Origin: Gaiellaceae bacterium | Lineage (GTDB): Bacteria > Actinomycetota > Thermoleophilia > Gaiellales > Gaiellaceae | NCBI GenBank assembly: GCA_036259875.1 | Contig: DATAAZ010000024.1 | Span: 7,997 to 71,996, forward strand | Direction: 5' to 3' | Length of the DNA stretch: 64,000 bases | Part shown: one piece after another, positions 1 to 64,000 of the stretch | How the letters are laid out: each line of letters starts with the position of its first letter | How positions within the stretch are numbered: the stretch's first letter is position 1 | Position numbers and translations under genes: made by a program | Notes under the pieces: generated by a model | Databases searched by the model: none | The model's input: only the letters and a program-made list of their open reading frames with translations | Told to the model about the DNA's origin: nothing

Positions 1-182
1 AGCGCGGCGCGGCCGGCGCCTTCACGTTCCAGCTCATTCTCGACGAGGGGGTCGACGAGTACGTGCTCCGCCCGACGGCGGAGGACGCCGACGTCCTCCT
101 CCAGCTGCTGCGCCGAAGCGACAGCGCGTCGTTCGACATCGACCGGAAGGTCCTCATCTTCAGCCGCCTTGCAATCGACTGA
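1..182 (+). CDS. 3' end of an unidentified protein-coding gene (partial, runs off the window start)
   Basis: Open frame from the window edge to TGA 180-182. Translation ...GAFTFQLILDEGVDEYVLRPTAEDADVLLQLLRRSDSASFDIDRKVLIFSRLAID is protein-like with G/C-rich third positions. Family not recognised. Confidence 0.45.
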   Translation, partial: RGAAGAFTFQLILDEGVDEYVLRPTAEDADVLLQLLRRSDSASFDIDRKVLIFSRLAID

Positions 183-214
183 ACCGGGCCGCCAGGGGTA
201 GATTCGAGCCGACG

Positions 215-1420
215 ATGGAGCAGCTGTATCCCCCGTCGATCACCGGGGTCGACTTCGCCGCGGGCGGGAGCGTCCTCGAGCATCGCTACGGCGAGAGCGA
301 CGCGTACACGCTCGGCGTCGAGGAGGAGTACATGCTCCTCGATCCAGAGACGTTTGACCTCGTACAGCACATCGACACGGTCCTGTCGCAGGTCCATGAC
401 GAGGAGTTCGTGGCCCGGATCGCGCCGGAGCTGATGCAGTCCGTGCTCGAGATCTCGACTCCCGTCTGTCACAACGCGGGCGACGTGGACAAGGAGCTTC
501 GCAAGCTGCGTGCATACGTCACCGACCTCGGCCGGAGGGAGAACTGCCGCGTCGGGTCGGCCGGGACGCACCCGTTCAGCCTTTTCGAGCGGCAGCGGAT
601 CACGGCGCGCGACCGGTACCGAGCGCTCGTCGACCAGCTGCAGTACGTCGCGCGGCGCGAGCTCATCTTCGGGATGCACGTCCACGTCGCCGTCGACGAC
701 CCCGAGAAGGCGATCAAGATCCTGAACGCGCTCCTCGTCCACCTCGGCGACCTGCTCGCGCTGACCGCGAACTCGCCCTTCTGGCGCGGCGAGCTGACGG
801 GGCTCGCGTCCACCCGCCAGATGGTTTTCGCGGCCTTCCCGCGCTCGGGCGTCCCGCCTCGGTTTCGCGACTACAGCGACTACGCGGCCGTCGTCGGCCA
901 GCTCGAAAAGACGGGCTGCATCGCGGACTACACGCACATCTGGTGGGACGTCCGGCCGCACCCGAAGTGGGGCACGATCGAGGTTCGCGTCATGGACGCC
1001 GTCACCCGAGTGGAGGACGCGGTCGCGATTGCGGCCTACATCCAGTCGCTCGTAAAGCACTACTCGGAGCGATACGAGGCGGGCCACGAGCTGCCGTCGT
1101 TCCACCGCATGCTCGTCACGGAGAACAAGTGGCTCGCGGGGCGCTACGGGCTCGCGGCGCCCGTCATGGACCTCATGACCGGCCGGCGTAACCGCGTCCC
1201 GGTCTCGCAGCTCATCCGCCGGACGCTTCGCGACGTCGAGCCGCACGCGCGCGAGCTCGGTTCCGAGCGCGAGCTCGAGGGGATTCGCGAGATCCTCGCG
1301 CACGGGAGCGGCGCCGACCGCCAGCGTCGCGTCTTCAACGCGAACCGGGACGTCGTCGAGGTCGTGCGCGAGATCGCCGACCTGACCGAGCGCGTCGAGG
1401 CGCCGCCCGTCGCCGCGTGA
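215..1420 (+). CDS. ybdK: carboxylate-amine ligase, YbdK / glutamate-cysteine ligase family 2 (GCS2)
   Basis: 401-aa ORF from ATG 215. Family hallmarks are TLGVEEEYMLLD near the N-terminus, FGMHVHV and RPHPKWGTIEVRVMD. Confidence 0.85.
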   Translation: MEQLYPPSITGVDFAAGGSVLEHRYGESDAYTLGVEEEYMLLDPETFDLVQHIDTVLSQVHDEEFVARIAPELMQSVLEISTPVCHNAGDVDKELRKLRAYVTDLGRRENCRVGSAGTHPFSLFERQRITARDRYRALVDQLQYVARRELIFGMHVHVAVDDPEKAIKILNALLVHLGDLLALTANSPFWRGELTGLASTRQMVFAAFPRSGVPPRFRDYSDYAAVVGQLEKTGCIADYTHIWWDVRPHPKWGTIEVRVMDAVTRVEDAVAIAAYIQSLVKHYSERYEAGHELPSFHRMLVTENKWLAGRYGLAAPVMDLMTGRRNRVPVSQLIRRTLRDVEPHARELGSERELEGIREILAHGSGADRQRRVFNANRDVVEVVREIADLTERVEAPPVAA

Positions 1421-1887
1421 TCGGCGTCGGCGAGCGGGCGCCGAACCCCCGGGTCTGGCTTGCTCCCCGTCGGCCCGTCCGCCTGCACGAGCTCGCGCCC
1501 GCCGGCGAGGCGATCGTCGTCCTCTTCTATCTCTTCGACTGGTCGAGCACCTGAACGGACGAGATGCTTCTCCTGCGTGACAGGAGAGAGGAGCTCGAGT
1601 CACTCGGGGTCAGCGCCTTCGGAGTCTCACGCGACAGCCCCTACTCGCACGTCGCGTGGCGCGAGGCGCTCGATCTCGACGTGCCGCTCCTCTCGGACTG
1701 GAACGCAGAAGCGGTGCGCAGCTTCGGGGTCGCCCACGAGTACCGAGGACTCGCCGAGGTCGCCGAGCGCTCGGCGTTTCTCCTCGACCGCGACCGCGTC
1801 GTCCGCTGGACGAGGCGCTACGACACCGACGAGGTGCCCGACTTGGATGAGCTCGTAGCGGCGGCGCGGCGGCTGGTTCCGGAGTAG
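1417..1887 (+). CDS. AhpE/BCP-type peroxiredoxin with in-frame UGA (candidate selenocysteine) at the peroxidatic position
   Basis: GTG 1417 overlaps the ybdK stop (GTGA). 45 sense codons follow, then TGA 1552-1554, then the 107-aa ORF 1564-1887 in the same frame. The joined 156-aa product resembles AhpE-like peroxiredoxins end to end: IGVGERAPNP, VVLFYLFDWSST-U-TDEMLLLRD (U where FFPLAFTGxC has Cys), PLLSDW, ERSAFLLDRD. Standard ORF calling recovers only the 3' part. Confidence 0.6.
1568..1588 (+). promoter_or_regulatory. candidate bacterial SECIS hairpin downstream of UGA 1552-1554
   Basis: tTCTCCTG-cgtga-CAGGAGAg forms 7 Watson-Crick pairs plus one G-U, with a 5-nt loop containing GU. The stem starts 13 nt after the UGA and the loop lies about 22 nt after it. 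This is within the range described for bacterial SECIS elements. Confidence 0.45.
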
Positions 1888-1942
1888 GCCGCCTCGGGTC
1901 GGGCCGGCCCCGGCGCGCCGTGCTTGAATCGACCCGGGATCG

Positions 1943-3532
1943 GTGGAGGTTTCTCACCACGATTCGCTCCTCCTGGTGGCCGTGCTCGCCGCGGCCGTCG
2001 CGATGCTCGCCGCCGCGCCGGCGCTTCGCGTTCCGTATCCGATCCTCCTCGTCATCGGCGGGCTCGCGATCGGGTTCGTCCCGGGAGTTCCGGATCTCGA
2101 GCTTGCACCCGACCTGGTCCTCGTCGCCTTCCTCCCGCCGCTCCTCTATTCGGCGGCGTTTTTCACGTCGCTTCGCGAGCTTCGCGCGAACGTCCGACCG
2201 ATCTCGTTGCTCGCCATCGGCCTCGTCCTCGCGACGACGGTGGGCGTCGCGGTGGTCGCGCACGCGCTCGTCGGCCTCTCGTGGCCGGCCGCGTTCGTGC
2301 TCGGGGCGATCGTCTCGCCGACCGACCCGATCGCCGCCACCTCGATCGCCCGGCGGCTCGGCATCCCGCGCCGGATCGTCTCGATCGTCGAAGGCGAGAG
2401 CCTGATCAACGACGGGACGGCGCTTGTCGCCTACCGGTTCGCGGTCGCCGCCGTCGTGACCGGCAGTTTCACGCTCTGGGAGGCCGGCCTGCGCTTTGCG
2501 GTGAACGTCGCCGGCGGGATCGCGATCGGCCTGGCCGTCGGGTACCTCGTGCGTCAGGCGCGGCGGCGCCTTGACAATCCGCCCGTCGAGATCACGATCT
2601 CGCTCGCGACCGGGTACTTCGCGTACGTCCCTGCCGAGGCCGCCGGGGTTTCGGGCGTTCTCGCCGCGGTGACGGTCGGCATTTACGTCGGGTGGTACGC
2701 GCCCGAGCTCAGCTCGCCGCAGCAGCGGCTCCAGGGATACGCCGTGTGGGAGATCGTGGTCTTCGTGCTGAACGCGCTCCTCTTCATGCTGATCGGCCTG
2801 CAGCTTCCGCTCGTCCTCGACGGCCTCGAGGCGACACCGACCTCGACGCTGATCGCCTACGCGGCCGCGGTGAGCGCGGCGGTGATCGCGATCCGGTTCC
2901 TCTGGGTCTTTCCGGCGACGTACGTGCCGCGCTGGCTCTTCCGGCGAGTGCGTGAGCGCGACCCGTCGCCGCCGTGGCAGTACCCGGCGGCCGTCTCGTG
3001 GATGGGGATGCGGGGCGCGGTCTCGCTCGCTGCCGCCCTCGCGCTGCCTCGGCTCACCGACGCCGGCGCCCCGTTTGAGGGGCGCAACCTGATCGTCTTC
3101 CTGACGTTTTCGGTCATCCTCGTGACGCTCGTGCTCCAGGGCCTCAGCCTCCCGCTCGTGATCCGCGCGCTCGGGCTCGAGGAGGACGAGCAGACGGCCA
3201 AGGAAGAGGCGAAGGCGCGGAAGTACGCGGCGCACGCGGCGATCGCGCGGCTCGAGAAGCTCGTCGACGAGGACTGGGTCAACGAGGACACCGCCGAGCG
3301 GCTGCGCGGCCTCTACGCGTTCCGGCGCTCGCGCTTCCAGGCACGGCTCGACGGAAGCGACGACCGAACGCTCGACGAGCGCTCGGCCGCCTACCAGCGT
3401 CTGCGTCGGGAGCTGCTCGAGGCGGAACGGCGCGCCGTCGTCGAGCTTCGACGCACGGGCCGCATCGACGACGAGGTCATGCACCGCATCGAGCGCGACC
3501 TCGACCTCGAGGACGTGCGGCTCGAGATCTGA
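1943..3532 (+). CDS. Na+/H+ antiporter (CPA1/NhaP type)
   Basis: 529-aa ORF from GTG 1943. Many hydrophobic segments are followed by a charged cytoplasmic tail. Motifs IVSPTDPIAA and VEGESLINDGTALV are typical of NhaP-type exchangers. Confidence 0.85.
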   Translation: MEVSHHDSLLLVAVLAAAVAMLAAAPALRVPYPILLVIGGLAIGFVPGVPDLELAPDLVLVAFLPPLLYSAAFFTSLRELRANVRPISLLAIGLVLATTVGVAVVAHALVGLSWPAAFVLGAIVSPTDPIAATSIARRLGIPRRIVSIVEGESLINDGTALVAYRFAVAAVVTGSFTLWEAGLRFAVNVAGGIAIGLAVGYLVRQARRRLDNPPVEITISLATGYFAYVPAEAAGVSGVLAAVTVGIYVGWYAPELSSPQQRLQGYAVWEIVVFVLNALLFMLIGLQLPLVLDGLEATPTSTLIAYAAAVSAAVIAIRFLWVFPATYVPRWLFRRVRERDPSPPWQYPAAVSWMGMRGAVSLAAALALPRLTDAGAPFEGRNLIVFLTFSVILVTLVLQGLSLPLVIRALGLEEDEQTAKEEAKARKYAAHAAIARLEKLVDEDWVNEDTAERLRGLYAFRRSRFQARLDGSDDRTLDERSAAYQRLRRELLEAERRAVVELRRTGRIDDEVMHRIERDLDLEDVRLEI

Positions 3533-3574
3533 CTCGCGGAGCCCACGCGCTCTACTCGCCGGCGTCGCGGGCCG

Positions 3575-4765
3575 CTACGCGGGCAGGCTTCCTGCGACCC
3601 CCTCGACGTACCAGTCCCAGCGCAGGATCGCGTCGAACGGCATTTCCTCGCCCTCCGGGACGCGCACCTTGCCCTTCGAGTCCTTGATCGGCCCGACGAA
3701 CGGGTTGAACGAGCCCTCCTTGAGGGCGGCGTACTTCTCGTCGAACTCGGCCCTAACGTCGTCCGGGACGGAGCTCCCGAGCGGCGCGAGCTCGACGGTG
3801 CCGTCCTCCGGCGTTCCCCAGAAGTCGTGCGTCTTCCAGGTGCCCTCCATCGCCTTCGTCACCTGCTCGACGTAGTACGGCCCCCAGTTCCAGACGACCG
3901 CGGTCAGGAAGGCGTCCGGCCCGAAGCGGCTCATGTCCGAGTTCCATGTGGCGGAGTACACGTTCTCGTGCTTGGCCGCTTCCTCGAGGATGGCGGGGCT
4001 GTCCTCGACCCCGGAGAGCACGTCGGCGCCGGCGTCGATCAGCGAGCGCGCCGCCTGCGTCTCCTTCGGCGGGTCGTACCACGTGTTGATCAGTACGGCT
4101 CTCGTGGTTGCGTTCGGGTTGACACTGCGTGCCCCGAGCGTGAACGCGTTCGCGTCGACGACCACGTCGGGAATCGGGAACGAGCCGACGAAGCCGAGGC
4201 GGTTGCTGCGGGTCATCCGCCCCGCGACGAGACCGATCAGGTACATGGCGCCCCAGTGGACGCCGTAGTACGTGGCGACATTTTCGGCGCGCTTGTAGCC
4301 CGAGCAGTGCTCGAAGATCACGTCCGGGTGCTGCGTTGCACGCTGGAGGACGGCGTCGCCATAGCCGAAGCTCGTTGCGAAGATGACCTCGTTCCCCTGC
4401 GCGATCAACTGGTCGAGCGCGGGCCCCGCGTTCGCCTCGGGGACGTTCTCGATCGCGGTCGTCTCGATGTTCGGAAGCTTCTCCTCGAGGTACTTGCGCC
4501 CTTCGTCGTGCTGGAACGTCCAGCCGGCATCGCCGGGCGGGCCGAGGTAGACGAAGCCGACCTTCATCCGCCTCTCGGCGCCTGCGTCCTCGCGATCCGT
4601 TTCGCCGGCCTCTTCCTCGTCGCCGCCGCACGCTGCGAGGAGCGCGCCGAGCGTTGGCAGCGACAGCCCAAGCGCCGCTCCCCGCCTCAGAAGCTCCTGG
4701 CGGCTGACCGCCCCCTCGCGCACCGCGCGGCGAAGCTCGGCCGCGTCCCTGTCACGACTGTCCAT
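3575..4765 (-). CDS. BMP-family (PnrA-like) ABC transporter substrate-binding protein
   Basis: ATG 4765 is preceded by GGAAGGAGAAG. A Tat-like signal (SRQELLRRGAALGLSLP...LAAC) precedes the BMP body (KVGFVYLGPPGDAGW, FATSFGYGD, NTWYDPP). The longer 673-aa raw ORF has an Arg/Asp-rich shadow N-terminus. Confidence 0.88.
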   Translation of the reverse strand: MDSRDRDAAELRRAVREGAVSRQELLRRGAALGLSLPTLGALLAACGGDEEEAGETDREDAGAERRMKVGFVYLGPPGDAGWTFQHDEGRKYLEEKLPNIETTAIENVPEANAGPALDQLIAQGNEVIFATSFGYGDAVLQRATQHPDVIFEHCSGYKRAENVATYYGVHWGAMYLIGLVAGRMTRSNRLGFVGSFPIPDVVVDANAFTLGARSVNPNATTRAVLINTWYDPPKETQAARSLIDAGADVLSGVEDSPAILEEAAKHENVYSATWNSDMSRFGPDAFLTAVVWNWGPYYVEQVTKAMEGTWKTHDFWGTPEDGTVELAPLGSSVPDDVRAEFDEKYAALKEGSFNPFVGPIKDSKGKVRVPEGEEMPFDAILRWDWYVEGVAGSLPA

Positions 4766-4846
4766 CACTTCTCCTTCCCCCGACTCGATCGCGACGACGC
4801 GCGACCATATACTCGGCCGCCCCCCAATGGAACCTCGCTTCCGGAG

Positions 4847-6649
4847 ATGCTCGACGTCGAGCTTCTGACCGCCGGCCTCGGCGAGAACACGGCCGATCTC
4901 GTCGTCGCGAACGGACGGCTCGTGAACGTCCTGACGGAGGAGATCTACCCGGCCGACGTCGCCGTCGCGGGGTCGAAGGTACTCGCCGTCGGCGACGTCG
5001 AGCGCTACCGCGGTCCGGAGACGGAGATGGTCGATGCGGCCGGCGCCTACCTTGTGCCGGGCCTCGTGGACGGCCACATCCACATCGAGTGCAGCAAACT
5101 CTCGGTGACGATGTTCGCGAGGGCGGTCGTCCCCTTTGGGACGACGAGCGCGGTGTCGGGCCTCGACCAGATCCTCGTGGTCGCCGGCCTGGAGGGCCTG
5201 CGCGAGTTTCTCGAGGAGGCGAAGGCGGGGCCGCTCAAGGTCTTCTGGGGCGCGCCGTTCAAGACGCCGTACACGCTCCCCGAATCGACGGTCGGGCACA
5301 CGTTCGGCCCCCGAGAGCACGAGGCGGCACAGCGTTGGCCTGAGTGCGTAGGTGTCTGGGAGACGGTGCAGGAGTTCGTGCTCGCGCAGGACCCGGATGT
5401 CCTCGCCGCGCTCGCGCTGGCGACCGAGAATCGTCTCCCCGTGCTCGGGTGCGCTCCCATGGCGCGCGGGGAGCGGATCGTGGCGCTCGCGGCGGCCGGC
5501 GTCCGTGCCGACCACGAGTCGTACTCGGCCGAGGAGACGCTCGAAAAGCTTCGAAACGGCATGCACGTGATGATCCGTGAGTCGTCGGTCGCGCACTTCC
5601 TTGCCGAGAACGTCCGCGTCGTCACCGAGAGCGGCGCGAGCGCGCGCCGGATCGCCTTTTGCACCGACGACGTCACGGCGTCGGACGTCCTACGCGACGG
5701 TCACCTCGACCGCCTCATCCGGATGGCGATCGAGGCGGGCGTCAAGCCGATGGACGCGATCCAGATGGCCACGCTCAACTGCGCCGAGATTTACCGCGTC
5801 GACGACCGCGTAGGCGCCATCGCGCCCGGCCGCTTCGCGGACATCCTCCTCGTCGACGATCTGGAGCACTTTCGTGTCGACGCCGTGATCGCGAACGGAC
5901 GCCCGGTCGCGCGCGGGGAACGGATGACCGCTTCCTTCGAGCCGCCCTCACGCGGCCCCTCGCTCCTGCGGACGTTCCGCCTGGACGAGGTCGTGCCCTC
6001 CGACCTCGCCGTGCGCGTCGACCCGGCTGCCCGCGCCGTCCGCGTCCTCGCGATGCGCATGGATGAGGAGGTTCCGTTCGTCCGCAAGCGGCGGGACGTC
6101 GTGCTCGCTGCGCGGGGCGGCGTCGTTCCGCCCGACCGGGAGCAGGACGCGCTCTACGTCACCGTCGTGGAACGCTACGGGAAGACGGGCCACCGCCCGG
6201 TCGCGTTCGTCTCCGGCTTCGGCCTGCGAGCGGGCGCGATGGCGTCCTCGGCCGCGCCCGACGACAACAACGTCGTCTGCGTCGGCGTGAACCCCGACGA
6301 CATGGCGCTCGCCGTCAACGAGATCGTGCGCGCCGGCGGCGGCCAGATCGTCGTCTGCGACGGAGAGGTCGTCGCGTTCCTCGCCCTGCCGGTCGGCGGC
6401 ATCGTCGCCGACCTCGACCCGGCTCGCATGGCGGCGGAGGAGACGCGCCTCGACGATGCCGCGCGCTCGCTTGGCTGCCGCCTTCCCTCCCCGTTCATGT
6501 ACCTCATGTTCCTCGCCATCACCGCGATCCCCGACTACGCGATCACGGACCTCGGCCTCGTCGACTGCGTCACGCTCGACGTCGTGAGCCCCATCCTCGG
6601 CCTCGTCGACGACGCAGCCGCGTCGCCGCCACCCGCGCCAGTGGTATAG
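4847..6649 (+). CDS. adenine deaminase-family amidohydrolase, divergent paralogue
   Basis: ATG 4847 lies in frame within the 940-aa raw ORF. ADLVVANGRLVNV...AGAYLVPGLVDGHIHIE is the Ade N-terminal/HxH region, and the DHES, CTDD and IAPGRFADILLV blocks are present. Several positions that ade2 shares with characterised Ade enzymes differ here. Confidence 0.8.
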   Translation: MLDVELLTAGLGENTADLVVANGRLVNVLTEEIYPADVAVAGSKVLAVGDVERYRGPETEMVDAAGAYLVPGLVDGHIHIECSKLSVTMFARAVVPFGTTSAVSGLDQILVVAGLEGLREFLEEAKAGPLKVFWGAPFKTPYTLPESTVGHTFGPREHEAAQRWPECVGVWETVQEFVLAQDPDVLAALALATENRLPVLGCAPMARGERIVALAAAGVRADHESYSAEETLEKLRNGMHVMIRESSVAHFLAENVRVVTESGASARRIAFCTDDVTASDVLRDGHLDRLIRMAIEAGVKPMDAIQMATLNCAEIYRVDDRVGAIAPGRFADILLVDDLEHFRVDAVIANGRPVARGERMTASFEPPSRGPSLLRTFRLDEVVPSDLAVRVDPAARAVRVLAMRMDEEVPFVRKRRDVVLAARGGVVPPDREQDALYVTVVERYGKTGHRPVAFVSGFGLRAGAMASSAAPDDNNVVCVGVNPDDMALAVNEIVRAGGGQIVVCDGEVVAFLALPVGGIVADLDPARMAAEETRLDDAARSLGCRLPSPFMYLMFLAITAIPDYAITDLGLVDCVTLDVVSPILGLVDDAAASPPPAPVV

Positions 6650-6656
6650 ACGGCTC

Positions 6657-8420
6657 GTGCTCCGAACGCGGCTTTCGGAGATCACGCGCTCGCTGAGCGA
6701 CGTGTGCATGGGGCGCGAGCCGGCCGACGTCGTGATCACGCGCGGCCGACTCGTCAACGTCCACACGCGCGAAGTGCAGGACGGCGTCGAGGTCGCGCTG
6801 AAGCACGGACGCGTCGCGATGTTCGGCGACGCCTCGCACACGCGCGGCCCGGATACGGAGACGATCGACGCCGACGGGGCATACCTCGTCCCCGGCCTCA
6901 TCGACACGCACCTGCACGTCGAGTCGGCGATGGTGACGGTGACACGGTTCGCCGAGGCCGTTCTCCCGCACGGGACGACGAGCGTCCTCATCGACAACCA
7001 CGAGATCGCGAACGTGTTCGGGCTCGAGGGGATCCGCTGGATGCTCGAGGAGGGATCGCGCCTCCCGCTGAAGGTCTTCCTCGCCGTCCCCTCGTGCGTT
7101 CCCGCGCTCCCGGGCTTCGAGGACGCGGGCGCCGTCATCGGCCCCGAAGAGATCCGGACCGCGCTCGCGTGGCCGGGTGTCGGCGCGCTCGGCGAGATGA
7201 TGAACATGCCGGGTGTGATCAACTCCGACCCGGCGGTGCACGAGGAGGTCGCTGCGGCGCTCGACGCCGGCTACCCGGCAACCGGTCACTGGAGCCTGGC
7301 CGGGTGGCGCGACCACCGCCTCCACGCGTACGCGTCCGCCGGGATCGACTCCGACCACGAGACCGTCGAGAAGGAGGACGGCCTCGCGAAGCTTCGGGCC
7401 GGCATGTGGCTTCAGCTCCGCGAGGGGTCCGCCTGGCACGACGTCGCTACGCTCGCGCCCCTGATCAACGAGGACGGGGTCGACCCTCGCCACTGCCTGC
7501 TCGTCACCGACGATGTCCACCCGGAGACCCTCGCCTCCGTCGGCCACATGAATCACGTCGTCCGAACCGCGATCGACGCGGGCATCGACCCACTGATCGC
7601 GATCCAGCTTGCGACGGTGAATCCGGCCGAGTACATGGGGATGCGCCACGACGTCGGTTCCATCGCGCCCGGGCGCGTCGCGGACATCCTGTTCGTGGAG
7701 GACCTCCGGGCGATGCGGCCGCACCTCGTCCTCGCCGACGGCGCTCCGGTCGGCGAGCTACCCCGCTACGAATACCCGCCGGCCGCGCGCGAATCGGTTC
7801 GGCTACCGCCGGCGCTCGCGCCAAGCGACCTTCGCGTCGAGGCGAGCGGCGAGACGGCGCGCGTGCGCGCGATCGGAATGGTGCCGGGCGTGCTCGCGAC
7901 CGAGCATCGCATCGTGGAGGCCCCGGTTTTGGACTCCGAGGTGCGGGCCGTCCCGGAGCTCGACCTCGCGAAAGCGGCAAGCATCGAGCGCCACGGCGGG
8001 CCCGGGACGATCGGCCTCGGGTTCGTCCAGGGGCTCGGGTTGGCGCGCGGCGCCGTCGCGACGACGGTCGCGCACGACAACCACAACCTGCTCGTCATCG
8101 GGATGAGCGACGCGGAGATGCTCTTCGCCGTCGAGCGGCTCCGCAGATCGGGCGGAGGCATGGTCGCCGTGGCCGACGACGACGTGCTCGCCCAGGTCGA
8201 GCTTCCGATCGCGGGACTCATGTCCGATCGTCACGTCGCCGAGGTCGCTGAGCAGGTGCGCGCGCTCGACCGAGCGTACAAAGAGCTCGGCTGCGCGCTT
8301 GAGTACCCGTTCATGTTCGTCTCGCTGCTCTCGCTCGGCGTCATCCCGGCGCTCCGCCTCACGAACCGCGGCTTCGTCGACGGGCTCAAGTTCGAGCTCG
8401 TTCCCCCGCTCGCCCAGTGA
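6657..8420 (+). CDS. ade: adenine deaminase
   Basis: 587-aa ORF from GTG 6657. Motifs GREPADVVITRGRLVNV, GLIDTHLHVES, LPHGTTSVLIDNHEIANV, LGEMMNMPGV, DHET and IAPGRVADILFV match AdeC-type adenine deaminases. Confidence 0.88.
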   Translation: MLRTRLSEITRSLSDVCMGREPADVVITRGRLVNVHTREVQDGVEVALKHGRVAMFGDASHTRGPDTETIDADGAYLVPGLIDTHLHVESAMVTVTRFAEAVLPHGTTSVLIDNHEIANVFGLEGIRWMLEEGSRLPLKVFLAVPSCVPALPGFEDAGAVIGPEEIRTALAWPGVGALGEMMNMPGVINSDPAVHEEVAAALDAGYPATGHWSLAGWRDHRLHAYASAGIDSDHETVEKEDGLAKLRAGMWLQLREGSAWHDVATLAPLINEDGVDPRHCLLVTDDVHPETLASVGHMNHVVRTAIDAGIDPLIAIQLATVNPAEYMGMRHDVGSIAPGRVADILFVEDLRAMRPHLVLADGAPVGELPRYEYPPAARESVRLPPALAPSDLRVEASGETARVRAIGMVPGVLATEHRIVEAPVLDSEVRAVPELDLAKAASIERHGGPGTIGLGFVQGLGLARGAVATTVAHDNHNLLVIGMSDAEMLFAVERLRRSGGGMVAVADDDVLAQVELPIAGLMSDRHVAEVAEQVRALDRAYKELGCALEYPFMFVSLLSLGVIPALRLTNRGFVDGLKFELVPPLAQ

Positions 8421-9931
8421 ACGACAGGGAGCACCTCGTCGCGCTCCGCGGGATCGTCAAGCAGTTCCCGCGCGTGCGCGCGAACGATCGCGTCGACTTC
8501 GACCTTCGCGCGGGTGAGATCCATGCGCTCCTGGGCGAGAACGGCGCCGGAAAGACGACGCTCATGAACATCCTCACCGGGCTCTACCGCGCGGACGAGG
8601 GCGAGATCCGGATCCGCGGCGAGCCCGTCGAGCTCCGGTCCCCGCGGCACGCGATAACGCGTGGGGTCGGGATGGTGCACCAGCACTTCCGCCTCGTCGA
8701 CCGCTTCACCGCTGCGGAGAACGTGACGCTCGGCTGGCACTCGCCGCGAACGGTCATCCGCCGGCGCCCGCTCGAGGAGGAGATCCAGCGCCTCTCGGAA
8801 CGCTACCGGCTGCGCGTCGACTCGGCCCGACCCGTGTGGCAGCTCTCCGTCGGCGAGCAGCAGCGGATCGAGATCCTGAAGAACCTCTACCGCGGCGCGG
8901 ACATCCTCATCCTCGACGAGCCGACCGCCGTGCTCACGCCCCAGGAGGCGTCCGGCCTCTTCGAGAGCCTGCGCGAGATGGCGGCGGCCGGACGCGGCGT
9001 GGTCTTCATCACGCACAAACTGGAGGAGGTGACGGCCGTCGCGGACCGCGTAACCGTCCTCCGGCGCGGCCGCAACGTTGCGACCGTCGCGAGGGCAGAC
9101 ACGAGCGAGCCGGAGCTTGCGCGGATGATGATCGGGCACGAGCTGCCCGAGCGGCGAGCCGAGAGCGCGGCCGAGCCGGGGGAGGTCGTCCTCGCCGTCT
9201 CGGGACTCGAGGCAGACGATGACCGGGGTCTCCGGGCGCTGAGCGGAATCGAGCTCGAGGTTAGGGCAGGAGAGATCGTGGCAATCGCCGGCGTCGCCGG
9301 GAACGGGCAGCGCGAGCTCACCGAGGTCCTCGTCGGCCTTCGCCCGGCGCGCGCCGGGAGGATCGTCTTCCGGAATCGCGACGTCACGAACGCCTCGGTT
9401 GCTCGCAGGATCGCCGCAGGGATCGGCTATTGCCCCGAGGATCGGCTCCGGCAGGGCGTGGCGCCCTCGCTCTCGGTGACCGACAACCTGATCAGTAAGC
9501 GCTACCGAAGCGCGCCCGTGGGACATCGCTTTCTCCTCCGCCGCCGCCAGGCGCGCCGCGTGGCGGCCGAGCTCGCGCGCCGCTTCGACATTCGCGGCGC
9601 CGACCTCGACGCGCCCGCGGCGACGCTGTCGGGCGGGAACGTGCAGAAGCTCGTCTTGGCGCGCGAGTTGAGCGCCGATCCGGCGCTGCTCATCGCCGCC
9701 CAGCCGACGCGCGGGCTCGACGTCGGCGCCGCCGAGTTCATCCGCCGGTTGCTCCTCGAGCAGCGGGCGCGCGGTCGCGCCGTGCTCGTGATCGGCGAGG
9801 ATCTCGACGAGCTGCTCGAGATCGCCGACCGGATCGCGGTCATCTACGAGGGCGCGATCAACGGCGTCTTCCGCGCACGTGAGGCGAACGAGGAGCGCAT
9901 CGGCCTCCTGATGGCGGGGCGCGCGGCGTGA
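8417..9931 (+). CDS. ABC transporter ATP-binding protein (duplicated ATPase, nucleoside/sugar type)
   Basis: 504 aa; GTG 8417 overlaps the upstream stop (GTGA). Walker A GENGAGKTT, signature LSVGEQQR and Walker B ILILDEP are present, and a second ATPase half carries LSGGNVQK. Confidence 0.92.
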   Translation: MNDREHLVALRGIVKQFPRVRANDRVDFDLRAGEIHALLGENGAGKTTLMNILTGLYRADEGEIRIRGEPVELRSPRHAITRGVGMVHQHFRLVDRFTAAENVTLGWHSPRTVIRRRPLEEEIQRLSERYRLRVDSARPVWQLSVGEQQRIEILKNLYRGADILILDEPTAVLTPQEASGLFESLREMAAAGRGVVFITHKLEEVTAVADRVTVLRRGRNVATVARADTSEPELARMMIGHELPERRAESAAEPGEVVLAVSGLEADDDRGLRALSGIELEVRAGEIVAIAGVAGNGQRELTEVLVGLRPARAGRIVFRNRDVTNASVARRIAAGIGYCPEDRLRQGVAPSLSVTDNLISKRYRSAPVGHRFLLRRRQARRVAAELARRFDIRGADLDAPAATLSGGNVQKLVLARELSADPALLIAAQPTRGLDVGAAEFIRRLLLEQRARGRAVLVIGEDLDELLEIADRIAVIYEGAINGVFRAREANEERIGLLMAGRAA

Positions 9932-11028
9932 CGGCATTCGCCCTCGCGGCGCGCTCGTTCATCGTCCAGCTCGTCGCCGTCGCGGTCGGCGTCGTCGTGT
10001 CCGTCACCCTCCTCGCGCTCGTCGGGACGTCACCCACCGACGCGCTCGAGGCGCTACTCCGCGGCGCCTTCGGGACGGACTTCGCGCTTACGCAGACCGT
10101 GCTGAAAGCGATCCCGCTTGCCCTCTGCGGCCTCGCGGTCGCCGTCCCGCTCCTCATGCGCCTCTGGAACATCGGTGCCGAGGGTCAGTTCCACGCCGGC
10201 GCGATCGGGGCGACGTTCGCGGCGCTGTCAGCGCCGGAGTGGCCCGCGGCGGCGCTCCTTCCGGCCATGATCGGCGCCGGGATGGCCGCCGGCGCCCTTC
10301 TGGCGCTTGCGGCCGCCGTCCCGCGCGCGCTCTGGGGCGTGAACGAAATCATCACGACGCTCCTCCTCAACTACGTCGCGATCCTCGCGGTCGCCTACCT
10401 CGTCATCGGCCCGTGGCGCGGCGCCGAGAGCTTCAACTTCCCGGTCAGCGACCTCTTCTCGCCCGCGGCGGCGCTGCCGCGCCTCGGATCCAGCCAACTG
10501 CACCTCGGCGTCTTCTTCCCCCTGATCGCGGCCGCGATCCTCGTCTTCCTGTTGCACCGCTCGCCTTGGGGTTTCGAGGTGCGGATGATCGGCGCGAGCC
10601 CGGGCGCCGCCCGTGCTGCCGGGATGTCGACCCGCAAGAACGTCGTCGTCGTCATGCTCGTCGCAGGTGCCCTCGCCGGCGTTGCGGGGATGGTCGAGGT
10701 CTCGATGACCTTCGGGCGGCTCCAGCAGGGAATCAGCCCCGGCTACGGCTACATGGCGATCGTGATCGCCGCGCTCGCGGGTGGGAACGTGCTCGGGACG
10801 CTCGCCGCCGCGATCCTCTTCGGCGGCTTCGTCGTCGGCGGCTTCGCGCTCCAGACGCTCGGCGTTCCGCAGGCGTTCGTCCTCATGCTTCAGGGGATCA
10901 TCCTCTTCTGCGCGCTCGCCGGGGCACGCCTGGCCGGCTCGCGACTGACGCCGTGGCTGCCGCTTCGGCTGCGGCGCGGTGAGGCCGGCGAGGCGGCGCT
11001 CCAGAAGGAGGAGCCGTCGATACCCTGA
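9928..11028 (+). CDS. ABC transporter permease (BMP/nucleoside system)
   Basis: 366-aa polytopic ORF; GTG 9928 overlaps the upstream stop (GTGA). WNIGAEGQ and the overall hydrophobicity are typical of this permease family. Confidence 0.88.
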   Translation: MTAFALAARSFIVQLVAVAVGVVVSVTLLALVGTSPTDALEALLRGAFGTDFALTQTVLKAIPLALCGLAVAVPLLMRLWNIGAEGQFHAGAIGATFAALSAPEWPAAALLPAMIGAGMAAGALLALAAAVPRALWGVNEIITTLLLNYVAILAVAYLVIGPWRGAESFNFPVSDLFSPAAALPRLGSSQLHLGVFFPLIAAAILVFLLHRSPWGFEVRMIGASPGAARAAGMSTRKNVVVVMLVAGALAGVAGMVEVSMTFGRLQQGISPGYGYMAIVIAALAGGNVLGTLAAAILFGGFVVGGFALQTLGVPQAFVLMLQGIILFCALAGARLAGSRLTPWLPLRLRRGEAGEAALQKEEPSIP

Positions 11029-11090
11029 CCACCCTTCTGACCGCCGCCGTCGCGGCCGGCACACCCCTCCTCTTCGCCGCGGTCGGGGAG

Positions 11091-11939
11091 GTGGTCGCCG
11101 AGCGCGCGGGCGTCATCAATCTCGGCCTGGAGGGGATGATGCTCGTCGGCGCCGTCCTCGGCTTCCTCGCGATGAACGAGACCGGCTCGGCGGTGACGGG
11201 CGTCCTCGCCGCGCTCGCCGCGGGCGCAGCCGCGGCCACCGTCCATGCCTTCTTCTCCGTCACGCTGAAGGCGAACCAGATCATCTCGGGGCTCGGCCTC
11301 ACGATCGCAGGGACCGGCCTCGCCGCGATCTTGGGCGGCTCGGTCGTCGGCGTCCCGGCGCGGGACAGCTTCGGGGACGTCTCGCTCCCGCTGCTCGGGT
11401 CGATCCCCGGCGTCGGCGAGATCCTCTTCCGCCACCACGCGCTCGTCTACGTGGGCTTCCTGCTCGCGCCGGCAGTCTGGGTCGTCCTCCGACACACGCG
11501 GCTCGGCCTCCACCTGCGCGCCGTCGGCGAGAACCCGGCCGCGGCCGACGCGATGGGCGTCTCCGTCGCCGCATACCGTTACGGCGCCGTCCTCTTCGGC
11601 GGCGCGCTCGCCGGCCTGGCCGGTGCGTCGCTCTCGCTCGCGGAGGCGCCCGGGTGGAGCGAGGGGATGACCGCCGGGCGCGGCTGGATCGCGCTTGCCC
11701 TCGTCATCTTCGCGACGTGGGATCCGCTGCGCGCGCTCGTTGGAGCCTACTTCTTCGGAGCGCTCGACGTGCTCGGTTTCCGCGCGCAAATCATCGGCGT
11801 CGACATCCCCTCGACGGTGCTCGGGATGATTCCGTACGTCGCGACGATCCTCGTCCTGATCGCGGTCACGGTGCTCGGGGCGCGCAAGCGACTCGGAGCG
11901 CCGGACGCGCTCGGCGTCCCCTACCTGCGCGAGAGCTAG
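11091..11939 (+). CDS. ABC transporter permease (second permease; real start probably upstream, CTG 11025)
   Basis: GTG 11091 is the first canonical start. The same frame is open from 10983 and encodes the conserved N-terminal segment TLLTAAVAAGTPLLFAAVGE before it. CTG 11025 overlaps the upstream stop (CTGA) and follows GGAGGAG. The 3' end and frame are secure. Confidence 0.85.
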
Positions 11940-12967
11940 CTCCGCTCGAGCTGCGCGTCGAGCTCGTCGAGCTCGCGTTCGAACCCGCGGCGCATGCGCT
12001 GTTTCTCGTCGTCGCTCATCCACGAGCCGTCGACACCGTTCAAGACGAACTCGCGCACCGTCTCCGGGCCCCAGCCAGCGGCCTGGACCATCCCGACGTA
12101 CTCCTTGCCGATGTCGGTGTGGAACATCGGCGGATCGTCGGAATTGATCATGATTTTCAGGCCCTCGTCGGCCATCTGGCGGATGGGGTGCTTCGTGAGG
12201 TCGTTCGGGTCGAAGTAGCAGACCGCCGTGGCAGTCGGGCAGACCGTGAACGTGATCCCCTCGTCGCGGCAGCGCTGGACGACGCTCTCGTCGCCGAGAA
12301 CGTGGTACCCGTGGTCGATCCGCTCGACGCCGAGCACGTCGAGGCAGGTCGTCACGTTCTTCGCCGGCGCGTCCTCACAGGCGTGCGCCGTGAGCCGAAG
12401 CCCGCCCTCGCGCGCCATCCGGTACGCCTCGGTGAACTTCTCGGGGGGGTCGGGAGCCTCGGCGCCGTCCATCCCGAGGCCGATGAGCTCGTCGCGCCGG
12501 TGCTCGAGGACGTCGCGCACCATGTCGTTCGCGACCTCGGGCGCGTCCTGCCGGTACACGTCGGCGATCAGGCGGCATTGAACGCCGAAGTCCGTCTCCG
12601 CCGCCCGGATCCCGTCGACGAGGCCGTCGACGACGGTCTTGTAGGGGACGCCGCGCCGAGTGTGAAGGGTCGGGTTGAAGAACATCTCCCGGTACTTGAG
12701 GTTGCCGAGCTTGACCCCGTCCTCGATCGACTCGTAGGCCGTGCGCGCGAAGTCGTCCTGGTCGCGCAGCGTCGACGAGACCATCCCGAAGATCTTCAGG
12801 AATTCGTAGATCGAGTCGTAGTCGTAGAGCCGGTCCGCGTCGTCGGTCGGCAGCTCGACGCCGTGCTTTCGCGCGAGCTCCGCAAACGTCTGCGGGCGGA
12901 CCGTACCCTCGAAGTGGCAGTGGAGCTCGACCTTCGGTACGCGCCGCAGGTACTCCTCGTACGTCAT
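11936..12967 (-). CDS. add: adenosine deaminase
   Basis: ATG 12967 is preceded by GGAGGAGCGG. MTYEEYLRRVPKVELHCHFEGTVRP is the classic Add N-terminus, and INSDDPPMFHT lies near the C-terminus. Confidence 0.92.
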   Translation of the reverse strand: MTYEEYLRRVPKVELHCHFEGTVRPQTFAELARKHGVELPTDDADRLYDYDSIYEFLKIFGMVSSTLRDQDDFARTAYESIEDGVKLGNLKYREMFFNPTLHTRRGVPYKTVVDGLVDGIRAAETDFGVQCRLIADVYRQDAPEVANDMVRDVLEHRRDELIGLGMDGAEAPDPPEKFTEAYRMAREGGLRLTAHACEDAPAKNVTTCLDVLGVERIDHGYHVLGDESVVQRCRDEGITFTVCPTATAVCYFDPNDLTKHPIRQMADEGLKIMINSDDPPMFHTDIGKEYVGMVQAAGWGPETVREFVLNGVDGSWMSDDEKQRMRRGFERELDELDAQLERS

Positions 12968-12981
12968 CCGCTCCTCCTCGG

Positions 12982-14097
12982 CTATCCGGGCAGCTTGCCT
13001 TCGACGCCCTCGACGAACCAGTTCCAGGCCACGAACTCCTCGAACGAGATCTCGTGCCCGTCCTCGAAGCGAACCTTCCCGGACTGGTCCCTGATCGGTC
13101 CGACGAACGGATTGAAGCTCCCGTCCTTGAACCCGGCGAGCATTTCGTCGACCTCCGCGCGAACGTCCTCGGGAACCGACTCGCCGTAGGGCGCGAGCTC
13201 GACGCTGCCGTCGGCGAGCGTCCCCCAGTAGTCCTCGGACTTCCACGTTCCGTTCTTCGCTTGCTCGACGCGCTCCGCGTAGTGCTCGCCCCAGTTCAGG
13301 ACGACGGCCGAGAGGAACGCCTCGGGGCCGAAGCGCGTCATGTCGGAGTTCCACGTCGCGGCGTACTTCCCGTTCGCGGCCGCCGCCTGGAGGACCGAAG
13401 GGCTGTCCTCGATCCCGAAGAGGACGTCGGCTCCCGCGTCCATGAGCGAGGTCGCCGCCTGCTTCTCCTTGGGCGGGTCGAACCACGTGTTGATGAAGAG
13501 CATCTTGACGCGGATCGACGGATCGATGCTCCGGGCACCGAGCGTGAAGGAGTTGACGTCGCGAATCACCTCCGGAATCGGGAACGAGCCGACGTACCCG
13601 AGCGTCTTCGTCTTCGTCATGTGCCCGGCGATCACGCCGAGGAGGTAGGAGGGCTCCCAGTGCTGGACGAAGTACGTCGAGACGTTCTCGGCACGCTGGA
13701 GCCCCGTCGCGTGCTCGAAGAGTACGTCGGGATGCTGCTGCGCTTTCTGGATGACCGTCTCGCCGTAGCCGAAGCTCGTGGCGAAGATCATCTTGTTTCC
13801 CTGCGCGATCAGCTGGTCGATCGCAGGGCCCGAGTTCGCCTCCGGGACGCTGTCGAGCGCGGTCGTCTCGATCCCGTCGACGTTCTCCTCGAGGTACTTG
13901 CGCGCCTGGTCGTGCTGGTACGTCCAGCCCGCGTCACCCGGCGGGCCGATGTAGATGAACCCGACCTTGAACGGCTCGCCGCCGCCCCCGGCGGCCTCGT
14001 TGCCGCCGCCGCCGCCTCCATTGTCGTCGCCCCCGCAGGCCGCTAACGAGAGCGCGAGGGCGAAGGCCGAGAGCAGAGCGACGAGCGAGCGGAACAT
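12982..14097 (-). CDS. BMP-family ABC transporter substrate-binding lipoprotein
   Basis: 371 aa; ATG 14097 is preceded by GAGGAGGAT. It has a lipobox signal (LALSLAACGG) and a BMP body (FKVGFIYIGPPGDAGW, FATSFGYGE, NTWFDPP). It is a paralogue of 3575-4765. Confidence 0.9.
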   Translation of the reverse strand: MFRSLVALLSAFALALSLAACGGDDNGGGGGGNEAAGGGGEPFKVGFIYIGPPGDAGWTYQHDQARKYLEENVDGIETTALDSVPEANSGPAIDQLIAQGNKMIFATSFGYGETVIQKAQQHPDVLFEHATGLQRAENVSTYFVQHWEPSYLLGVIAGHMTKTKTLGYVGSFPIPEVIRDVNSFTLGARSIDPSIRVKMLFINTWFDPPKEKQAATSLMDAGADVLFGIEDSPSVLQAAAANGKYAATWNSDMTRFGPEAFLSAVVLNWGEHYAERVEQAKNGTWKSEDYWGTLADGSVELAPYGESVPEDVRAEVDEMLAGFKDGSFNPFVGPIRDQSGKVRFEDGHEISFEEFVAWNWFVEGVEGKLPG

Positions 14098-14178
14098 CGA
14101 TCCTCCTCGAAGGGTTGCGCAGCGAGGCGAGCTTATAACCGCGACGGCGCGATGGGAAATCGGCTCGCCGAGCGGCGC

Positions 14179-14955
14179 CTACATGCCCATCGCGTGGTAG
14201 CCGGAGTCGACGTAGAGGATCGTGCCGGTCACGTTTCGCGCCTCGTCCGAGAGCAGGAACGCGGCCGCCGCGCCGACGTCCTCCGAGTCGATGTTGCGCC
14301 GGAGCGGCGAGCGCTCCTCGACGATCGACTCCATCGTCGGGAAGCCCGCGATCGAGCGCGCCGCCAGCGTCCTGACCGGGCCCGCCGAGACGGCGTTGAC
14401 CCGGATGTCCTTCTCGCCCAGGTCCCACGCGAGGTAACGAAGCGAGGCGTCGAGCGCCGCCTTCGCGACGCCCATGACGTTGTAATGCGGCACGGCGCGC
14501 TCGCCGCCGAGGTAGGTCATCGTCAGGATCGAGCCACCGCCGGCAGCCTGCATGAGCGGCTCGGCGGCGCGCGCACACGCGACGAGCGAGTAGGCCGAGA
14601 CGTCGAGTGCGAGCCAGTAGCGGTCGCGTGGCGTGTCCGTGAACCGGCCCTCGAGGTCGCGCGCATCCGCGAACGCGACGGAGTGGACGAGGAGGTCGAG
14701 CCGGCCGTCGAACGCCTCGGCGACCTCGGCGAAGACGCGCTCGACGTTCTCGTCGGAGCGAACGTCGCATTCCGCGACGAGCGGGGAGGAAACGGTCGAG
14801 GCAAGCTCGCGTACGTTCTTCTCGATGCGCTCGCCCTGGTAGGTGAACGCGAGCGTCGCGCCGCCGTCCGCGAGCTCCTGCGCGATCGCCCATGCGATCG
14901 ATCGCCTGTTGGCGACGCCGAGGACGAGGCCTCGCTTACCCGCGAAGTCCGGCAC
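14179..14955 (-). CDS. fabI: enoyl-[acyl-carrier-protein] reductase (NADH), FabI
   Basis: GTG 14955 gives 258 aa. GKRGLVLGVANRRSIAWAIA, YNVMGVAKAALD and the C-terminal YVDSGYH are FabI signatures. Confidence 0.9.
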   Translation of the reverse strand: MPDFAGKRGLVLGVANRRSIAWAIAQELADGGATLAFTYQGERIEKNVRELASTVSSPLVAECDVRSDENVERVFAEVAEAFDGRLDLLVHSVAFADARDLEGRFTDTPRDRYWLALDVSAYSLVACARAAEPLMQAAGGGSILTMTYLGGERAVPHYNVMGVAKAALDASLRYLAWDLGEKDIRVNAVSAGPVRTLAARSIAGFPTMESIVEERSPLRRNIDSEDVGAAAAFLLSDEARNVTGTILYVDSGYHAMGM

Positions 14956-14963
14956 GGCGGCGG

Positions 14964-14969
14964 AGTCTA
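14964..14969 (-). promoter_or_regulatory. candidate -10 hexamer (TAGACT) 8 nt upstream of the fabI GTG
   Basis: The minus strand reads TAGACT-ccgccgcc-GTG and fits the TANNNT pattern. It is part of a recurrent architecture in this window. Confidence 0.35.
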
Positions 14970-14971
14970 AG

Positions 14972-15556
14972 GTGCGCAGCGTGTCCGTCGAGAAGCTGAA
15001 CGGCAAGGAGACGTCACGCGGCTCCCTCCGCGTCGCCGCCGTGCGGCGCGGCCGGTTTCCCGAGGAGCGAGACGCGGTCGTCTCCCTCGACGGCGAACCC
15101 GTCGTCCGGCTCAAGCACTTTTCCGGTCGGCGCTCGGCGCGCGTTTCGCCGTGGATCGAGGCGACCGTCGCCCGTGACGACGAAGCGCTCGCGGCGGAGC
15201 TCGTGCGGGCGCTCGCCGACCTCCTGCCGCCCGGGGGCTACCTGATGATCGGCTACGGCGACGACGAGACGGAGCGCGGGCTGAAGCGCCGCTTTCCGCC
15301 CGTTGCGACCCCGCTCGGAAAGGCGCTCTTCGACGCCGGCGCGACGTGGTTCAAGGATTGGTACTACCCCGAGGGCTGGATGGAAGGCGGCATGAAGCTT
15401 CAGGGGAACAAGGCCGTCTCCGAGGAGGCGCGCCGCACGCACCTCGCCGAGCTTCGCGCCGAGGTGGAGGAGTGGCTGCGGCGGGTGGGCGACGAGGACG
15501 ACGCGCTCGTCCGACGAGCGCGGGAGCGGGCAGAGGCTGCGCTGGCGAGCGAATGA
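14972..15556 (+). CDS. conserved hypothetical protein
   Basis: Strong GC3 bias and protein-like composition (LMIGYGDDETERGLKRRFPP, WFKDWYYPEGWMEGGMKLQG). The start is uncertain (GTG 14972 or 14981); the earlier part of the raw ORF overlaps fabI antisense. The stop overlaps the next start (ATGA). Family not recognised with confidence. Confidence 0.55.
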   Translation: MRSVSVEKLNGKETSRGSLRVAAVRRGRFPEERDAVVSLDGEPVVRLKHFSGRRSARVSPWIEATVARDDEALAAELVRALADLLPPGGYLMIGYGDDETERGLKRRFPPVATPLGKALFDAGATWFKDWYYPEGWMEGGMKLQGNKAVSEEARRTHLAELRAEVEEWLRRVGDEDDALVRRARERAEAALASE

Positions 15557-16437
15557 AGGCCCTCGCGCACGACGTCTTCACATATCCACTCCCGCCTGGG
15601 CACCGGTTTCCGCTCGGCAAGTACCGGCGCGTCCGCGAGGGCGCGGAAGCGGCCGGGCTCGACGTCCAGGACGCCCGCGCCGCCACGCGCGCGGAGCTTC
15701 GGCTCGCGCACGACGCCGCGTACCTCGACCGCGTCGAGGCGGGCCGCCTGAGCCGGCGCGAGGAGCTTGCGCTCGGGCTTCCCTGGTCGCCGGAGCTCGT
15801 CGAGCGCGCCCGCCGCTCGGTCGGGGCGACGATCCTCGCCGCGGAGGTGGCGCTCGCGGACGGCGTCGCGGCCAACGTGGGCGGCGGGACGCACCACGCG
15901 TTCGCGGACGGGGGTCGCGGCTTCTGCGTCTTCAACGACGTCGTCGCCGCCGTTCGCGCGCTTCGTGCCGCGCTCCGCGTCCGCCGCGCGATCGTCGTCG
16001 ACCTCGACGTCCACCAGGGCGACGGAACGCACGCCGCCTTCCTCGGCGATCCCGAGACGTTCACCTTCTCGGTCAACGGCTTCCGCAATTACCCGTTTCG
16101 CCGCGTGCCGGGCGACCTCGAGCTCGAGCTTCCCGACCGGACGGGCGACGACCAGTACCTGGACGCGCTCGGGCGCCTCCTCGCGCAGGCGCTCGCGCGC
16201 GCCAGACCCGACGTCTGCTTCTACCTCGCCGGCGCCGATCCGTACGAGCGTGACCGGCTCGGGCGTCTTGCCCTCACGAAGGAGGGCCTCGCAGCCCGCG
16301 ACCGGCTCGTGCGCGACGCACTCGCCCGCGCAGGCGTCCCCGTCTGCGTGACGCTCGCGGGCGGCTATGCCGACCCGATCGAGGACACGGTCGACATCAA
16401 CCTGACTACGCTCCGGATATTCGCGTCGCGGTCGTAA
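15553..16437 (+). CDS. histone deacetylase-family (HDAC/acetoin-utilisation type) amidohydrolase
   Basis: ATG 15553 overlaps the upstream stop. NVGGGTHHAFADGGRGFCVFND and VVDLDVHQGDGT are the HDAC catalytic motifs. Confidence 0.88.
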   Translation: MKALAHDVFTYPLPPGHRFPLGKYRRVREGAEAAGLDVQDARAATRAELRLAHDAAYLDRVEAGRLSRREELALGLPWSPELVERARRSVGATILAAEVALADGVAANVGGGTHHAFADGGRGFCVFNDVVAAVRALRAALRVRRAIVVDLDVHQGDGTHAAFLGDPETFTFSVNGFRNYPFRRVPGDLELELPDRTGDDQYLDALGRLLAQALARARPDVCFYLAGADPYERDRLGRLALTKEGLAARDRLVRDALARAGVPVCVTLAGGYADPIEDTVDINLTTLRIFASRS

Positions 16438-17171
16438 CCGGAGGCTCGAGCGGGATTGGCGCCGCACTCGCGAGGCGCCTCGCCGCAGACGGGTGGCGCT
16501 GCGTCCTCGTGGCGCGCGGGCGCGAGCGGCTCGAACGCGTCGCATCCGAGCTGGGCGCCGAAGCCGAGGTCTGCGACGTGGCCGATCGCGCCGCGGTCGA
16601 CGCGACGGCGCGGCGGGTCGGCGAGCGGCACGCCGCCGTGCACCTGCTCGTCAACAACGCGGGCGTAGCGGCCGGCGGCGGCTACCTCGACGTCTCGCCC
16701 GCACGGATCGAGGAAGTGACGCGAGTGAACTATCTCGGCGGCGTCTGGTGCCTGCGCGCGTTCCTGCCGCTTCTCGAGCGAGCCGTGCCCTCGGATGTCG
16801 TGAACGTCGCCTCCGTCGCCGGGACGGCCGTGGGGCAGACGTCGGGCCCGTATGCCGCCTCGAAGCACGCGCAGATCGCGTTCTCGCGGGCGATCGCGGC
16901 GGAGCTCGCACCGCGCGGGATCCGGGTCCACGCGATCAACCCGGGGCCCGTGCCGACACCCGGCTTCCCGCAGGAGCGCGCCCTCAACCACCGCTGGAGA
17001 CGGCGCTTCGTCGTCAGTCCCGACGACGTGGCGAGGGCGATCCTCCACGCGGTCGCGCGCAATCGCCGCGAAATCTTCGTGCCGCGCGTATTCCGCCTCG
17101 CCGCGGCCGCACAGGGGATCGCCCCCGCCACAATGACTCGCGTCGCTGCGAGGCGCGGCTGGGGCCGATGA
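16419..17171 (+). CDS. short-chain dehydrogenase/reductase (SDR); start inferred at ATT 16419
   Basis: The Rossmann motif VAVVTGGSSGIGAAL (16425-16469) lies upstream of the first canonical start (GTG 16509). NNAG and YAASKHA catalytic motifs lie downstream. The 3' end and frame are secure; the start codon identity is uncertain. Confidence 0.8.
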   Translation: MRVAVVTGGSSGIGAALARRLAADGWRCVLVARGRERLERVASELGAEAEVCDVADRAAVDATARRVGERHAAVHLLVNNAGVAAGGGYLDVSPARIEEVTRVNYLGGVWCLRAFLPLLERAVPSDVVNVASVAGTAVGQTSGPYAASKHAQIAFSRAIAAELAPRGIRVHAINPGPVPTPGFPQERALNHRWRRRFVVSPDDVARAILHAVARNRREIFVPRVFRLAAAAQGIAPATMTRVAARRGWGR

Positions 17172-18322
17172 CGCGCGTCGCGGCCGCACTCTCGACGGCG
17201 CCGGGCGCGCCCGACGCAGCGTCCGAGGCCGCGCGCGCGGCGCGCGAGGGTCTCGGCGGCGAGACGCCCGACCTCACCTTGCTCTTTCTCTCCGCGGAGC
17301 ACGCCGACCGAGCCGACGAGGCGGTCGCCGCGGCGATTGCCGAGCTTGAGCCCGCCCGTCTCCTCGGGTGTGTCGCGCAGGGAGTCGTCGCCGGCGCACG
17401 CGAGGTCGAGCAGGGGCCGGGCGCCGCCGTTTGGGCAGCCTCCCTGCCGGGCGCGCGGGTCGAGCCCTTTCATGCAACCGCGTTCGAGACGGACGAGACG
17501 TATGAGATCCACGGCGTTCCCGACGGCCTTGCGGACGCGGCGCTCGTGGCGCTCCTCGTCGATCCGTACACCTTCCCGGCGGCACCGCTCCTCGCGCGCC
17601 TGAACGCCGAACGGCCCGGCCTTCCGGTCGTGGGCGGGCTCGCAGTCGCGGGCGGCGAGCCAGGATCGCAGGCACTCTTCCTTGACGGCGAGGTGCATGC
17701 CGAGGGCGCGGTCGGCGCGGTCGTCGCCGACGTGCGGGTGCGTCCGCTCGTGTCGCAAGGTTGCGCGCCGATCGGCCGGGACGCCGTCGTGACGAGCGCC
17801 GAGGGAAACGTCGTCTACGAGCTCGCCGGACAGCCCGCGCTCGAGCGGCTCAAGGACGACATCGCCGCGCTTCCCCCGCAGCAGCAGGCGCTCGCAGCCC
17901 GGGGCCTCCTCGCTGGGCTCGTGATCGACGAGAACCGACCGACGTACGACCGCGGCGACTACCTGATGCGCGGCCTGCTCGGCGCGGATGAGGAATCGGG
18001 CGCGCTAGCGATCGGCGAGCCCGTCCGCGTCGGCCAGACGCTTCGCTTCCACGTGCGCGATGCGGAGTCGGCCGACCGCGACCTCCGCGAGGCGCTCACC
18101 GGCCTCGCCGGCGAGCGCGTCGCCGGGGCGCTGCTCTTCACGTGCAACGGGCGAGGCACGAACATGTTCGCCGAGCCGCATCACGACGCTTGCCTCGTCA
18201 GCGAGGTGCTCGGCACCGACGCGCTCGCCGGCTTCTTCTGCGGCGGCGAGATCGGCCCTGTCGGCAGTCGCGCGTTCCTGCACGGATTCACCGCGACGCT
18301 CGCGGTGTTTCTCGCGGACTGA
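17168..18322 (+). CDS. FIST (N+C) domain protein
   Basis: ATG 17168 overlaps the SDR stop (ATGA); 384 aa. The C-terminal LFTCNGRGTNMF...GFFCGGEIGP is characteristic of FIST_C. Confidence 0.75.
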   Translation: MTRVAAALSTAPGAPDAASEAARAAREGLGGETPDLTLLFLSAEHADRADEAVAAAIAELEPARLLGCVAQGVVAGAREVEQGPGAAVWAASLPGARVEPFHATAFETDETYEIHGVPDGLADAALVALLVDPYTFPAAPLLARLNAERPGLPVVGGLAVAGGEPGSQALFLDGEVHAEGAVGAVVADVRVRPLVSQGCAPIGRDAVVTSAEGNVVYELAGQPALERLKDDIAALPPQQQALAARGLLAGLVIDENRPTYDRGDYLMRGLLGADEESGALAIGEPVRVGQTLRFHVRDAESADRDLREALTGLAGERVAGALLFTCNGRGTNMFAEPHHDACLVSEVLGTDALAGFFCGGEIGPVGSRAFLHGFTATLAVFLAD

Positions 18323-18343
18323 CTCGCGGGAACGGACCCCGCC

Positions 18344-19390
18344 ATGGCGAAGCTGAGGCGGGCAGATGTGAACGGCCCCGGGATCCAGCGGCGGCGGCGC
18401 GGACGCGGCTTCGAGTACGTGGACGAGAACGGCGAGCGAATCGAGGACATCGAGACGCTCGAGCGGATCCGCGAGCTCGCGATCCCGCCCGCCTGGCGCG
18501 ACGTCTGGATCTGCCCGTATCCGAACGGCCATATCCAGGCGATTGGCCTGGACGCCGCCGGTAGGAAGCAGTACCGCTACCACCAGCGCTGGCGCGAGCG
18601 GCGCGACCAGATCAAGTTCGACAAGATGGTCGACTTCGCTCGCGCGCTGCCGCGGCTCCGCGGAGCCGCCGCGAGGGACGTCGAAGGCGACGGCTTTCCG
18701 CGCGAGCGAGTCCTTGCCTGCGCCGTGCGGCTTCTCGACCGCGGCTTCTTCCGGATCGGAGGTGAGGAATACGCCGAGGAGAACGAGAGCTACGGCCTCG
18801 CGACCATGCAGAAGCGTCACGTGACCCTCGAGGACGGCTACGTGATCCGCTTCGACTACCCGTCGAAGAGCGGCAAGCAGCACGTCAAGTCCGTCGTCGA
18901 CCCTGGCGTGTACGACGTCGTCGCGGCCCTCAAGCGCCGGCGCGAAGGGCGCGAGCTCCTCGCGTACCAGGCCGACGGCGCGTGGTTCGACGTCAAGTCC
19001 GCCGACATCAACGCGTACATCAAGGAGGCGACGGGCGGCGACTTCTCCGCGAAGGATTTCCGCACGTGGAGCGGCACCGTGATCGCGGCGATCTCGCTGG
19101 CCGCGGCGTCCGAGGTGGCGCCGTCGAAGACGGGGCGAAAGAGGGCGATGGTGAACGCGGTCAAGGAGGTCGCGCGCTACCTCGGCAACACGCCGGCCGT
19201 CGCACGGGCCTCGTACATCGACCCGCGCGTCTTCGACCGCTTCGCATCCGCCGTCACGATCCGCCCCGCGCTCGTAGCGCTCGGCGACGTCGGCGAGCTC
19301 GGAGAGCCCGCCTTCCAGGGCGAGATCGAGGAGGCCGTGCTCGATCTCCTCGAGGACGAGAAGAGCGAGGCGATCGAGCAGGTCGCCTGA
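18344..19390 (+). CDS. DNA topoisomerase IB (poxvirus/eukaryote-like type IB)
   Basis: 348 aa. IPPAWRDVWICPYPNGHIQAIGLDAAGRKQYRYH, FRIGGEEYAEEN and KDFRTW are present, and the C-terminal ARASYIDPRV carries the presumed catalytic Tyr. Confidence 0.85.
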   Translation: MAKLRRADVNGPGIQRRRRGRGFEYVDENGERIEDIETLERIRELAIPPAWRDVWICPYPNGHIQAIGLDAAGRKQYRYHQRWRERRDQIKFDKMVDFARALPRLRGAAARDVEGDGFPRERVLACAVRLLDRGFFRIGGEEYAEENESYGLATMQKRHVTLEDGYVIRFDYPSKSGKQHVKSVVDPGVYDVVAALKRRREGRELLAYQADGAWFDVKSADINAYIKEATGGDFSAKDFRTWSGTVIAAISLAAASEVAPSKTGRKRAMVNAVKEVARYLGNTPAVARASYIDPRVFDRFASAVTIRPALVALGDVGELGEPAFQGEIEEAVLDLLEDEKSEAIEQVA

Positions 19391-19430
19391 GCCACGGCTC
19401 GGCGGGCCGTGTCTGGGGTCAGACCCCGGC

Positions 19431-19455
19431 CGCGGCCCGGCGAGCCGCGTCTTTT
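19431..19455 (+). terminator. rho-independent terminator candidate after topoisomerase IB
   Basis: CGCGGC-ccggcga-GCCGCG stem-loop followed by tCTTTT. Confidence 0.5.
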
Positions 19456-19544
19456 GGAGGAGGCCGGCCGGCCCGGCGATCGCTTAGCACGATGGCCGCG
19501 TCGATCGCCGCCGAGTCGGAGGGTCACACTCCCGGCGTGGCCGC

Positions 19545-20237
19545 TTACGACAGGCGGCGGGCGAGCCGCAACGCGACCGCGGCGAGCGCAGCACCCCCGA
19601 CGGCGTCGAGCACGTAGTGGTTCGCCGTCGCGAATACGACGAGCGCGACGGCGGGCGGATAGGCTGGTGCAAGCACCCGTGCGACAGGGCTCCGCGCCGC
19701 CGTCGCGATGCCCATAGACGTCACGACCGCGTAGGCGACATGAATCGACGGCATGGCGGCGATGGGGTCGTAGAGCTCGGCGACGAGCCCCTTGTCGAGG
19801 TCGATGCCGCTCACCTCCTCGATCGTGTCCACGAACCCCTCGAGCGTCCGCGGCGGCGCGACCGGGAAGAGGAGGAAGACGGGCTGCGCGCCGAGCGTCG
19901 TGAAGACGGCTGCCCGACGAAGCCGGTGGAAGGCGCGGTCACGTCGGCGGTGGAGCAGGATCAGCCAGCCGACCGTGAGGCCGACGTTCAGCGTCACGTA
20001 CGCGACGTTCAGCGCGGCGACGAGCCGCGTGCGCGGAAGGAGGAGGCGCTGGAGCGCCGGCTCGACGTGGATGCCGAGCCGCCGCTCCAGCACCACGATC
20101 CGCTCAGCATTTCGAGCCGCCTCGTCGCGCGCGCCGCGTCGCAGCTTCACCTGGCGGACGAGCAGGTAGACGGCGTAGACGCCGAGCCCGATCGCGACCT
20201 CGCGCCGCCCCGAGAACCGTTCGCGCCCCTCTCCCAT
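19545..20237 (-). CDS. PAP2-superfamily membrane phosphatase/transferase
   Basis: ATG 20237 gives 230 aa with multiple TM segments. The PAP2 motifs MPSIHVAYA and ANHYVLDAVGG are present. Confidence 0.75.
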   Translation of the reverse strand: MGEGRERFSGRREVAIGLGVYAVYLLVRQVKLRRGARDEAARNAERIVVLERRLGIHVEPALQRLLLPRTRLVAALNVAYVTLNVGLTVGWLILLHRRRDRAFHRLRRAAVFTTLGAQPVFLLFPVAPPRTLEGFVDTIEEVSGIDLDKGLVAELYDPIAAMPSIHVAYAVVTSMGIATAARSPVARVLAPAYPPAVALVVFATANHYVLDAVGGAALAAVALRLARRLS

Positions 20238-20267
20238 GCCGATCGAGTTTCCCCGATTCGCTGTGCA

Positions 20268-21284
20268 ATGGATACTTGCGTGATGCGACGGCTCCGCCGC
20301 CACGCGCTCCGGGTCTTGCTCGGGACGGCGGCGACCGTCGCGTTCCTCGTCCTCTTCGTTCGCGAGGTCGACCTGGGCCAGGCGTGGCGCGAGATCCGCA
20401 GCCTGCCCGGCTGGACGATGCTCGGGGCGCTCGGGCTCGTGCTTGTCAACGTCGTCACCATGGCGGTTCGATGGCGCTACCTGCTCGAGGGAGCCGGCTA
20501 CCGCGTGTCGCTCCGCTCTGTCTTCCCGACCGTATGCGTCGGCCGCGCGGCCAACAACGTCGTGCCCGCCCGCGGGGGCGACCTCCTTCGGATCGAGTCG
20601 ATGCGGGAGGTCGCTCACGTCCCCGCGTTCGTGAGCGCGGGCACGCTCTTCGCCGAGCGTCTGCTCGACGGCGTCGTCCTCTCCGCCTGGATCCTGATCG
20701 GCGCCCTCCTCATCGGAGAAGGCGGGATCCCGCTCTTGACCGGCATCGCGCTCTCGTCGGGAGCCGTGCTCGGGGTCTTCCTCGTCGCGCTCGCCGCGAA
20801 GCGCCCGGACGCGGCCGAGCGGGTCGTTTGGAGGATCTCGCGCCGCCTGCCGCCGCGCTGGCACACGCGCGTGACTCGAGCGGCCGCGCACTTCGTCGAG
20901 GGGCTCGGCGCGTTCCGCGGCCGCCGCCGGCGGCTCGTCTTCATCTTCGGGACGTCATCGCTCATGTGGCTCGCCGACGTCGCGATGTTCGCGCTCGTCG
21001 GCCGCGCGTTCGGCCTCGACCTCGCGCTCGGCGCGTACTTCCTTCTCGAGGGGATCGGCAACCTGGCGCTCGCGGTCCCGACGACAGCAGCGGGGCTCGG
21101 CAGCTTCGACTACCTCACGTACCTCGCCGCACGCGACCTCGACGTCGACGCGCACAACGCGACCGCGTACGTCCTCACCATGCACGCCTTGATCGTCCTG
21201 CCGGTCACGATTCTCGGAGCGCTGCTCGTACGGCCCGCGCTCCCGCGGCTGTTCCGCGGCGAGACTGCCCGCGAGACGGGCTAG
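20268..21284 (+). CDS. lysylphosphatidylglycerol-synthase-TM-region-like (UPF0104 flippase-like) membrane protein
   Basis: ATG 20268 gives 338 aa; polytopic. AANNVVPARGGDLLRIE and the overall topology are typical of this family. Confidence 0.7.
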   Translation: MDTCVMRRLRRHALRVLLGTAATVAFLVLFVREVDLGQAWREIRSLPGWTMLGALGLVLVNVVTMAVRWRYLLEGAGYRVSLRSVFPTVCVGRAANNVVPARGGDLLRIESMREVAHVPAFVSAGTLFAERLLDGVVLSAWILIGALLIGEGGIPLLTGIALSSGAVLGVFLVALAAKRPDAAERVVWRISRRLPPRWHTRVTRAAAHFVEGLGAFRGRRRRLVFIFGTSSLMWLADVAMFALVGRAFGLDLALGAYFLLEGIGNLALAVPTTAAGLGSFDYLTYLAARDLDVDAHNATAYVLTMHALIVLPVTILGALLVRPALPRLFRGETARETG

Positions 21285-22393
21285 GGCTGGGCCCGCGCGC
21301 TCCGGTACTCGCGCGCGAGGAAGGCGACGTCGTCGGGACGCGACGGGGCGAGCGCGACCGCTTCGTCGAGCCGTCGTGCCCGCGCCGTCTGGTGGAGCAG
21401 ATCCGGCTCGATCGGCCGGCCCTCGGCCCGGGCCTCTGAAACCGCGTCGCCAGGAGCGACCCCGGCGGCGACGACCTGTCCGCACGTAAGCGGCATCGTC
21501 CTTCGGAGGAGCGCGAGCGTTCCCGACTCGACCTCGGCGGGCGGCTCGACGGCGCCGCCCACCGCGATCGAGACCCGCGTCCGTCCCTCGCCGAGCGGGT
21601 CGTAGGCGAGCGCGACCGGAAGGAACGCAGACGGTTGCGCCCGCCGGACGAGCGCTGCGAGCCCCCGCTGAATCGGCCCGAGCTCACCGTCCGGGGACGG
21701 GCGCCCTTCCGGGAAGACCACGAGGACACCGCCGCGGCGAACGATCGCGACGAGGGCGCGAAAGTCGGCGGCGGCGGCCGCGGCACGTCGAGCCCAGAAC
21801 CCGAGAACATCTGCCGATGCCGGGTGCGCCGGGGTCACCGCGCGCCAGAGGAGATCGGCGAACTCGCCGCGAAGCACGTCGCCGGCGCATCGCGGGAGCG
21901 GGATGCGGCACGCCGCCGCGCGCGCGTCGAGCGCCGCAAGCTCGTCGGGCGTGAGGAGCGCCGAAAGCGGCGCGTCCCGCCGCGTCCGCAGCAGCTCTCC
22001 GAGCCGGGCGACCGTCGCGCTTCGGAGCGAATGAACCTGGACAACCGGGAGCCAGCGGCCCACCCCGAGCGGGAAGAGGACGCGCCGCAGCCGCGGCGAG
22101 AGCCCCGGCGGGAACCCGGCGAAGAACCCGGGCAGGAACATGTCCTCACGCGCAGCGAAGTGCATTCGCCGGGCGCGGTTTCGGCCCCACATGCCGCCGC
22201 GGAGATAGAGCGGAGGGCACACGAGCGGCACGTCGGACTCCCGCCGGTGGGTCACGACGATCAGCGTCCCGGGCGCGAGGTCGAACCGCTTGGGGCCGAG
22301 TGTCGTCACGCGGAACGCCGCATTGCTGTAGGCCCACATTCCGAGCCCCACCGCGTCGTAGAGAAACCGCACGGCGGGTAGCATCGCCGCCAT
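21281..22393 (-). CDS. PlsC-like lysophospholipid acyltransferase family protein
   Basis: ATG 22393 (or 22384). VVTHRRESDVP contains the HX4D acyltransferase motif, and VVFPEGRPS is the second conserved block. Confidence 0.7.
   Translation of the reverse strand: MAAMLPAVRFLYDAVGLGMWAYSNAAFRVTTLGPKRFDLAPGTLIVVTHRRESDVPLVCPPLYLRGGMWGRNRARRMHFAAREDMFLPGFFAGFPPGLSPRLRRVLFPLGVGRWLPVVQVHSLRSATVARLGELLRTRRDAPLSALLTPDELAALDARAAACRIPLPRCAGDVLRGEFADLLWRAVTPAHPASADVLGFWARRAAAAAADFRALVAIVRRGGVLVVFPEGRPSPDGELGPIQRGLAALVRRAQPSAFLPVALAYDPLGEGRTRVSIAVGGAVEPPAEVESGTLALLRRTMPLTCGQVVAAGVAPGDAVSEARAEGRPIEPDLLHQTARARRLDEAVALAPSRPDDVAFLAREYRSARAQP
22379..22384 (+). promoter_or_regulatory. candidate -10 hexamer (TAGCAT) 7 nt upstream of ATG 22392
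   Basis: TAGCAT-cgccgcc-ATG fits TANNNT. It lies inside the divergent acyltransferase coding sequence. Confidence 0.35.
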
Positions 22394-22913
22394 GGCGCGC
22401 CTTTCGCTCGGTGATCCCGCCCCGCCGTTCGAGCTTCCCGGCGTCGACGGGGGAACCCACTCCCCCGCCGAGTATGCGGGACGGCCTGTCGCCGTCGTCT
22501 TTTCGTGCTGCCACTGCCCGTACGTGATCGCCTGGGAGGATCGGCTCAACGCGATCGCGCGCGCCTACGACGGACGCGCCGGCCTCGTCGCGGTGAACTC
22601 GAACGCGGGCTACCTCGGCGACTCACCGGACGACATGAAGCGGCGCGCCGCCGAGAAGGGCTTCGTCTTCCCGTTCGTCTACGACGAGACGCAGGAGACC
22701 GCGCGCGCGTACGACGCCGCGCGGACGCCCGAGGTCTTCCTGTTCGACGCCGAGCACCGTCTCGCCTACCACGGCGCGCCCGACTCCGATCACACGGACG
22801 GGGCGCGCGCCGAGCCGTGGCTCCGGGAGGCGCTCGACGCGGTCCTCGCGGGCCAGGCACCGCCCGTGCAGGAGACGCCGCCGATCGGCTGCACCGTCAA
22901 GTACCGCCGGTAG
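22392..22913 (+). CDS. thioredoxin-fold thiol-disulfide oxidoreductase family protein
   Basis: 173 aa. The N-terminus LGDPAPPFELPGVDG, the redox motif FSCCHCPYV and TPEVFLFD are typical of TlpA/redoxin-like proteins. Confidence 0.8.
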   Translation: MARLSLGDPAPPFELPGVDGGTHSPAEYAGRPVAVVFSCCHCPYVIAWEDRLNAIARAYDGRAGLVAVNSNAGYLGDSPDDMKRRAAEKGFVFPFVYDETQETARAYDAARTPEVFLFDAEHRLAYHGAPDSDHTDGARAEPWLREALDAVLAGQAPPVQETPPIGCTVKYRR

Positions 22914-22920
22914 CTCGGCG

Positions 22921-23970
22921 CTAATCGATCCGGCGCTCGCCCGCCCGGGCCTTGCGCTCGCGGCGCGCGAGCTCGAGCGCCTGCTCGCGCGTCGAGATCG
23001 TGCCCGCCGCCCGCTCCTCGGCGATCCGGTCGAGAACGCGCCCGATCTCCGGCCCCGGCGGGAGCCCGAGCTCGTCGCCGCGCACGAGCGGCTCGACAGG
23101 GTCCTCAGCGCGAGCGGCGCGTACCGCGGGCGCGAGGTCACCTGCCCCCACGAACGCGAGCGCCTCGAGCGACCACGGCTCCGTCGCCCGGCGGAACCGA
23201 TGGATCTCGCGCGGCGAGTCGTCGGCCGGCCGCTGCACGGCCAGAAGCTTGGCGGCGAAGCGGCGCGTCGCGTTCGACACGGGCAGCCGAAACAGCGCTT
23301 CGCCGAGGCAAACGACGAGGAGGTAGTCGGGGTGAGGGGCCGGCTCGACGGCGTCGAGCCGATCGACCGAGCCGCCGAGCCGCGCGAGCAGACCCAGCTC
23401 GTCGAGCCGGCGCCATCCGGCGGGTGAGAGGCGACGGAGCTCCGCGAGGATCCGCTCGCCCGCGGGCCAGGTCGCGACGTCGGCGTGGCTGCGAACCAGG
23501 CCCTCGGTGTGGGGGTCGACCGCGAGCCCGAGCTCGTCCTCGAGCCGGACGGCGCGAAGCAGCCGGAGCGGGTCGTCCCGGAAGACGGTGTCCGAGACGG
23601 CGCGCAGCACGCCGGCCCGTAGGTCGCGCCGGCCACCCAGCGGGTCGACGTGCGTCTGGCTTCCGACGGGGCGCGCGATTGCGTTTACGGTGAAGTCGCG
23701 CGTGCGAAGGTCGTCCTCGATCCCGTCGAAAAGCGGCGTGAAGTCGACCGTCCGCCCGTCGGGGAACGCGACACGCCACGCCCCGTGGCGGTCGGAGAGA
23801 GCGAAGACCGCGCCCCCGAACCGTCGGGCGTAGGCGCGCGCCGCCCGGCGCGGGTCGCGGCAGGCGACGTCAAGGTCGACGACGGGCCGCCCGAGCAGCT
23901 CGTCGCGAACCGCGCCGCCGACGACGTACGCGTCCGACCCGGCGACCGAGGCGAGCTCCGCCTCATCCAT
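22921..23970 (-). CDS. cca: CCA tRNA nucleotidyltransferase / poly(A) polymerase head-domain protein
   Basis: 349 aa. YVVGGAVRDELLGRPVVDLDV and RDFTVNA are class-II nucleotidyltransferase motifs. Confidence 0.85.
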   Translation of the reverse strand: MDEAELASVAGSDAYVVGGAVRDELLGRPVVDLDVACRDPRRAARAYARRFGGAVFALSDRHGAWRVAFPDGRTVDFTPLFDGIEDDLRTRDFTVNAIARPVGSQTHVDPLGGRRDLRAGVLRAVSDTVFRDDPLRLLRAVRLEDELGLAVDPHTEGLVRSHADVATWPAGERILAELRRLSPAGWRRLDELGLLARLGGSVDRLDAVEPAPHPDYLLVVCLGEALFRLPVSNATRRFAAKLLAVQRPADDSPREIHRFRRATEPWSLEALAFVGAGDLAPAVRAARAEDPVEPLVRGDELGLPPGPEIGRVLDRIAEERAAGTISTREQALELARRERKARAGERRID

Positions 23971-25030
23971 CGACGACCCGCCTCTCCGCTCGCTCCGGCG
24001 CAGTGCGGATGCCGCACGTCACCTCGTAGTTGATCGTCCCGAGCACGCGCGCGTGGTCCTCGGCGAGAACGCCGTCGCCGATCAGCGTGACGGGCGCGCC
24101 TTCCGGCTCGTCCTCCAGCTCGACGGCGAACGAGTCCATGGAGACGGTCCCGACGACGCGCCGCCGCCGCCCGTCGACGACGACCTCTGTCCCCGTGAGT
24201 CCGCGGCGGAACCCGTCCGCATAGCCGACGGGAACGAGGCCGATCCGCGTTCTCCGCTCAGCGACGAACCGCCGCCCGTAGCCCGTGCTCTCGCCGGGCG
24301 CGAGCGTTCTCGTCTGCGCGACGTAGCTTCGCCACGAAAGGACGGGCTCGAGCCCGTCGGAGGCGGGATCGCGTCCGAACGGCGAGAGGCCGTAGACGGC
24401 GATCCCGCACCGCACGGCGTCGAAGCGCGCCTCGGGGAACCGGAGCGCTGCCGCACTGTTCGCCACGTGGCGCGTCACTCCCTCGAAGCGCTCGGCGAGC
24501 GCGCGGAACGCCTCGAGCTGGCGTCGGGCGAACGACTCGTCGGGCTCGTCCGCGGTCGCGAGGTGGCTCATGAGGCCGACGACCGCGTCGCGCGGGACGG
24601 CGAGAGCGTCGTCGGGGGTCATCCCGAAGCGCCCCATGCCCGTGTCGACCTTCAGGTGCACGCGGGTGCGGGCCGGGACGTCGGGGCGCGAGACGGCTAC
24701 CTCCAGGGCGGCGTCGCGCGCGCGCGAGTCGTCTCCCGGCTCGAGCGGCCCCATGACGAGCATGCGGACGTCGGGGAACAAGGGGCGGAGAGCCGTGCCT
24801 TCGCGCACCGTCGCGACGCAGAGTCCCTGGGCGCCGGCGGCGAGCGCGGCGCGCGCGCACTCGGACGCGCCGTGCCCGTACCCGCCCGCCTTGACGACCG
24901 CCCAGACCTCCGCCGGGGCGGCTGCCTCGCGAAGCCGCGCGACGTTTCTCCGCAGCGCGCCGAGGTCGACCGTGACCTCGGATCGGCGGCGGGGAGCGCG
25001 CGCGGGAGCCGATGGCGGGAAGGCGCTAAT
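23963..25030 (-). CDS. alr: alanine racemase; 5' end anomalous (no canonical start upstream of the PLP-lysine region)
   Basis: The frame is open from TGA 25042-25040 (minus). It encodes SEVTVDLGALRRNVARL and the PLP-lysine motif WAVVKAGGYGHG upstream of the first canonical start (GTG 24808). The C-terminal body (PVGYADGF, VSMD) is typical Alr. The start shown is the only in-frame near-cognate codon (ATT 25030). Confidence 0.8.
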   Translation of the reverse strand: MSAFPPSAPARAPRRRSEVTVDLGALRRNVARLREAAAPAEVWAVVKAGGYGHGASECARAALAAGAQGLCVATVREGTALRPLFPDVRMLVMGPLEPGDDSRARDAALEVAVSRPDVPARTRVHLKVDTGMGRFGMTPDDALAVPRDAVVGLMSHLATADEPDESFARRQLEAFRALAERFEGVTRHVANSAAALRFPEARFDAVRCGIAVYGLSPFGRDPASDGLEPVLSWRSYVAQTRTLAPGESTGYGRRFVAERRTRIGLVPVGYADGFRRGLTGTEVVVDGRRRRVVGTVSMDSFAVELEDEPEGAPVTLIGDGVLAEDHARVLGTINYEVTCGIRTAPERAERRVVDG

Positions 25031-25041
25031 TTCCGGGCATC

Positions 25042-25806
25042 ATGGCGAACCGCTCCGTCGGCGTGGACTTGACGGGCCGGCGCGCGCTCGTGACGGGTGC
25101 GGCGAGCGGGATCGGCGAGGCATGCGCGCGCCGCTTCGCCGCCGCAGGCGCCGAGGTGACCGTGCTCGACGTCGACGGCGAGCGAGCCACCGCGCTCGCC
25201 GCGGCGATCGGCGGCCGGTCGCTCGAGGCCGACCTCGCCGAGCCGGCGATCCTCGACGCGCTCGACCTCGACACCGACATCCTCGTGAACAACGCCGGCT
25301 TCCAGCACGTCGCGCCCGTGTACGAGTTCCCCCCGGAGACGTTCGCGCGCATGGTTCGCGTGATGCTCGAGGCGCCGTTTCGCCTCGTTCGCGCAACGCT
25401 CCCCGGGATGGTCGAGCGGGGTTACGGCCGGGTCGTCAACATCTCCTCCGTCCACGGCGTCCGCGCGTCGCCCTTCAAGGCGGGGTATGTCGCCGCGAAG
25501 CACGGCCTCGAGGGGCTCTCGAAGGTCGTGGCGCTCGAGGGCGGCCCGCACGGTGTCACATCGAACTGCGTCTGCCCCGCGTTCGTGCGAACGCCGCTCG
25601 TTGAGAGCCAGGTCGCCGACCAGGCGCGCACGCACGGGATCTCCGAGGACGAGGTGATCGAGGAGGTCATGCTCGTGAAGCCCGTGATCAAGCGACTGAT
25701 CGAGCCCGAGGAGGTCGCCGAGCTGGCGCTTTTCCTCTGCGCCCCGGAAGCGTCGTTCCTGAACGGAACCTCACTCGTGATGGACGGCGGCTGGACGGCG
25801 CAATGA
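25042..25806 (+). CDS. bdhA: 3-hydroxybutyrate dehydrogenase-like SDR
   Basis: 254 aa. ALVTGAASGIG, NNAGFQHVAPV, YVAAKHG and CPAFVRTPLV are typical of BdhA-type SDRs. Confidence 0.82.
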   Translation: MANRSVGVDLTGRRALVTGAASGIGEACARRFAAAGAEVTVLDVDGERATALAAAIGGRSLEADLAEPAILDALDLDTDILVNNAGFQHVAPVYEFPPETFARMVRVMLEAPFRLVRATLPGMVERGYGRVVNISSVHGVRASPFKAGYVAAKHGLEGLSKVVALEGGPHGVTSNCVCPAFVRTPLVESQVADQARTHGISEDEVIEEVMLVKPVIKRLIEPEEVAELALFLCAPEASFLNGTSLVMDGGWTAQ

Positions 25807-25846
25807 CGGCCGCGACGAACGAGTAACAGCCGGTTCCTTGCGTCGC

Positions 25847-27328
25847 TCAGCGCGAGAGCACCGGCGAGAGCGCCTCGATCACGTCGCGGGCGATCATCCC
25901 CGCCCAACCATGGCGCTTCGCGGCCTCCCCCGCCGCAGCGCCTCCGGCGGCCGCCGCTGCAGCGGCGGCTCGCTGCGGATCCATTCCCTTGGCGAGGAAG
26001 GCGGCCACGATACCGGTGAGGACGTCGCCCGTCCCCGCGCTCGCGAGACCCGGGTTGCCGAGGTCGCAGACGAGAACGCCGCGCCCGGGCGCGGCGACGA
26101 GCGTGTCGGCGCCCTTGAGGAGGACGACCGCTCCGACGTCGTCGGTCGCCTCCTGGACGGCGTCGAGCCGATTCGCGTCGACCCACGCAGATTCCTTGCC
26201 GAGCAGGCGGCTGAGCTCGCCCGAATGCGGGGTGAGAACCGTCGCCGCGTCGCGCGAGAAGACCCACTCGGGCGAGCCAGCCAGCGCCCAGAGAGCGTCC
26301 CCGTCGAGCACGACCGGCAACTCGAGCCGCTCGAGTAGCGCGCGGACAAGCGCCCGCGTCTCGTCGCTCCGGCCGAGGCCCGGCCCGAGTGCGACGGCGT
26401 CCGCCCGCTCGGCGACCTCGAGGACGACGTCGGCCGCGGCCGCGACGAGGCGCCCGTTCGCGTCGGCCGGGCCGGGCGTCGTCGTCACCTCGACGAAGCG
26501 CTGCGCGAACGCGCTCGCGAGCGATTCGGGGACGACGGCGCGCGCGTAGCCCGCGCCGGCGCGCATCGCCGCCTCGGCGGCGAGCGCGGGGGCGCCCGTG
26601 AGGCCGGCCGACCCGCCGACCACGACGACGTAGCCGGCGCTGTACTTGTTGTCGCGCGGACCGCGCCGCGGGACGAGCTGCAGGATCTGCGGCGTCACGC
26701 GACCATGGCGCGTCTCGCCGGCCGCGAGGGCGATGTCCGCGACTTCCACGTCGCCGGCGAGGAAGCGGCCCGGGCCGACGACGAGCCCCAGCTTCCGCCC
26801 GTGGAAGGTGACCGTGAGGTCGGCCTCGACTGCGGCGCCGGCCACCTTCCCGGTCGACGCGTCGACCCCGGACGGGACGTCGACGGCGACGATCGGGACG
26901 CCGAGGCCGTTCAGCGCCTCGATCTGCGCCGCTGCGCCGCGCCGCGGGCGACCCGAGAACCCCGTCCCGAAGAGCGCGTCGACCGCGACGTCGGCGCCGC
27001 CCGGAACCTCCGGGAACGCGACGCCGGCCTCGCGCGCGCGCCGCAGGTTCGCCGCCGCGTCACCGTGGAACTTCTCCTCGGGCCGCGTGAGGATGACCTC
27101 GACGCGGCGCCCCTCCTCGTGGAGCCGTCGCGCGACGACGAGCCCGTCGCCGCCGTTCGAGCCGGCGCCGCACCAAACTGCGAAGTGGCGCGCGTCCGCG
27201 TAGCGAGCGAGCACCGCGGCGGCGGTCGCCCCGCCCGCGCGCTCCATGAGCTCGAGCGTCGGCCCCTCGTACGCCTCCTCCGCGGCGCGCATCTCGGCGG
27301 CCGTATAGAGAGGCTCCCACCACGCCAC
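25847..27328 (-). CDS. nnr: bifunctional NAD(P)H-hydrate repair enzyme Nnr (epimerase + ADP-dependent dehydratase)
   Basis: GTG 27328 gives 493 aa. YTAAEMRAAEE and CGAGSNGGDG form the YjeF_N part; GPGLG and GTGDVLTG form the carbohydrate-kinase-like C part. Confidence 0.88.
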   Translation of the reverse strand: MAWWEPLYTAAEMRAAEEAYEGPTLELMERAGGATAAAVLARYADARHFAVWCGAGSNGGDGLVVARRLHEEGRRVEVILTRPEEKFHGDAAANLRRAREAGVAFPEVPGGADVAVDALFGTGFSGRPRRGAAAQIEALNGLGVPIVAVDVPSGVDASTGKVAGAAVEADLTVTFHGRKLGLVVGPGRFLAGDVEVADIALAAGETRHGRVTPQILQLVPRRGPRDNKYSAGYVVVVGGSAGLTGAPALAAEAAMRAGAGYARAVVPESLASAFAQRFVEVTTTPGPADANGRLVAAAADVVLEVAERADAVALGPGLGRSDETRALVRALLERLELPVVLDGDALWALAGSPEWVFSRDAATVLTPHSGELSRLLGKESAWVDANRLDAVQEATDDVGAVVLLKGADTLVAAPGRGVLVCDLGNPGLASAGTGDVLTGIVAAFLAKGMDPQRAAAAAAAAGGAAAGEAAKRHGWAGMIARDVIEALSPVLSR

Positions 27329-27360
27329 TCCCCGACCCCCGGGCCCGAGGTCGAGCGCCG

Positions 27361-27720
27361 TCAACCGTCGTCGGAGACGACGCAGATCGCCGCGGCGAGC
27401 TCGCGCGAGTGCGTCATCGAGAGATCGATCCGGCCGGCGCCCACGCGCTCCGCCCACGCCTTCGTGGAGCCGGCGAGGCTTACGCCCGGCTTGGGCCGCC
27501 CGGCGATCTCGATCTCGCGCCAGGTGAAGCGAACGCCGCAGCCGAGCGCCTTCCCGATCGCCTCCTTGCCGGCGAACCGCGCGGCGTAGTGCTGCGCCGG
27601 GTTCGCGCGCGAGTCGCAATAGGCACGCTCGACGTCCGTGAAGACGCGTTCGCGAAAGCCGTCGCGGGCAAGGGCGCGCTCGATGCGGCCGATCTCGATC
27701 AGGTCGACGCCGATCTTCAT
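27361..27720 (-). CDS. acpS: holo-[acyl-carrier-protein] synthase
   Basis: ATG 27720 overlaps the upstream stop (ATGA); 119 aa. MKIGVDLIEIGRIE and FAGKEAIGKALG are AcpS motifs. Confidence 0.9.
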   Translation of the reverse strand: MKIGVDLIEIGRIERALARDGFRERVFTDVERAYCDSRANPAQHYAARFAGKEAIGKALGCGVRFTWREIEIAGRPKPGVSLAGSTKAWAERVGAGRIDLSMTHSRELAAAICVVSDDG

Positions 27721-28493
27721 CGCTCGGCGAGGAAGTCTGGCAGGTCGGCGAGCGAGTCGATCACGCCGTCCGGACGGATCTCCGCAGCCGCGAGCGACTC
27801 CTCGCGGAACTTCCCGCTCCGGACGAGGACGCCGCGCATCCCGAGCCGCTTTGCGCCGCCCACGTCCGACTCGACGTCGTCCCCTATCATCGTCGCCTCC
27901 GCCGCCTCCGCCTTGAGCGCGGCGAGCGCTGATTCGAAGTACGCGCGACTCGGCTTCCCGACCAGCTCGGCCTCGATCCGGGCCGCGTACTCGAGCCCCA
28001 CGACGACCGCGCCCGAGTCGAGGAGCGGGCCTCGCGCCGTCTGCCACCACCGGTTGCGGTGAAGGCAGAGGAGTCGCGCGCCCGCTTGGAGCTCGGCGAA
28101 CGCGGCGGTCAGGCGCGCCCACGCGAACACGCGCTCCGTGTCCTCCGTCTCGTCGGCACCACCGACCAGGACGGCCTGTGCGTCGGCTTCGACCAGCTCG
28201 ACGTGGCGGGCGAGATCCTCGTGGATCGCAGGCATCGTGAGCGCGAGAACGCGGGCACCGGCGAGCAGGCGGCCGGCCGCGAGCGGCGTCGTCTCGATCT
28301 CGTCGTCGTCCACCTCGAACCCCATTCCGCGGAGCTCCGCCGCCAGGCGCCCGCGGGGCCGTGTCGTGTTGTTCGTGACGAAGCGCAGGCGATGCCCCGC
28401 TTCGCGGAGCGCGCGGACCGCATCCGCCGCGCCGTCGATCGGCACGCCCGACACATGGAGGACGCCGTCGATGTCGAGCAGAATCGGCGCCAT
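27717..28493 (-). CDS. HAD-IIA family hydrolase
   Basis: ATG 28493 (alternative GTG 28517). MAPILLDIDGVLH carries the DxD motif; FVTNNTT and MIGDDVESDVGGA are also present. Confidence 0.82.
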   Translation of the reverse strand: MAPILLDIDGVLHVSGVPIDGAADAVRALREAGHRLRFVTNNTTRPRGRLAAELRGMGFEVDDDEIETTPLAAGRLLAGARVLALTMPAIHEDLARHVELVEADAQAVLVGGADETEDTERVFAWARLTAAFAELQAGARLLCLHRNRWWQTARGPLLDSGAVVVGLEYAARIEAELVGKPSRAYFESALAALKAEAAEATMIGDDVESDVGGAKRLGMRGVLVRSGKFREESLAAAEIRPDGVIDSLADLPDFLAER

Positions 28494-28908
28494 CACGAAG
28501 GAATCTATCCCGGTCACGTCGGCGCTCGCGATCCCGCTCTGGGAGGTCGAGCTGCGAACCTCGCGCTCGAGCGGGCCGGGCGGCCAGCACGCGCAGAAAA
28601 CGGAGACCCGGGTCGAGGCCGTGTTCGACGTCGAGGGGTCGAAGACGCTTACGGAGGCGCAAAAGCGGCGGCTTCGCGAGCGGATCGGCCCGGTCGTCCG
28701 GGCCGTCGCGCAGGACGAGCGAAGTCAGGCGCGAAACCGCGAGCTCGCGCTCGAGCGCCTCGCCGCGGCGCTCGCCGACGGGCTCCGGACTCGGCGGAGG
28801 CGCCGCCCGACGAAGCCGACGCGCGCGGCCCGTGACCGCCGCCTCGAAGAGAAGCACCACCGCGCGGAGGCGAAGCGCCTGCGCCGGCCGCCGTCCGAGC
28901 CGGACTAG
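28471..28908 (+). CDS. arfB: alternative ribosome-rescue factor ArfB (peptidyl-tRNA hydrolase, GGQ)
   Basis: ATG 28471 gives 145 aa. LAIPLWEVELRTSRSSGPGGQHAQKTETRVEA contains the GGQ motif, and the tail is basic (RRRRPTKPTRAARDRRLEEKHHR). The start overlaps the divergent HAD gene. Confidence 0.8.
   Translation: MSSRIGAITKESIPVTSALAIPLWEVELRTSRSSGPGGQHAQKTETRVEAVFDVEGSKTLTEAQKRRLRERIGPVVRAVAQDERSQARNRELALERLAAALADGLRTRRRRRPTKPTRAARDRRLEEKHHRAEAKRLRRPPSEPD
28502..28507 (-). promoter_or_regulatory. candidate -10 hexamer (TAGATT) 8 nt upstream of the HAD ATG 28493
   Basis: The minus strand reads TAGATT-ccttcgtg-ATG and fits TANNNT. Confidence 0.35.
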
Positions 28909-28997
28909 GGTGACGTTCCGGTTCGCACGCCGTCCGGGATGCTGGATTGCCCGCCCGGACGCTAAGAGGTTCCGCAGCGGCGTCCGTGCGGCACTCG

Positions 28998-29699
28998 TTA
29001 GTCGAGCGCAGGGCTGACCGTGAGCGTCATGACCTCGCTCGGCTCCCGCTTTCCTCTCAGCTGCAGCCGTCTTCGCGGGACGTTTGAATCGAGACCGGCG
29101 GCCGCCGCAGCGTCGCTGGTGACGAGGATCTCGCCGGTCTTCGCCTCCGAGGCCAGGCGAGCCGTCGTGTTCACCGCGTCTCCGAGCGCGGTCAGCTCGG
29201 TGCGCGTCCCCGAGCCGACCGCCCCCACCCAGGCCGTCCCGGTATGCACACCAGCGCCGAGCGGGACCCAGGGGCCATCGGGGTCGAGGTGTCCGGTCGC
29301 TTTGAGGAGCGCACGCGCCGCCTCGATCCCGCGAGCAGCGTGCCGCCGACCGCTGAGCAGCGGAAAGAACATCGCGACCAGCTCGTCGCCGACGAACTTA
29401 TCGACGACGCCGTCGTATTCGAAGACGGTCGCTCCGGCGGTGTCGTAGAACGCGTCCATGAGCCGGCGGAAATCAGCCGGGCGCATTCCCTCCGCAAGCG
29501 CCGTCGAGCCGCGGACATCGGCGAAGAGCATCGTGACCTCGATCTCGGGACCGCCGTGGTGGCGCGACATGAACGTGAAGCAGGACGCGCACCAGTTCGG
29601 ATTCTTCTCGGACGGCCGCTTCCCGATCAGTCGCATCAGCGGTGCGCCAGCGCCGCCGAACGGCGCCGCGCACAGTCGGCAGCGCGGGTCGCGCGGGAT
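28998..29699 (-). CDS. class III adenylate/guanylate cyclase with N-terminal zinc-ribbon; start inferred at ATC 29699
   Basis: The cyclase core contains VTMLFADVRGST, KFVGDELVAMF and GDAVNTTARL. The frame is open to TGA 29801-29799 (minus) and encodes FKLIPRDPRCRLCAAPF, the first CxxC of a CxxC...CxxC ribbon, upstream of the first canonical start (ATG 29636). Confidence 0.78.
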   Translation of the reverse strand: MPRDPRCRLCAAPFGGAGAPLMRLIGKRPSEKNPNWCASCFTFMSRHHGGPEIEVTMLFADVRGSTALAEGMRPADFRRLMDAFYDTAGATVFEYDGVVDKFVGDELVAMFFPLLSGRRHAARGIEAARALLKATGHLDPDGPWVPLGAGVHTGTAWVGAVGSGTRTELTALGDAVNTTARLASEAKTGEILVTSDAAAAAGLDSNVPRRRLQLRGKREPSEVMTLTVSPALD

Positions 29700-29859
29700 G
29701 AGCTTGAAGACGCGCCTGCCCGCATGCTCTTTGGGTGGCCGCGGGTGAGAAACTCGCGCAGAACTCCTCGCTTTCCCGGCCGTGCGGCGGGTTCGAGGTC
29801 ACACCACCTCCACCCGTGAGGGTAGCGCCGCCAAGGAGCGGCGCCGCAATGCCGTGCGG

Positions 29860-31680
29860 CTACTCGACGGTGACCGTTTTCGCCAGGTTCCGAGGCTGGT
29901 CGACGTTCAGGCCGCGCAGCCGTGCGATCCGGTAGGCGAGGAGCTGCAGCGGGACGACGGCGAGCGGCGCCTGGATGAACGGGTGCGTGCGGGGCACGTA
30001 GATGACGTCGTCGGCGTGGTGCTGGATGTCCTCGTTGCCGTCGGTCGCGATCGCGATCACCTCGGCGCCGCGCGCACGAACCTCCTGGATGTTCGAGACG
30101 ACCTTGTCGTAGACGTGCGAGTCCGTCGCGACGCAAACGACGGGCGTGTTGTCCGTGAGGAGCGCGATGGGACCGTGCTTCATCTCGCCCGCGGAGTACG
30201 CCTCGGTGGGGATGTACGAAATCTCCTTGAGCTTGAGCGCGCCCTCGAGGCAGACCGGGAGGCCGATGTGCCGGCCCAGGTAGAGGAAGAAGTCCTCGTC
30301 GTGGTGCCGCCGGGCGATCTCCTCGATCGGGTGATGCCCGTCGAGGAACGCGCTCAGTTTCGCCGGGAGCGCGCGCAGTTCGGCGACGAGGGCGGCGATC
30401 TCGGCGTCCGTGCGCGTCCCGCGCACCTGCGCAAGTCGGAGCGCGAGGAGGAAGAGGAGGACGACCTGCGCGGTGAACGTCTTCGTCGCGGCGACCCCCA
30501 TCTCGAGCCCCGCCCGCGTGTACAGCACGTTGTCCACCTCACGCGTGATCTGCGTCCCGGGCAGGTTCGTGATCGCGAGCGTTCGCGCCCCGAGCTCGCC
30601 GGCCAGGCGCACAGCGTGCACGGTGTCGCGCGTCTCGCCCGACTGCGAGATGCCGAGCGCGATCGTGCCGTCGGCGACGACCGGGTTTCGGTACAGCCAC
30701 TCGCTCGCGACATCGAACTCGCAGGGGACGCGCGCCCACTCCTCGACCGCGTAGCGGCCGACGACGCCGGCGTGGTAGGCGGTCCCGCATGCGAGGATGA
30801 GGATCCGCGAGAGGCTCGCCAGGTCTTCGGCGGAGACGCCCGGAAGCACGATCTCGTCGCCGTCCAGGTGCTCCTCGATCGTTCGCGCGAGCGCCGTCGG
30901 CTGCTCGTAGATCTCCTTCAGCATGAAGCTCTCAAAGCCGAGCTTCTCCGCCGCCTCGTCGTCCCAGTCGATCGCGAGAACCTCACGATGCCGCTCCTCG
31001 TTCTCGACCGAGAGGAAGCGCGGGCCCTCGGGAGTGACCGCGACGACCTCGCCATCCTCGATCAGCTTCACGCGGTTCGTCTCGCGCCGGAACGCCGCGA
31101 TCGAGGACGCGAGGAACGTCTCGCCGTCTCCGATCCCGACGACGAGCGGGCACTGGAGACGCGCGCCGACGAGGAGGCCGGGATGCTCACGGTGCGAGAC
31201 GACGAACGCGAAATGGCCTTCGAGCTGGCGGTAGACCGCCCGCACGGCGTCGACGAGGTCGCCCCCGTAGTGTCGTTCGAGGAGGTGCGCGACGACCTCC
31301 GCGTCGGTCTCGGACGTGAACGCGTGCCCCTCGGCGAGCAGGCTCGCCCTGAGCTCGCGGAAGTTCTCGACGATGCCGTTCAGGACGATCACGATCTCGC
31401 CCGGCGTGCACCCGCCCAGCGGGTGCGCGTTCTCGTACGAGACGCGGCCGTGCGTCGCCCAGCGCGTGTGGCCGACGCCCGTCGTCGAGCGGGAGCCGTT
31501 CGACTCGGCCGCCGCCTTCAGGTTGTCGAGGTTGCCGACCGCGCGGACGACCTCGAGCCCGCCGTCCTCGAGCAGCCCGAAGCCGGCCGAGTCATAGCCG
31601 CGGTACTCGAGTCGCTCCAGGCCCCCGATCAGGAGGGGGCGTGCGTCCCGCGAGCCGACGTAGCCGATGATGCCGCACAT
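29860..31680 (-). CDS. glmS: glutamine--fructose-6-phosphate aminotransferase (isomerising)
   Basis: 606 aa. It starts MCGIIGYVG... and ends ...NLAKTVTVE; GGAGG lies 7 nt upstream of the ATG. Confidence 0.95.
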   Translation of the reverse strand: MCGIIGYVGSRDARPLLIGGLERLEYRGYDSAGFGLLEDGGLEVVRAVGNLDNLKAAAESNGSRSTTGVGHTRWATHGRVSYENAHPLGGCTPGEIVIVLNGIVENFRELRASLLAEGHAFTSETDAEVVAHLLERHYGGDLVDAVRAVYRQLEGHFAFVVSHREHPGLLVGARLQCPLVVGIGDGETFLASSIAAFRRETNRVKLIEDGEVVAVTPEGPRFLSVENEERHREVLAIDWDDEAAEKLGFESFMLKEIYEQPTALARTIEEHLDGDEIVLPGVSAEDLASLSRILILACGTAYHAGVVGRYAVEEWARVPCEFDVASEWLYRNPVVADGTIALGISQSGETRDTVHAVRLAGELGARTLAITNLPGTQITREVDNVLYTRAGLEMGVAATKTFTAQVVLLFLLALRLAQVRGTRTDAEIAALVAELRALPAKLSAFLDGHHPIEEIARRHHDEDFFLYLGRHIGLPVCLEGALKLKEISYIPTEAYSAGEMKHGPIALLTDNTPVVCVATDSHVYDKVVSNIQEVRARGAEVIAIATDGNEDIQHHADDVIYVPRTHPFIQAPLAVVPLQLLAYRIARLRGLNVDQPRNLAKTVTVE

Positions 31681-31712
31681 TCAACGCCTCCAGAGACACG
31701 GAAGCTCGGCGG

Positions 31713-32990
31713 TCAGCCGAGCTTCGTCGCCACGAGCTGGCAGATCCTACCACACAATTCCTCCGCTTCCGAGCCCGTCGGGGCTTCGGCGAGCACGCGC
31801 AGGACGGGCTCGGTTCCCGACGGGCGAACGAGGACGCGCGCCCGGCCGGCGAGCGCGCCGTTCAGGCGCCCGACCTCCGCCGCGACGTCCGGGGGGATCT
31901 CGTTCGACGCGACCGGGACGTTGGCCTTCACCTGCGGAAGCCGGGGCATCGCCGCTGCGAGATCGCCGAGGTCGCGGCCCGATTCGACGACCGCCCGCGC
32001 GACGAGGAGCGCCGCGACTAGGCCGTCACCCGTCGTGTGGCCGTCCAGGTAGACGACGTGGCCCGACTGCTCGCCGCCGAGCCGGCCGCCTTCGCGTCGC
32101 AGCGCCGCGAGCACGTAACGATCCCCGACGTCGGTCGTGACGACCCGGACGCCGCGCTCGTCCATCAACCGGTGGAAGCCGAGGTTCGTCATCGTCGTCA
32201 CCGCAACGAGGTCGACGCCGAGGTGGAGAGCGAGGATCGCGACGATCTGGTCGCCGTCCACCTCGCGGCCGGCCGCGTCGACGGCGAGCATCCGGTCGCC
32301 GTCTCCGTCGAAGGCAACGCCGAAGTCGGCGCCGGCCGCAATCGTCGTCTTCGAGACGAGCCCGAGGGCGCCCGCCCCGCAGCCGACGTTGATGTTCGTC
32401 CCGTCCGGGTCGTCACCGATCGCCGTCACGTCCGCGCCGAGGCGGGCGAACGCGGCCGGCGCGACGTCGCTCATCGCGCCGTTCGCGCAGTCGCAGACGA
32501 CGCGCAGGCCGGCGAGCGGCACGCCGAAGCGGGCGGTCACGAGCTCGACGTACCGGTCGCCGAGCTCCTCCGGCTCGGGCCAGCGCTCCTCGACCGAGGC
32601 GTCCGCGCCCGGCCCGTCGAGGAGCTCCTCGATCGCCGCCTCGTCGGCGTCCGAGAGCTTGAAGCCCTCGCGGTCGAAGAACTTGACGCCGTTGTACTCG
32701 GGGGGGTTGTGGGAGGCGGAAATGACCGCGCCGCACCCGTCGGCGAGGAGTGGGACGGCCGGCGTCGGCAAAATCCCGCCCCAGCGCACCGGAGATCCCC
32801 CCGCTGCGAGCCCCGACGAGAGCGCGAGCTCGAGCGCAGCACCCGACGCCCGCGTATCGCGCCCGACCAGCACGGGGCAGCCGTCGCTCCAGCCTGCGAA
32901 GGCACGTCCGAGCCGCCGGACCAGGTCCTCGGTCAGGTCCTCGCCGAAGATCCCGCGAACTCCGTCTGTGCCGAAGTATCGGCGCCTCAT
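31713..32990 (-). CDS. glmM: phosphoglucosamine mutase
   Basis: ATG 32990 (alternative 33017). MRRRYFGTDGVRG is the N-terminus, SASHNPPEYNGVKF is the phosphoserine loop, and GEQSGH is present. Confidence 0.92.
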   Translation of the reverse strand: MRRRYFGTDGVRGIFGEDLTEDLVRRLGRAFAGWSDGCPVLVGRDTRASGAALELALSSGLAAGGSPVRWGGILPTPAVPLLADGCGAVISASHNPPEYNGVKFFDREGFKLSDADEAAIEELLDGPGADASVEERWPEPEELGDRYVELVTARFGVPLAGLRVVCDCANGAMSDVAPAAFARLGADVTAIGDDPDGTNINVGCGAGALGLVSKTTIAAGADFGVAFDGDGDRMLAVDAAGREVDGDQIVAILALHLGVDLVAVTTMTNLGFHRLMDERGVRVVTTDVGDRYVLAALRREGGRLGGEQSGHVVYLDGHTTGDGLVAALLVARAVVESGRDLGDLAAAMPRLPQVKANVPVASNEIPPDVAAEVGRLNGALAGRARVLVRPSGTEPVLRVLAEAPTGSEAEELCGRICQLVATKLG

Positions 32991-33036
32991 CGTTGCGGGA
33001 GTGTAGGGGCCGGGCATCCCCGGCCCGCGGCGGCCG

Positions 33037-33432
33037 CTACCGCTTCGAGTACTGCGGCGCCTTGCGCGCTTTGTGGAGGCCCGCCTTCTTGCGCTCGACG
33101 ATCCGTGCATCGCGGGTGAGGAACCCCTCCCGCTTGAGGACGGTTCGCAGCGCGGGGTCCGCTTCGACGAGCGCCCGCGCGATGCCGTGCCGGAGCGCAC
33201 CCGCCTGGCCCGTCACCCCGCCGCCGTCGATCCGCGCCCGCACGTCGAAGCGGCCCTCGACGCCCGCGACGCGAAGCGGCGCCGACGCGGTCGTCCGCTG
33301 CGTCGCGCGCGGGAAATACTCCTCGAGCGTCCGCCCGTTGATCCACCAGGCACCGTCGCCCGGGCGGAGGATCACGCGCGCGACGGAGGTCTTCCGCTTA
33401 CCGGTGCCGCGATACTGGGCGATCTCGTTCAC
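33037..33432 (-). CDS. rpsI: 30S ribosomal protein S9
   Basis: GTG 33432 overlaps the rplM stop (GTGA); 131 aa. [12 protein letters not shown] is present and the C-terminus is ...[11 protein letters not shown]. Confidence 0.95.
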
Positions 33433-33854
33433 GGGAGCGGCTCCGGCTTCTGCGCCTCGTGCGGGTGGCCGGGGCCCGCGTACACCTTGAGCTTGGTGAT
33501 CTGCCGCCGGGCGAGGCGGTTCCGCGGCAGCATCCCCCTCACCGCTTTGCGCACGACCTCGGTCGGCCGCCGCTCGAGCTCCTCGCGGAGCGTCCGCGTG
33601 CGGAGGCCGCCGGGGTAGCCCGAATGCCGGTGGTAGAGCTTCTCGTCCAGCTTCTTCCCCGTCACGGCGACCTTCTCGGCGTTGACGACGACCACGAAGT
33701 CGCCGGTATCGACGTGCGGCGTGTACTCGGGCTTTTGCTTCCCGCGCAGCGTGTCGGCGATCCGGGTCGCGAGCCGCCCGAGGGTCTCCCCCTCGGCGTC
33801 CACGACGTACCAGCGGCGTTCGACGTCCTCGGCTTTCGCGTTCCAGGTCTTCAT
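33429..33854 (-). CDS. rplM: 50S ribosomal protein L13
   Basis: 141 aa, with [30 protein letters not shown] and [10 protein letters not shown]. Confidence 0.95.
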
Positions 33855-33864
33855 GCGCAGAAAG

Positions 33865-33890
33865 AACGGCGGACTCGGGCGCCCGCCGTT
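33865..33890 (-). other. stable hairpin 10 nt upstream of the rplM ATG (5'-UTR stem-loop or terminator of the upstream gene)
   Basis: The minus strand reads AACGGCGG-gcgcccgagt-CCGCCGTT followed by CTTTCTGCGC-ATG. A TACCAT hexamer (33901-33896) lies 5 nt upstream of the stem. Confidence 0.45.
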
Positions 33891-33913
33891 TGCCGATGGT
33901 ACCAGCGCGTTCG

Positions 33914-34216
33914 CTACGCCGTCTGAACGATCTCGAGGCCGACGATTGTCGGGCGCCCGTCGACTTCCGCCCAGCGGGAGTCGACGGCAATCGCGCCTTC
34001 GTCGCCGCTGTAGCGGATCCGCGCGGTGTACGAACCGCCCGACTCCTCGACGGAGACGACCTCGGAGCCGGTCAGGGGACGCGGCATCGCCCGCATTACC
34101 TCTCCCGCGGCCGCCTTCATGTCTTCGCTCAGGTACGACCCGGCCGTCTCGTAGTCGCGTTCGACCGTCGCCTGCGCGTGCGTCTCGGCCGCCTCGCGGA
34201 CCGTGGCCTCATTCAT
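33914..34216 (-). CDS. hypothetical protein (100 aa)
   Basis: Strong GC3 bias and balanced composition ([29 protein letters not shown]...). The start overlaps the upstream gene end by 8 nt. Family not recognised. Confidence 0.6.
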
Positions 34217-34748
34217 GGCGCAGGATTCTACGCAGGCCGTCGCGGAACGCCGACGCGCCGGCGTGCGACGGATGGCGGACGGCCGGGCCGCCGAGAACCG
34301 ACTCGGCGAGGCGCCCGACCGCGATGACGCGGCGGCCCGCGGCCAGCGTCGTGAGGAAAGGGTGCGCCGCCGCGATCTCGGCTCCGGTTGGCCTCCGGTT
34401 CGTGTCCGGTCGTTCGCGGAGGTGAGGGTGCGTCGGGACGACGTTCCAGAGGAGAACGGTTCGCTCGAGACCGAGCTCGGCTAGCGTCCGGTGGACGATG
34501 GTTGCCGTCGCCTCTGCCGGCCCGGTGCCCGAGAGCTGCCGCTCCGAGGTCAGCGGAACGCCGCTCACGCGCGTTCCCCGGTACCCGGGCGCCTCCGCGA
34601 CGAGGAGGACGGGAGCATCGGCGCGCTCGCGGAGGTAGACGGCGAGCCGTTCCCGCCGCCGCTCGGCGCCCTCGCCGTCTCGGTAGAAGTTGAACGTCGC
34701 GCCGATCGTCGCCGCGGCGAGTTGCTCGACGAGCTCGATCGGCCTCAC
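34209..34748 (-). CDS. uracil-DNA glycosylase superfamily protein
   Basis: GTG 34748 overlaps the MFS stop (GTGA); 179 aa. LLVAEAPGYRGTRVSGVPLT and VPTHPH resemble the family-4-like UDG fold. Confidence 0.72.
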   Translation of the reverse strand: MRPIELVEQLAAATIGATFNFYRDGEGAERRRERLAVYLRERADAPVLLVAEAPGYRGTRVSGVPLTSERQLSGTGPAEATATIVHRTLAELGLERTVLLWNVVPTHPHLRERPDTNRRPTGAEIAAAHPFLTTLAAGRRVIAVGRLAESVLGGPAVRHPSHAGASAFRDGLRRILRHE

Positions 34749-36049
34749 GGGGCCCGCGCGGGCCGCGTCACGGGAGCCGCGGCCGGCGAGAGGATCCAGA
34801 GGGCGGGCAGGACGACGAGCGCGGTGCCGCCGAGCGCGAGCGCGGCCACCCCGAGCGCATCGACGACGTAGCCGCCGAGAAGCACGAGCCCGGCGCCGAG
34901 AAGACTCGAGCCGACGTCGTTCAAGCCGAGCAGCTTGCCGCGATCGCCGACGGCGGCACGATCGGCCAGCGCCGCGGTTGCGGCGACGAACGAGAGGCTC
35001 CAGCCGATTCCGAGTGCGAAGAGGAGGACGGCCGTCCCGGCGACGCTCTCGGTCGGCGCGAGCGCCGCCGAGGCAACCGCCATTACGCCGAGCCCGCCGA
35101 CGAGCGCTTGTCGACGGCCGATCCGGTCGATCAGCTCGCCCACGACGAGGACGAGCGCGTACATGCCGAAGACGTGCGCGCCGATGATCGGGAAGACGTT
35201 CGCCTGATGGTGGCCGTGCTCGTGGACGACCACGTACGCGATGAGGTTCATGAGCGCGACCATGACCGAGAAGCTCGCGAACGCCGCGACGAGCGCGGGA
35301 ACGACGCCGGGCCGCCGGACGATCTCGGCAAGCGGAGCGGGGGGCGGCGCCGAGGCGTCCGGTCCGTGGCCGCGCGAGAGCGCTTCGCCGATCCGCTTCG
35401 GGTCCGGCCGGACGGCGAGCACGAGCGCGGCACCCACGAGCATGAACGCTCCCGCGACGAGCCATCCCGCCGTGAGGACGCGAGTCTCGAGCTCCTCCCC
35501 CGCGAAGAGCGGGCCGAACACCGCGGGGCCGAGAATCGCGCCGAACACGGCGCCGAAGAGAACGAGCGCGATCCCGCGTCCGCGCCGCTCCGCTGGGTAC
35601 ATGTCCCCTGCCGCCGCCCGCGAGAGGAGCGCGATCCCGGCCGCCGCCCCGAGCAGCGCGAAGCCGACGATCGTGAGCGGGCCGGAATCCGCATTGACGC
35701 CGAGCGCCGTGACCCCTGCCCCGAGCGCGCCGAGCCCGAACCCCGAGGCGAGCACGGGGACGCGCCCGAAGCGGTCCATCGCGCGCCCCGCCGGAAGCGC
35801 GCTCAGCGCCCCGGCGGTGAGGAAGATCGCGGGGCCGAGGCCGAGGAGCGCTTCGACCCCGGTCACCTCGACGAACGTGATCGAGGCGATCGCCGCCGCG
35901 AGCTGGAGCGTCGCCGAGTTGACCGCGAGCGCGGCCGCGAGGAGCGCGGTGTTCCGGCGGACCGCCCGCCCGAGCGCCGGCCCGTGGAGCTCGTGGGCGT
36001 CCGCACCGGACACGGCGCTTAGCTTAGGCGCCGCTCGCGGCGCCGACAT
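34745..36049 (-). CDS. MFS transporter
   Basis: 434 aa with about 12 hydrophobic segments. AGRAMDRFGR is the MFS loop 2-3 motif. Confidence 0.85.
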   Translation of the reverse strand: MSAPRAAPKLSAVSGADAHELHGPALGRAVRRNTALLAAALAVNSATLQLAAAIASITFVEVTGVEALLGLGPAIFLTAGALSALPAGRAMDRFGRVPVLASGFGLGALGAGVTALGVNADSGPLTIVGFALLGAAAGIALLSRAAAGDMYPAERRGRGIALVLFGAVFGAILGPAVFGPLFAGEELETRVLTAGWLVAGAFMLVGAALVLAVRPDPKRIGEALSRGHGPDASAPPPAPLAEIVRRPGVVPALVAAFASFSVMVALMNLIAYVVVHEHGHHQANVFPIIGAHVFGMYALVLVVGELIDRIGRRQALVGGLGVMAVASAALAPTESVAGTAVLLFALGIGWSLSFVAATAALADRAAVGDRGKLLGLNDVGSSLLGAGLVLLGGYVVDALGVAALALGGTALVVLPALWILSPAAAPVTRPARAP

Positions 36050-36078
36050 CGCGGACGTGCCGGCCGGGCGCGCTCCGT

Positions 36079-37305
36079 TTGAATGACCGGTCGATCCGAG
36101 GGCGTTTCGGTAAAACGCCGTGCGACGTGCGCCTGACGCTCCCGCTCTATGCCGGCGGCTTCCTCGGCCCGTTCGGGGGCGCGATGCTCGTCGCGCTCAT
36201 CCCGAACGTCGCCGCGGGCCTCGGGACGTCGCTCACGCTCGTCGCCGCCGCGATCACGACCTACATGATCCCGTTCGCCGCGCTCCAGCTCGTTTCGGGC
36301 ACCGTTGCGGAGCGGCTCGGCGCGCGGCGCGTCGTCCGTACGGCCTACCTCGTCTACGGCGCGGCCGCGCTCGTCTGCGCGCTCGCGCCGGAGATCTGGA
36401 CCTTCCTCGGCGCGCGGGCCGTCATGGGAGCCGCGAACGCCTTCCTTTCGCCCATCCTCCTCGCCGCGCTTTCGGAGGTCGTCGCGCCCGAGGTGCTCGG
36501 CCGGACGGTCGGGACGTTCGCCGCGTGGCAGACGGCCGGCTTCATGCTCGCGCCGGCGCTCGGGGGCGCGCTCGGCGAGGTCTCCTGGCGGCTCGCCTTC
36601 GTCATGGTCACGCTCGCGGCGCTCGCCCTCGCGCTTCCGTCGCGGACGCTCGGGACGTTCGAGGGCGCGCGCGCGTCCGAGGCGACCCTGCGCGCGCTCT
36701 TCAACCGGTGGATCGCCCTCCTGTCCGCAAAGGCGATCCTCGGCTACCTCGGCTTCACCGCGATCGGCTTCGTGCTCGTGCTGGTCGCTGCGGACGAGTT
36801 CGGGCTCGGCTCCGGCGCGCGCGGCCTGCTCGTCGCGGGCTATGGCCTCGGCGGAATCCTGCTCGGGCGCTTCGCGGGATCGATCGTCGATCGCGCCGGC
36901 CGGCCGTCGACGGCGCTCGCGGGTACGCTCGCCTGCACCGCGGGCGTGCTCGGGCTCGCGTTCGCGCCGAGCGTCTGGAGTCTCGCGCTCGTCTGGCTCG
37001 CCGTCGGCTGCGCGGCGACGTTTGTCTGGGCGGGCCTCAACACGATCGCCGTCGAGTCGTTCCCGCAGAACCGCGCAGGTGCGACGTCCGCCTACAGCGC
37101 CTTCAAGTTCCTGGGCATCGCGGTCGGCCCGCTCGTCTACGTGCCGCTCTTCCACGTGGACACTCGGGCGCCGTTCTTCGTCGCGGCGGTGTTCTCGCTC
37201 ACGCTCGCCGCGCTCGTGGTGCCCTGGTTCGCGCGGTACCGAGAGCTGACGCGCGTGAACCCCTGGTTCCACCGCGAACCCCCTCCTCAGGAGCAGACGT
37301 CGTGA
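36079..37305 (+). CDS. MFS transporter
   Basis: 408 aa; polytopic. GTVAERLGARR is an MFS-type motif. The start is uncertain (TTG 36079 or the downstream GTG). Confidence 0.82.
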   Translation: MNDRSIRGRFGKTPCDVRLTLPLYAGGFLGPFGGAMLVALIPNVAAGLGTSLTLVAAAITTYMIPFAALQLVSGTVAERLGARRVVRTAYLVYGAAALVCALAPEIWTFLGARAVMGAANAFLSPILLAALSEVVAPEVLGRTVGTFAAWQTAGFMLAPALGGALGEVSWRLAFVMVTLAALALALPSRTLGTFEGARASEATLRALFNRWIALLSAKAILGYLGFTAIGFVLVLVAADEFGLGSGARGLLVAGYGLGGILLGRFAGSIVDRAGRPSTALAGTLACTAGVLGLAFAPSVWSLALVWLAVGCAATFVWAGLNTIAVESFPQNRAGATSAYSAFKFLGIAVGPLVYVPLFHVDTRAPFFVAAVFSLTLAALVVPWFARYRELTRVNPWFHREPPPQEQTS

Positions 37306-37568
37306 TCAGGCGCCGGGTGATCGTGCACGGGCGCGTGCAGGGCGTCTTCTTCCGCGACACCGCGCGCCGGCTCGCGGCCCAGCGCGGCGTCGTGGGTTGG
37401 GCGCGGAACGTCCCGGACGGCACGGTCGAGGCGGTGTTCGAGGGCGAGCCCGAGGCGGTCGAGCGGCTCGTTACCTTCTGCCGCGAGGGGCCGCGCGGCG
37501 CGGTCGTCGAGCGAGTCGAGGTCGTCGACGAGGAGCCCGAGGGGCTGAGAGGCTTCTCGATCCGGTAG
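37302..37568 (+). CDS. acyP: acylphosphatase
   Basis: GTG 37302 overlaps the MFS stop (GTGA); 88 aa. VHGRVQGVFFRDTA and GWARNVPDGTVEAVFEG are acylphosphatase signatures. Confidence 0.9.
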   Translation: MIRRRVIVHGRVQGVFFRDTARRLAAQRGVVGWARNVPDGTVEAVFEGEPEAVERLVTFCREGPRGAVVERVEVVDEEPEGLRGFSIR

Positions 37569-37571
37569 GAC

Positions 37572-37577
37572 TACGAT
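37572..37577 (+). promoter_or_regulatory. candidate -10 hexamer (TACGAT) 7 nt upstream of GTG 37585
   Basis: TACGAT-ccggccc-GTG fits TANNNT. Confidence 0.35.
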
Positions 37578-37584
37578 CCGGCCC

Positions 37585-38850
37585 GTGGATCGGCACGGCT
37601 TCCTCGAGCGGACGGGGCTCACGTTCGCAGCGGCCGCGCTCGCCTCGACGCCCGCCTGGTTCCCGGACGAGGCCGGCGCCGACGCAGCGGCCGACGTGCG
37701 CACCTGGCGCGGGGTCCGTGCACAGTTCCGGCTGCGCCGCGACCTCGTCCACCTCGGGACGTTCCTCCTCGCCTCGCACCCGAAGCCCGTCCGCGACTCG
37801 ATCGCGCGCCACCGAGCGGGACTCGACCGAAACACCGTCGACTACCTGCACGGAAAGGGACCGGTGCTCGAGGCGGCGGTTCTCCGGGCGGCGGCTTCGT
37901 ACCTCGGCGCGAGCCCCGCCGAAATCGCGCTGACCGACTCGACGACGATGGGGTTAGGGACGCTCTACACCGGACTCGCCGTGCGCGCGGGGCAGGAGCT
38001 CCTGACGACCGAGCACGACTTCTTCGCCACGCATGCCTCGCTCAGGGAGAAAGCGCGGCGGAGCGGCGCGAGCGTGCGGCGCGTCCGCCTCTACGAGCCC
38101 GGCGACGAGGTGACGGAGCAGCAGCTCGTCGACCGGCTGCTCGCCGGCGTCAGCGACCGCACGCGCGTCGTCGCGATCACATGGGTGCACTCGAGCACGG
38201 GAGTCAAGCTCCCGATCCGCAGGATCGGCGACGCACTCGCGGCGACGAACGCGACCCGCGACCCGGCCGACCGCGCGCTCCTTTGCGTCGACGGGGTCCA
38301 CGGGCTCGGCGTCGAGGACGTAACGGCGCCCGGACTCGGGTGCGACTTCCTGATCGCCGGAACGCACAAGTGGCTCTTCGGGCCGCGCGGGACGGGTCTC
38401 GTCTGGGCCCGCTCGGCCGCGTGGTCGCAGGCCTCGCCCACCATCCCGTCGTTCTCCGGAGACTCGACGTTCGGCGCGGTCATGACCCCGGGCGGGTTCC
38501 ACTCGTTCGAGCATCGCTGGGCGCTCGGCTCGGCGTTCCGGTTCCATGAACGGGTCGGGAAAGCGCGCGTGGAAGCGCGGATCCACTCCCTCGCGCGCCA
38601 GTTCAAAGAGGGGCTCGCTGCGATCCCGCGAGTGCGCCTCGTCACGCCGAGGTCGGACGCGGTCGCGGCCGGGCTCGTGTGCTTCGAGGTCGCGGGCCTC
38701 CCGCCGCGCGCGGTCGTCTCGCGCCTTCGCGCGAACCGGATCGTCGCGACCGAGACGCCGTACAACCCGTCGTACGCGCGCGTCGGCCCGGGAATGCTGA
38801 ATACGCCGGCCGACGTGCGGCGCGCCCTCGCCGCGATTCGCGCCCTCTAG
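37585..38850 (+). CDS. aminotransferase class V-fold PLP-dependent enzyme (signal-peptide-like N-terminus)
   Basis: 421 aa. AGTHKWLFGPRGTG contains the PLP-lysine region typical of class V. The N-terminus FLERTGLTFAAAALAS looks like an export signal. Confidence 0.78.
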   Translation: MDRHGFLERTGLTFAAAALASTPAWFPDEAGADAAADVRTWRGVRAQFRLRRDLVHLGTFLLASHPKPVRDSIARHRAGLDRNTVDYLHGKGPVLEAAVLRAAASYLGASPAEIALTDSTTMGLGTLYTGLAVRAGQELLTTEHDFFATHASLREKARRSGASVRRVRLYEPGDEVTEQQLVDRLLAGVSDRTRVVAITWVHSSTGVKLPIRRIGDALAATNATRDPADRALLCVDGVHGLGVEDVTAPGLGCDFLIAGTHKWLFGPRGTGLVWARSAAWSQASPTIPSFSGDSTFGAVMTPGGFHSFEHRWALGSAFRFHERVGKARVEARIHSLARQFKEGLAAIPRVRLVTPRSDAVAAGLVCFEVAGLPPRAVVSRLRANRIVATETPYNPSYARVGPGMLNTPADVRRALAAIRAL

Positions 38851-38884
38851 CGCGCGGGCCGGCGATGACCGGCTTTTACACGCC

Positions 38885-40480
38885 CTATTCCCACTCGATC
38901 GTCGCCGGGGGCTTCGACGTGAGATCAAGGGCGACACGGTTGACACCCGGGATCTCGTTCACGATGCGGCTCGCCAGCGTCTCGAGGAGGTCGTAGGGCA
39001 GGCGGGCCCAGTCCGCCGTCATCGCGTCCTCGGACGTGACGGCGCGGATCACGATCGGGTAGGCGTACGTGCGCTCGTCGCCCTGCACTCCGACCGAGCG
39101 GATCGCGGGGAGGACGGCGAAGCTCTGCCAGAGCTCGCGGTCGAGGCCCGCGCGGCGGATCTCCTCCTGCACGATCGCGTCCGCTTCGCGGAGGATCTCG
39201 AGCCGCTCCTCGGTCACCTCGCCGATGATCCGGATCGCGAGCCCGGGGCCTGGAAACGGCTGGCGCCAGACCATCTGTTCCGGAAGGCCGAGCTCCTCGC
39301 CGACGCGCCGCACCTCGTCCTTGAAGAGAAGCCGTAGCGGCTCGACGAGGTCGAGGTCCATGTCGGCGGGGAGGCCGCCGACGTTGTGGTGCGACTTGAT
39401 CGTGGCGGCGACCCCCTCGCTCGTCTCGCGGCCGCCGGACTCGATGACGTCCGAATAGAGCGTTCCCTGGACGAGGAAGCGGACGCGGCCGAGCCGGCCC
39501 GCCTCCTCCTCGAAGACGCGGATGAACTCCTCGCCGACGCGCCGGCGCTTCTCCTCGGGATCGTCGATCCCGCGCAGGCGCGTGAGAAAGCGCTCGCGCG
39601 CGTCGACGTGCACGAGCGGGACGCGGAAGTGGCGGCCGAACGTCTCCGTGACCTGCTCGGCCTCCCCGCTTCGAAGGAGGCCGTGGTCCACGAAGACGCA
39701 CGTGAGCTGCTCGCCGACCGCCTTGTACGTGAGGAGGGCGGCGACGGCGGAATCGACGCCGCCCGAGAGCGCGCAGAGCACGCGCTCGCCGCCGACCTGG
39801 GCGCGGATCCGGGACGTCTCCTCCTCGATGACGGCAGCGGCCGTCCACGCAGGCGGCGCCCCGGCGACGCGGTAGAGGAAGTTCTTGAGAACGTCTTGGC
39901 CGTACGGCGTGTGCACGACCTCCGGGTGAAATTGGACGGCGTACACCCCGCGCCGCCCGTCCTCGAACGCGGAGATCGGCGCCGCCTCCGAGGCGCCGAC
40001 CACCCGCGCCCCGGGCGGCGCAGCGACGACCGAATCCCGGTGGCTCATCCAGCATGTCTGCTCCGCCGGCAGCCCGGTGAAGAGCGCGCTCTCGCGCTCC
40101 GCCCGCAGATCCGTCCGTCCGAACTCCGATCGGTCGGTCCGGTCGACCCGCCCGCCCAGCTCCTGCGCGAGAAGCTGCATCCCGTAGCAGATCCCTAGCA
40201 CCGGGATGCCGAGCTCGAAGAGACCTGGGTCGACGCGCGGGGCGCCGTCCGCGTAGACGGACGCCGGCCCACCCGAGAGGACGAGGGCGAGGGGACGGCG
40301 GGCGCGCACGGTCGCGGGGGAGACCGTGTGCGGGACGAGCTCCGAATAGACGCGCGCCTCGCGGATTCGGCGCGCGATCAGCTGCGAGTACTGCCCGCCG
40401 AGATCGACCACGAGAACGGGGCGCTCCTCGGGCCTCGCGTCCCGGGCCGGAAACTGAATGACGGCTTCCGCTTCGCTCAC
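38885..40480 (-). CDS. guaA: GMP synthase (glutamine-hydrolysing)
   Basis: 531 aa from GTG 40480. GICYGMQLL marks the GATase domain, [12 protein letters not shown] is the ATP-PPase P-loop, and the C-terminus is ...KPPATIEWE. Confidence 0.95.
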
Positions 40481-40522
40481 GCCCTATGTCCGCGAGCGAA
40501 ACGAGCGGCAGAGCGGAATCCT

Positions 40523-40543
40523 GGGGGAAACCCGGTTTCCCCC
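40523..40543 (-). other. perfect 9-bp hairpin in the guaB3-guaA spacer (attenuator/processing/terminator candidate)
   Basis: GGGGGAAAC-ccg-GTTTCCCCC begins 5 nt after the guaB3 stop. No U-tract follows. Confidence 0.45.
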
Positions 40544-40547
40544 ATGC

Positions 40548-41705
40548 TCAACCCATTCCGATCCGCTGGGCCTGCTGGAGCGTCTTCCCTTCGCTCGTGA
40601 TCGCAGGGGCGAGCGCGACCTCGGCGCGCTGGAAATCATGGATGTTCTCGTAGCCGCAGGTCGCCATCGCCGTGCGAAGCGCGCCCATCAGGTTCAGCGT
40701 CCCGTCGTTCTCCCGAGCGGGCCCGACGAGGATCTCCTCCAGCGAGGCGACCTGCTCGACCTTGACGCGCGCGCCCCGCGGCAGCGTCGGGTGAAACGTC
40801 GCCATCCCCCAGTGGTAGCCGCGGCCCGGCGCCTCACGCGCACGGGCGAGCGGGGAGCCGACCATGACCGCGTCGGCGCCGCACGCGATCGCCTTCGCGA
40901 TGTCGCCGCCCGTTCGCATGCCGCCGTCGGCGATCACGTTCACGTACCGGCCGGTGTCGAGAAGGTGCTGCGCGCGCGCGGCCGCGGCGTCGGCGATCGC
41001 GGTCGCCTGCGGAACGCCGACTCCCAGGACGCCGCGCGTCGTGCACGCGGCGCCCGGCCCCACCCCGACGAGGACGCCGGCGGCGCCCGTCCGCATGAGA
41101 TGAAGCGCGCCGTGGTAGGACGCGCAGCCACCGACGATCACCGGCACGTCGAGCCCGGCGACGAACGCCTTCAGGTCGAGCGCAGCGCCGTTCGACGAGA
41201 CGTGTTCGGCCGACACAACCGTCCCCTGGATCACAAGGACGTCGAGGCCGGCGTCGAGCCCGATCCCGTGGTACTCGCGAACGCGCTGCGGCGTGAGCGC
41301 GCCCGCCGCGAGAACGCCCGCCGCCTTGATCTCGCGCACGCGGCGCCCGATCAGGTCGGGATCGATCGGGCGCGAGTAGATCTCCTGCATTCCCCGGGTC
41401 GCCTCGTGGGCCGGAAGGCGCGCGATCCGCTCCAGCTGCTCGTCAGGGTTGACGTAGCGCGTGTAGATGCCCTCGAGGTTCAGAACGCCGAGCCCGCCGA
41501 GCTTCCCGACTGCGATCGCCGTCTCCGGGGAGACGACGCCGTCCATCGCCGAGGCGAGGAGCGGGAGCTCGAGCAGGTGATCGCCGAGCTTCCAGCCGAT
41601 GTCCACGTCGTCGGGGTCGCGCGTTCGCCGGCTCGGGACGATTGCGATGTCGTCGAAGCCGTACGCCTGCCGGGCCTTCTTGCCGAGCCCGATCTCGACG
41701 TCCAC
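40548..41705 (-). CDS. guaB3: GuaB3-type IMP dehydrogenase-related protein (no CBS insert)
   Basis: 385 aa from GTG 41705, preceded by GGCGGGGG. YGFDDIAIVPSRRTRDP, the TIM-barrel body and GGMRTGGDIAKA are present. Confidence 0.85.
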   Translation of the reverse strand: MDVEIGLGKKARQAYGFDDIAIVPSRRTRDPDDVDIGWKLGDHLLELPLLASAMDGVVSPETAIAVGKLGGLGVLNLEGIYTRYVNPDEQLERIARLPAHEATRGMQEIYSRPIDPDLIGRRVREIKAAGVLAAGALTPQRVREYHGIGLDAGLDVLVIQGTVVSAEHVSSNGAALDLKAFVAGLDVPVIVGGCASYHGALHLMRTGAAGVLVGVGPGAACTTRGVLGVGVPQATAIADAAAARAQHLLDTGRYVNVIADGGMRTGGDIAKAIACGADAVMVGSPLARAREAPGRGYHWGMATFHPTLPRGARVKVEQVASLEEILVGPARENDGTLNLMGALRTAMATCGYENIHDFQRAEVALAPAITSEGKTLQQAQRIGMG

Positions 41706-42044
41706 TAATGCCCCCGCCGGTGATGCTGTCGGATGTCTGGGTCGCGACTACCAGGCCAGAGTCCGCACTCGTTCGCAGCGAAGGCTGGGCCCCTTTGCGA
41801 GGGCGAGGGTGAGACCTGGCCCCGCGTGATCGCGGCCCAGGGCCCGGCGTGCTTTGCCGAAAGAGGCACGTCCAAATCCCCCTTGAAGCACGAAGCCCAG
41901 GCAGAACCGGCTTGCCTGGGCATCTGGACGGACGCGTCCGCCTGCACTCTCATGCGATGCGATCGTAACAGCGGCGGACGACGACGCCCCGAGACGGCGT
42001 CGTGAGCGGGCGCCTCACCGAGCCGAGCCGAAGCCGGCGGGCGC
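41706..42044. other. unassigned lower-GC, hairpin-rich non-coding region (candidate sRNA or long guaB3 leader)
   Basis: 339 nt lie between the pfkB stop and the guaB3 start. ORFs here have non-protein-like composition. Minus-strand local hairpins include CCCAGGCA-n9-TGCCTGGG (41921-41897) and CCTGG-g-CCGCG-atca-CGCGG-gg-CCAGG (about 41842-41816). Confidence 0.3.
41981..42003 (-). terminator. I-shaped terminator candidate after pfkB
   Basis: ACGACGCC-n7-GGCGTCGT is an 8-bp stem lying 42 nt after the pfkB stop. No clear U-tract follows. Confidence 0.3.
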
Positions 42045-43004
42045 TCAGGCGTCCTGGACGGCGTGCTCGAGCGGCTCCACCGTTACGAGCCCGCTCACGC
42101 GGCCGGCTTCGCGTGGATCGAAGCGGCCGGGGCCCGGCTCGAGCACCGAGGCGGCGCCTGCCGCAACCGCGTTTCGGACCGACTCCTCGACCGAGCGGGC
42201 CGCTGCGCGCGCGGCGAGGAAGCCGGCGAGAAGGGTGTCGCCCGCGCCGACCGTCGAGACCGGCTCCAGGCGCGGCGTCGTCGCCCGAACCCGGTGCTCC
42301 TCGCGATCGTCCCGCACGAGGGCGTAGCACCCCGTCTCGGTCGTGATGAGGACGTTGCGAGCGCCGAGGCCGGCGATCTCGTCGAGCCCGTGGGCGAGCT
42401 CGTCGTCGTCGTTGAACTCGTGACCGGCGAGCGACTCTGCCTCACGGACGTTCGGCGCGACGAGGTACGGCTCCGCCTGGACGCCGAGCCGCAGCGCCTC
42501 GCCTTCCGCATCGAGCACGACGAGCACCTGTCGCCGGTTCAGCTCGCGAATCACCTCCGCGTAGAAGCCGGCGTCGATGCCGCGCGGAAGTGACCCGGCG
42601 AGGACGACGAACTGGGCTTCCTGCGCCAGGTAGGCCAGCTTGTCGCGAAGCGCTGCGAGCTCCTCGTCGGACACTTCGGGCCCCCACTCGTTGATCTCGG
42701 TGTACTGCTCGGAGATCGGGTCGAGCACGGCGACGGAGGTGCGCGACTCGTTATCGATGTGGACGAAGTCGTTGAGGATCCCCTCGTTCCGCAGGTCGTC
42801 GACGATCTGCGCGCCGTTCCGCCCTCCGACGAACCCCGTGCAGACGACGGGCACGCCTAGGTGGCGAAGCGCGCGGGCGACGTTCACGCCCTTTCCGCCG
42901 GCGCTCGCGAAGGCGAGGCTCGCCCGATGGCGCTGCCCGAGCTGGAAGTTCGGCACCAGCAGCGTCCGATCCGTGGCCGCGTTCAGCGTGACGGTGACGA
43001 TCAC
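42045..43004 (-). CDS. PfkB-family carbohydrate kinase (1-phosphofructokinase-like)
   Basis: 319 aa; GTG 43004 overlaps the upstream stop (GTGA). TVTLNAATDRT, GGKGVNVARAL and GAGDTLLAGF are PfkB signatures. Confidence 0.85.
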   Translation of the reverse strand: MIVTVTLNAATDRTLLVPNFQLGQRHRASLAFASAGGKGVNVARALRHLGVPVVCTGFVGGRNGAQIVDDLRNEGILNDFVHIDNESRTSVAVLDPISEQYTEINEWGPEVSDEELAALRDKLAYLAQEAQFVVLAGSLPRGIDAGFYAEVIRELNRRQVLVVLDAEGEALRLGVQAEPYLVAPNVREAESLAGHEFNDDDELAHGLDEIAGLGARNVLITTETGCYALVRDDREEHRVRATTPRLEPVSTVGAGDTLLAGFLAARAAARSVEESVRNAVAAGAASVLEPGPGRFDPREAGRVSGLVTVEPLEHAVQDA

Positions 43005-44170
43005 AGGACTCCTCCGAAGACCCCGCTCAGCATCTCTCCCGCTTCGGAGAACGCGCGGTCAGCGTACCAACCCGCCCTCTCCTCGAGGCCCGCGTCTCCG
43101 ACCGTCTCCGCGGCGACGAGCGGGCGCCGCGCGACGACGCGGTCGCCCTCGAGGACGCGGATCTCGCCGAGACGTTTTCCGCGGCGGACGGGCAGCTCCA
43201 CGGTCGCCGGCACGACGATCTCCTCCACGAGCGGCCGCCCCACGTGGACGACGGCGGCAGCGGGCCCGGCGGCCAGGAGCGCGAGACGCTCGTCCGAGAA
43301 CGGAACCTCCGCGGTCGCGTAGGTGCGCTCGGGAACGACGACCTTCAGCCTCACGTACTGCGCGAAGCCCCACTCGAGGATCGCAGCAAGATCTCGGTTT
43401 CGCTCGCCGCGCGACGGGCTCCCCAGCACGACGGCATAGACGCCGACGCCGTCGCGCCGCGCGAACGCGACCTGGCACCAGCCGGCCGCCGCCGTGTGAC
43501 CCGTCTTGACACCGCGGAGCCCCGGGAACTCGCCGAGCAGGTCGTTCCACGCGAAGAGCGTCCGCCCGCCGGCGATTCGGCCCGACTCCATCCGGACGAG
43601 CCGCCGGACGAGCGGCCGCCGCATGGCCGCCCGTGCGAGCGCGAGCACGTCCTCGGCGGACGAGTAATGCCCCGGGACGTCGAGTCCGTCCGGGCGGACG
43701 AAGTGCGTGTCCTCGAGGCCGAGCTCGCGCGCCTCGGCGTTCATGAGCCGGACGAAGCGGCGGACGTCTCCGTCACCCACGTGCGCGGCGAGCGCGAACG
43801 CGGCGTCGTTCGCGCTCTGGATGAGCGCGGCCGCGAGGAGGTCGCGGACGGAGATCCGCTCGCCGGGGCGCAGGTGCACGGTCGACTCGCCCACCGTCGA
43901 GGCGAGCCGCCTGACCGTGACGACGTCTTCCGGATGCGCATGCTCGAGGACGACGAGCGCCGTCATGAGCTTCGTGATGCTCGCGATCGCCGCGCGCGCG
44001 TCGGCGTTTCGCGCGAAGATCACCTCGCCCGTCGCCGCGTTCGCGACGAGGACCGCGGTCGCGTCGACGCGGGGAGCCGGCTCGGTCTGCTGCGCCGAGG
44101 CCGGCGCGGCTGCCGAGACGAAGGCGGCGGCGAGGGCGACGAACAGGAACCCACGGCGCACGGGCGCCAA
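43001..44170 (-). CDS. D-alanyl-D-alanine carboxypeptidase (S11, PBP5-like)
   Basis: 389 aa from TTG 44170. It has a signal peptide, the SxxK motif (IASITKLMT), SAND and KTGHT. Confidence 0.88.
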   Translation of the reverse strand: MAPVRRGFLFVALAAAFVSAAAPASAQQTEPAPRVDATAVLVANAATGEVIFARNADARAAIASITKLMTALVVLEHAHPEDVVTVRRLASTVGESTVHLRPGERISVRDLLAAALIQSANDAAFALAAHVGDGDVRRFVRLMNAEARELGLEDTHFVRPDGLDVPGHYSSAEDVLALARAAMRRPLVRRLVRMESGRIAGGRTLFAWNDLLGEFPGLRGVKTGHTAAAGWCQVAFARRDGVGVYAVVLGSPSRGERNRDLAAILEWGFAQYVRLKVVVPERTYATAEVPFSDERLALLAAGPAAAVVHVGRPLVEEIVVPATVELPVRRGKRLGEIRVLEGDRVVARRPLVAAETVGDAGLEERAGWYADRAFSEAGEMLSGVFGGVL

Positions 44171-44182
44171 CTGTACCCCGAC

Positions 44183-44188
44183 TAGAAT
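44183..44188 (+). promoter_or_regulatory. candidate -10 hexamer (TAGAAT) 8 nt upstream of GTG 44197
   Basis: TAGAAT-cgggcccc-GTG is a near-consensus -10. Confidence 0.4.
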
Positions 44189-44196
44189 CGGGCCCC

Positions 44197-44514
44197 GTGA
44201 GCGAGGTCGACCGTACGGCGAAGCCCGTTCGCAAGCGCGGTGTCGAGCGCTCGCTCGAGATCCAGCTCGGGCCGTTCGGCGGCCTGGAGCTGCGGCCGAC
44301 GCGCGTGTTCCTCTGGGGCGGTGCCGACCGCGCCGGCCGGGAGCGGATCGTCTCGCTCGGCGTGCCGCCGCGGAACCTCGTCGTCCCGCGCCGCGAGCGC
44401 GAGGTCCACGCCGGGCCGGTGCGCGTTCGCTCGCTCGGGAACCCGGTCATGACCATGGCGCTGGCCGGCGTCCACGTCGCGCGGAAAATCGCGCGCGAGC
44501 GCGACAGGAAATAG
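44197..44514 (+). CDS. hypothetical protein (105 aa)
   Basis: More than 90% G/C at third positions by eye. Its composition is more protein-like than the Arg/Ser/Pro-rich opposite-strand ORFs, and a -10-like TAGAAT lies just upstream. Family not recognised. Confidence 0.5.
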   Translation: MSEVDRTAKPVRKRGVERSLEIQLGPFGGLELRPTRVFLWGGADRAGRERIVSLGVPPRNLVVPRREREVHAGPVRVRSLGNPVMTMALAGVHVARKIARERDRK

Positions 44515-44516
44515 CC

Positions 44517-44849
44517 CTACCGGATCCGGATCCGCTGACCCGGCTGGAGCGCGTTCGGGTCGATGTTCGGGTTGAGCGTGACGAGCTCTTCGACCGTCGT
44601 CTGGAACCTCGCGGCGATCGTCTCGAGCGTGTCCCCGGACCGGATGAGGTAGAAGCGCCGTTGCGCCCGGGGGCCCGTCGTCCCCGTCTCTGTTCCGGCG
44701 CCGGCGGATGGACTGCCTCCGCCGGCCGTCGCCCGCGTCTCCGTCACCGCTGGGCTCGCCGTCTCGTTCCCCGCGTTCAGCGCGTCCTGGACGAGCAGGA
44801 TGAGGATCGTCGCCGCGGCGAAGAAGGCGACGGGCGCGAGCACGCGCAT
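44517..44849 (-). CDS. LysM domain membrane-anchored protein
   Basis: ATG 44849 (alternative 44900). An N-terminal TM segment (VLAPVAFFAAATILILLV) and a low-complexity linker precede a C-terminal LysM (YLIRSGDTLETIAARFQTTVEELVTLNP). Confidence 0.75.
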   Translation of the reverse strand: MRVLAPVAFFAAATILILLVQDALNAGNETASPAVTETRATAGGGSPSAGAGTETGTTGPRAQRRFYLIRSGDTLETIAARFQTTVEELVTLNPNIDPNALQPGQRIRIR

Positions 44850-44878
44850 ACCCCACGACGGGTGGTGCGCGCCGTCGT

Positions 44879-45808
44879 TCACCAGCCCGACGCGGCCCAT
44901 ACCTCGCGACGGAGCCGCGCGGCCTCCGCCGCAGCGGCGGTCCGCCAGTCGGCGCCGTCGACGCGGAACGCGTAGATGACGCTCCTCGAGACGGGGACGA
45001 GCGCGCTCGCGGGCCCGCTCGTGAACGCGCGCGCGACGTCGGCCGGAGTCGCTCCTTGCGCCCCGATCCCCGGGAGCAGCAGCATCGCCTTCGGCATCAG
45101 CCGTCGCGCCTCGCCGACCGCACGCGGGTAGGTCGCGCCGACGACGGCTCCGATGCTCGAGAGCCCCCGCTCCCCGACGAGGTCCTCGCCCCACACGGCG
45201 ACGAGCTCGGCGACCTGGTGCCAGACGCGCCGCCCGTCCGAGAGGGCGAGCTCCTGGACGTCGGCGCTGCCGCCGTTGGACGTCTTGACGACGCAGAAGA
45301 GCCCGGTTCCCGATCGGCGGCACGCCGCGAGAAGCGGCTCGACCGAATCGCTGCCGAGATACGGGTTCGCCGTGATCGCGTCGACCGGTGGCTCGATCCC
45401 GTCGCGCCGCTCCAGGTACGCGTCGGCGTAGGCGCGTGCCGTCGACCCGATGTCCGCCCGCTTGCCGTCGGCCAGGACGAGGAGGCCGGCCCGGCGCGCG
45501 TAGTCGCAGACCTCCTCGAACGCAGCGATCCCGTCGGCACCGAGCGCCTCGAAGAAGGCGAGCTGCAGCTTCGCACCGACCACGTACGGGGCGACGGCGT
45601 CGACGAGGCCGCGGCAGAACCGCGTGCACGCGTCGGCCGCGGCGGCGCGGCTCACGTGCGCGTCGCCCCGAAGCTCGAGCGGGAGGAGGTCAGGGCGCGG
45701 GTCGAGTCCGAGGATGATCTGGCTCCGCTTGCGATCGACGGCGGCGGCGACCCGGTCCGCGAACGTCGCGGTCGCGACGCGCGCGCCGGCGTCGACCTCC
45801 CGTGCCAT
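44879..45808 (-). CDS. pyrF: orotidine 5'-phosphate decarboxylase (type 2)
   Basis: 309 aa, with ILGLDPRPDLLP, KLQLAFFEALG, LADGKRADIGST and VKTSN. Confidence 0.9.
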   Translation of the reverse strand: MAREVDAGARVATATFADRVAAAVDRKRSQIILGLDPRPDLLPLELRGDAHVSRAAAADACTRFCRGLVDAVAPYVVGAKLQLAFFEALGADGIAAFEEVCDYARRAGLLVLADGKRADIGSTARAYADAYLERRDGIEPPVDAITANPYLGSDSVEPLLAACRRSGTGLFCVVKTSNGGSADVQELALSDGRRVWHQVAELVAVWGEDLVGERGLSSIGAVVGATYPRAVGEARRLMPKAMLLLPGIGAQGATPADVARAFTSGPASALVPVSRSVIYAFRVDGADWRTAAAAEAARLRREVWAASGW

Positions 45809-45817
45809 AGAAGGAGC

Positions 45818-47509
45818 TTAGGCGACCGCGAGCGCTCGACCGCTATTTGCGCACGCCGCCGCGATCGCACCCGGGTCGAGTGGGACGACGACGAGCTCGG
45901 GCGGCGGTCGGCGCAGGAACGCGCCGACGACGAGGAGCTCGTCCGCGTGCTCCGGCGCGCAGCTCGGGTCGCCGGCCGTTCTGCGCGCCTCCGCGACCGC
46001 TGCTCCCGCCTCCAGGACGGCACCGCCTCCCCGTGGAAGAAGGCGGCTGAAGGCGATCCGGCCGCCCGCGAGAACGAAGGCGCGGACGAACGCCTCCTCC
46101 GAGGCCGGCGCGAGGATGCAAAGCTCGGCACGCCGCAGGCGCTCGAGCTCGCGGAGGTCCCCGACGACCCGCTCCAGCGCGTCGATGCGGTCGCGCAGAC
46201 GCGCAGCGTCCTCGTAGCGCTGCGCGTCCGCGAGGACGCCCAGACGAGCACGGAGGCGCGTGAGCGGCGCGCCCCGCACGAGGCCGGCGAGCGCGTCCGG
46301 CGACGCACCCGCGAGCGCCCGGGCGGCAAGCTCCGCCCGCCGGCGGCTCCGAATCGGGCCGAGCGGCGTCGGCGTCGACGTCACCGCGACGCGATCGCCG
46401 CGAAGCTCGAGGTAGACGTGGCGGTCGGGCCGCGTCGAGCGCGCGTTCGCGGGCGGGCGCAGCTGGCGGAGGAGGCGGAGCTCCTCGAGCGCCGCTTCCA
46501 GCTCGGAGCCGAGGACGTGCCATTCGATCCGCTCGACGGCCGCGAGCGCCGCCTCCACGGCGGGCCGCTGCCGGTCGGAGCCGAAGTACGAGCGAAGGCG
46601 TGCGCGAAGGTCGCGCGCCTTCCCGACGTAGAGCGGCTGCTCCTCGCGCCCGCGGAAGACGTAGACGCCGGGACGGGTGGGCGCGCCGAAGGCGAGCGAG
46701 CGCTTGTCGTGTGCCCGCCGCGCGCGCGGCGCCGCGATCCGGCACAGGTCGCCGACCGTCCGCGCGCCTCGCTCCTGCGCGAGGCCGACGAGCGCAACGA
46801 GGATCTCGGCGGTCGCGAGCGCGTCGGGAAGCGCTCGGTGGCACGGCTGGGCGGCCGTCCCGAAGAAGTGCGCGAGCGCGGCGAGGCTCGTTCGCGGTGC
46901 GCGCCCACCGAGGAGCGCGCGCGCAAGCGGCACTGTGTCGACGATCGCCGCTGCGATCCGCTGCCCGTTGAGCCGGTCGAGCGCACGGTCGAGGAACGCG
47001 ACGTCGAAGCGCGCGTTGTGGGCGGCGAGCACCGAGGCGCCTGCGAACGCGACGAAGCGCTGGACGGCGACCGCCGCGGGCGGCGCGCGGCGAAGCTCGG
47101 CGTCGCGCAGCCCCGTCAGCGCGGCGACCGGTGCGGGAAGCGCATCGCGCGGCCGCACGAGCGTCTCGAACGTCCCGGCGATCTCGAGCCCCCGCACGCG
47201 GACGGCGCCGATCTCGCAGATCTCCGCGGTTCGCGCCGAGAGGCCGGTCGTCTCGAGGTCGACGACGACGAACGTCGTGGCGTCGAGCGGGAGATCCGCG
47301 GTGCCGTCGCGGGCGAGGGCAAGGGCGGCGCCCGCCCACGTGAGGCGTGCGTCGGACGAGACGACGTCGTCGAGGAGCGTTCGAGCGAGCCCGGCGGGGG
47401 CGCGCGAGAGCGCGAACAGGGCGCGCGCCGCCTCGGAAGCGGGCACGGGCGCGCGACGTTCCTCGAGGAGCTCGACGAGCCGGTCGGCAGCGTCCATCCG
47501 AAGCTGCAC
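45818..47509 (-). CDS. DEDD (DnaQ-like) 3'-5' exonuclease fused to a GIY-YIG (UvrC/Cho-like) nuclease domain
   Basis: 563 aa from GTG 47509. VVVDLETTGL and AHNARFDVAFL are exonuclease motifs. GVYVFRGREEQPLYVGKARDLRARLRSYF is the GIY-YIG motif. Confidence 0.85.
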   Translation of the reverse strand: MQLRMDAADRLVELLEERRAPVPASEAARALFALSRAPAGLARTLLDDVVSSDARLTWAGAALALARDGTADLPLDATTFVVVDLETTGLSARTAEICEIGAVRVRGLEIAGTFETLVRPRDALPAPVAALTGLRDAELRRAPPAAVAVQRFVAFAGASVLAAHNARFDVAFLDRALDRLNGQRIAAAIVDTVPLARALLGGRAPRTSLAALAHFFGTAAQPCHRALPDALATAEILVALVGLAQERGARTVGDLCRIAAPRARRAHDKRSLAFGAPTRPGVYVFRGREEQPLYVGKARDLRARLRSYFGSDRQRPAVEAALAAVERIEWHVLGSELEAALEELRLLRQLRPPANARSTRPDRHVYLELRGDRVAVTSTPTPLGPIRSRRRAELAARALAGASPDALAGLVRGAPLTRLRARLGVLADAQRYEDAARLRDRIDALERVVGDLRELERLRRAELCILAPASEEAFVRAFVLAGGRIAFSRLLPRGGGAVLEAGAAVAEARRTAGDPSCAPEHADELLVVGAFLRRPPPELVVVPLDPGAIAAACANSGRALAVA

Positions 47510-47515
47510 GCGGCG

Positions 47516-47533
47516 AGGATAGAACGTATGTTC
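47516..47533 (-). promoter_or_regulatory. LexA (Cheo/SOS) box overlapping a -10 hexamer of the exonuclease gene
   Basis: The minus strand reads CGAACATACGTTC-TATCCT-cgccgc-GTG. GAAC-N4-GTTC (47533-47522) matches the Gram-positive/actinobacterial SOS box. TATCCT (47521-47516) fits TANNNT and lies 6 nt from the start codon. Confidence 0.6.
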
Positions 47534-47740
47534 GGACAGACAGGGCGGCGAAGGCCGCGTCCGACGGCCACCATGTGCCCCGGGGGACCCCCGTCGGTTC
47601 CCCGCTGCGTCGAGCGTAGCGCCGAAACCCGCGCGCGTGGGTGACCGGAGCGCGACGCGTCCTGCAACGGCGTCTCACGTCCCGGGCCTGCGGTGCGGCG
47701 GCGCCCTCGCACGAGGCGCGCGGGCGGCGACGCCGGTCTC

Positions 47741-47773
47741 AAAAGCCGAAGGCCGCCGAGGGCGGCCTTCGGC
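47741..47773 (-). terminator. rho-independent terminator of hup
   Basis: The minus strand reads GCCGAAGGCCGCC-ctc-GGCGGCCTTCGGC, a perfect 13-bp stem followed by TTTT, 20 nt after the hup stop. Confidence 0.8.
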
Positions 47774-47793
47774 GTTGGAGAGGGCGTCGTGTT

Positions 47794-48081
47794 CTAGGAG
47801 CGGCCCTTGAGCGCGTTCTTTAGCGCGCTTCCCGCGGAAAACTTGGGCACGGTGGCAGCAGCGATCGTGACTTTCTCGCCCGTGCGCGGATTCACGCCCT
47901 GGCGGGCGCTGCGCTGCTGGGCCGAGAACTTCCCGAACCCCGTGAAGGTGATGGACTCGCCTCGCTGCAGCGACTCTTGAACCGAGTCGAGGAACGCATC
48001 GACCGCCTTGCCGGCGTCGCGCTTCGAAAGGCCGCTCTTCGAAGAGACGCGGTCCACAAACTCAGATTTGGTGACAGCCAA
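47794..48081 (-). CDS. hup: HU family DNA-binding protein
   Basis: TTG 48081 is preceded by AGGAGGGAGAGG; 95 aa. TKSEFVDRVS, FTGFGKFS and RQGVNPRTGEKVTIAA are HU motifs. Confidence 0.92.
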   Translation of the reverse strand: MAVTKSEFVDRVSSKSGLSKRDAGKAVDAFLDSVQESLQRGESITFTGFGKFSAQQRSARQGVNPRTGEKVTIAAATVPKFSAGSALKNALKGRS

Positions 48082-48129
48082 TGCCCTCTCCCTCCTAGGT
48101 CGGTTCCGTCCCGAGAAATCCGGCTCGGA

Positions 48130-48158
48130 ACCGTAACAGCGTCGGGAAAACCGCGCAA
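48130..48158 (-). promoter_or_regulatory. candidate hup promoter (-35 TTGCGC, 17-nt spacer, -10 TACGGT)
   Basis: The minus strand reads TTGCGC-n17-TACGGT. The predicted ~45-nt leader carries a GGTTCCG...CGGAACC stem and a strong SD. Confidence 0.35.
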
Positions 48159-48210
48159 CCAAGCCGTTTCCCTTCGACTCGCGTCACGACGAGCAGCAAC
48201 GACGGCGCGC

Positions 48211-48744
48211 TCATCCCGCGGCCACGTCGGCCGCGCGGAAGAGCGCGTGCAGACGAACTGCGTGGCGTGCGAGAGCGTCGGCACCGCCCTCCTCGCGGTC
48301 AACAACGCAGACGGCCCGACGACACTCGAGCCCCGCGTCGCGAAGGCCGCGCACGGCCGCGACGGCGGCACCGCCGGTCGTGACGACGTCCTCGACGAGG
48401 CAGACCCGCTGGCCCGGCTCGAAGACACCCTCGATCCGTCGCTCCGTGCCGTATGTCTTCGCATCCTTGCGAACGATCAGGAACGGCGTCCCGGACGCGA
48501 GCGCGGCGGCGGCTGCCAGCGCGACGGCGCCGAGCTCGGGCCCGGCGAGGAGATCGGGCCGCTCGCCGTCGCCGGCAAGCGCGCTCGCAGCGAGCCGCGT
48601 CCCGAGCTCGCGCAGCAGGACCGGGTCCGTTTCGAACCGGTACTTGTCGAGGTAGTAGCGGGATCGTCGCCCCGATCGGAGGAGGAAATCGCCCTCGAGG
48701 TAGGCCCGCTCGCGAAGCAGGCGGACGACCTCGGCGTCCGTCAA
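48211..48744 (-). CDS. pyrE: orotate phosphoribosyltransferase
   Basis: 177 aa; TTG 48744 overlaps the upstream stop (TTGA). GDFLLRSGRRSRYYLD is present, and the PRPP loop is VCLVEDVVTTGGA. Confidence 0.92.
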   Translation of the reverse strand: MTDAEVVRLLRERAYLEGDFLLRSGRRSRYYLDKYRFETDPVLLRELGTRLAASALAGDGERPDLLAGPELGAVALAAAAALASGTPFLIVRKDAKTYGTERRIEGVFEPGQRVCLVEDVVTTGGAAVAAVRGLRDAGLECRRAVCVVDREEGGADALARHAVRLHALFRAADVAAG

Positions 48745-48965
48745 CGGCCGGCCGAGCGCGCCGCGGAAGCGCCGCGCGCCGCGGCCACCAGGTCTTCCGC
48801 GATCGCGAGCATGCGATCTGCCTCGGCGTCGCCCGCCGCGAGCGACACCATCGATCCGTCGTCGAAATAGAGATCGGCGTGCGCTCGCCGCCCGCTTCGC
48901 CGACGCCAGACGCTGAACGCCGCGGCCGCGCCGGCGGCCGCGGCCCAGGCCGCCGCCCTATTCAT
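48741..48965 (-). CDS. small hypothetical protein with N-terminal hydrophobic segment (74 aa)
   Basis: GC3-biased. AAAWAAAAGAAAAF is followed by RRRSGRR and ADLYFDDGSMVSL. The gene is coupled on both sides (8-nt and 4-nt overlaps). Confidence 0.5.
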   Translation of the reverse strand: MNRAAAWAAAAGAAAAFSVWRRRSGRRAHADLYFDDGSMVSLAAGDAEADRMLAIAEDLVAAARGASAARSAGR

Positions 48966-49395
48966 CGTCGGCCTCGCGCTCGTGCCGCTCGCGTGCCCGC
49001 TCGCTCGTTCCGGCTCCCGCCGTTTCGCGCTCCTCGCGTGCCGCGCTCGTGTCGGGATCCGTCAGTCGTAGGCAGGTCTTCAGGTCGTAGAAGACGAGCC
49101 CGACGGTCGGCTCGGACCCGGTGACGGCCGCAACGGCTCGCTCCCCGTCGCGAACGAGAAAGACGGCGCCCGCGGGCGTGGCCGCGAGGACCTGAGAGAG
49201 CTCCGCGCGCCCGGTCGCGGCGCTCGAGCGGCGCGCCGCTTGCAGGAGCTCGCGCGCATGCGCTGCCACGGCCTGCGACCGGCCGTCGTCGGAGAACGTC
49301 GAAGCGAGCAGCGTCCCGTTCTCGCGGACAAGCACGGCCCCGTCGATCTGAGACGAGACCGCCGCCAGGTCGGCCAGCGCCTGTCCCGCGTTCAT
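48958..49395 (-). CDS. roadblock/LC7 (MglB-like) domain protein
   Basis: ATG 49395 (alternative GTG 49413). ALADLAAVSSQIDGAVLVRENGTLLAST has the typical roadblock N-terminal pattern, and the tail is acidic. Confidence 0.65.
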   Translation of the reverse strand: MNAGQALADLAAVSSQIDGAVLVRENGTLLASTFSDDGRSQAVAAHARELLQAARRSSAATGRAELSQVLAATPAGAVFLVRDGERAVAAVTGSEPTVGLVFYDLKTCLRLTDPDTSAAREERETAGAGTSERARERHEREADDE

Positions 49396-49403
49396 GGCGC
49401 CGG

Positions 49404-49409
49404 AACCTA
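49404..49409 (-). promoter_or_regulatory. candidate -10 hexamer (TAGGTT) 8 nt upstream of ATG 49395
   Basis: The minus strand reads TAGGTT-ccggcgcc-ATG and fits TANNNT. Confidence 0.35.
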
Positions 49410-49557
49410 CCACGACGTCGAGCGTGCTCGGCCGGGCGCGTGGTATGAACCCGTCGAATGACGTCCAGCCCGTCGACCGGCCGTCTCAGACGGACGTCCG
49501 GGCGGAGCCCGGCCGCCGCGACCGCCGGCGCCGCCAACTCGTCGCGGTAGGGACCAG

Positions 49558-50385
49558 ATGGCGATCAGCGCGGCCGCGCGCACCCGAACGGTCCGGATCG
49601 GCGTCGCGGCGGTCGTCGAGAAGTTCCTCGCCGATCGCGGCACGCACCTCGCCGCGATGATCGCCTACTTCGCGATCCTCGCGTTCGTGCCGCTCCTGTT
49701 CCTCGCGCTGTCGCTGTTCGGGCTCGCGGGCGAGCAAGACGAGTCGAGCTACCTCGTCGAGGAGCTCCGGCGGAGCTTCCCGGCGAGCTCGGTCGACCGG
49801 CTGGTCGCCGTCGTCGAGACGATCCAGGAGAGCTCGACCGAGCTCGGGATCGTGGGTGGGGTCGCGCTGATCTGGGCGGCGCTCGGGTTCTTCAGCGTGG
49901 TCGAGTCGGCGCTGAACATCGTCTACGGCCTGCCGAACAGGCCGTTCATCCGCCAGAAGCTCTTCGTCCTCGCGCTGACGGCGGCGGCGCTCGCGCTTCT
50001 CTTCGCCGCGCTCGTGGTCGCCTCGGTCGGCATCCGGCTCGCTCGCAACGCGGCGTACGTCGGCGGCGCCCTCGCGTACGTCTACGGGATCGCAGTCTCG
50101 ACGGCGCTCGTCCTCGTCTTCGTCTGGAGCGTCTACACGCTTCTCACGAACGTGCGCCTGCGCTGGCGCGAGACGCTACCGGGAGCGGTCTTCGCCGCAA
50201 TCGTGCTGCAGGCGAGCTTCCAGCTCCTGCCGATCTTCGTGCACGCCTCGAGCGGCCTTGTCGCGCTCCAGGCCTTCGGCGGCCTCGCGCTCCTCCTCCT
50301 CTGGATCTACCTGATGGCGAACGTGCTCGTGATCGGCGCCGAGCTCAACTGGTGGCTCTCACGCCGGCGCGTGGAAGGCTCATGA
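49558..50385 (+). CDS. YihY/BrkB (ribonuclease BN-like) family membrane protein
   Basis: 275 aa. HLAAMIAYFAILAFVPLL and SALNIVYG are present, with multiple TM segments. Confidence 0.82.
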   Translation: MAISAAARTRTVRIGVAAVVEKFLADRGTHLAAMIAYFAILAFVPLLFLALSLFGLAGEQDESSYLVEELRRSFPASSVDRLVAVVETIQESSTELGIVGGVALIWAALGFFSVVESALNIVYGLPNRPFIRQKLFVLALTAAALALLFAALVVASVGIRLARNAAYVGGALAYVYGIAVSTALVLVFVWSVYTLLTNVRLRWRETLPGAVFAAIVLQASFQLLPIFVHASSGLVALQAFGGLALLLLWIYLMANVLVIGAELNWWLSRRRVEGS

Positions 50386-50466
50386 GCCGCGGCGGCGCAT
50401 TGACCGTCGGTTCAACCGGCGGACGAGCCAGGTCACCCGCCTCGCGACGGGGGCCGGGGCGGCGCC

Positions 50467-50916
50467 TCAGCTGACGGGCTCGGCGGTCGTGAGCGTCGGA
50501 TCGTCGGCCGTCACGAGGACGCGCTTCGCGAGCGCGCGCAAGACCTTCCGCTCGACCTCGGGATTGCGATCGACCATCCCCCAGAACGCTTGACGCGTGA
50601 GGACGAAGAAGCGGAGCGGCTTCGTCGCCGTCACCGTCGCCGTGCGCGGGATGTCCTCGAGAAGCGCAATCTCTCCGAAGAAGTCGCCGTCCGAGAGCGT
50701 CGAGAGCCGGCGGCCCTGGCGCGTCACCTCGACGTCGCCCTCGATGATGACGAAGAACTCCTGGGCGGGCTCCCCCTCGCGGCAGAGCACCTTCCCTTCT
50801 CCGACCTCGAGGTCCTCCGTCACCCTTGCCAGCTGCTGGAGCTCGTCCTTCGAGAGGTCGGCGAAGAGCGGCGCCCGCCGGAGCGAGTCGACCTTCGTGT
50901 CGTGCGAGAAAAGCAC
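50467..50916 (-). CDS. stand-alone cyclic nucleotide-binding domain protein
   Basis: 149 aa from GTG 50916. The cNMP-binding cassette is FFVIIEGDVEV...GDFFGEIALL...PRTATVTA. Confidence 0.88.
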   Translation of the reverse strand: MLFSHDTKVDSLRRAPLFADLSKDELQQLARVTEDLEVGEGKVLCREGEPAQEFFVIIEGDVEVTRQGRRLSTLSDGDFFGEIALLEDIPRTATVTATKPLRFFVLTRQAFWGMVDRNPEVERKVLRALAKRVLVTADDPTLTTAEPVS

Positions 50917-50922
50917 AGGCGA

Positions 50923-50928
50923 AATCTA
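50923..50928 (-). promoter_or_regulatory. candidate -10 hexamer (TAGATT) 6 nt upstream of GTG 50916
   Basis: The minus strand reads TAGATT-tcgcct-GTG. The hexamer overlaps the rdgB stop codon. Confidence 0.4.
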
Positions 50929-51522
50929 CAACGCTCGCGCGGGCGCTCCCAATCCCTCGGCGAGCGCCCGCGCCGCGCGCGCCCGGTGGCTGTGGCGCGC
51001 CTTCCAGCCGTCCCCCAGCTCGGCCACCGTCCTCGTCTCGCCGTCGGGCACGAACACGTGGTCGTACCCGAAGCCGCCCGAGCCGCGTGCCTCGCGGGCG
51101 ATCCGGCCAGAGAGCTCGCCGCGGGCGGCGACCTCCCCCCCGTCCGGCGTACGGCAGACGAGCTCGCAGACGTAGCGCGCGCGCCGCCCCTCGGCCTCGA
51201 TGCCATCCAGCTCGGCGAGGAGCTTCGCGACGTTGTCGGGGTCGGACGCCCGATCGCCGGCGTAGCGCGCCGACCGAATCCCTGGCCCGCCGCCGAGCGC
51301 CTCCACCTCGAGCCCCGAGTCTTCACCCGCGACCCAGGCGTCGGGCGCATGCGCCCGCCCCAGCGCTGCCTTCGCGCGCGCGTTCTCGGCGAACGTCGCA
51401 CCGGTCTCGTCCGGGAACGCGATACCGCTCAGGAGCTCGAAACTCCAGCCTGGAAGCGCGCGCTCGAGCTCCCTTGCCTTGTGCCGGTTGCCGGACGCGA
51501 GGAGGAGCTTCAGGCGGACCAC
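50926..51522 (-). CDS. rdgB: non-canonical purine NTP pyrophosphatase RdgB/HAM1
   Basis: 198 aa, with LLLASGNRHKAREL, GEDSGLEV and GFGYDHVF. Confidence 0.92.
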   Translation of the reverse strand: MVRLKLLLASGNRHKARELERALPGWSFELLSGIAFPDETGATFAENARAKAALGRAHAPDAWVAGEDSGLEVEALGGGPGIRSARYAGDRASDPDNVAKLLAELDGIEAEGRRARYVCELVCRTPDGGEVAARGELSGRIAREARGSGGFGYDHVFVPDGETRTVAELGDGWKARHSHRARAARALAEGLGAPARAL

Positions 51523-52199
51523 CGCGCGGCGATCACGTCCTCGCGCACCGAGAGCTCCTCGACGAGGTCGCGCTCGCTCGTACCCATCGGCAGGTCGACC
51601 TGGAGGCGAAGGCGACGGCGATCTTCCTCGGCCTCGAACTCAAGGTTTCCGATCCGCACGCGGCGCATCTTCACGACGTCGACGATGGGCGTGACCGGCG
51701 TCGCGACCCCCAGCTCGAGCTCGAGGACGCCCGCCTCGCCGCCGAAGCGGTTGATGGCGCGCTCGATCCAGCGGAACGGGCCGAGCCCGACGATCACGAT
51801 CGCCGTTCCGATCAGGGCGGCGGTGTAGAACCCGGCCCCCGCCGCCATGCCGATCGCGGCCGCGACCCAGAGCCCGGCGGCGGTCGTGAGGCCGCGCACG
51901 GAGAGCCCCTGGCGGAGGATCGCACCAGCGCCGAGGAAGCCGATCCCGGTGACGATCTGCGCCGCGATCCGGGTCGGGTCGAGGACGGTCCCGCGCGAGC
52001 GATCGAAGACGAAGTCGCCCCACGCGTACGCGGACACGAGCGTGAAGAGCGCGGCGCCGACGCCGACGAGCATGTGCGTGCGTAGTCCCGCCGCGCGCTC
52101 GCGGAGCTCGCGCTCGAGGCCGATTGCTCCGGAAAGCGCCGCGGCGACGAGCAGGCGAAGGGCGACGTCGAGCGCGCCGATGTCCGGCGCTACGTCGAT
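51510..52199 (-). CDS. mgtC: MgtC/SapB family membrane protein; start inferred at ATC 52199 (or 52181)
   Basis: LRLLVAAALSGAIGLERE is the MgtC signature, and GFLGAGAIL and TTAAGLW are present. No ATG/GTG/TTG lies in frame between 52496 and the signature. GGGAGG lies 10 nt upstream of ATC 52199. Confidence 0.8.
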   Translation of the reverse strand: MDVAPDIGALDVALRLLVAAALSGAIGLERELRERAAGLRTHMLVGVGAALFTLVSAYAWGDFVFDRSRGTVLDPTRIAAQIVTGIGFLGAGAILRQGLSVRGLTTAAGLWVAAAIGMAAGAGFYTAALIGTAIVIVGLGPFRWIERAINRFGGEAGVLELELGVATPVTPIVDVVKMRRVRIGNLEFEAEEDRRRLRLQVDLPMGTSERDLVEELSVREDVIAARWSA

Positions 52200-52894
52200 G
52201 AGGCGATCGCCTCCCGCTGGGCCTGCGCGAGCTCGTCGATTCCCCGACGGGCGAGCGTGACGAGCTCGCCGAGCAGCTCCGTGCTGAACGGTTTGCGCTC
52301 CGCGGTTGCCTGGATATCGACGACGTCGCCGGCAGCGGTCATCACGACGTTCATGTCGACGTCGGCGGACGAGTCCTCGTCGTAGTCGAGGTCGAGGAGA
52401 GCTTCGCCCTCGACGATCCCGAGCGAGACCGCCGCGACCTGCTCGTCCGGATCCGGCAAGCCCCGCCGCTGCGCCGCGAGGGCGAGCGCGATCCACGCGC
52501 CGGTCACCGCCGCCGTCCGCGTCCCGCCGTCGGCCTGGATGACGTCACAGTCGAGCCAGACGGTCCGCTCGCCGAGCCGGCGAAGCTCGTATGCGACGCG
52601 GAGCGCGCGTCCGATTAGCCGCTGGATCTCGACCGTCCGGCCCTTCTGGCGCCCCTCGCTCGCCTCGCGGCGGATCCGCGTGCCGCCCGAGGCGGGGAGC
52701 ATCCCGTACTCCGCGGTCAGCCAGCCCTGCCCGCGCCCCTCGAGCCAGCGCGGGACGCCGTCCTCGACCGTCGCCGTGCAGAGGACGCGCGTCCGCCCGA
52801 CCGAAATGAGCGCCGAGCCGTGCGCCTGCTCGACGAACCCAGGGAGGATCTCGACCTGCCGGAGCTCGTCCGGGCGCCGGCCCGTTCGCGTCAC
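52190..52894 (-). CDS. rph: ribonuclease PH
   Basis: GTG 52894 overlaps the murI stop (GTGA); 234 aa. GRRPDELRQV, GWLTAEYGMLP and DCDVIQADGGTRTA are present. Confidence 0.93.
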   Translation of the reverse strand: MTRTGRRPDELRQVEILPGFVEQAHGSALISVGRTRVLCTATVEDGVPRWLEGRGQGWLTAEYGMLPASGGTRIRREASEGRQKGRTVEIQRLIGRALRVAYELRRLGERTVWLDCDVIQADGGTRTAAVTGAWIALALAAQRRGLPDPDEQVAAVSLGIVEGEALLDLDYDEDSSADVDMNVVMTAAGDVVDIQATAERKPFSTELLGELVTLARRGIDELAQAQREAIASST

Positions 52895-53712
52895 GCGACT
52901 TCCGCGAGCCGTAGGGCCGTCGCCGACACCCGCTCGACGCGCGCGATCGGGAGCTGGAGGAACCGCTCGCCGAGCGCGGCGAACTCCTCGGGCGAGCCGG
53001 TCGTGAGGAACGTGCAGCTCCCGTCCCGGCCGGGAGCGTTCTCGATCCGCTTTCGCTGGAGCGTCTCCGCGACCTCGCACGCCGTCTCGTCGGCCGACGT
53101 CACGATCGTCGTCCCGCGGCCGAAGACCCGCTCGAAGACGGGCCGCACGAGCGGGTAGTGCGTGCACCCGAGGACGACCGTGTCGACCTCGGCTTGCTTC
53201 AGAGGTGCCGCGTAGGCGCGAATCGCCTCGACGAGGTCGCCGTTCGGGCCGCCCGCCTCGATCAGCGGGACGAGGCGCGGGCACGCGACGGAGATGACGG
53301 CGGCGCCCGCGTCGAGCGTGCGGATCAGCTCCGCGTAGCGGCCGCTTCGCACGGTCGCTTCGGTCGCGAGGACGCCGATCCGGCGATTCCGCGTCGCCTG
53401 GACGGCGGCATGCGCCTCGGGCGCGAGGACGCCGAGTACGGGAACCGCGAGTTGCTCCTGAAGGAGCGGCAGGGCGGCGGAGGTCGCGGCGTTGCACGCG
53501 GCAACGATCACCTTCACGCCCGCGCGCTCGAGGTACGCCGCGATCTCGAGAGCGAAGCGGCGAATCTCGTCCGCCGGCCGTGGGCCGTACGGGCAGCGGG
53601 CGCCGTCGCCGAGGTAGAGGAAGTCCTCGTTCGGCAGCGTGACGAGGCACTCGTGCAGAACCGTGAGGCCGCCCGCGCCGGAGTCGAAGATCCCGATCGG
53701 CCGCTCGTCCAC
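52891..53712 (-). CDS. murI: glutamate racemase
   Basis: GTG 53712 gives 273 aa. IGIFDSGAGGLTV, VIVAACNAATS and VLGCTHYP are MurI motifs. Confidence 0.92.
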   Translation of the reverse strand: MDERPIGIFDSGAGGLTVLHECLVTLPNEDFLYLGDGARCPYGPRPADEIRRFALEIAAYLERAGVKVIVAACNAATSAALPLLQEQLAVPVLGVLAPEAHAAVQATRNRRIGVLATEATVRSGRYAELIRTLDAGAAVISVACPRLVPLIEAGGPNGDLVEAIRAYAAPLKQAEVDTVVLGCTHYPLVRPVFERVFGRGTTIVTSADETACEVAETLQRKRIENAPGRDGSCTFLTTGSPEEFAALGERFLQLPIARVERVSATALRLAEVA

Positions 53713-53720
53713 CCGCGCCG

Positions 53721-53726
53721 ATTGTA
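53721..53726 (-). promoter_or_regulatory. candidate -10 hexamer (TACAAT) 8 nt upstream of the murI GTG
   Basis: The minus strand reads TACAAT-cggcgcgg-GTG. Confidence 0.4.
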
Positions 53727-53924
53727 CGAGGGGCCCAGGATCGCGAGCTGCGCGGCGGCCGGTGCCCCCGTGCGGGCAACGCTCAGTGCCCCGGCCCGCG
53801 ACGGCGCGGCGCCGGAGCCGTCCCGCGCGCCCGCCAAGGCGCCTAACTCGTTGCCTGCGGGCGAGTCCGGGCTCTGGCTTGGTCGTGGCGAGCCAACACT
53901 CGGCGGCACTACCCGCCGGCGCAC

Positions 53925-53930
53925 TAGCGT
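53925..53930 (+). promoter_or_regulatory. candidate -10 hexamer (TAGCGT) 6 nt upstream of the pabB GTG
   Basis: TAGCGT-acggcc-GTG fits TANNNT. Confidence 0.4.
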
Positions 53931-53936
53931 ACGGCC

Positions 53937-54998
53937 GTGCTCGAGGTCTGGGACGCCAACGATCCGATCGGCGCGGTCGAGGCCTACCTCCGCGAGACCG
54001 GCTTCCTCGGCGGCCGGCCCGACGCCGTCGCGGATCTCTACCTCGGGTACCGGATCTCGGACCGCCTCCGCCGCGGCGCCCAGCCCCCGCCACCCGAGCC
54101 CTGCCCTCTCCCGCTGGCCGCCTGCCGGATCCGGCCGGCGGAGGAGCCCTCCACTCCCGGCGGGCCGTTCCGCGTCGGGCGCTGGGAGCGCACGTGGGAA
54201 GACCCCGGCTACGCGGCCGCGATCGGTGCCGTGCGCGCCGCAATCGGGCGCGGCGACGTCTACCAGGTCAACCTCGTTCAGCACCTGAGTGCCGAGTTCG
54301 CGGGCGATCCGGCCGGGCTCGTGGAGGCACTCGCCCCGCTTGCCCCGCTCCACCCACGCGCGCTCGCCGGCGAGGGGTGGGCGATCGTATCTGCGTCGCC
54401 CGAGCTGTTCCTCGCCCGGCGCGGCCGACGCGTGTGGACGATGCCGATCAAGGGAACCCGGCCGCTCGGCGACGGCACCGACCTCCGCGAGGCGGAGAAG
54501 GACGCGGCCGAGCACGTCATGATCGTCGACCTCGAGCGAAACGACCTCTCGCGCGTCTGCGAGCCCGGCTCCGTCCGCTGGCCCGAGCTGATGGCCGAGC
54601 GCGCGCTCGCGGGGGTCGTCCACCTCGTCTCGACGGTTGAGGGCCGGCTCCGCGCGGGGGTCGGCCTCGCGGAGCTCCTTTGGGCCGTATTCCCCGGCGG
54701 CTCCGTCACCGGCGCACCGAAGATCTCCGCGCTCGACCACATCGCGGTACTCGAGCCGGTCGGCCGCGGCGCCTCGATGGGCGCGCTCGGGACGATCCGG
54801 CCGAACGGCGACCTCGACCTCGCGCTGACCATCCGGACGTTCGCGGTCGCCGACGGTCGAATCCACCTCTGGGTCGGCGGCGGAATCGTCTGGGATTCGG
54901 ACCCGCGCGCCGAGATCGAGGAGTCGTGGGTGAAGGCGCGGCCGCTCCTCGCCGCGCTCGAAGCGCGCGTCGCCGCGAGCCCGCCGGTGCCAGCGTGA
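53937..54998 (+). CDS. pabB: aminodeoxychorismate synthase component I (chorismate-binding enzyme)
   Basis: 353 aa, with GDVYQVNL, SASPELF, PIKGTRP, VDLERNDL and FPGGSVTGAPK. Confidence 0.85.
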   Translation: MLEVWDANDPIGAVEAYLRETGFLGGRPDAVADLYLGYRISDRLRRGAQPPPPEPCPLPLAACRIRPAEEPSTPGGPFRVGRWERTWEDPGYAAAIGAVRAAIGRGDVYQVNLVQHLSAEFAGDPAGLVEALAPLAPLHPRALAGEGWAIVSASPELFLARRGRRVWTMPIKGTRPLGDGTDLREAEKDAAEHVMIVDLERNDLSRVCEPGSVRWPELMAERALAGVVHLVSTVEGRLRAGVGLAELLWAVFPGGSVTGAPKISALDHIAVLEPVGRGASMGALGTIRPNGDLDLALTIRTFAVADGRIHLWVGGGIVWDSDPRAEIEESWVKARPLLAALEARVAASPPVPA

Positions 54999-55855
54999 GC
55001 CTCCTCGCGGTCGCCGTCCGCGGGCGCGGCGTCGTCGATCCCCACGAGCCCGTCCTGCACGCGGATGACGAGGCGCTCCTTCGCGGCCGCGCCGCGTTCG
55101 AGACGACACGCGTCTACGAGGGGCGCCCGTTCAAGTTCGCCGACCACCTCGCTCGCCTCGCCGGGTCGGCGGCCCGGATCGGCCTTCCCCCCGTCGATTT
55201 GGACGCGTGCGAGGAACTCGCCGAGTCCGCGCTCGCAGCCGCCCGGGCCGCCGAGGCGGTGCTGCGGATCTACTGGACAGCCGGGCGCGAAGGAACCGGG
55301 GAGCCGAGCGCGCTCGCGATCGTCTCGCCCGTCCCACCCGAACTCGAGGAGCGCCGCGCGAGGGGGATCCGAATCGTCTCGCTTCCGCTCGGTCTCGACG
55401 CGAACGCCCGCGTCGGCTCACCCTGGCTCCTCGGCGGCGTGAAGTCGACGAGCTACGCCGTCAACATGGCCGCCGAGGAGGAGGCGCGCCGGCGCGGCGC
55501 CGATGACGCCGTCTTCGTCGCGAGCGACGGGACCGTTCTCGAGGGGCCGGTGACGAACGTCTGGTGGCGGCGCGAGCGCGCGCTCTACACGCCCGCCCTC
55601 GAGCTCGGGATTCTCGCCGGCGTAACGCGCGCGACCCTGCTCGAGGAGGCGGCGGCGTGCGGCTACCGGGTACGTGAGGGCGCCTTTCCGCTCGGGCATC
55701 TGACGGCGAGCGAGGAGGCGTTCACTTCGTCGTCCGTCCGCGAGGTCATGCCCGTCGTCGAACTCGATGGCGAGCCGCTCGGAGGCGGAACGCCCGGTTC
55801 CGCCGCTCGCGAGCTGCAATCGGCGCTCCGGGCGCGGGCGGCCGGCCACAAGTAG
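54995..55855 (+). CDS. pabC: aminodeoxychorismate lyase / class IV aminotransferase
   Basis: GTG 54995 overlaps the pabB stop (GTGA); 286 aa. FETTRVYEGRPFKFADHLARL, VKSTSY and GILAGVTR are fold-type IV motifs. Confidence 0.82.
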   Translation: MSLLAVAVRGRGVVDPHEPVLHADDEALLRGRAAFETTRVYEGRPFKFADHLARLAGSAARIGLPPVDLDACEELAESALAAARAAEAVLRIYWTAGREGTGEPSALAIVSPVPPELEERRARGIRIVSLPLGLDANARVGSPWLLGGVKSTSYAVNMAAEEEARRRGADDAVFVASDGTVLEGPVTNVWWRRERALYTPALELGILAGVTRATLLEEAAACGYRVREGAFPLGHLTASEEAFTSSSVREVMPVVELDGEPLGGGTPGSAARELQSALRARAAGHK

Positions 55856-55972
55856 CCTAGAGGCCGTGTCGAAGATGACGTCCAGCGTCTCGACGGGTCG
55901 GTTCAGCTGGACGGCCGGGGAAGGGCCGCCCGTCCAGACGCTCCGCGCCGCCGAGGCCGCGCCTTAGGAAAC

Positions 55973-56707
55973 ATGCGGATCCTCTCGATCATCCACGGCG
56001 AGAACGCGCGCTCGGCGATCTTCGGAGAGGCGGCGCGGGCGGCGAGGCACGAGCTCGACGAGCGAAGCTACGCGTTCGGCGAGCCGCCCCGCGACCCGGA
56101 GCGCTACGACGCCGTCATGGTCTTCGGCGGCGTCATGAACGTCCACGAGATCGACGGGCACCCGTGGCTCGGCGACGAGCAGCGCGCGCTCGCGCGGATT
56201 CTCGAGGCACGTGTGCCGGTCCTCGGCGTCTGCCTGGGGGGTCAGCTCCTCGCTTCCGTCGCCGGCGGTCGCGTGAGCCGCGCGCCGGTCCCGGAGATCG
56301 GCTGGACGCAAGTGGAGACGACGCCCGAGGCGGTCGACGACCCGCTCTTCGCCGACCTGCCCCAGCGGTTCGAGGCCTACCAGTGGCACAGCTACCAGTT
56401 CGACCTGCCGCCGGACGCGACGCTCCTCGCGACGAACGCCGTCTGCGCGCAGGCCTTCCGGGTCGCCGACTTCGCGTGGGGAATCCAGTTCCATGCCGAG
56501 GTCACCCGCGAGATTGCGGATTCGTGGATCGGCCACTACGGCACCGACCCGGACGCCGTTCGCGTCGGGCTCGACCCCGTACGCGAGCGCCTTCGCCTCG
56601 AAGAGCGGATCGACCGCTGGAACGAGATCGGTAGGACGCTCGTCGGCGGGTTCCTCGCCGCCGCCGAGCAGCGCGCGGGCGTCGGCGCGCAGCGCGCGAG
56701 CGCGTGA
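55973..56707 (+). CDS. type 1 glutamine amidotransferase
   Basis: 244 aa. GVCLGGQLL carries the nucleophile Cys, and WGIQFHAE is the His/Glu region. Confidence 0.82.
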   Translation: MRILSIIHGENARSAIFGEAARAARHELDERSYAFGEPPRDPERYDAVMVFGGVMNVHEIDGHPWLGDEQRALARILEARVPVLGVCLGGQLLASVAGGRVSRAPVPEIGWTQVETTPEAVDDPLFADLPQRFEAYQWHSYQFDLPPDATLLATNAVCAQAFRVADFAWGIQFHAEVTREIADSWIGHYGTDPDAVRVGLDPVRERLRLEERIDRWNEIGRTLVGGFLAAAEQRAGVGAQRASA

Positions 56708-58080
56708 ACCCGAGGCTCGCCCGACCGCCCGGCGACTTCCGCGCCGTCGCCGTCGGGAGGCTCGCGGACTCGCACACCCAGGCGGCGCTCGACGCCGCCA
56801 CGGCGCGGCTGCTCGCGCACCGGACGGAGGCGTGGGAGGCGCTCGGCGACGTCGAGGCGCTCCGGGAGCGCGCCCGCGAGATCCGCACCCGGACGATCGC
56901 CGAGCTCGACCGCCATCTCGCCGACTTCGAGCGCGCCGTCCGGGCGCGCGGCGGGCACGTGCACCGCTGCACGACGGGCGACGAGGCGCGCGACGTGGTG
57001 GTGGAGATCGCCCGGCGAACGGGCGCCCGAACGGCCGCGAAGTCGAAGTCGATGGTGACCGAGGAGCTCGCTCTGAACGACGCGCTCGAGGCGGCGGACG
57101 TCCAGGTGGTCGAGACGGATCTCGGCGAGTACATCCTTCAGCTCGCGGGCGAGCACCCCGTCCACATCGTGGCCCCCGCGATCGAAAAGACGCGCGAGGA
57201 GATCGCGGCCCTCTTTTCGCAGGTGGAGGGCGCGCCGGTTTCGCCGGAGCTCGTCGATCTCGCGCGGACCGCCCGGCGCCAGCTGCGCGAGGCGTTTGGA
57301 ACCGCCGACCTCGGGATCACGGGGGCGAACTTCGCCGTTGCCGAGACCGGCTCCGTCTGCCTCGTCACGAACGAGGGGAACGGGCGCCTCGTGAGCTCGC
57401 TCCCGCGCGTGCATGTCGCGGTCATGGGCATGGAGCGCGTCGTCCCGACGCTCGCCGAGCTCGTCGTGCTGCTCAAGCTGCTCGCGCGGAGCGCGACCGG
57501 TCAGAAGCTGACGAGCTACACGACCCTGGTCACGGGCCCGCGCCGCGACGGCGAGCAGGACGGTCCTGACGAGCTCCACGTTGTCATTTTAGATAACGGG
57601 CGGACGGACATCCGCTCGGGGCGCTACCGCGAGATGCTGAATTGCATCCGCTGCGGCGCTTGCATCAACGTCTGCCCCGTCTACCGCAAGGCGGGCGGCG
57701 CCGCGTACGGCCCCGTTTACTCCGGCCCGATGGGCGCCGTGCTGGCGCCGCTCCTCGCCGGCCTCGAGCGGGCTCCCGACCTCCCGCACGCCTCCTCGCT
57801 CTGCGGCGCCTGCACGGCCGCCTGCCCCGTGAAGATCCCGCTCCACGAGCTCCTCCTCGAGCTGCGCCGAGACCGTGTCGAGGAGCGGATCGCCCCCTTC
57901 CCCGAGCGCGTCGCGTTCACACTCTGGTCGCTCGCCTGGTCGCGTCCGCTGTTCTACCGTGTCTCGACCGGGCTCGCCCGCCTCGGCCGTCCGTTCGGCG
58001 GCCTTCTCGGGCCCGGCCGCGCATGGGCGGCCGGCCGCGCGCTGCCCCCACTCGCCCGGCGTCGCTACCGGAGCCGGTGA
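56704..58080 (+). CDS. lutB: LutB/LldF family lactate-utilisation iron-sulfur protein
   Basis: 458 aa; GTG 56704 overlaps the upstream stop. ETDLGEYILQL and ETGSVCLVTNEGNGR are present, with two ferredoxin-type Cys clusters (CIRCGACINVCP; CGACTAACP). Confidence 0.88.
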   Translation: MNPRLARPPGDFRAVAVGRLADSHTQAALDAATARLLAHRTEAWEALGDVEALRERAREIRTRTIAELDRHLADFERAVRARGGHVHRCTTGDEARDVVVEIARRTGARTAAKSKSMVTEELALNDALEAADVQVVETDLGEYILQLAGEHPVHIVAPAIEKTREEIAALFSQVEGAPVSPELVDLARTARRQLREAFGTADLGITGANFAVAETGSVCLVTNEGNGRLVSSLPRVHVAVMGMERVVPTLAELVVLLKLLARSATGQKLTSYTTLVTGPRRDGEQDGPDELHVVILDNGRTDIRSGRYREMLNCIRCGACINVCPVYRKAGGAAYGPVYSGPMGAVLAPLLAGLERAPDLPHASSLCGACTAACPVKIPLHELLLELRRDRVEERIAPFPERVAFTLWSLAWSRPLFYRVSTGLARLGRPFGGLLGPGRAWAAGRALPPLARRRYRSR

Positions 58081-58457
58081 GCGAGCTCGTCGAGACGTTC
58101 GCCCGCAACGCCGAGGTTGCGGGGTTCACCGTCCATCGCGGCGACGTCCCGCAAATCGAGGGCGCCGAGGTCTCCGAGGCCTCGTACGGGCTCGCCGACA
58201 CGGGGAGCGTCGTCCTCGCCGCCTCGCCCCGCGAGCCCCGGGCGCGCTCGCTCCTTCCCGACGTCCATGTCTCCCTCCTCCGGGAGGATCGCATCCTCCC
58301 CGGGCTCGAGGCGCTCTTCGAGACGCTCGGCGGCAACCTCCCGAGCGCGCTCGCGATCGTGAGCGGCCCGAGCCGGAGCGCCGACATCGAGCAGCGGCTC
58401 GTCGTCGGCGTCCACGGGCCGGGCGAGGTGCACGTGGTGCTCGTGGGCGCCGCCTAG
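58077..58457 (+). CDS. lutC: LUD-domain protein (short LutC-like)
   Basis: GTG 58077 overlaps the lutB stop; 126 aa. GLADTGSVVL and IVSGPSRSADIE are LutC/LUD motifs. Confidence 0.7.
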   Translation: MSELVETFARNAEVAGFTVHRGDVPQIEGAEVSEASYGLADTGSVVLAASPREPRARSLLPDVHVSLLREDRILPGLEALFETLGGNLPSALAIVSGPSRSADIEQRLVVGVHGPGEVHVVLVGAA

Positions 58458-58461
58458 CTCG

Positions 58462-58863
58462 CTAGGCCCGCCGCTGGCCCGCCGCGAGGGAGCCGAGCAC
58501 GACGCCGGCCACGACGAGCTGCGCCCACGCCGGGACGCCGCCGGCGCGGTGCCACCCGCGGAAGCGATGGCTGGGAAAGAGCTTCCGGCCGCCCGGCCTC
58601 GGGAGCCGGATACGGTGCTCTGCGTCGGGAGCCGCCGCGGCGGCGGCGCCGAGCGTCGCGGGGTCGAAGACGCCGCGCCGGACGGCGAGAAGCGCGAGCG
58701 CCCCGACGCCCGAGAGAAGCTCGAAGTGAAACGACGGGATGTCCTCGTGGGGCATCAAGTCGCCGAGCACGTGGACGACCGGGCCCACGGCGAGCGCGAG
58801 CGGCCGCGACCCGACCAGTGCTCCCGCGGCCCCCCCGGACGCGACGTGCAGCGTGACGATCAC
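58462..58863 (-). CDS. hypothetical membrane protein (133 aa)
   Basis: GTG 58863 overlaps the upstream stop. It has three to four hydrophobic segments and HVLGDLMPHED. Family uncertain. Confidence 0.55.
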   Translation of the reverse strand: MIVTLHVASGGAAGALVGSRPLALAVGPVVHVLGDLMPHEDIPSFHFELLSGVGALALLAVRRGVFDPATLGAAAAAAPDAEHRIRLPRPGGRKLFPSHRFRGWHRAGGVPAWAQLVVAGVVLGSLAAGQRRA

Positions 58864-59573
58864 GGCACCGCTTCGGCGAGGAACGAGACGAGCGCTGCGT
58901 TCAACTGATCCGGCCGCTCGAGCGGCGGCAAGTGGCCAGCGCCCGGGATCCGAACGAGCCGAGCGTGCGGAAGCGCGCGCGCCAGAGCCTCGGCCTCGGC
59001 GACGGGGATGAGCGCGTCGTCGTCGCCCGCGACAACGAGCGCCGGCACGTCGATCTCGCCGAGGAGCGGGGTCGCGTCCGCGCGATCGCGCATCGCCGCG
59101 AGCGCCGCGGCGAGGCGCTCCGATCCCTGCTCGAGCGCGATCTCGCGGGCCCGCGCGACCGTCTCCGGCGGCGGCGCCGGGCCGAAGAGCTTCGGCGCGA
59201 GCCGCTCCCAGAGCGCCGCGGCGCCGATGTCGCGGACGAGGTCGATGTTCTCGTCGCGCGCCCGCCGTCCCTCCTCGGTGTCCGGCCGAGCGCGGGTGTC
59301 GACCAGGGCGAGCGCGACGATGCGATCGCGGGCGCGGCGCCAGAGCTCGAACGAGACGTAGCCGCCCATCGAGACGCCGACGGGAACGAGCGCGCCCTCG
59401 ACGCTCCGGAGGACGTGGTCAGCCCAGGCCGCGAGCGACGGCTCCGCCTCCGGCCCCGGAAGGTCGGGCGCCACGACCGGCCAGCCGGCCTCCTCGAGCG
59501 CGCGCTTCGTCTCCGACCACATGCGGCAGTCGAGCGGGAAAGCATGCAGGAGCAAAATCCGCGGGCGGGACAA
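58860..59573 (-). CDS. alpha/beta hydrolase
   Basis: 237 aa from TTG 59573. ILLLHAFPLD, the nucleophile elbow GVSMGG and the C-terminal GAGHLPPLERP are present. Confidence 0.82.
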   Translation of the reverse strand: MSRPRILLLHAFPLDCRMWSETKRALEEAGWPVVAPDLPGPEAEPSLAAWADHVLRSVEGALVPVGVSMGGYVSFELWRRARDRIVALALVDTRARPDTEEGRRARDENIDLVRDIGAAALWERLAPKLFGPAPPPETVARAREIALEQGSERLAAALAAMRDRADATPLLGEIDVPALVVAGDDDALIPVAEAEALARALPHARLVRIPGAGHLPPLERPDQLNAALVSFLAEAVP

Positions 59574-59575
59574 CG

Positions 59576-60775
59576 GTGCGAAGACGGTACCCGAGCGTCG
59601 GAAGCGAACTGCGGGCTGCGTGGAGGCGCGCGCGGGTGCGCCCGTTGCGGCTGATCGCGCTCACGTACGTCGCGGTCGGCGTCCTGGCGGCGATCCTCTT
59701 CCGCTCGACGATCGCCGCGCAGGCGGATGCGGTCGTCGTCCTCTCCGCGGTTCTCGAGACCCCCGTCCTCACCTGGGTCGTCGAGCGGGTGACGGACGAG
59801 CCGCGAATCGAAGATGCCGTCGTCGCCGGCGTTCCGGCCGCCGTCGTCCGGCCGGGCGGGTCCGGGCCGTGGCCCGTCATCGTGTTCGTGAACGGCGTGA
59901 CTCCGCGCGGGCGCGGCCACCCCGACGTGCGGGCGCTCGCGCGCGGGCTCGCGCGCGCCGGCTACCTCGTCGTCGTTCCCGACCCGCCCGGGCTTGCGGA
60001 CGGCGAGATCACGGTGCGAACGCTCGCGGCAACCACCGCTGTCGCCAACGAGGCGACGGCCCTCTCGGGCGCGCGCGAGGGCCGCGTCGGATTCCTCGGC
60101 GTCTCGGTGGGCGGCTCGCTCGCACTCGTCGCGGCCGCCGACCCCCGGCTCGCCGGGCGCGTCACCGTCGTCGCCGCGATCGCGCCGTACGCGGGCCTCA
60201 CCGACGTCTTCCGGCTCGCGACGATCGGCTCGTACGCCGCGGACGGTCGCCTCGTTCGCTACGACTCGGCCGGCTACCTGACGCTGGTCGCCGCCCGCTC
60301 GCTCGTCGCGTCGCTCGCGTCTGCGAGGGAGCGCCACGAGCTCCTCGCCGCGCTTCCGACGACCGACGAGGTGGGCGAGAACCCGCCCGATCCGCTCGCG
60401 GGCCTGCGGGGCCGTCCCCGCCGCGGTCTCTCGCCGCACGCGCGGGCCGTACTCGCGCTTCTGCTGAACCGTGACCCCGCCCGCTTCGACGAGCTCTACG
60501 CGGCGCTCCCGCCCGAGGTCCGCACCGCCAACGCGCGCCTGTCGCCACGGACGACCGCGGCCCGGCTGCGCGCCCCCGTCGAGCTCGCCTCGGCGCCGGA
60601 GGACAAGTACTTCCCGCTCGCGGCGTCCGAGGAGCTCGCCCGGCTGGTCGGCGACGCCCGCGTGACCGTGACCACGACGCTCGAGCACGCCGTCCCCGAC
60701 GCGTCGCTCGCCGGGATCGCCGACCTCGCCCGCTTCGACGCGTTCGCGGTGCGCGTGCTGGAGCGAGCCGACTAG
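59576..60775 (+). CDS. membrane-anchored alpha/beta hydrolase-fold protein
   Basis: 399 aa from GTG 59576. An N-terminal TM segment is followed by PVIVFVNG and the nucleophile elbow GVSVGGS. Confidence 0.7.
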   Translation: MRRRYPSVGSELRAAWRRARVRPLRLIALTYVAVGVLAAILFRSTIAAQADAVVVLSAVLETPVLTWVVERVTDEPRIEDAVVAGVPAAVVRPGGSGPWPVIVFVNGVTPRGRGHPDVRALARGLARAGYLVVVPDPPGLADGEITVRTLAATTAVANEATALSGAREGRVGFLGVSVGGSLALVAAADPRLAGRVTVVAAIAPYAGLTDVFRLATIGSYAADGRLVRYDSAGYLTLVAARSLVASLASARERHELLAALPTTDEVGENPPDPLAGLRGRPRRGLSPHARAVLALLLNRDPARFDELYAALPPEVRTANARLSPRTTAARLRAPVELASAPEDKYFPLAASEELARLVGDARVTVTTTLEHAVPDASLAGIADLARFDAFAVRVLERAD

Positions 60776-62142
60776 GCGCGGGCCGCGGGGTCGTTCGCGA
60801 GCGCGGACGCGGGGACGGGCGGCAGGACCTCGTCCGGGAGCCGGTACGAGCGAAACGCCAGGTACGCGATCCCGACGAGGACCGCTGCGGCCGGCCCGAC
60901 GAGGCGGATCCCGAGCGGATCCTCGGCCGTGTTCCCGAGGGTCAGCAGGCCGGCGAGGAAGAGGGGGGCGAGCGAGGTCGCCGTCTTCTCGACGAAGTTC
61001 TGGGCGCCGTAGAAGGTCGCCTCGCGCCGCATTCCCGTCCGCAGGCCGTCGTCGTCCACGATGTCCGCGGTGAGCGTCGCCGGGAAGAGGTAGACCCCGG
61101 CGAGCGGAGCGCCGACGACGGCCATCACGATGAGCACCTGCACCTCGAGCGGGATCCCCGGCACGAAACCGGCGAACGCGAAGATTGGGAACACGAGCGC
61201 GGAGGCGAGCATCGCGAGGCTGTACGCCTCGCGCTTCGAGCGGCGCCGTGCGACGAGCGTGAAGAGCGGGACGGCCGCGACGGCCGAGCCGAGCGCCACC
61301 GCCGCCAGAACGTGGACCTTGCCCACCCACGTCCCGCGCTCCTCGAGCACCGCGTCCACGTAGTACGGAAGCACGCCGAGGAGCATCTGCAGGCTGATCT
61401 GGAAGAGGACGAACGTCGGCAGGAAGACGAGGAACGAGACGTTGGAGAACGTCACGCCGAGCGACTCCCGGAGCGAGAGCACGACGGGCGGCTGAGTCCG
61501 GCTCGCGTGGCGCCACACGCCGATCATCCCGAGGTAGCGGAACGCGAGCGCGAGTGCGGCCATGACGAGCGCCATCGCACGAAAGCCGAACCGGTCGATC
61601 AGGAGGTCCGAGCCGATCAGGCCGACCGCGCCTCCCGCGGCGCCGAAGTAGACGCGGATTCCGACGATGTCGACCCGGTCGCGGCTCGTCCTCGCGATCT
61701 CCGGGAGGAGCGCCTCGTACGGTCCCCCTGAGAGCGTCGAGAACAGGAAGAAGAGCTCCAGCGTGACGAAGAGGTACACGGCGGTGACGGCGGTACCCGC
61801 GTTCGGAGGCGGCGTGAAGACGAGGAAGGCGAAGAGCGCGGACGGCGGCGTCGCGGCGAGGACGAAGGGCAGGCGTCGGCCGAGACGCGAGCGCGTTCGG
61901 TCGCTCCAGTAGCCGATCAGCGCATCGTCCACGGACTCGATCAGTCGCCCGGCCGTGAGAAGCACGCCGACGAGCCCAAGCGGTAGCAGCTGCTCGAGCT
62001 CGGCGTCCTTCGGCGGCGCGTAGTAGTAGAGAAGCCAGAGACCCCGGCTCTGGGTGAGCGCCTCGCCGCCGAGACTGCTCGACGCGTAGAGGACCTTCGC
62101 GCGGATCGGGAGCCGGGGCGGTGACGCCGCGAGCTCGGTCAA
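60772..62142 (-). CDS. GPH/MFS-type (glycoside-pentoside-hexuronide-like) transporter
   Basis: TTG 62142 overlaps the upstream stop (TTGA); 456 aa. KVLYASSSLGGEAL, DALIGYWSDRTRSRLGRRLPF and about 12 TM segments are present. Confidence 0.8.
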   Translation of the reverse strand: MTELAASPPRLPIRAKVLYASSSLGGEALTQSRGLWLLYYYAPPKDAELEQLLPLGLVGVLLTAGRLIESVDDALIGYWSDRTRSRLGRRLPFVLAATPPSALFAFLVFTPPPNAGTAVTAVYLFVTLELFFLFSTLSGGPYEALLPEIARTSRDRVDIVGIRVYFGAAGGAVGLIGSDLLIDRFGFRAMALVMAALALAFRYLGMIGVWRHASRTQPPVVLSLRESLGVTFSNVSFLVFLPTFVLFQISLQMLLGVLPYYVDAVLEERGTWVGKVHVLAAVALGSAVAAVPLFTLVARRRSKREAYSLAMLASALVFPIFAFAGFVPGIPLEVQVLIVMAVVGAPLAGVYLFPATLTADIVDDDGLRTGMRREATFYGAQNFVEKTATSLAPLFLAGLLTLGNTAEDPLGIRLVGPAAAVLVGIAYLAFRSYRLPDEVLPPVPASALANDPAARA

Positions 62143-62906
62143 CGTGGGAGTTCGATCGCAGCGGGATGGGCCCGCGCCGCCTCGTAGCCCTGCTCGGCTC
62201 CCGGGAGGCCGAGCACGCCTGCGAGCGAGGCGAGAAGGTCGCCCGCCCGCGGAAGCTCGTCCGGGCTGCGTGCGGTGCGGGCGGTCTCGCGGATCGCCTC
62301 CGCGTCCGTCCCCGTGAGACGCGCCACAAGCCGGGGGTTCGCGCCGAGCGCGATCACCTCGCCGGGCGGAAGAGGTCCGTAGTACTCCGGCACGGAGAGG
62401 TACTCGTCGACCACCCGGCCGCGCTCCAGCGCGACGTAGCGAACGACGCGACCTTCCTCGGCGCCGAGAGCGAGCACAAAGGTGCCCATCCGGTCGGAGA
62501 GCTCCCGCGCGAGGCGGCGGAGCATCTCCGGCTCGCGGTCGCAGAGCTCGTCGTAGACGGACGTCCACCCGTCTTGGGGCGCGAGGACGACGCTCCCCTT
62601 CGAGCCACCGGGAAGCCTGGGGACGAACTGGCGGACGGCTCGAACGACGGCCTCGACGTCGTCCGACTGGACGTGGATCGAGCCGAACGAGGCCTCGCGC
62701 TCCGCGCCGAGGTGCTGCTCGATCCCGTTCACCGGCGCTACGAGGACGCGTGACAGCTCGCTGAACCCGGCCCGGATCCAGCCGTCGCCCGCCTCGTGCG
62801 TCGTTTCGACGACGATCTCGGCGGCCCCGTTCGCACGCGCCTCCTCGACGAGGCCGCGCAGGGTCTCCTCCGTCGGCGGCCCCTCGACGCGCGCGCGGTA
62901 GCTCAT
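62139..62906 (-). CDS. hypothetical protein (255 aa)
   Basis: Strong GC3 bias and a balanced, acidic cytoplasmic-type composition. It is coupled at both ends (ATGA and TTGA overlaps). Family not recognised. Confidence 0.6.
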   Translation of the reverse strand: MSYRARVEGPPTEETLRGLVEEARANGAAEIVVETTHEAGDGWIRAGFSELSRVLVAPVNGIEQHLGAEREASFGSIHVQSDDVEAVVRAVRQFVPRLPGGSKGSVVLAPQDGWTSVYDELCDREPEMLRRLARELSDRMGTFVLALGAEEGRVVRYVALERGRVVDEYLSVPEYYGPLPPGEVIALGANPRLVARLTGTDAEAIRETARTARSPDELPRAGDLLASLAGVLGLPGAEQGYEAARAHPAAIELPR

Positions 62907-63757
62907 CGGCGGAGAAGCCTAAGCCCGACCAGGAGGTAGTGCGCAGCGAGGTTCCGATGCCCCGCGAACCGGTCTCCGAACGTTCGGACCTCCTTTACCG
63001 ACGGGAGCCGGCCGTCGCCGCAGGGGCGCGACTTGTCTCGCCCGTAGAACGCCGCAACGGCTTTCCGCAAGCCCAGGTCGCCCGCCGGCCAGGCGTCGGG
63101 GCGAGCGAGGTAGCGGGCGAGGAACCAGTCCACGGTCCACTCGCCGACACCAGGGAGCGCCGTCAGTTCCCGTTTGACGTCCGCGTCGGAGAGCACCGCG
63201 AGCGTCGCGAAGTCGAGCGGTGCCCGCGCGAGGGCGACGACGTACTCGGCTTTTCGCCTCGAGAAGCCGAGCGCGCGAAGCTCTGCGGGATCGGCGCGCG
63301 CGAGCCGCTCGCGCGTGGGGAACGCCCAGGCGTGCTCGTGCCGCCGGCCGAAGGCGCGGACCAGGCGCGCGCGGATCGCGAGTGCCGCCCGAAGTGAGAT
63401 CTGCTGCGTGGTGACCGACCCCACGAGCGCCTCGAACGGGTCGGGCGCAAGCGTCGGACGAAGGCCGTGAAGCCGTTCGACGAGCTCGGCGAGAACGGGG
63501 TCCGCGGTCGCCGCGAAGCGGGCGAAGCCGTCCAGGTCGAACTCGCCGCCGAGGAAGCGGCGGACGGGCGCGACGAGGTTCCGATCGTCGGGCGCGACGC
63601 GCACGCCGCTCCGGGCGGACTCGATCCGCGCCTCGCGCCCGCCGAAGACGCGGTAGAGGCGACCGTCGTCCCACACGTTCGCCGGGTCGGGACCAAACGC
63701 GCGGAAGCGCTCGGTCGAGAGTTCCCAGTCGAACGGAGCGGGCAGCGGGATGAGCAC
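62903..63757 (-). CDS. alkA: DNA-3-methyladenine glycosylase II (AlkA-like, HhH-GPD)
   Basis: 284 aa from GTG 63757. VTTQQISLRAA, the HhH-GPD region LTALPGVGEWTVDWFL and the catalytic-Asp region WPAGDLGLRK are present. Confidence 0.85.
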   Translation of the reverse strand: MLIPLPAPFDWELSTERFRAFGPDPANVWDDGRLYRVFGGREARIESARSGVRVAPDDRNLVAPVRRFLGGEFDLDGFARFAATADPVLAELVERLHGLRPTLAPDPFEALVGSVTTQQISLRAALAIRARLVRAFGRRHEHAWAFPTRERLARADPAELRALGFSRRKAEYVVALARAPLDFATLAVLSDADVKRELTALPGVGEWTVDWFLARYLARPDAWPAGDLGLRKAVAAFYGRDKSRPCGDGRLPSVKEVRTFGDRFAGHRNLAAHYLLVGLRLLRR

Positions 63758-63763
63758 GGTGTG

Positions 63764-63769
63764 AGGCTA
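63764..63769 (-). promoter_or_regulatory. candidate -10 hexamer (TAGCCT) 6 nt upstream of the alkA GTG
   Basis: The minus strand reads TAGCCT-cacacc-GTG. Confidence 0.35.
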
Positions 63770-63935
63770 GTTTCGGGCGTGCGGATTCGATTGTCTTGCG
63801 CTCCCGGACCGGCACCGTCCGCGACGCCCGTGCGTGGGCCGACGGCGTACGCTGACCGCGGGGGAACCCAACCCGGGGGTCCCTCGGGGCAAGCGCATCC
63901 GCGACGCCGCATCAGCCACGCGTATTGCCGCGGCG

Positions 63936-64000
63936 CTACGACGGCGCGAGCGGCGCTTTCTCGAGCCAGGCGAGCACCCGCTCGAGGTCGTCCGCGCCGC
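63936..64000 (-). CDS. 3' end of an unidentified gene (partial, runs off the window end)
   Basis: The minus-strand frame ...GADDLERVLAWLEKAPLAPS ends at TAG 63938-63936. It is too short to assign. Confidence 0.3.
   Translation of the reverse strand, partial: GADDLERVLAWLEKAPLAPS

Follow-up and report, generated by a model that had tools for sequence, protein, structure and literature searches.

The reading frame at positions 1417-1887 of the Gaiellaceae DNA analysed here (a stretch of 64 kb, called the window below) very probably encodes a 156-residue peroxiredoxin (Prx) in which the peroxidatic residue 46 is selenocysteine (Sec), specified by an in-frame UGA (Table 1). As had been proposed from the letters of the sequence, the region forms one peroxiredoxin frame of 156 codons with TGA 1552-1554 as its sole interruption, and its GTG start shares the tetranucleotide GTGA (1417-1420) with the TGA stop of the GCS2/YbdK gene upstream. 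The frame ends with TAG 1885-1887. The 107-aa ORF that begins at ATG 1564 had been regarded as a mere part of the peroxiredoxin; this view holds, since the Pfam AhpC-TSA (PF00578) match of the read-through product extends over residues 4-131 and crosses the UGA (E = 1.2e-24, 87 bits against a cut-off of 26 bits). Full-length Cys homologues are 152-160 aa long and approximately 70% identical to the read-through product, which itself contains no Cys residue. The UGA had also been placed at the catalytic Cys codon, and alignments with BCP structures and with the Cys homologues uphold the assignment: the UGA column is that of the invariant catalytic Cys. Among the best 80 species-representative loci of 590 relatives, almost all of them from Gaiellaceae, Gaiellales or Thermoleophilia MAGs, the codon at this site is TGA in 73, TGC in 7 and nothing else.

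Table 1. Features of the peroxiredoxin locus (positions within the 64-kb window).
Feature	Position	Strand	Description
YbdK/GCS2-family carboxylate-amine (glutamate-cysteine-type) ligase gene	215..1420	+	stop overlaps the Prx start
Peroxiredoxin CDS, predicted selenoprotein	1417..1887	+	GTG start, UGA (putative Sec) at codon 46, TAG stop, 156 residues
In-frame UGA, putative peroxidatic residue U46	1552..1554	+	aligns with the invariant catalytic Cys
Possible lower SECIS helix (tentative)	1560..1597	+	CGAG 1560-1563 with CUCG 1594-1597
Candidate SECIS apical hairpin	1569..1587	+	stem TCTCCTG (1569-1575)/CAGGAGA (1581-1587), 7 bp; loop CGUGA (CGTGA in DNA, 1576-1580)

Selenocysteine Machinery and the Residue Inserted at the UGA

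In the proposed mechanism, SelB would bind the message and bring Sec to the UGA, competing there with release factor 2. The sequence-only reading had stated that a genome devoid of Sec-decoding genes would speak against it, and the outcome is divided. No selA, selB, selD or tRNA-Sec was found in the 64-kb window (ARAGORN; tblastn with E. coli SelA, SelB and SelD) or, by the same search, in 80 orthologous loci and their 10-kb flanks (about 1.3 Mb), and lineage-specific SelA and SelB probes gave no match there either; but selA, selB and tRNA-Sec do occur in the lineage, and also in ENA assemblies that carry the TGA gene as well. A motif scan yielded 120 selA loci. One group of loci (L182, L162 and L095), with a tetranucleotide match to Gaiellales of 0.98-0.99 (0.97 for Gaiellales itself), has selA, selB (with Pfam SelB domains) and a tRNA-Sec that scores 66.8 bits vs 47 in Rfam; selD was not found beside selA and selB in these Gaiellales-like loci. 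Another selA locus (L118) and named Gaiellaceae TGA-Prx loci have an ABC exporter in common (81% amino-acid identity), and the assemblies ERZ25039556 and ERZ25039584, which seem to be per-sample assemblies and not single genomes, each contain selA-selB contigs together with TGA-Prx contigs. The Sec machinery is tied to the TGA gene at the level of the lineage or assembly, not of one genome: a link of selA and Prx on the same molecule or in the same MAG was not found, co-occurrence being seen in the ERZ assemblies only, and the SelA records (P0144, P0230, P0183) and Prx records (P0301, P0306) come from different assemblies or bulk metagenomes. A placement of selA 15-20 kb from Prx, by way of a sigma-factor gene common to L206/L207 and L071, was rejected after tblastx gave no further collinearity.

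The machinery and signal resemble the E. coli-type SECIS/SelB system (fdhF, fdnG) in having dedicated selA, selB and tRNA-Sec and a stem-loop within the coding sequence just 3' of the UGA, with a small apical loop carrying G followed by U or G at a spacing of 16-37 nt. Unlike in the E. coli type, a methyltransferase-like gene lies between selA and selB in the Gaiellales-like loci, and the two SECIS elements have no primary-sequence similarity.

The comparative data prove a conserved recoding event and an RNA element, not which residue enters at the UGA. Some bacteria are reported to insert Cys at UGA by means of SelB and a non-canonical tRNA(Cys), and the residue here might likewise be Cys, carried by a tRNA(Cys) that resembles tRNA(Sec) and makes use of SelB and the hairpin, or else Trp or Cys, incorporated by hairpin-stimulated near-cognate read-through. 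We consider recoding to a residue other than Sec improbable. The selA of the lineage has an intact PLP-lysine motif. Rfam and ARAGORN both classify the tRNA of the lineage as a canonical tRNA-Sec; its anticodon is UCA, and its discriminator is G in place of the U typical of tRNA(Cys). Moreover, Cys can be encoded directly, as it is by TGC in seven relatives, so that a UGA with a costly frozen hairpin would bring no obvious benefit if the residue inserted were Cys.

A Hairpin Conserved in the UGA Forms

The hairpin downstream of the UGA had been described with an additional G-U pair, and both sequence and folding bear this out: the stem can be lengthened by U1568-G1588, and the 24-nt hairpin has a folding energy of -10.9 kcal/mol. 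It had further been credited with the geometry of a bacterial SECIS. The published bSECIS model calls for a loop of 3-9 nt with G in its first two positions, an upper stem of 4-16 bp, 16-37 nt from the UGA to the loop and an MFE of -7.5 kcal/mol or lower. The present element lies inside all of these limits, with the 5-nt loop CGUGA (G at the second position, then U), a 7-bp stem, a spacing of 21 nt and an MFE of about -11 kcal/mol. No Rfam family matched the hairpin region at the gathering score or at E<=10. In a single sequence the structure is unexceptional, as the fold of 1552-1615 is no better than that of shuffled sequences (z = -0.26), and its significance rests solely on comparison among species.

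That comparison shows the RNA itself to be under constraint, in the UGA forms alone. In 74 distinct TGA forms, codons +6 to +10 after the UGA (CTC CTG CGT GAC AGG) are near-invariant at each of the three positions. Of 59 TGA forms, 46 have every stem pair intact and another 12 keep six of the seven. The closing pair covaries (GC, CG, UA or GU). One locus, L074, carries a compensatory internal change from C-G to U-A together with a change of the loop GU to GG. Most of the stem is invariant, and true covariation is therefore limited to two pairs.

Could the hairpin be a by-product of the LLRDR peptide or of high GC content, or have another role such as mRNA stability, with the TGA tolerated for some other reason? 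The LLRD/ER peptide is conserved in the Cys forms too, where the same segment still folds at about -7 kcal/mol, and GC-rich sequence folds readily, as the z value above illustrates. The codons used to spell the peptide make this explanation very unlikely, however. All 74 TGA forms use the rare Arg codons CGT and AGG in the hairpin (which make up 5.9% and 3.1% of the Arg codons here), whereas the Cys forms spell this peptide with CGC or CGG and retain only 2-4 of the seven stem pairs. In L074 an R to K substitution and a synonymous Leu change together bring the pairing back, and the motif was not found elsewhere in 2.3 Mb of related DNA or 3' of any other TGA. RNAalifold, run on 69 sequences, pairs columns 15-18 with 49-52 as a possible lower helix. 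Most of this helix is conserved, its variation is confined to G-U/G-C exchanges, and the Cys forms encode it as well; it is thus not specific evidence for a SECIS.

Coding Constraint on Both Sides of the UGA

The preferred reading, a Sec peroxiredoxin translated through the UGA, predicts one continuous coding sequence. The 74 TGA forms have no further stop in the 42 codons upstream of the UGA, as against 10 to 74 of 74 with a stop in the other five frames, and no stop downstream; they also show no frameshift. The upstream part gave a value of just 0.65 by a crude pN/pS measure. TGA ends 27 of the 49 confident genes of the window, which indicates that TGA is a normal stop here and that the codon has not been reassigned.

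A split gene, in which the UGA ends a peptide of 45 aa and an independent C-terminal fragment of 107 aa starts at ATG 1564, is what gene callers annotate, and an ATG stands at codon +4 in 57 of the 74 forms. Yet 17 of the 74 contain no ATG, GTG or TTG in codons +1 to +6, so that their product requires read-through, and eight have no start codon over 20 codons after the UGA. The interruption falls exactly on the catalytic Cys codon, leaving the catalytic residue out of both fragments. It is always TGA: neither TAA nor TAG occurs at the site among the 80 genome loci. The true terminators of the gene are TAG in 57 cases, TGA in 15 and TAA in 10. If the gene were dead, 74 species would not be expected to keep both halves open and conserved, and the search for additional disruptions in orthologues, which the sequence-only reading had named as the mark of a pseudogene, returned none on either side of the UGA in the TGA forms, which excludes a pseudogene. 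A split or dead gene is accordingly most unlikely. A sequencing or assembly error at 1552-1554, favoured by nothing more than the prior expectation for a single MAG, has a negligible chance of being the explanation. Besides the window, two JGI contigs, 73 independent species-representative genomes and ten further contigs from different samples, long-read assemblies among them, carry this TGA, a recurrence in more than 85 independent assemblies that excludes a read error.

Relation to Known Peroxiredoxins

The active site S43-S-T-U46 fits the T/S-x-x-C(U) motif expected at the start of helix alpha2, with Ser43 conserved alongside the UGA column, and R118 (in AERSAF) is the active-site Arg, invariant in alignments A1 and A3. 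In place of the Pro of the PxxxT/SxxC motif, the TGA forms and the close Cys forms have Leu at -7 (FYLFDWSSTU), while the more distant homologues P0025 and P0026 retain Pro (FYPFDWSSTC). The Leu is a deviation of the subfamily and leaves the profile match unaffected. A structure model was made for a 72%-identical Cys homologue, which stands in for the window protein. The model (pLDDT 94.5) has a TM score of 0.91 to Bcp4 and of 0.87-0.89 to AhpE (rmsd about 2.0 A), and places position 46 in the first turn of a helix spanning residues 44-55.

The protein had been called AhpE-like. This is acceptable as to 1-Cys character and as to fold, in which AhpE and BCP/PrxQ are about equally near, but by sequence the nearest relatives are archaeal BCP/PrxQ proteins (9e-19 for 2cx3 against 1e-9 for Mycobacterium tuberculosis AhpE). 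The best sequence matches of known structure are the BCP/PrxQ enzymes of Aeropyrum pernix (2cx3/4gqf) and Sulfolobus (Bcp4, 3hjp; also the best structural match of the model), at 9e-19 to 3e-16, with which the Gaiellaceae protein has the S-x-x-C-T-x-E context at the catalytic residue in common. The BCP/PrxQ enzymes use Cys, and the resolving Cys located five residues downstream in many BCPs is absent here. M. tuberculosis AhpE (153 aa) is likewise an actinobacterial 1-Cys enzyme that has no resolving Cys; it is mycoredoxin/mycothiol-dependent, uses Cys and keeps PxxxTxxC, unlike the Gaiellaceae motif. Some JGI annotations name the homologues "mycoredoxin-dependent peroxiredoxin".

Sec-peroxiredoxins had been cited as a known selenoprotein class, and published family counts confirm it: the bacterial family "Prx" (PF00578) had 12 members in 2006 and 91 members in 78 organisms in 2016, and is given as validated in a 2026 review. 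The Gaiellaceae protein would thus add a member to this class. With this family, which includes the experimentally characterised PrxU of Eubacterium acidaminophilum, it has in common the Prx fold, Sec (here predicted) in place of the peroxidatic Cys, the T/S-x-x-U motif, an in-frame bacterial SECIS after the UGA and the existence of Cys-containing homologues. It differs from PrxU in its length of about 155 aa, in having no other Cys (1-Sec) and in the replacement of the canonical Pro by Leu; it scores 38.9 bits on the PrxU profile NCBIfam NF040737 against a cut-off of 270, and reaches no NCBIfam equivalog cut-off. Judged by these sequence comparisons, the protein appears to represent a distinct BCP/AhpE-like 1-Sec subfamily, not PrxU, that is widespread and systematically mis-annotated.

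The enzyme is predicted to reduce peroxide through a selenol/selenenic-acid cycle, and, in the manner of 1-Cys peroxiredoxins, would rely on an external thiol reductant for its regeneration. The upstream ligase gene (Pfam GCS2, 4.8e-53; NCBIfam NF010039, 405 bits vs a cut-off of 371) is probably co-transcribed with the peroxiredoxin gene, and 50 loci, the seven with the Cys form all among them, have a GCS2/YbdK gene no more than 4 kb upstream of Prx. This adjoining ligase gives a hint, but only a hint, that the reductant may be a low-molecular-weight thiol.

Mis-annotation in Databases

That such a gene would be mis-annotated as a short ORF had been anticipated, and gene callers do split or shorten it in related species, as 45 aa + 107 aa or 44 aa + 104 aa. 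Among the best 120 protein matches, 38 are short forms of 104-108 aa and nine more carry W at the site; the one of these that was checked has TGA in the DNA. In a second search with 6,977 matches, the best 120 are all shortened. Recognition of the full-length gene corrects a systematic annotation error, in which thousands of entries are 104-108-aa fragments or contain a spurious Trp, in either case lacking the catalytic residue.

Probable Selenocysteine Use in Gaiellaceae

Gaiellaceae are aerobic soil Actinomycetota. Organisms rich in selenoproteins are mostly anaerobes, the Gaiellaceae lineage is absent from the BSepDB paper and the 2026 review, and our literature search found no relevant paper joining selenocysteine with Gaiella or Thermoleophilia. 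A search for other in-frame TGA genes with a coding-potential filter returned only gene junctions, the filter being too strict (it recovered 7 of 75 Prx sites). It is conceivable, if doubtful, that Prx is the main or even the only selenoprotein sustaining the Sec machinery across Gaiellaceae, with the Cys forms, nested inside the TGA clade, marking lineages in which the machinery has been or is being lost. This would run counter to formate dehydrogenase or SelD as the keepers of the Sec trait and to the pattern that aerobes rarely keep selenoproteins, and selenium supply would then limit oxidative-stress defence in a hard-to-culture group.

More broadly, Sec appears to serve an entire family of common soil Actinomycetota in a front-line antioxidant enzyme, among organisms for which selenoproteins are considered rare. 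For a lineage lacking a cultured genetic model, the locus offers a very well-defined short candidate SECIS. Several Sec-to-Cys reversions have apparently taken place among the Prx forms, and an enzyme that occurs in nature in both a Sec and a Cys version may help to explain why Sec is kept or lost.

Reading frame and conservation of the in-frame UGA

The sequence-only reading proposed that the frame of the peroxiredoxin (Prx) is broken by a single TGA at the position of the catalytic Cys, that its GTG start overlaps the TGA of an upstream ybdK gene as GTGA, and that a hairpin follows the UGA. All three features were confirmed in the sequence, with the TGA as codon 46 and the overlap at 1417-1420. 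The upstream gene (215-1420) was identified by profile as a YbdK/GCS2 carboxylate-amine ligase of the glutamate-cysteine type. When Cys was substituted for the stop, Pfam AhpC-TSA aligned to residues 4-131 of the 156-aa product with E=1.2e-24, and thus the match spans the stop codon.

Features of the Prx gene in the window
Feature	Position	Strand	Remarks
Prx frame	1417-1887	+	GTG 1417 start; TAG 1885-1887 stop; sole interruption TGA 1552-1554
107-aa ORF as reported by gene callers	ATG 1564 to frame end	+	C-terminal part of Prx
Inverted repeat	1569-1575 / 1581-1587	+	TCTCCTG / CAGGAGA; loop CGTGA

Using the read-through product as query, the protein search found ~70% identical homologues that are full-length and have Cys in place of the UGA. 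The suspected mis-annotation as a truncated ORF recurs: among the best 120 protein matches, 38 are ORFs of 104-108 aa, all beginning MLLLRDRR like the window ORF. Nine more matches (P0028, P0032, P0038, P0043, P0049, P0052, P0054, P0079, and P0091) are full-length entries that show Trp at the catalytic site; in the one checked, P0032, the DNA reads TGA (L002 631-633), so that its Trp is an artefact of gene calling with a code in which TGA specifies Trp. When the C-terminal ORF from a different member served as query, a second search yielded 6,977 matches, the best 120 of which are all truncated forms, and certain truncated entries each represent hundreds of sequences.

Genomes were scanned with one genome per species (GTDB representatives) and the best 80 of 590 relatives were taken, nearly all of them MAGs that carry the label Gaiellaceae, Gaiellales, Thermoleophilia, or Actinomycetota. 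The catalytic codon in these 80 is TGA in 73 (TGA forms) and TGC in 7 (Cys forms); TAA, TAG, or a non-Cys sense codon was found in none of them. The true gene terminator is TAG in 57, TGA in 15, and TAA in 10 cases.

A split gene is ruled out: no ATG, GTG, or TTG occurs within six codons after the UGA in 17 of 74 TGA forms, or within twenty codons in 8 of 74, so the C-terminal two-thirds cannot initiate on its own in those species. Orthologues were also checked for further disruptions, and no additional stop or frameshift was found over 42 codons 5' and 100 codons 3' of the UGA in 74 distinct TGA forms. Across the upstream segment, all 74 species keep the Prx frame free of stops, and each of the five alternative frames is stopped in 10 to 74 of them; this coding conservation rules out a pseudogene. 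A variant genetic code is likewise ruled out, since TGA terminates 27 of the 49 confident window genes and is thus not generally reassigned. A read error at 1552-1554 was also ruled out.

The GCS2/YbdK ligase gene lies within 4 kb of Prx in 50 related loci, including all seven Cys forms. In the species with Prx P0257 (L213-L220, ~7650-9850 in locus coordinates), the genes immediately 5' encode an ECF-type sigma factor, a 364-aa product that matches no Pfam family, and a Peptidase_M74, and GCS2 lies ~4 kb beyond them upstream; this neighbourhood is therefore unlike that of the window. One MAG carries two TGA forms on separate contigs (L014, CAVVAB010000001.1; L015, CAVVAB010000006.1). A contig labelled 'Candidatus Binatia bacterium' (L044, JBEVNX010000215.1) bears a Gaiellales-type TGA form and is probably mis-binned.

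The hairpin downstream of the UGA

Folding of window 1552-1615 alone was no better than that of shuffled sequence (z=-0.26), and an Rfam search of the hairpin region gave no match. The hairpin codons CTC CTG CGT GAC AGG are present in all 74 TGA forms, essentially invariant at every position. Of all Arg codons in the genome, 5.9% are CGT and 3.1% are AGG, and a different invariant Arg of Prx is encoded by CGC in 62, CGG in 6, CGA in 3, and CGT in 3 sequences. In the seven Cys forms this peptide is encoded via CGC or CGG, and only 2-4 of the seven pairs in the stem form; of the 59 distinct segments of TGA forms, 46 form all seven pairs and 12 form six. Strong conservation of the stem leaves little room for true covariation. 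The closing pair varies (GC 50, CG 6, UA 1, GU 1), with a covariation score equalled in 1 of 500 shuffles. In a Gaiellaceae MAG (L074, DATDFL010000304.1, ~4050-4090) the hairpin reads GCUCUUG-CGGGA-CAAGAGC. Here a compensatory change has turned an internal C-G pair into U-A, by a synonymous Leu substitution in one arm and an Arg-to-Lys substitution in the other (LLRDK vs LLRDR), and the loop GU has become GG. No other occurrence of the motif was found in 2.3 Mb of related DNA. These sequence comparisons argue that the hairpin acts at the RNA level and is linked to the UGA. Its SECIS-like geometry also held up: it agrees with the published bacterial SECIS model in all four criteria, and its conservation is specific to TGA forms.

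Prx hairpin compared with the bacterial SECIS model
Property	Required	Observed
Apical loop	3-9 nt	5 nt
Upper stem	4-16 bp	7 bp
G in first two loop positions	>=1	G at position 2, then U or G
UGA-to-loop spacing	16-37 nt	21 nt
Minimum free energy	<= -7.5 kcal/mol	~-11 kcal/mol

Selenocysteine machinery

Of the Sec-decoding genes, tRNA-Sec, selA, selB, and selD were absent from the window and from the flanks of orthologous loci, and selA, selB, and tRNA-Sec were found at the lineage or assembly level. The PLP-lysine motif of SelA, identical in E. coli and Aquifex, was back-translated with G/C third positions and scanned on metagenome contigs, giving at least 120 loci, all with selA and many also with selB, selD, and tRNA-Sec. 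One group of these loci (L182, L162, L095, and others) matches the Gaiellales pool in tetranucleotide composition at 0.98-0.99, compared to 0.97 for Gaiellales DNA itself. In this group selA is followed by a methyltransferase-like gene, then selB and tRNA-Sec, and its tRNA-Sec scores 66.8 bits in Rfam (gathering score 47) with a UCA anticodon and discriminator G. Near-identical SelA adjoins SelB (specific Pfam domains) on contigs up to 2.99 Mb, and both are found in MAG GCA_005883245.1, labelled 'Actinobacteria bacterium'. No selD was found adjacent to selA/selB in Gaiellales-like Sec loci.

In the Gaiellales-like Sec loci (L182 9025-13093; L207 10001-13976; L209, L210, L212), the gene between selA and selB is O-methyltransferase-like (Pfam Dimerisation and Methyltransf_2); VAXT01 (L208) lacks it. 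In L182 the tRNA-Sec follows selB.

An ABC exporter with 81% amino-acid identity is common to selA locus L118 and named Gaiellaceae loci, where its gene lies 2-3 kb from the TGA form. Assembly records ERZ25039556 and ERZ25039584 each hold one selA-selB contig and another contig with a TGA form, the paired contigs showing tetranucleotide correlations of 0.98. The ERZ numbers span ~140 accessions, and within one record only part of the contigs is also in NCBI genomes. These records look like per-sample assemblies, and hence the support for Sec machinery in the lineage with TGA forms is strong at the lineage level and is not proof for a single genome.

Type of peroxiredoxin

The AhpE-like assignment stands for the fold and less so for the sequence. 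The nearest solved structures by sequence are archaeal BCP/PrxQ (9e-19), with M. tuberculosis AhpE farther (1e-9). A structure model of a 72%-identical Cys homologue (pLDDT 94.5) gives a TM of 0.91 to Bcp4 and 0.87-0.89 to AhpE, and places position 46 within the first turn of helix 44-55. The known Sec-peroxiredoxin PrxU is different: the NCBIfam PrxU model gives the window Prx 38.9 bits (cut-off 270). This clade has LxxxSxxU/C (window 1531-1554, FYLFDWSST-UGA) where the universal Prx motif is PxxxT/SxxC, with Pro replaced by Leu; the more distant Cys homologues P0025 and P0026 retain Pro (FYPFDWSSTC). Prx has no other Cys and should therefore act as a 1-Sec enzyme that requires an external reductant. 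The neighbouring YbdK/GCS2 ligase hints that its partner may be a low-molecular-weight thiol.

Discussion

The in-frame UGA of Prx very probably encodes Sec, which upholds the initial proposal of a candidate selenoprotein. Among bacterial selenoproteins, peroxiredoxins with Sec form a well-established family: 12 were counted in 2006, a 2016 survey listed 91 in 78 organisms, and a 2026 review cites an experimentally characterised member. The proposed mechanism is the standard one, so Prx adds a member to this family. What is new is a BCP/AhpE-like, 1-Sec subfamily distinct from PrxU, as well as Gaiellaceae as host lineage, the breadth of conservation, and the scale of mis-annotation; the literature within reach of our search does not mention Gaiellaceae in connection with Sec-peroxiredoxins.

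In an unbootstrapped neighbour-joining tree, the seven close Cys forms (L004, L006, L008, L010, L011, L013, and L017) make up two groups that lie inside the TGA clade, and more distant Cys forms are scattered among TGA forms. This placement of the Cys forms and the single shared SECIS tentatively suggest that Sec was gained once and that several lineages later reverted to Cys.

A Sec-peroxiredoxin as such will not surprise a specialist. The annotation error of the Prx gene merits correction, and the family-wide conservation in soil actinobacteria is useful, as is the clean Sec/Cys series.

Follow-up and report, generated by a model that had tools for sequence, protein, structure and literature searches.

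We argue that four genes in a Gaiellaceae genome, encoding an ABC permease, a short-chain dehydrogenase (SDR), alanine racemase (alr) and MgtC (mgtC), most likely start translation at near-cognate codons, by way of the ordinary initiator tRNA. From the sequence comparisons we put the probability of this reading at roughly 0.6, and the genes at operon junctions would be started through coupling. The stretch of DNA analysed (the window, 64,000 nt) comes from a Gaiellaceae (Thermoleophilia) MAG of 79 contigs that is 91% complete. By a codon model it contains about 63 genes, fewer than the roughly 72 of the initial annotation. That annotation had singled out five genes with conserved N-terminal sequence 5' of the first in-frame ATG, GTG or TTG, and codon walks and Pfam limits bear out all five sites. 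In 5/5 genes the reading frame offers no canonical start from the upstream stop down to the conserved N-terminus. Since orthologues of alr, the SDR, mgtC and the permease have ATG, GTG or TTG at the homologous N-terminus, the absence of canonical starts at the expected place is, judged from these alignments, beyond chance. The absent canonical starts, the orthologous positions, the conservation and the junction geometry are all observations. Near-cognate initiation, probably coupled, had been proposed at three operon junctions; this fits all three and has comparative backing at two of them.

The first junction lies between two permease genes.

From 10983, + strand: open frame of the second permease, first canonical start GTG 11091 (codon walk)
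11025..11939, + strand: second ABC permease (BPD_transp_2) with CTG 11025 as candidate start
11007..11013, + strand: Shine-Dalgarno GGAGGAG, read from the sequence, in the 3'-terminal part of the first permease gene
11026..11028, + strand: TGA that ends the first permease gene (9928-11028) and forms CTGA with CTG 11025

There is no ATG, GTG or TTG in the permease frame between 10983 and 11091. The BPD_transp_2 domain begins at residue 23, about 11049 (Pfam), and the codon model places the coding onset at 11013. The pair is co-directional with a 4-nt overlap (CTGA), as coupling requires, and GGAGGAG sits 11 nt 5' of CTG 11025. The candidate CTG and its Shine-Dalgarno sequence form an arrangement shared with the closest orthologue (L243, 75% identical), which has the identical CTGA overlap and GGAGGAG. 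GGAGGAGCC at the Shine-Dalgarno site is also conserved in L243 and G034. In more remote orthologues the overlap reads ATGA or GTGA, and most permease orthologues have ATG, GTG or TTG at the homologous N-terminus. It must be noted that the L243 permease also has a TTG four codons 3' of its CTG, which counts against the CTG start. CTG 11025 is at the stop overlap, yet it lies 5 codons 3' of the start of the distant orthologues. CTG 11037 is an alternative candidate.

The second junction is the best conserved.

From 16254, + strand: open frame of the SDR, first canonical start GTG 16509 (codon walk)
16419..17171, + strand: SDR read from ATT 16419, N-terminus (M)RVAVVTGGSSGIG
16435..16437, + strand: TAA stop of a histone-deacetylase-like (HDAC-like) gene (15553-16437, PF00850), 16 nt 3' of the ATT

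Position 1 of the adh_short profile is 16422 (Pfam), and the two genes are co-directional with a 19-nt overlap, which again suits coupling. The 111 SDR orthologues divide into 80 with a canonical start (GTG, ATG or TTG), 28 with near-cognate codons only and 3 with neither. ATT 16419 falls exactly on the codon where the orthologues start, and at least seven other MAGs (L082, L084, L078, L077, L145, L092 and L029) have ATT on it too, making eight with this genome. In the overlapping HDAC-like gene the ATT spans two codons, taking its A from a rare codon with third base A and its TT from TTC. The HDAC-like tail is common to five of the ATT genomes, namely this one and four relatives, and in these the overlapping codon is ATA, CTA or ACA. 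The upstream codon thus varies yet always stays A-ending, which speaks for the proposed ATT start. Third-position A makes up only 4.1%, and ATA, CTA and ACA are each 0.03-0.15% of all codons. The three canonical-start orthologues in the HDAC-tail set have C at that position, not A. Unlike the other junction starts, the SDR ATT is actively kept. In another clade the SDR start is the N of an upstream GTN-TGC, and G, T and C all occur; about 16 SDR loci carry CTG. There is no Shine-Dalgarno sequence at the SDR ATT, and this counts against it as a start.

The third junction is between rph and mgtC.

From 52544, - strand: open frame of mgtC; the first ATG past the domain start is 52073 (codon walk)
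51510..52199, - strand: mgtC read from ATC 52199
52210..52215, - strand: Shine-Dalgarno GGGAGG, 10 nt 5' of ATC 52199
52190..52192, - strand: TAG stop of rph (RNase PH; Pfam), overlapping GTA 52193 as GTAG

The MgtC domain begins at 52154 (Pfam) and the coding onset is 52202 (codon model). GTG 52496 is far upstream and heads an Arg-rich, non-coding-like stretch. Most mgtC orthologues have ATG, GTG or TTG at the homologous N-terminus, with the same Shine-Dalgarno sequence 7-10 nt before the ATG or GTG. The position of that codon is taken here by GTA 52193, with ATC 52199 two codons upstream. The genes are co-directional and ATC 52199 gives a 10-nt overlap, again a coupling geometry. The proposed ATC holds up in having GGGAGG at 10 nt and an analogue in relative L242, where an ATA within ATAG lies 7 nt after the Shine-Dalgarno sequence at this junction. 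The choice among ATC 52199, GTA 52193 and ATC 52181 is ambiguous from the sequence.

We infer that initiation takes place at the near-cognate codons themselves and that coupling is the reason. CTG 11025, ATT 16419 and ATC 52199 each lie inside or overlap the last codons of the upstream gene. Because of this, ribosomes finishing the upstream gene would be delivered to the site by translational coupling or termination-reinitiation, and a weak start codon could then be tolerated. A Shine-Dalgarno sequence would aid the permease and mgtC, while the SDR would do without one. Since the bases are shared with codons of the upstream gene, drift or GC3 pressure on those codons could rewrite the downstream start. 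A change of upstream GTG-TGC to GTC-TGC would convert a GTG start to CTG, and a change of the upstream stop from TGA to TAG would convert NTG to NTA. The alr start would have been lost differently, through several substitutions.

The other two genes are each the first in their transcription direction, and the initial annotation had explained both by indels or frameshifting. This is borne out for the cyclase and finds no support for alr.

From 25039, - strand: open frame of alr, first canonical start GTG 24808 (codon walk)
23963..25030, - strand: alr, an intact ORF; ATT 25030 is the sole upstream near-cognate codon
24989..24991, - strand: CGC codon where orthologues carry the alr start codon (alignment)
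25026..25043, - strand: five-codon mini-ORF ATGATGCCCGGAAATTAG, whose TAG shares one base with ATT 25030

Ala_racemase_N begins at residue 24 (Pfam) and the PLP lysine lies 5' of GTG 24808. In 150/155 orthologues an ATG, GTG or TTG stands 1-3 codons before RSE(I/V)T(I/V)DL; L138 carries CTG at the start position. Here no ATG, GTG or TTG occurs in any frame within 60 nt 5' of the conserved block. Several substitutions, not one base change, replace the ancestral start codon, and there is no evidence of an indel. The out-of-frame ATGATG that had been read as the mark of one partly overlaps the ATG of a divergent gene: the first ATG of the mini-ORF overlaps, on the opposite strand, the ATG (25042) of a divergent SDR gene. 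Syntenic relative L075 has an equivalent mini-ORF and the GGAAATTAGCG motif. However, L075 is the only syntenic relative with the ATG...TAG mini-ORF and it has its own in-frame alr ATG, which counts against the ATT start. So does the poor codon usage of the 19-codon extension from ATT; the codon model places the onset of coding potential at about 24979. ATT 25030 is 13 codons 5' of the orthologues' start position, and among the alr relatives a near-cognate start is not conserved. The other near-cognates, ACG 24973 and CTG 24955, fall inside strand beta-1. On this sequence alr probably starts at ATT 25030, possibly at another near-cognate codon.

The cyclase is different.

28998..29802, - strand: zinc-ribbon adenylate/guanylate cyclase with two frameshifts close to the 5' end (three-frame translation)
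From 29798, - strand: open cyclase frame, first canonical start ATG 29636 (codon walk)
29755..29763, - strand: first frame break, TTCTGCGCG against TTCTGGCGC in the orthologue; one G is missing
29711..29725, - strand: second frame break, four bases fewer than the orthologue within ATGCGGGCAGGCGCG

The first CxxC of the zinc ribbon is 5' of ATG 29636 and the Guanylate_cyc domain begins 3' of it. The N-terminus is scattered over three frames (MTSNPPHGRESEEF, REFLTRGHPKSMRA and RRVFKLIPRDPRCRLC), whereas the orthologue L244 (74% identity) has it in a single frame, so homology to one protein continues across the frame change. The gene does not lack a canonical start, as had been thought: GTG 29802, preceded by GGAGG (29811-29807), stands in another frame. 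With this GTG present and two frame-breaking deletions relative to L244, ATC 29699 is rejected as the start. Since the deletions part GTG 29802 from the ORF, the sequence marks the cyclase as a pseudogene or an assembly error that originally had a normal GTG start. Many cyclase paralogues are present.

One can imagine programmed ribosomal frameshifting from the upstream gene or from a short upstream ORF, which would give fusion or shifted products and no independent initiation. The SDR frame is indeed the -1 frame of the HDAC-like gene. Both alr and rnc (the latter from another part of the genome) are preceded by a short ORF that begins with ATG and ends in a stop overlapping a near-cognate codon. 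However, by inspection there is no slippery heptamer at any junction, the cyclase, alr and SDR included, and independent initiation at the same codon is clear in orthologues with ATGA, GTGA or TTGA overlaps. The upstream ATG of rnc is unique to this genome and absent in 13 relatives. The cyclase would require two shifts inside 45 nt where L244 is single-frame. We regard frameshifting as very improbable.

The frequency of such starts had seemed peculiar to the window, but the signature is genome-wide and family-wide. In this genome 69/2393 genes carry it, and the same pipeline flags 3.7% of genes in the relatives' loci; the relatives' loci are its only comparison, and a looser version of the pipeline gave many false positives. 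From these counts it would occur in roughly 2-3% of genes across the Gaiellaceae. The genes elsewhere in the genome include rnc (RNase III), ispD, murC and purC. In 10/10 candidates tested the Pfam domain begins 5' of the first canonical start. There are 22 CTGA junctions without an alternative start, against 382 A/G/T-TGA junctions. rnc is without any canonical start in 14 genomes, and its ATC is invariant. The orthologue alignments that had been suggested as a check favour the SDR, whose ATT is kept, and the permease, whose CTGA recurs in one relative. They do not favour alr, and for mgtC they offer only the analogous ATA.

These counts bear on whether wrong bases or 1-nt indels, introduced in the consensus or the assembly, account for the missing starts in an organism that really has ordinary ones. 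The genome is a 79-contig, 91%-complete MAG, the cyclase has its two frame breaks inside 45 nt, and internal frame-switch candidates do exist in the genome. However, there are only 39 of them in 2.77 Mb. This rate predicts about 5 hits over all 5' ends against the 69 flagged genes, so it is too low and counts against random indel error. The same codons recur in independent MAGs of other projects (seven for the SDR ATT, one for the permease CTGA, thirteen for rnc). alr differs from its relatives by many substitutions near the start, and the SDR, permease and mgtC junctions show in-frame changes, not indels. On the other side, the search turned up no further assembly of this species to compare with, and the nearest alr is 76% identical. 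We regard such error as quite unlikely.

Start-loss pseudogenes, untranslated or yielding truncated inactive products, are likewise an unlikely explanation. The cyclase is visibly broken and has its many paralogues, and the alr start region is heavily diverged with an extension that is non-coding-like by codon usage. On the other hand, apart from their starts the four other ORFs run unbroken for 230-355 codons and encode complete Pfam domains. alr is single-copy, the sole homologue in a genome that also has murC. The SDR ATT is maintained by rare codons across genera, and essential genes (rnc family-wide; ispD, murC and purC here) have the same signature.

A broader and more tentative possibility, with the odds still against it, is that initiation in the Gaiellaceae is unusually relaxed or differently tuned. 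About 2-3% of genes would then start from CTG, ATT, ATC or ATA, mostly at overlapping junctions, with GC3 pressure as the driver. If true, the relaxed set includes essential genes (rnc family-wide; alr, ispD, murC and purC in this genome). Ribosomes delivered by coupling would also take near-cognates far more readily than models based on E. coli and mycobacteria assume.

Gaiellaceae are an abundant, almost uncultured soil family. Gene callers such as Prodigal are not known to accept starts other than ATG, GTG and TTG, and therefore a Rossmann loop, PLP lysine or first membrane helix would be cut off. Such N-terminal loss would touch a few percent of the proteins in every Gaiellaceae MAG, so that genes would be falsely called "truncated" or "pseudogene" and metabolism wrongly inferred. 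The junction alignments suggest a simple route, in which synonymous drift or a stop-codon swap upstream rewrites the downstream start. If the starts are confirmed, the family is a natural system for asking how far coupling relaxes start-codon choice.

Deinococcus deserti is the nearest proteogenomic case. Its re-annotation reportedly found ATC and CTG starts from N-terminal peptides. Both lineages would have several non-canonical starts that gene callers miss, but D. deserti belongs to a different phylum and its case rested on peptides, while ours rests on comparative sequence alone. In E. coli infC and pcnB start with AUU, NCBI table 11 lists CTG, ATT, ATC and ATA as initiators, and near-cognate starts make up about 0.1% of genes. 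The Gaiellaceae candidates resemble infC-type starts in being a codon one base from AUG at the start of an otherwise ordinary gene, and the SDR ATT is evolutionarily conserved as the infC AUU is. With RNase III, the SDR would give conserved non-canonical starts beyond the classic infC. Unlike infC, they lie mostly in overlapping junctions and in metabolic or housekeeping genes, not in an autoregulated initiation factor. We put their share at about 2-3% of genes, as against about 0.1% in E. coli.

Hecht et al. (bioRxiv 10.1101/063800) provide measurements of near-cognate starts in E. coli. In the high-GC actinobacterium Mycobacterium tuberculosis, CTG, ATT and ATC are not enriched at the start sites found by Ribo-RET (PMC9094748), which counts against the near-cognate reading.

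Termination-reinitiation coupling at overlapping pairs has been described (Huber et al. 2019, PMC6728339; reviewed in PMC12548453). The 2025 review (PMC12548453) does not mention near-cognate starts, and that coupling may relax start-codon choice is what we infer from these junctions. Our pairs match the described ones in orientation and spacing: both genes point the same way, and the start overlaps the upstream stop or lies within a few bases of it (CTGA; GTAG or 10-nt; 19-nt). The SDR junction lacks a Shine-Dalgarno sequence, as many coupled pairs do. The described pairs use ATGA or TGATG with canonical starts, whereas the Gaiellaceae candidates are near-cognate.

Conserved protein sequence precedes the first in-frame ATG, GTG or TTG in all five genes listed below, as the initial annotation had claimed. 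This was established by codon-by-codon reading and by Pfam limits on stop-to-stop translations. Independent support comes from a model of this genome's codon usage, which puts coding onset at 11013 for the permease, 24979 for alr and 52202 for mgtC.

Candidate starts, domain onsets and first canonical starts (window positions)
Permease, plus strand: candidate CTG 11025; BPD domain onset about 11049; first canonical start 11091 (Pfam, codon reading)
SDR, plus strand: candidate ATT 16419; domain onset 16422; first canonical start 16509 (Pfam, codon reading)
alr, minus strand: candidate ATT 25030; domain from residue 24; first canonical start at residue 78, with the PLP lysine between (Pfam, codon reading)
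Cyclase, minus strand: candidate ATC 29699; first zinc-ribbon CxxC precedes ATG 29636 (codon reading)
mgtC, minus strand: candidate ATC 52199; domain onset 52154; first canonical start 52073 (Pfam, codon reading)

We propose that the permease, SDR, alr and mgtC genes would initiate at near-cognate codons, aided in the permease, SDR and mgtC by coupling at gene junctions, and that the cyclase is a frameshifted gene. The genes lie in positions 7997-71996 of contig C24 of a 2.77-Mb genome (79 contigs, 91% complete), with G+C of about 72%. The closest alr genes all come from MAGs labelled Gaiellaceae, Gaiellales or Thermoleophilia. An alr scan of genome and metagenome contig collections gave no match above 76% identity and no second assembly of the same species among them.

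The SDR gene is the strongest case of the five. Its 111 orthologues have a canonical start just before (R/K)VAVVTG in 80 instances, near-cognate codons only in 28 and none in 3. Orthologue alignment, the check proposed in the initial annotation, puts ATT at the start position in this genome and at relatives' loci L082, L084, L078, L077, L145, L092 and L029. This ATT is made of the final base of one codon and the first two bases of the next, a conserved TTC (Phe), within the tail of the overlapping histone-deacetylase-like (HDAC-like) gene (PF00850). In the five ATT genomes with a readable HDAC-like tail the codon before TTC is ATA, CTA or ACA, so the amino acid varies and the final A is constant. 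The base is C in the three orthologues of this set whose start is canonical (GTGA or TTGA). In this genome A fills only 4.1% of third codon positions, and ATA, CTA and ACA are 0.03-0.15% of all codons. Since codons ending in A are rare, yet the A is constant, selection for ATT appears to maintain it.

In a second Gaiellaceae clade another gene lies upstream, and the SDR start falls close to its 3' end, at the N-TG of GTN-TGC (Val-Cys; L118, L228, L125, L128, L120, L129, L154, L134, L100, L221, L200, L215, L210 and L109). N is G, T or C there, which gives GTG, TTG or CTG as the start, with CTG in about 16 loci. GTG, GTT and GTC all encode Val, so a synonymous upstream change rewrites the SDR start codon. 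No Shine-Dalgarno (SD) sequence was found ahead of the SDR ATT or of the relatives' canonical SDR starts. This would fit reinitiation by ribosomes that terminate 16 nt downstream of the ATT, a model described previously (PMC6728339, PMC12548453). One can also imagine an HDAC-SDR fusion made by -1 frameshifting, and on inspection there is no slippery site for it.

Distant orthologues of the permease gene start at an ATGA or GTGA overlap with the upstream stop. In this genome the first permease gene closes with ...GAG GAG CCG TCG ATA CCC TGA, and the second permease frame offers just two start-like codons, CTG 11025 (in CTGA) and CTG 11037. GGAGGAG lies 11 nt before CTG 11025. The sole close orthologue, which is 75% identical and lies in genome G034, shares the GGAGGAGCC...ACCCTGA layout and has TTG at the position matching CTG 11037. 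The exact permease start codon is ambiguous to a degree.

The mgtC orthologues start at ATG or GTG, 7-10 nt past a GGAGG-type SD, and overlap the stop of rph (RNase PH) as GTGA. This genome has a 9-nt insertion at the rph/mgtC junction, and its rph stop is TAG. The GTA of GTAG is the positional homologue of the orthologues' start, and ATC 52199 is spaced 10 nt from GGGAGG. The exact mgtC start codon is ambiguous. In one relative (L242) the junction reads ATAG, and the ATA within it stands exactly 7 nt past the SD, a predicted independent near-cognate start at the same place.

The start of alr is canonical in 150 of 155 orthologues, 1-3 codons before RSE(I/V)T(I/V)DL, and is CTG in locus L138. 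At that position the alignment gives CGC CGC CGA TCC GAG in this genome. The upstream gene in most relatives is NAD(P)HX-dehydratase-like (identified from alignment only), replaced in this genome and in locus L075 by a divergent SDR gene. L075 has the GGAAATTAGCG motif and the same five-codon ATG...TAG mini-ORF, yet it has its own in-frame alr ATG. The initial annotation favored a 1-nt indel or ribosomal frameshifting here, and we reject the indel explanation. ATG, GTG and TTG are absent in all frames between the mini-ORF and the conserved block, over the 60 nt upstream of the block. A one-base indel would have to use the mini-ORF ATGs, and would add a 20-residue leader that is not conserved and has poor codon usage. 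The out-of-frame ATGATG that was taken as a sign of the indel shares bases with the ATG that opens the divergent SDR gene on the opposite strand. Window positions 25020-25044, read on the plus strand (CGCTAATTTCCGGGCATCATG), contain a TANNNT-like hexamer, TAATTT, 9 nt before that ATG (25042). The motif is also conserved in L075, and its placement would suit an SDR mRNA with little or no leader.

Because alr is single-copy and its ORF is intact, translation of the gene is likely. No near-cognate codon other than ATT 25030 lies upstream of it, and the mini-ORF stop includes the last base of this ATT. We give this ATT somewhat less than an even chance of being the start, and consider another near-cognate codon unlikely. 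The rest of our expectation is that alr is not translated or that its start is unverifiable.

The cyclase is different. Three-frame translation splits its N-terminus over three frames, (M)TSNPPHGRESEEF, REFLTRGHPKSMRA and RRVFKLIPRDPRCRLC. The orthologue in locus L244 (74% identity) has the same N-terminus in a single frame from a GTG with GGAGG ahead. Relative to it this genome is one G short near 29757 (TGG to TG) and four bases short near 29715. The indels suspected in the initial annotation are therefore present, as two frame-breaking deletions, and the start would be GTG 29802 rather than ATC 29699. We read the cyclase as either a disrupted gene or an error of local assembly, which excludes a non-canonical start.

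It is worth considering how often such starts occur. A strict screen flagged genes whose first canonical start comes after 12 or more coding-like codons, together worth 8 nats or more, and which have no canonical start in the 35 codons upstream. Run on this genome and relatives' loci only, it gave 69 candidates among 2393 genes here (2.9%), some of which may be false positives. A first, looser screen (196 genes) was discarded because it was contaminated by rare-codon N-termini with canonical starts (gltX, rpsR and a sigma factor). The strict pipeline flagged 3.7% of genes in 1.83 Mb from relatives, some selenoprotein fragments included. The start-codon screen also catches the downstream half of a peroxiredoxin with an in-frame TGA (window 1417-1887), and this gene is split in several relatives (L120, L206, L095, L234). 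Counting by orthologues around alr puts the figure at about 1-2% per gene, SDR apart; three apparent extra families in that baseline (w28646, w27364, w15006) proved to be artefacts, their coding onset having been wrongly placed. Across the whole genome strong coding potential changes frame without a stop in only 39 places, 25 of them without a nearby start codon, and these are candidate internal frameshifts, due either to pseudogenes or to assembly errors. Therefore random indels cannot explain the frequency of flagged genes. The initial annotation considered that the frequency in the window would be unusual if real. The four genes are somewhat above the family-wide background, yet the genome-wide and relatives' counts make them consistent with it.

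Spot checks with Pfam put the domain onset ahead of the first canonical start in 10 of 10 hand-picked genes from the strict screen: rnc, ispD, murC, purC, MogA-like, SAM hydroxide adenosyltransferase, a GT4 glycosyltransferase, a metallophosphoesterase, GalT-like and an ECF sigma factor. The nine besides rnc are at C50:7184, C12:60048, C25:28070, C6:77278, C6:72404, C59:34258, C26:20195, C29:11543 and C29:33745, several of them at CTGA overlaps, and ispD also lacks a canonical start in relative G006. Four-nucleotide overlaps in the genome number 224 for GTGA, 121 for ATGA, 37 for TTGA and 104 for CTGA, and 22 of the 104 CTGA junctions have no alternative canonical start nearby. The clearest further case would be RNase III, outside the window:

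rnc, contig C64, 4484-5134, minus strand: RNase III (relatives' loci L251-L263)

The spacer between acpP and rnc is 28-43 nt in 14 genomes of the Gaiellaceae and a sister family. It has no ATG, GTG or TTG in any frame in 13 of the 14, and one out-of-frame ATG in this genome. The first codons of the conserved rnc N-terminus are CTG ATC in 12 of these genomes and CTC ATC in the other 2; GTG or TTG is used in genomes that are less closely related. This housekeeping gene seems to have a non-canonical start throughout the family.

An unusual initiator tRNA was considered, and tRNA-fMet is ordinary, with the C1:A72 mismatch and three G-C pairs in the anticodon stem. Scanning the whole genome with aragorn gave 39 ordinary tRNAs including tRNA-Sec. 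Two odd calls, with a four-base (acga) and a two-base (gg) anticodon, are probably artefacts. We also looked to infC for a clue to start-codon use and found nothing decisive, as its in-frame ATG is preceded by a short ORF. That ORF is in another frame, and its TGA overlaps the infC ATG as ATGA. The region (C78, about 57780-57810) has a strong SD, AAGGAGGG, followed first by ATT, then by TTG and GTG, all in the frame of the short ORF, and it contains GGAAATTAG, which is similar to the motif ahead of alr.

We argue that it is plausible, though unproven, that in this lineage weak starts are tolerated through coupling while GC3 pressure acts on the upstream codon that overlaps them. Ribo-RET in M. 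tuberculosis showed CTG, ATT and ATC not to be enriched at initiation sites (PMC9094748). Near-cognate bacterial starts are a known rarity according to the introduction of the same paper, which cites Hecht et al. Judged from their sequences, the permease, SDR, alr and mgtC genes would add to the known near-cognate-start genes.
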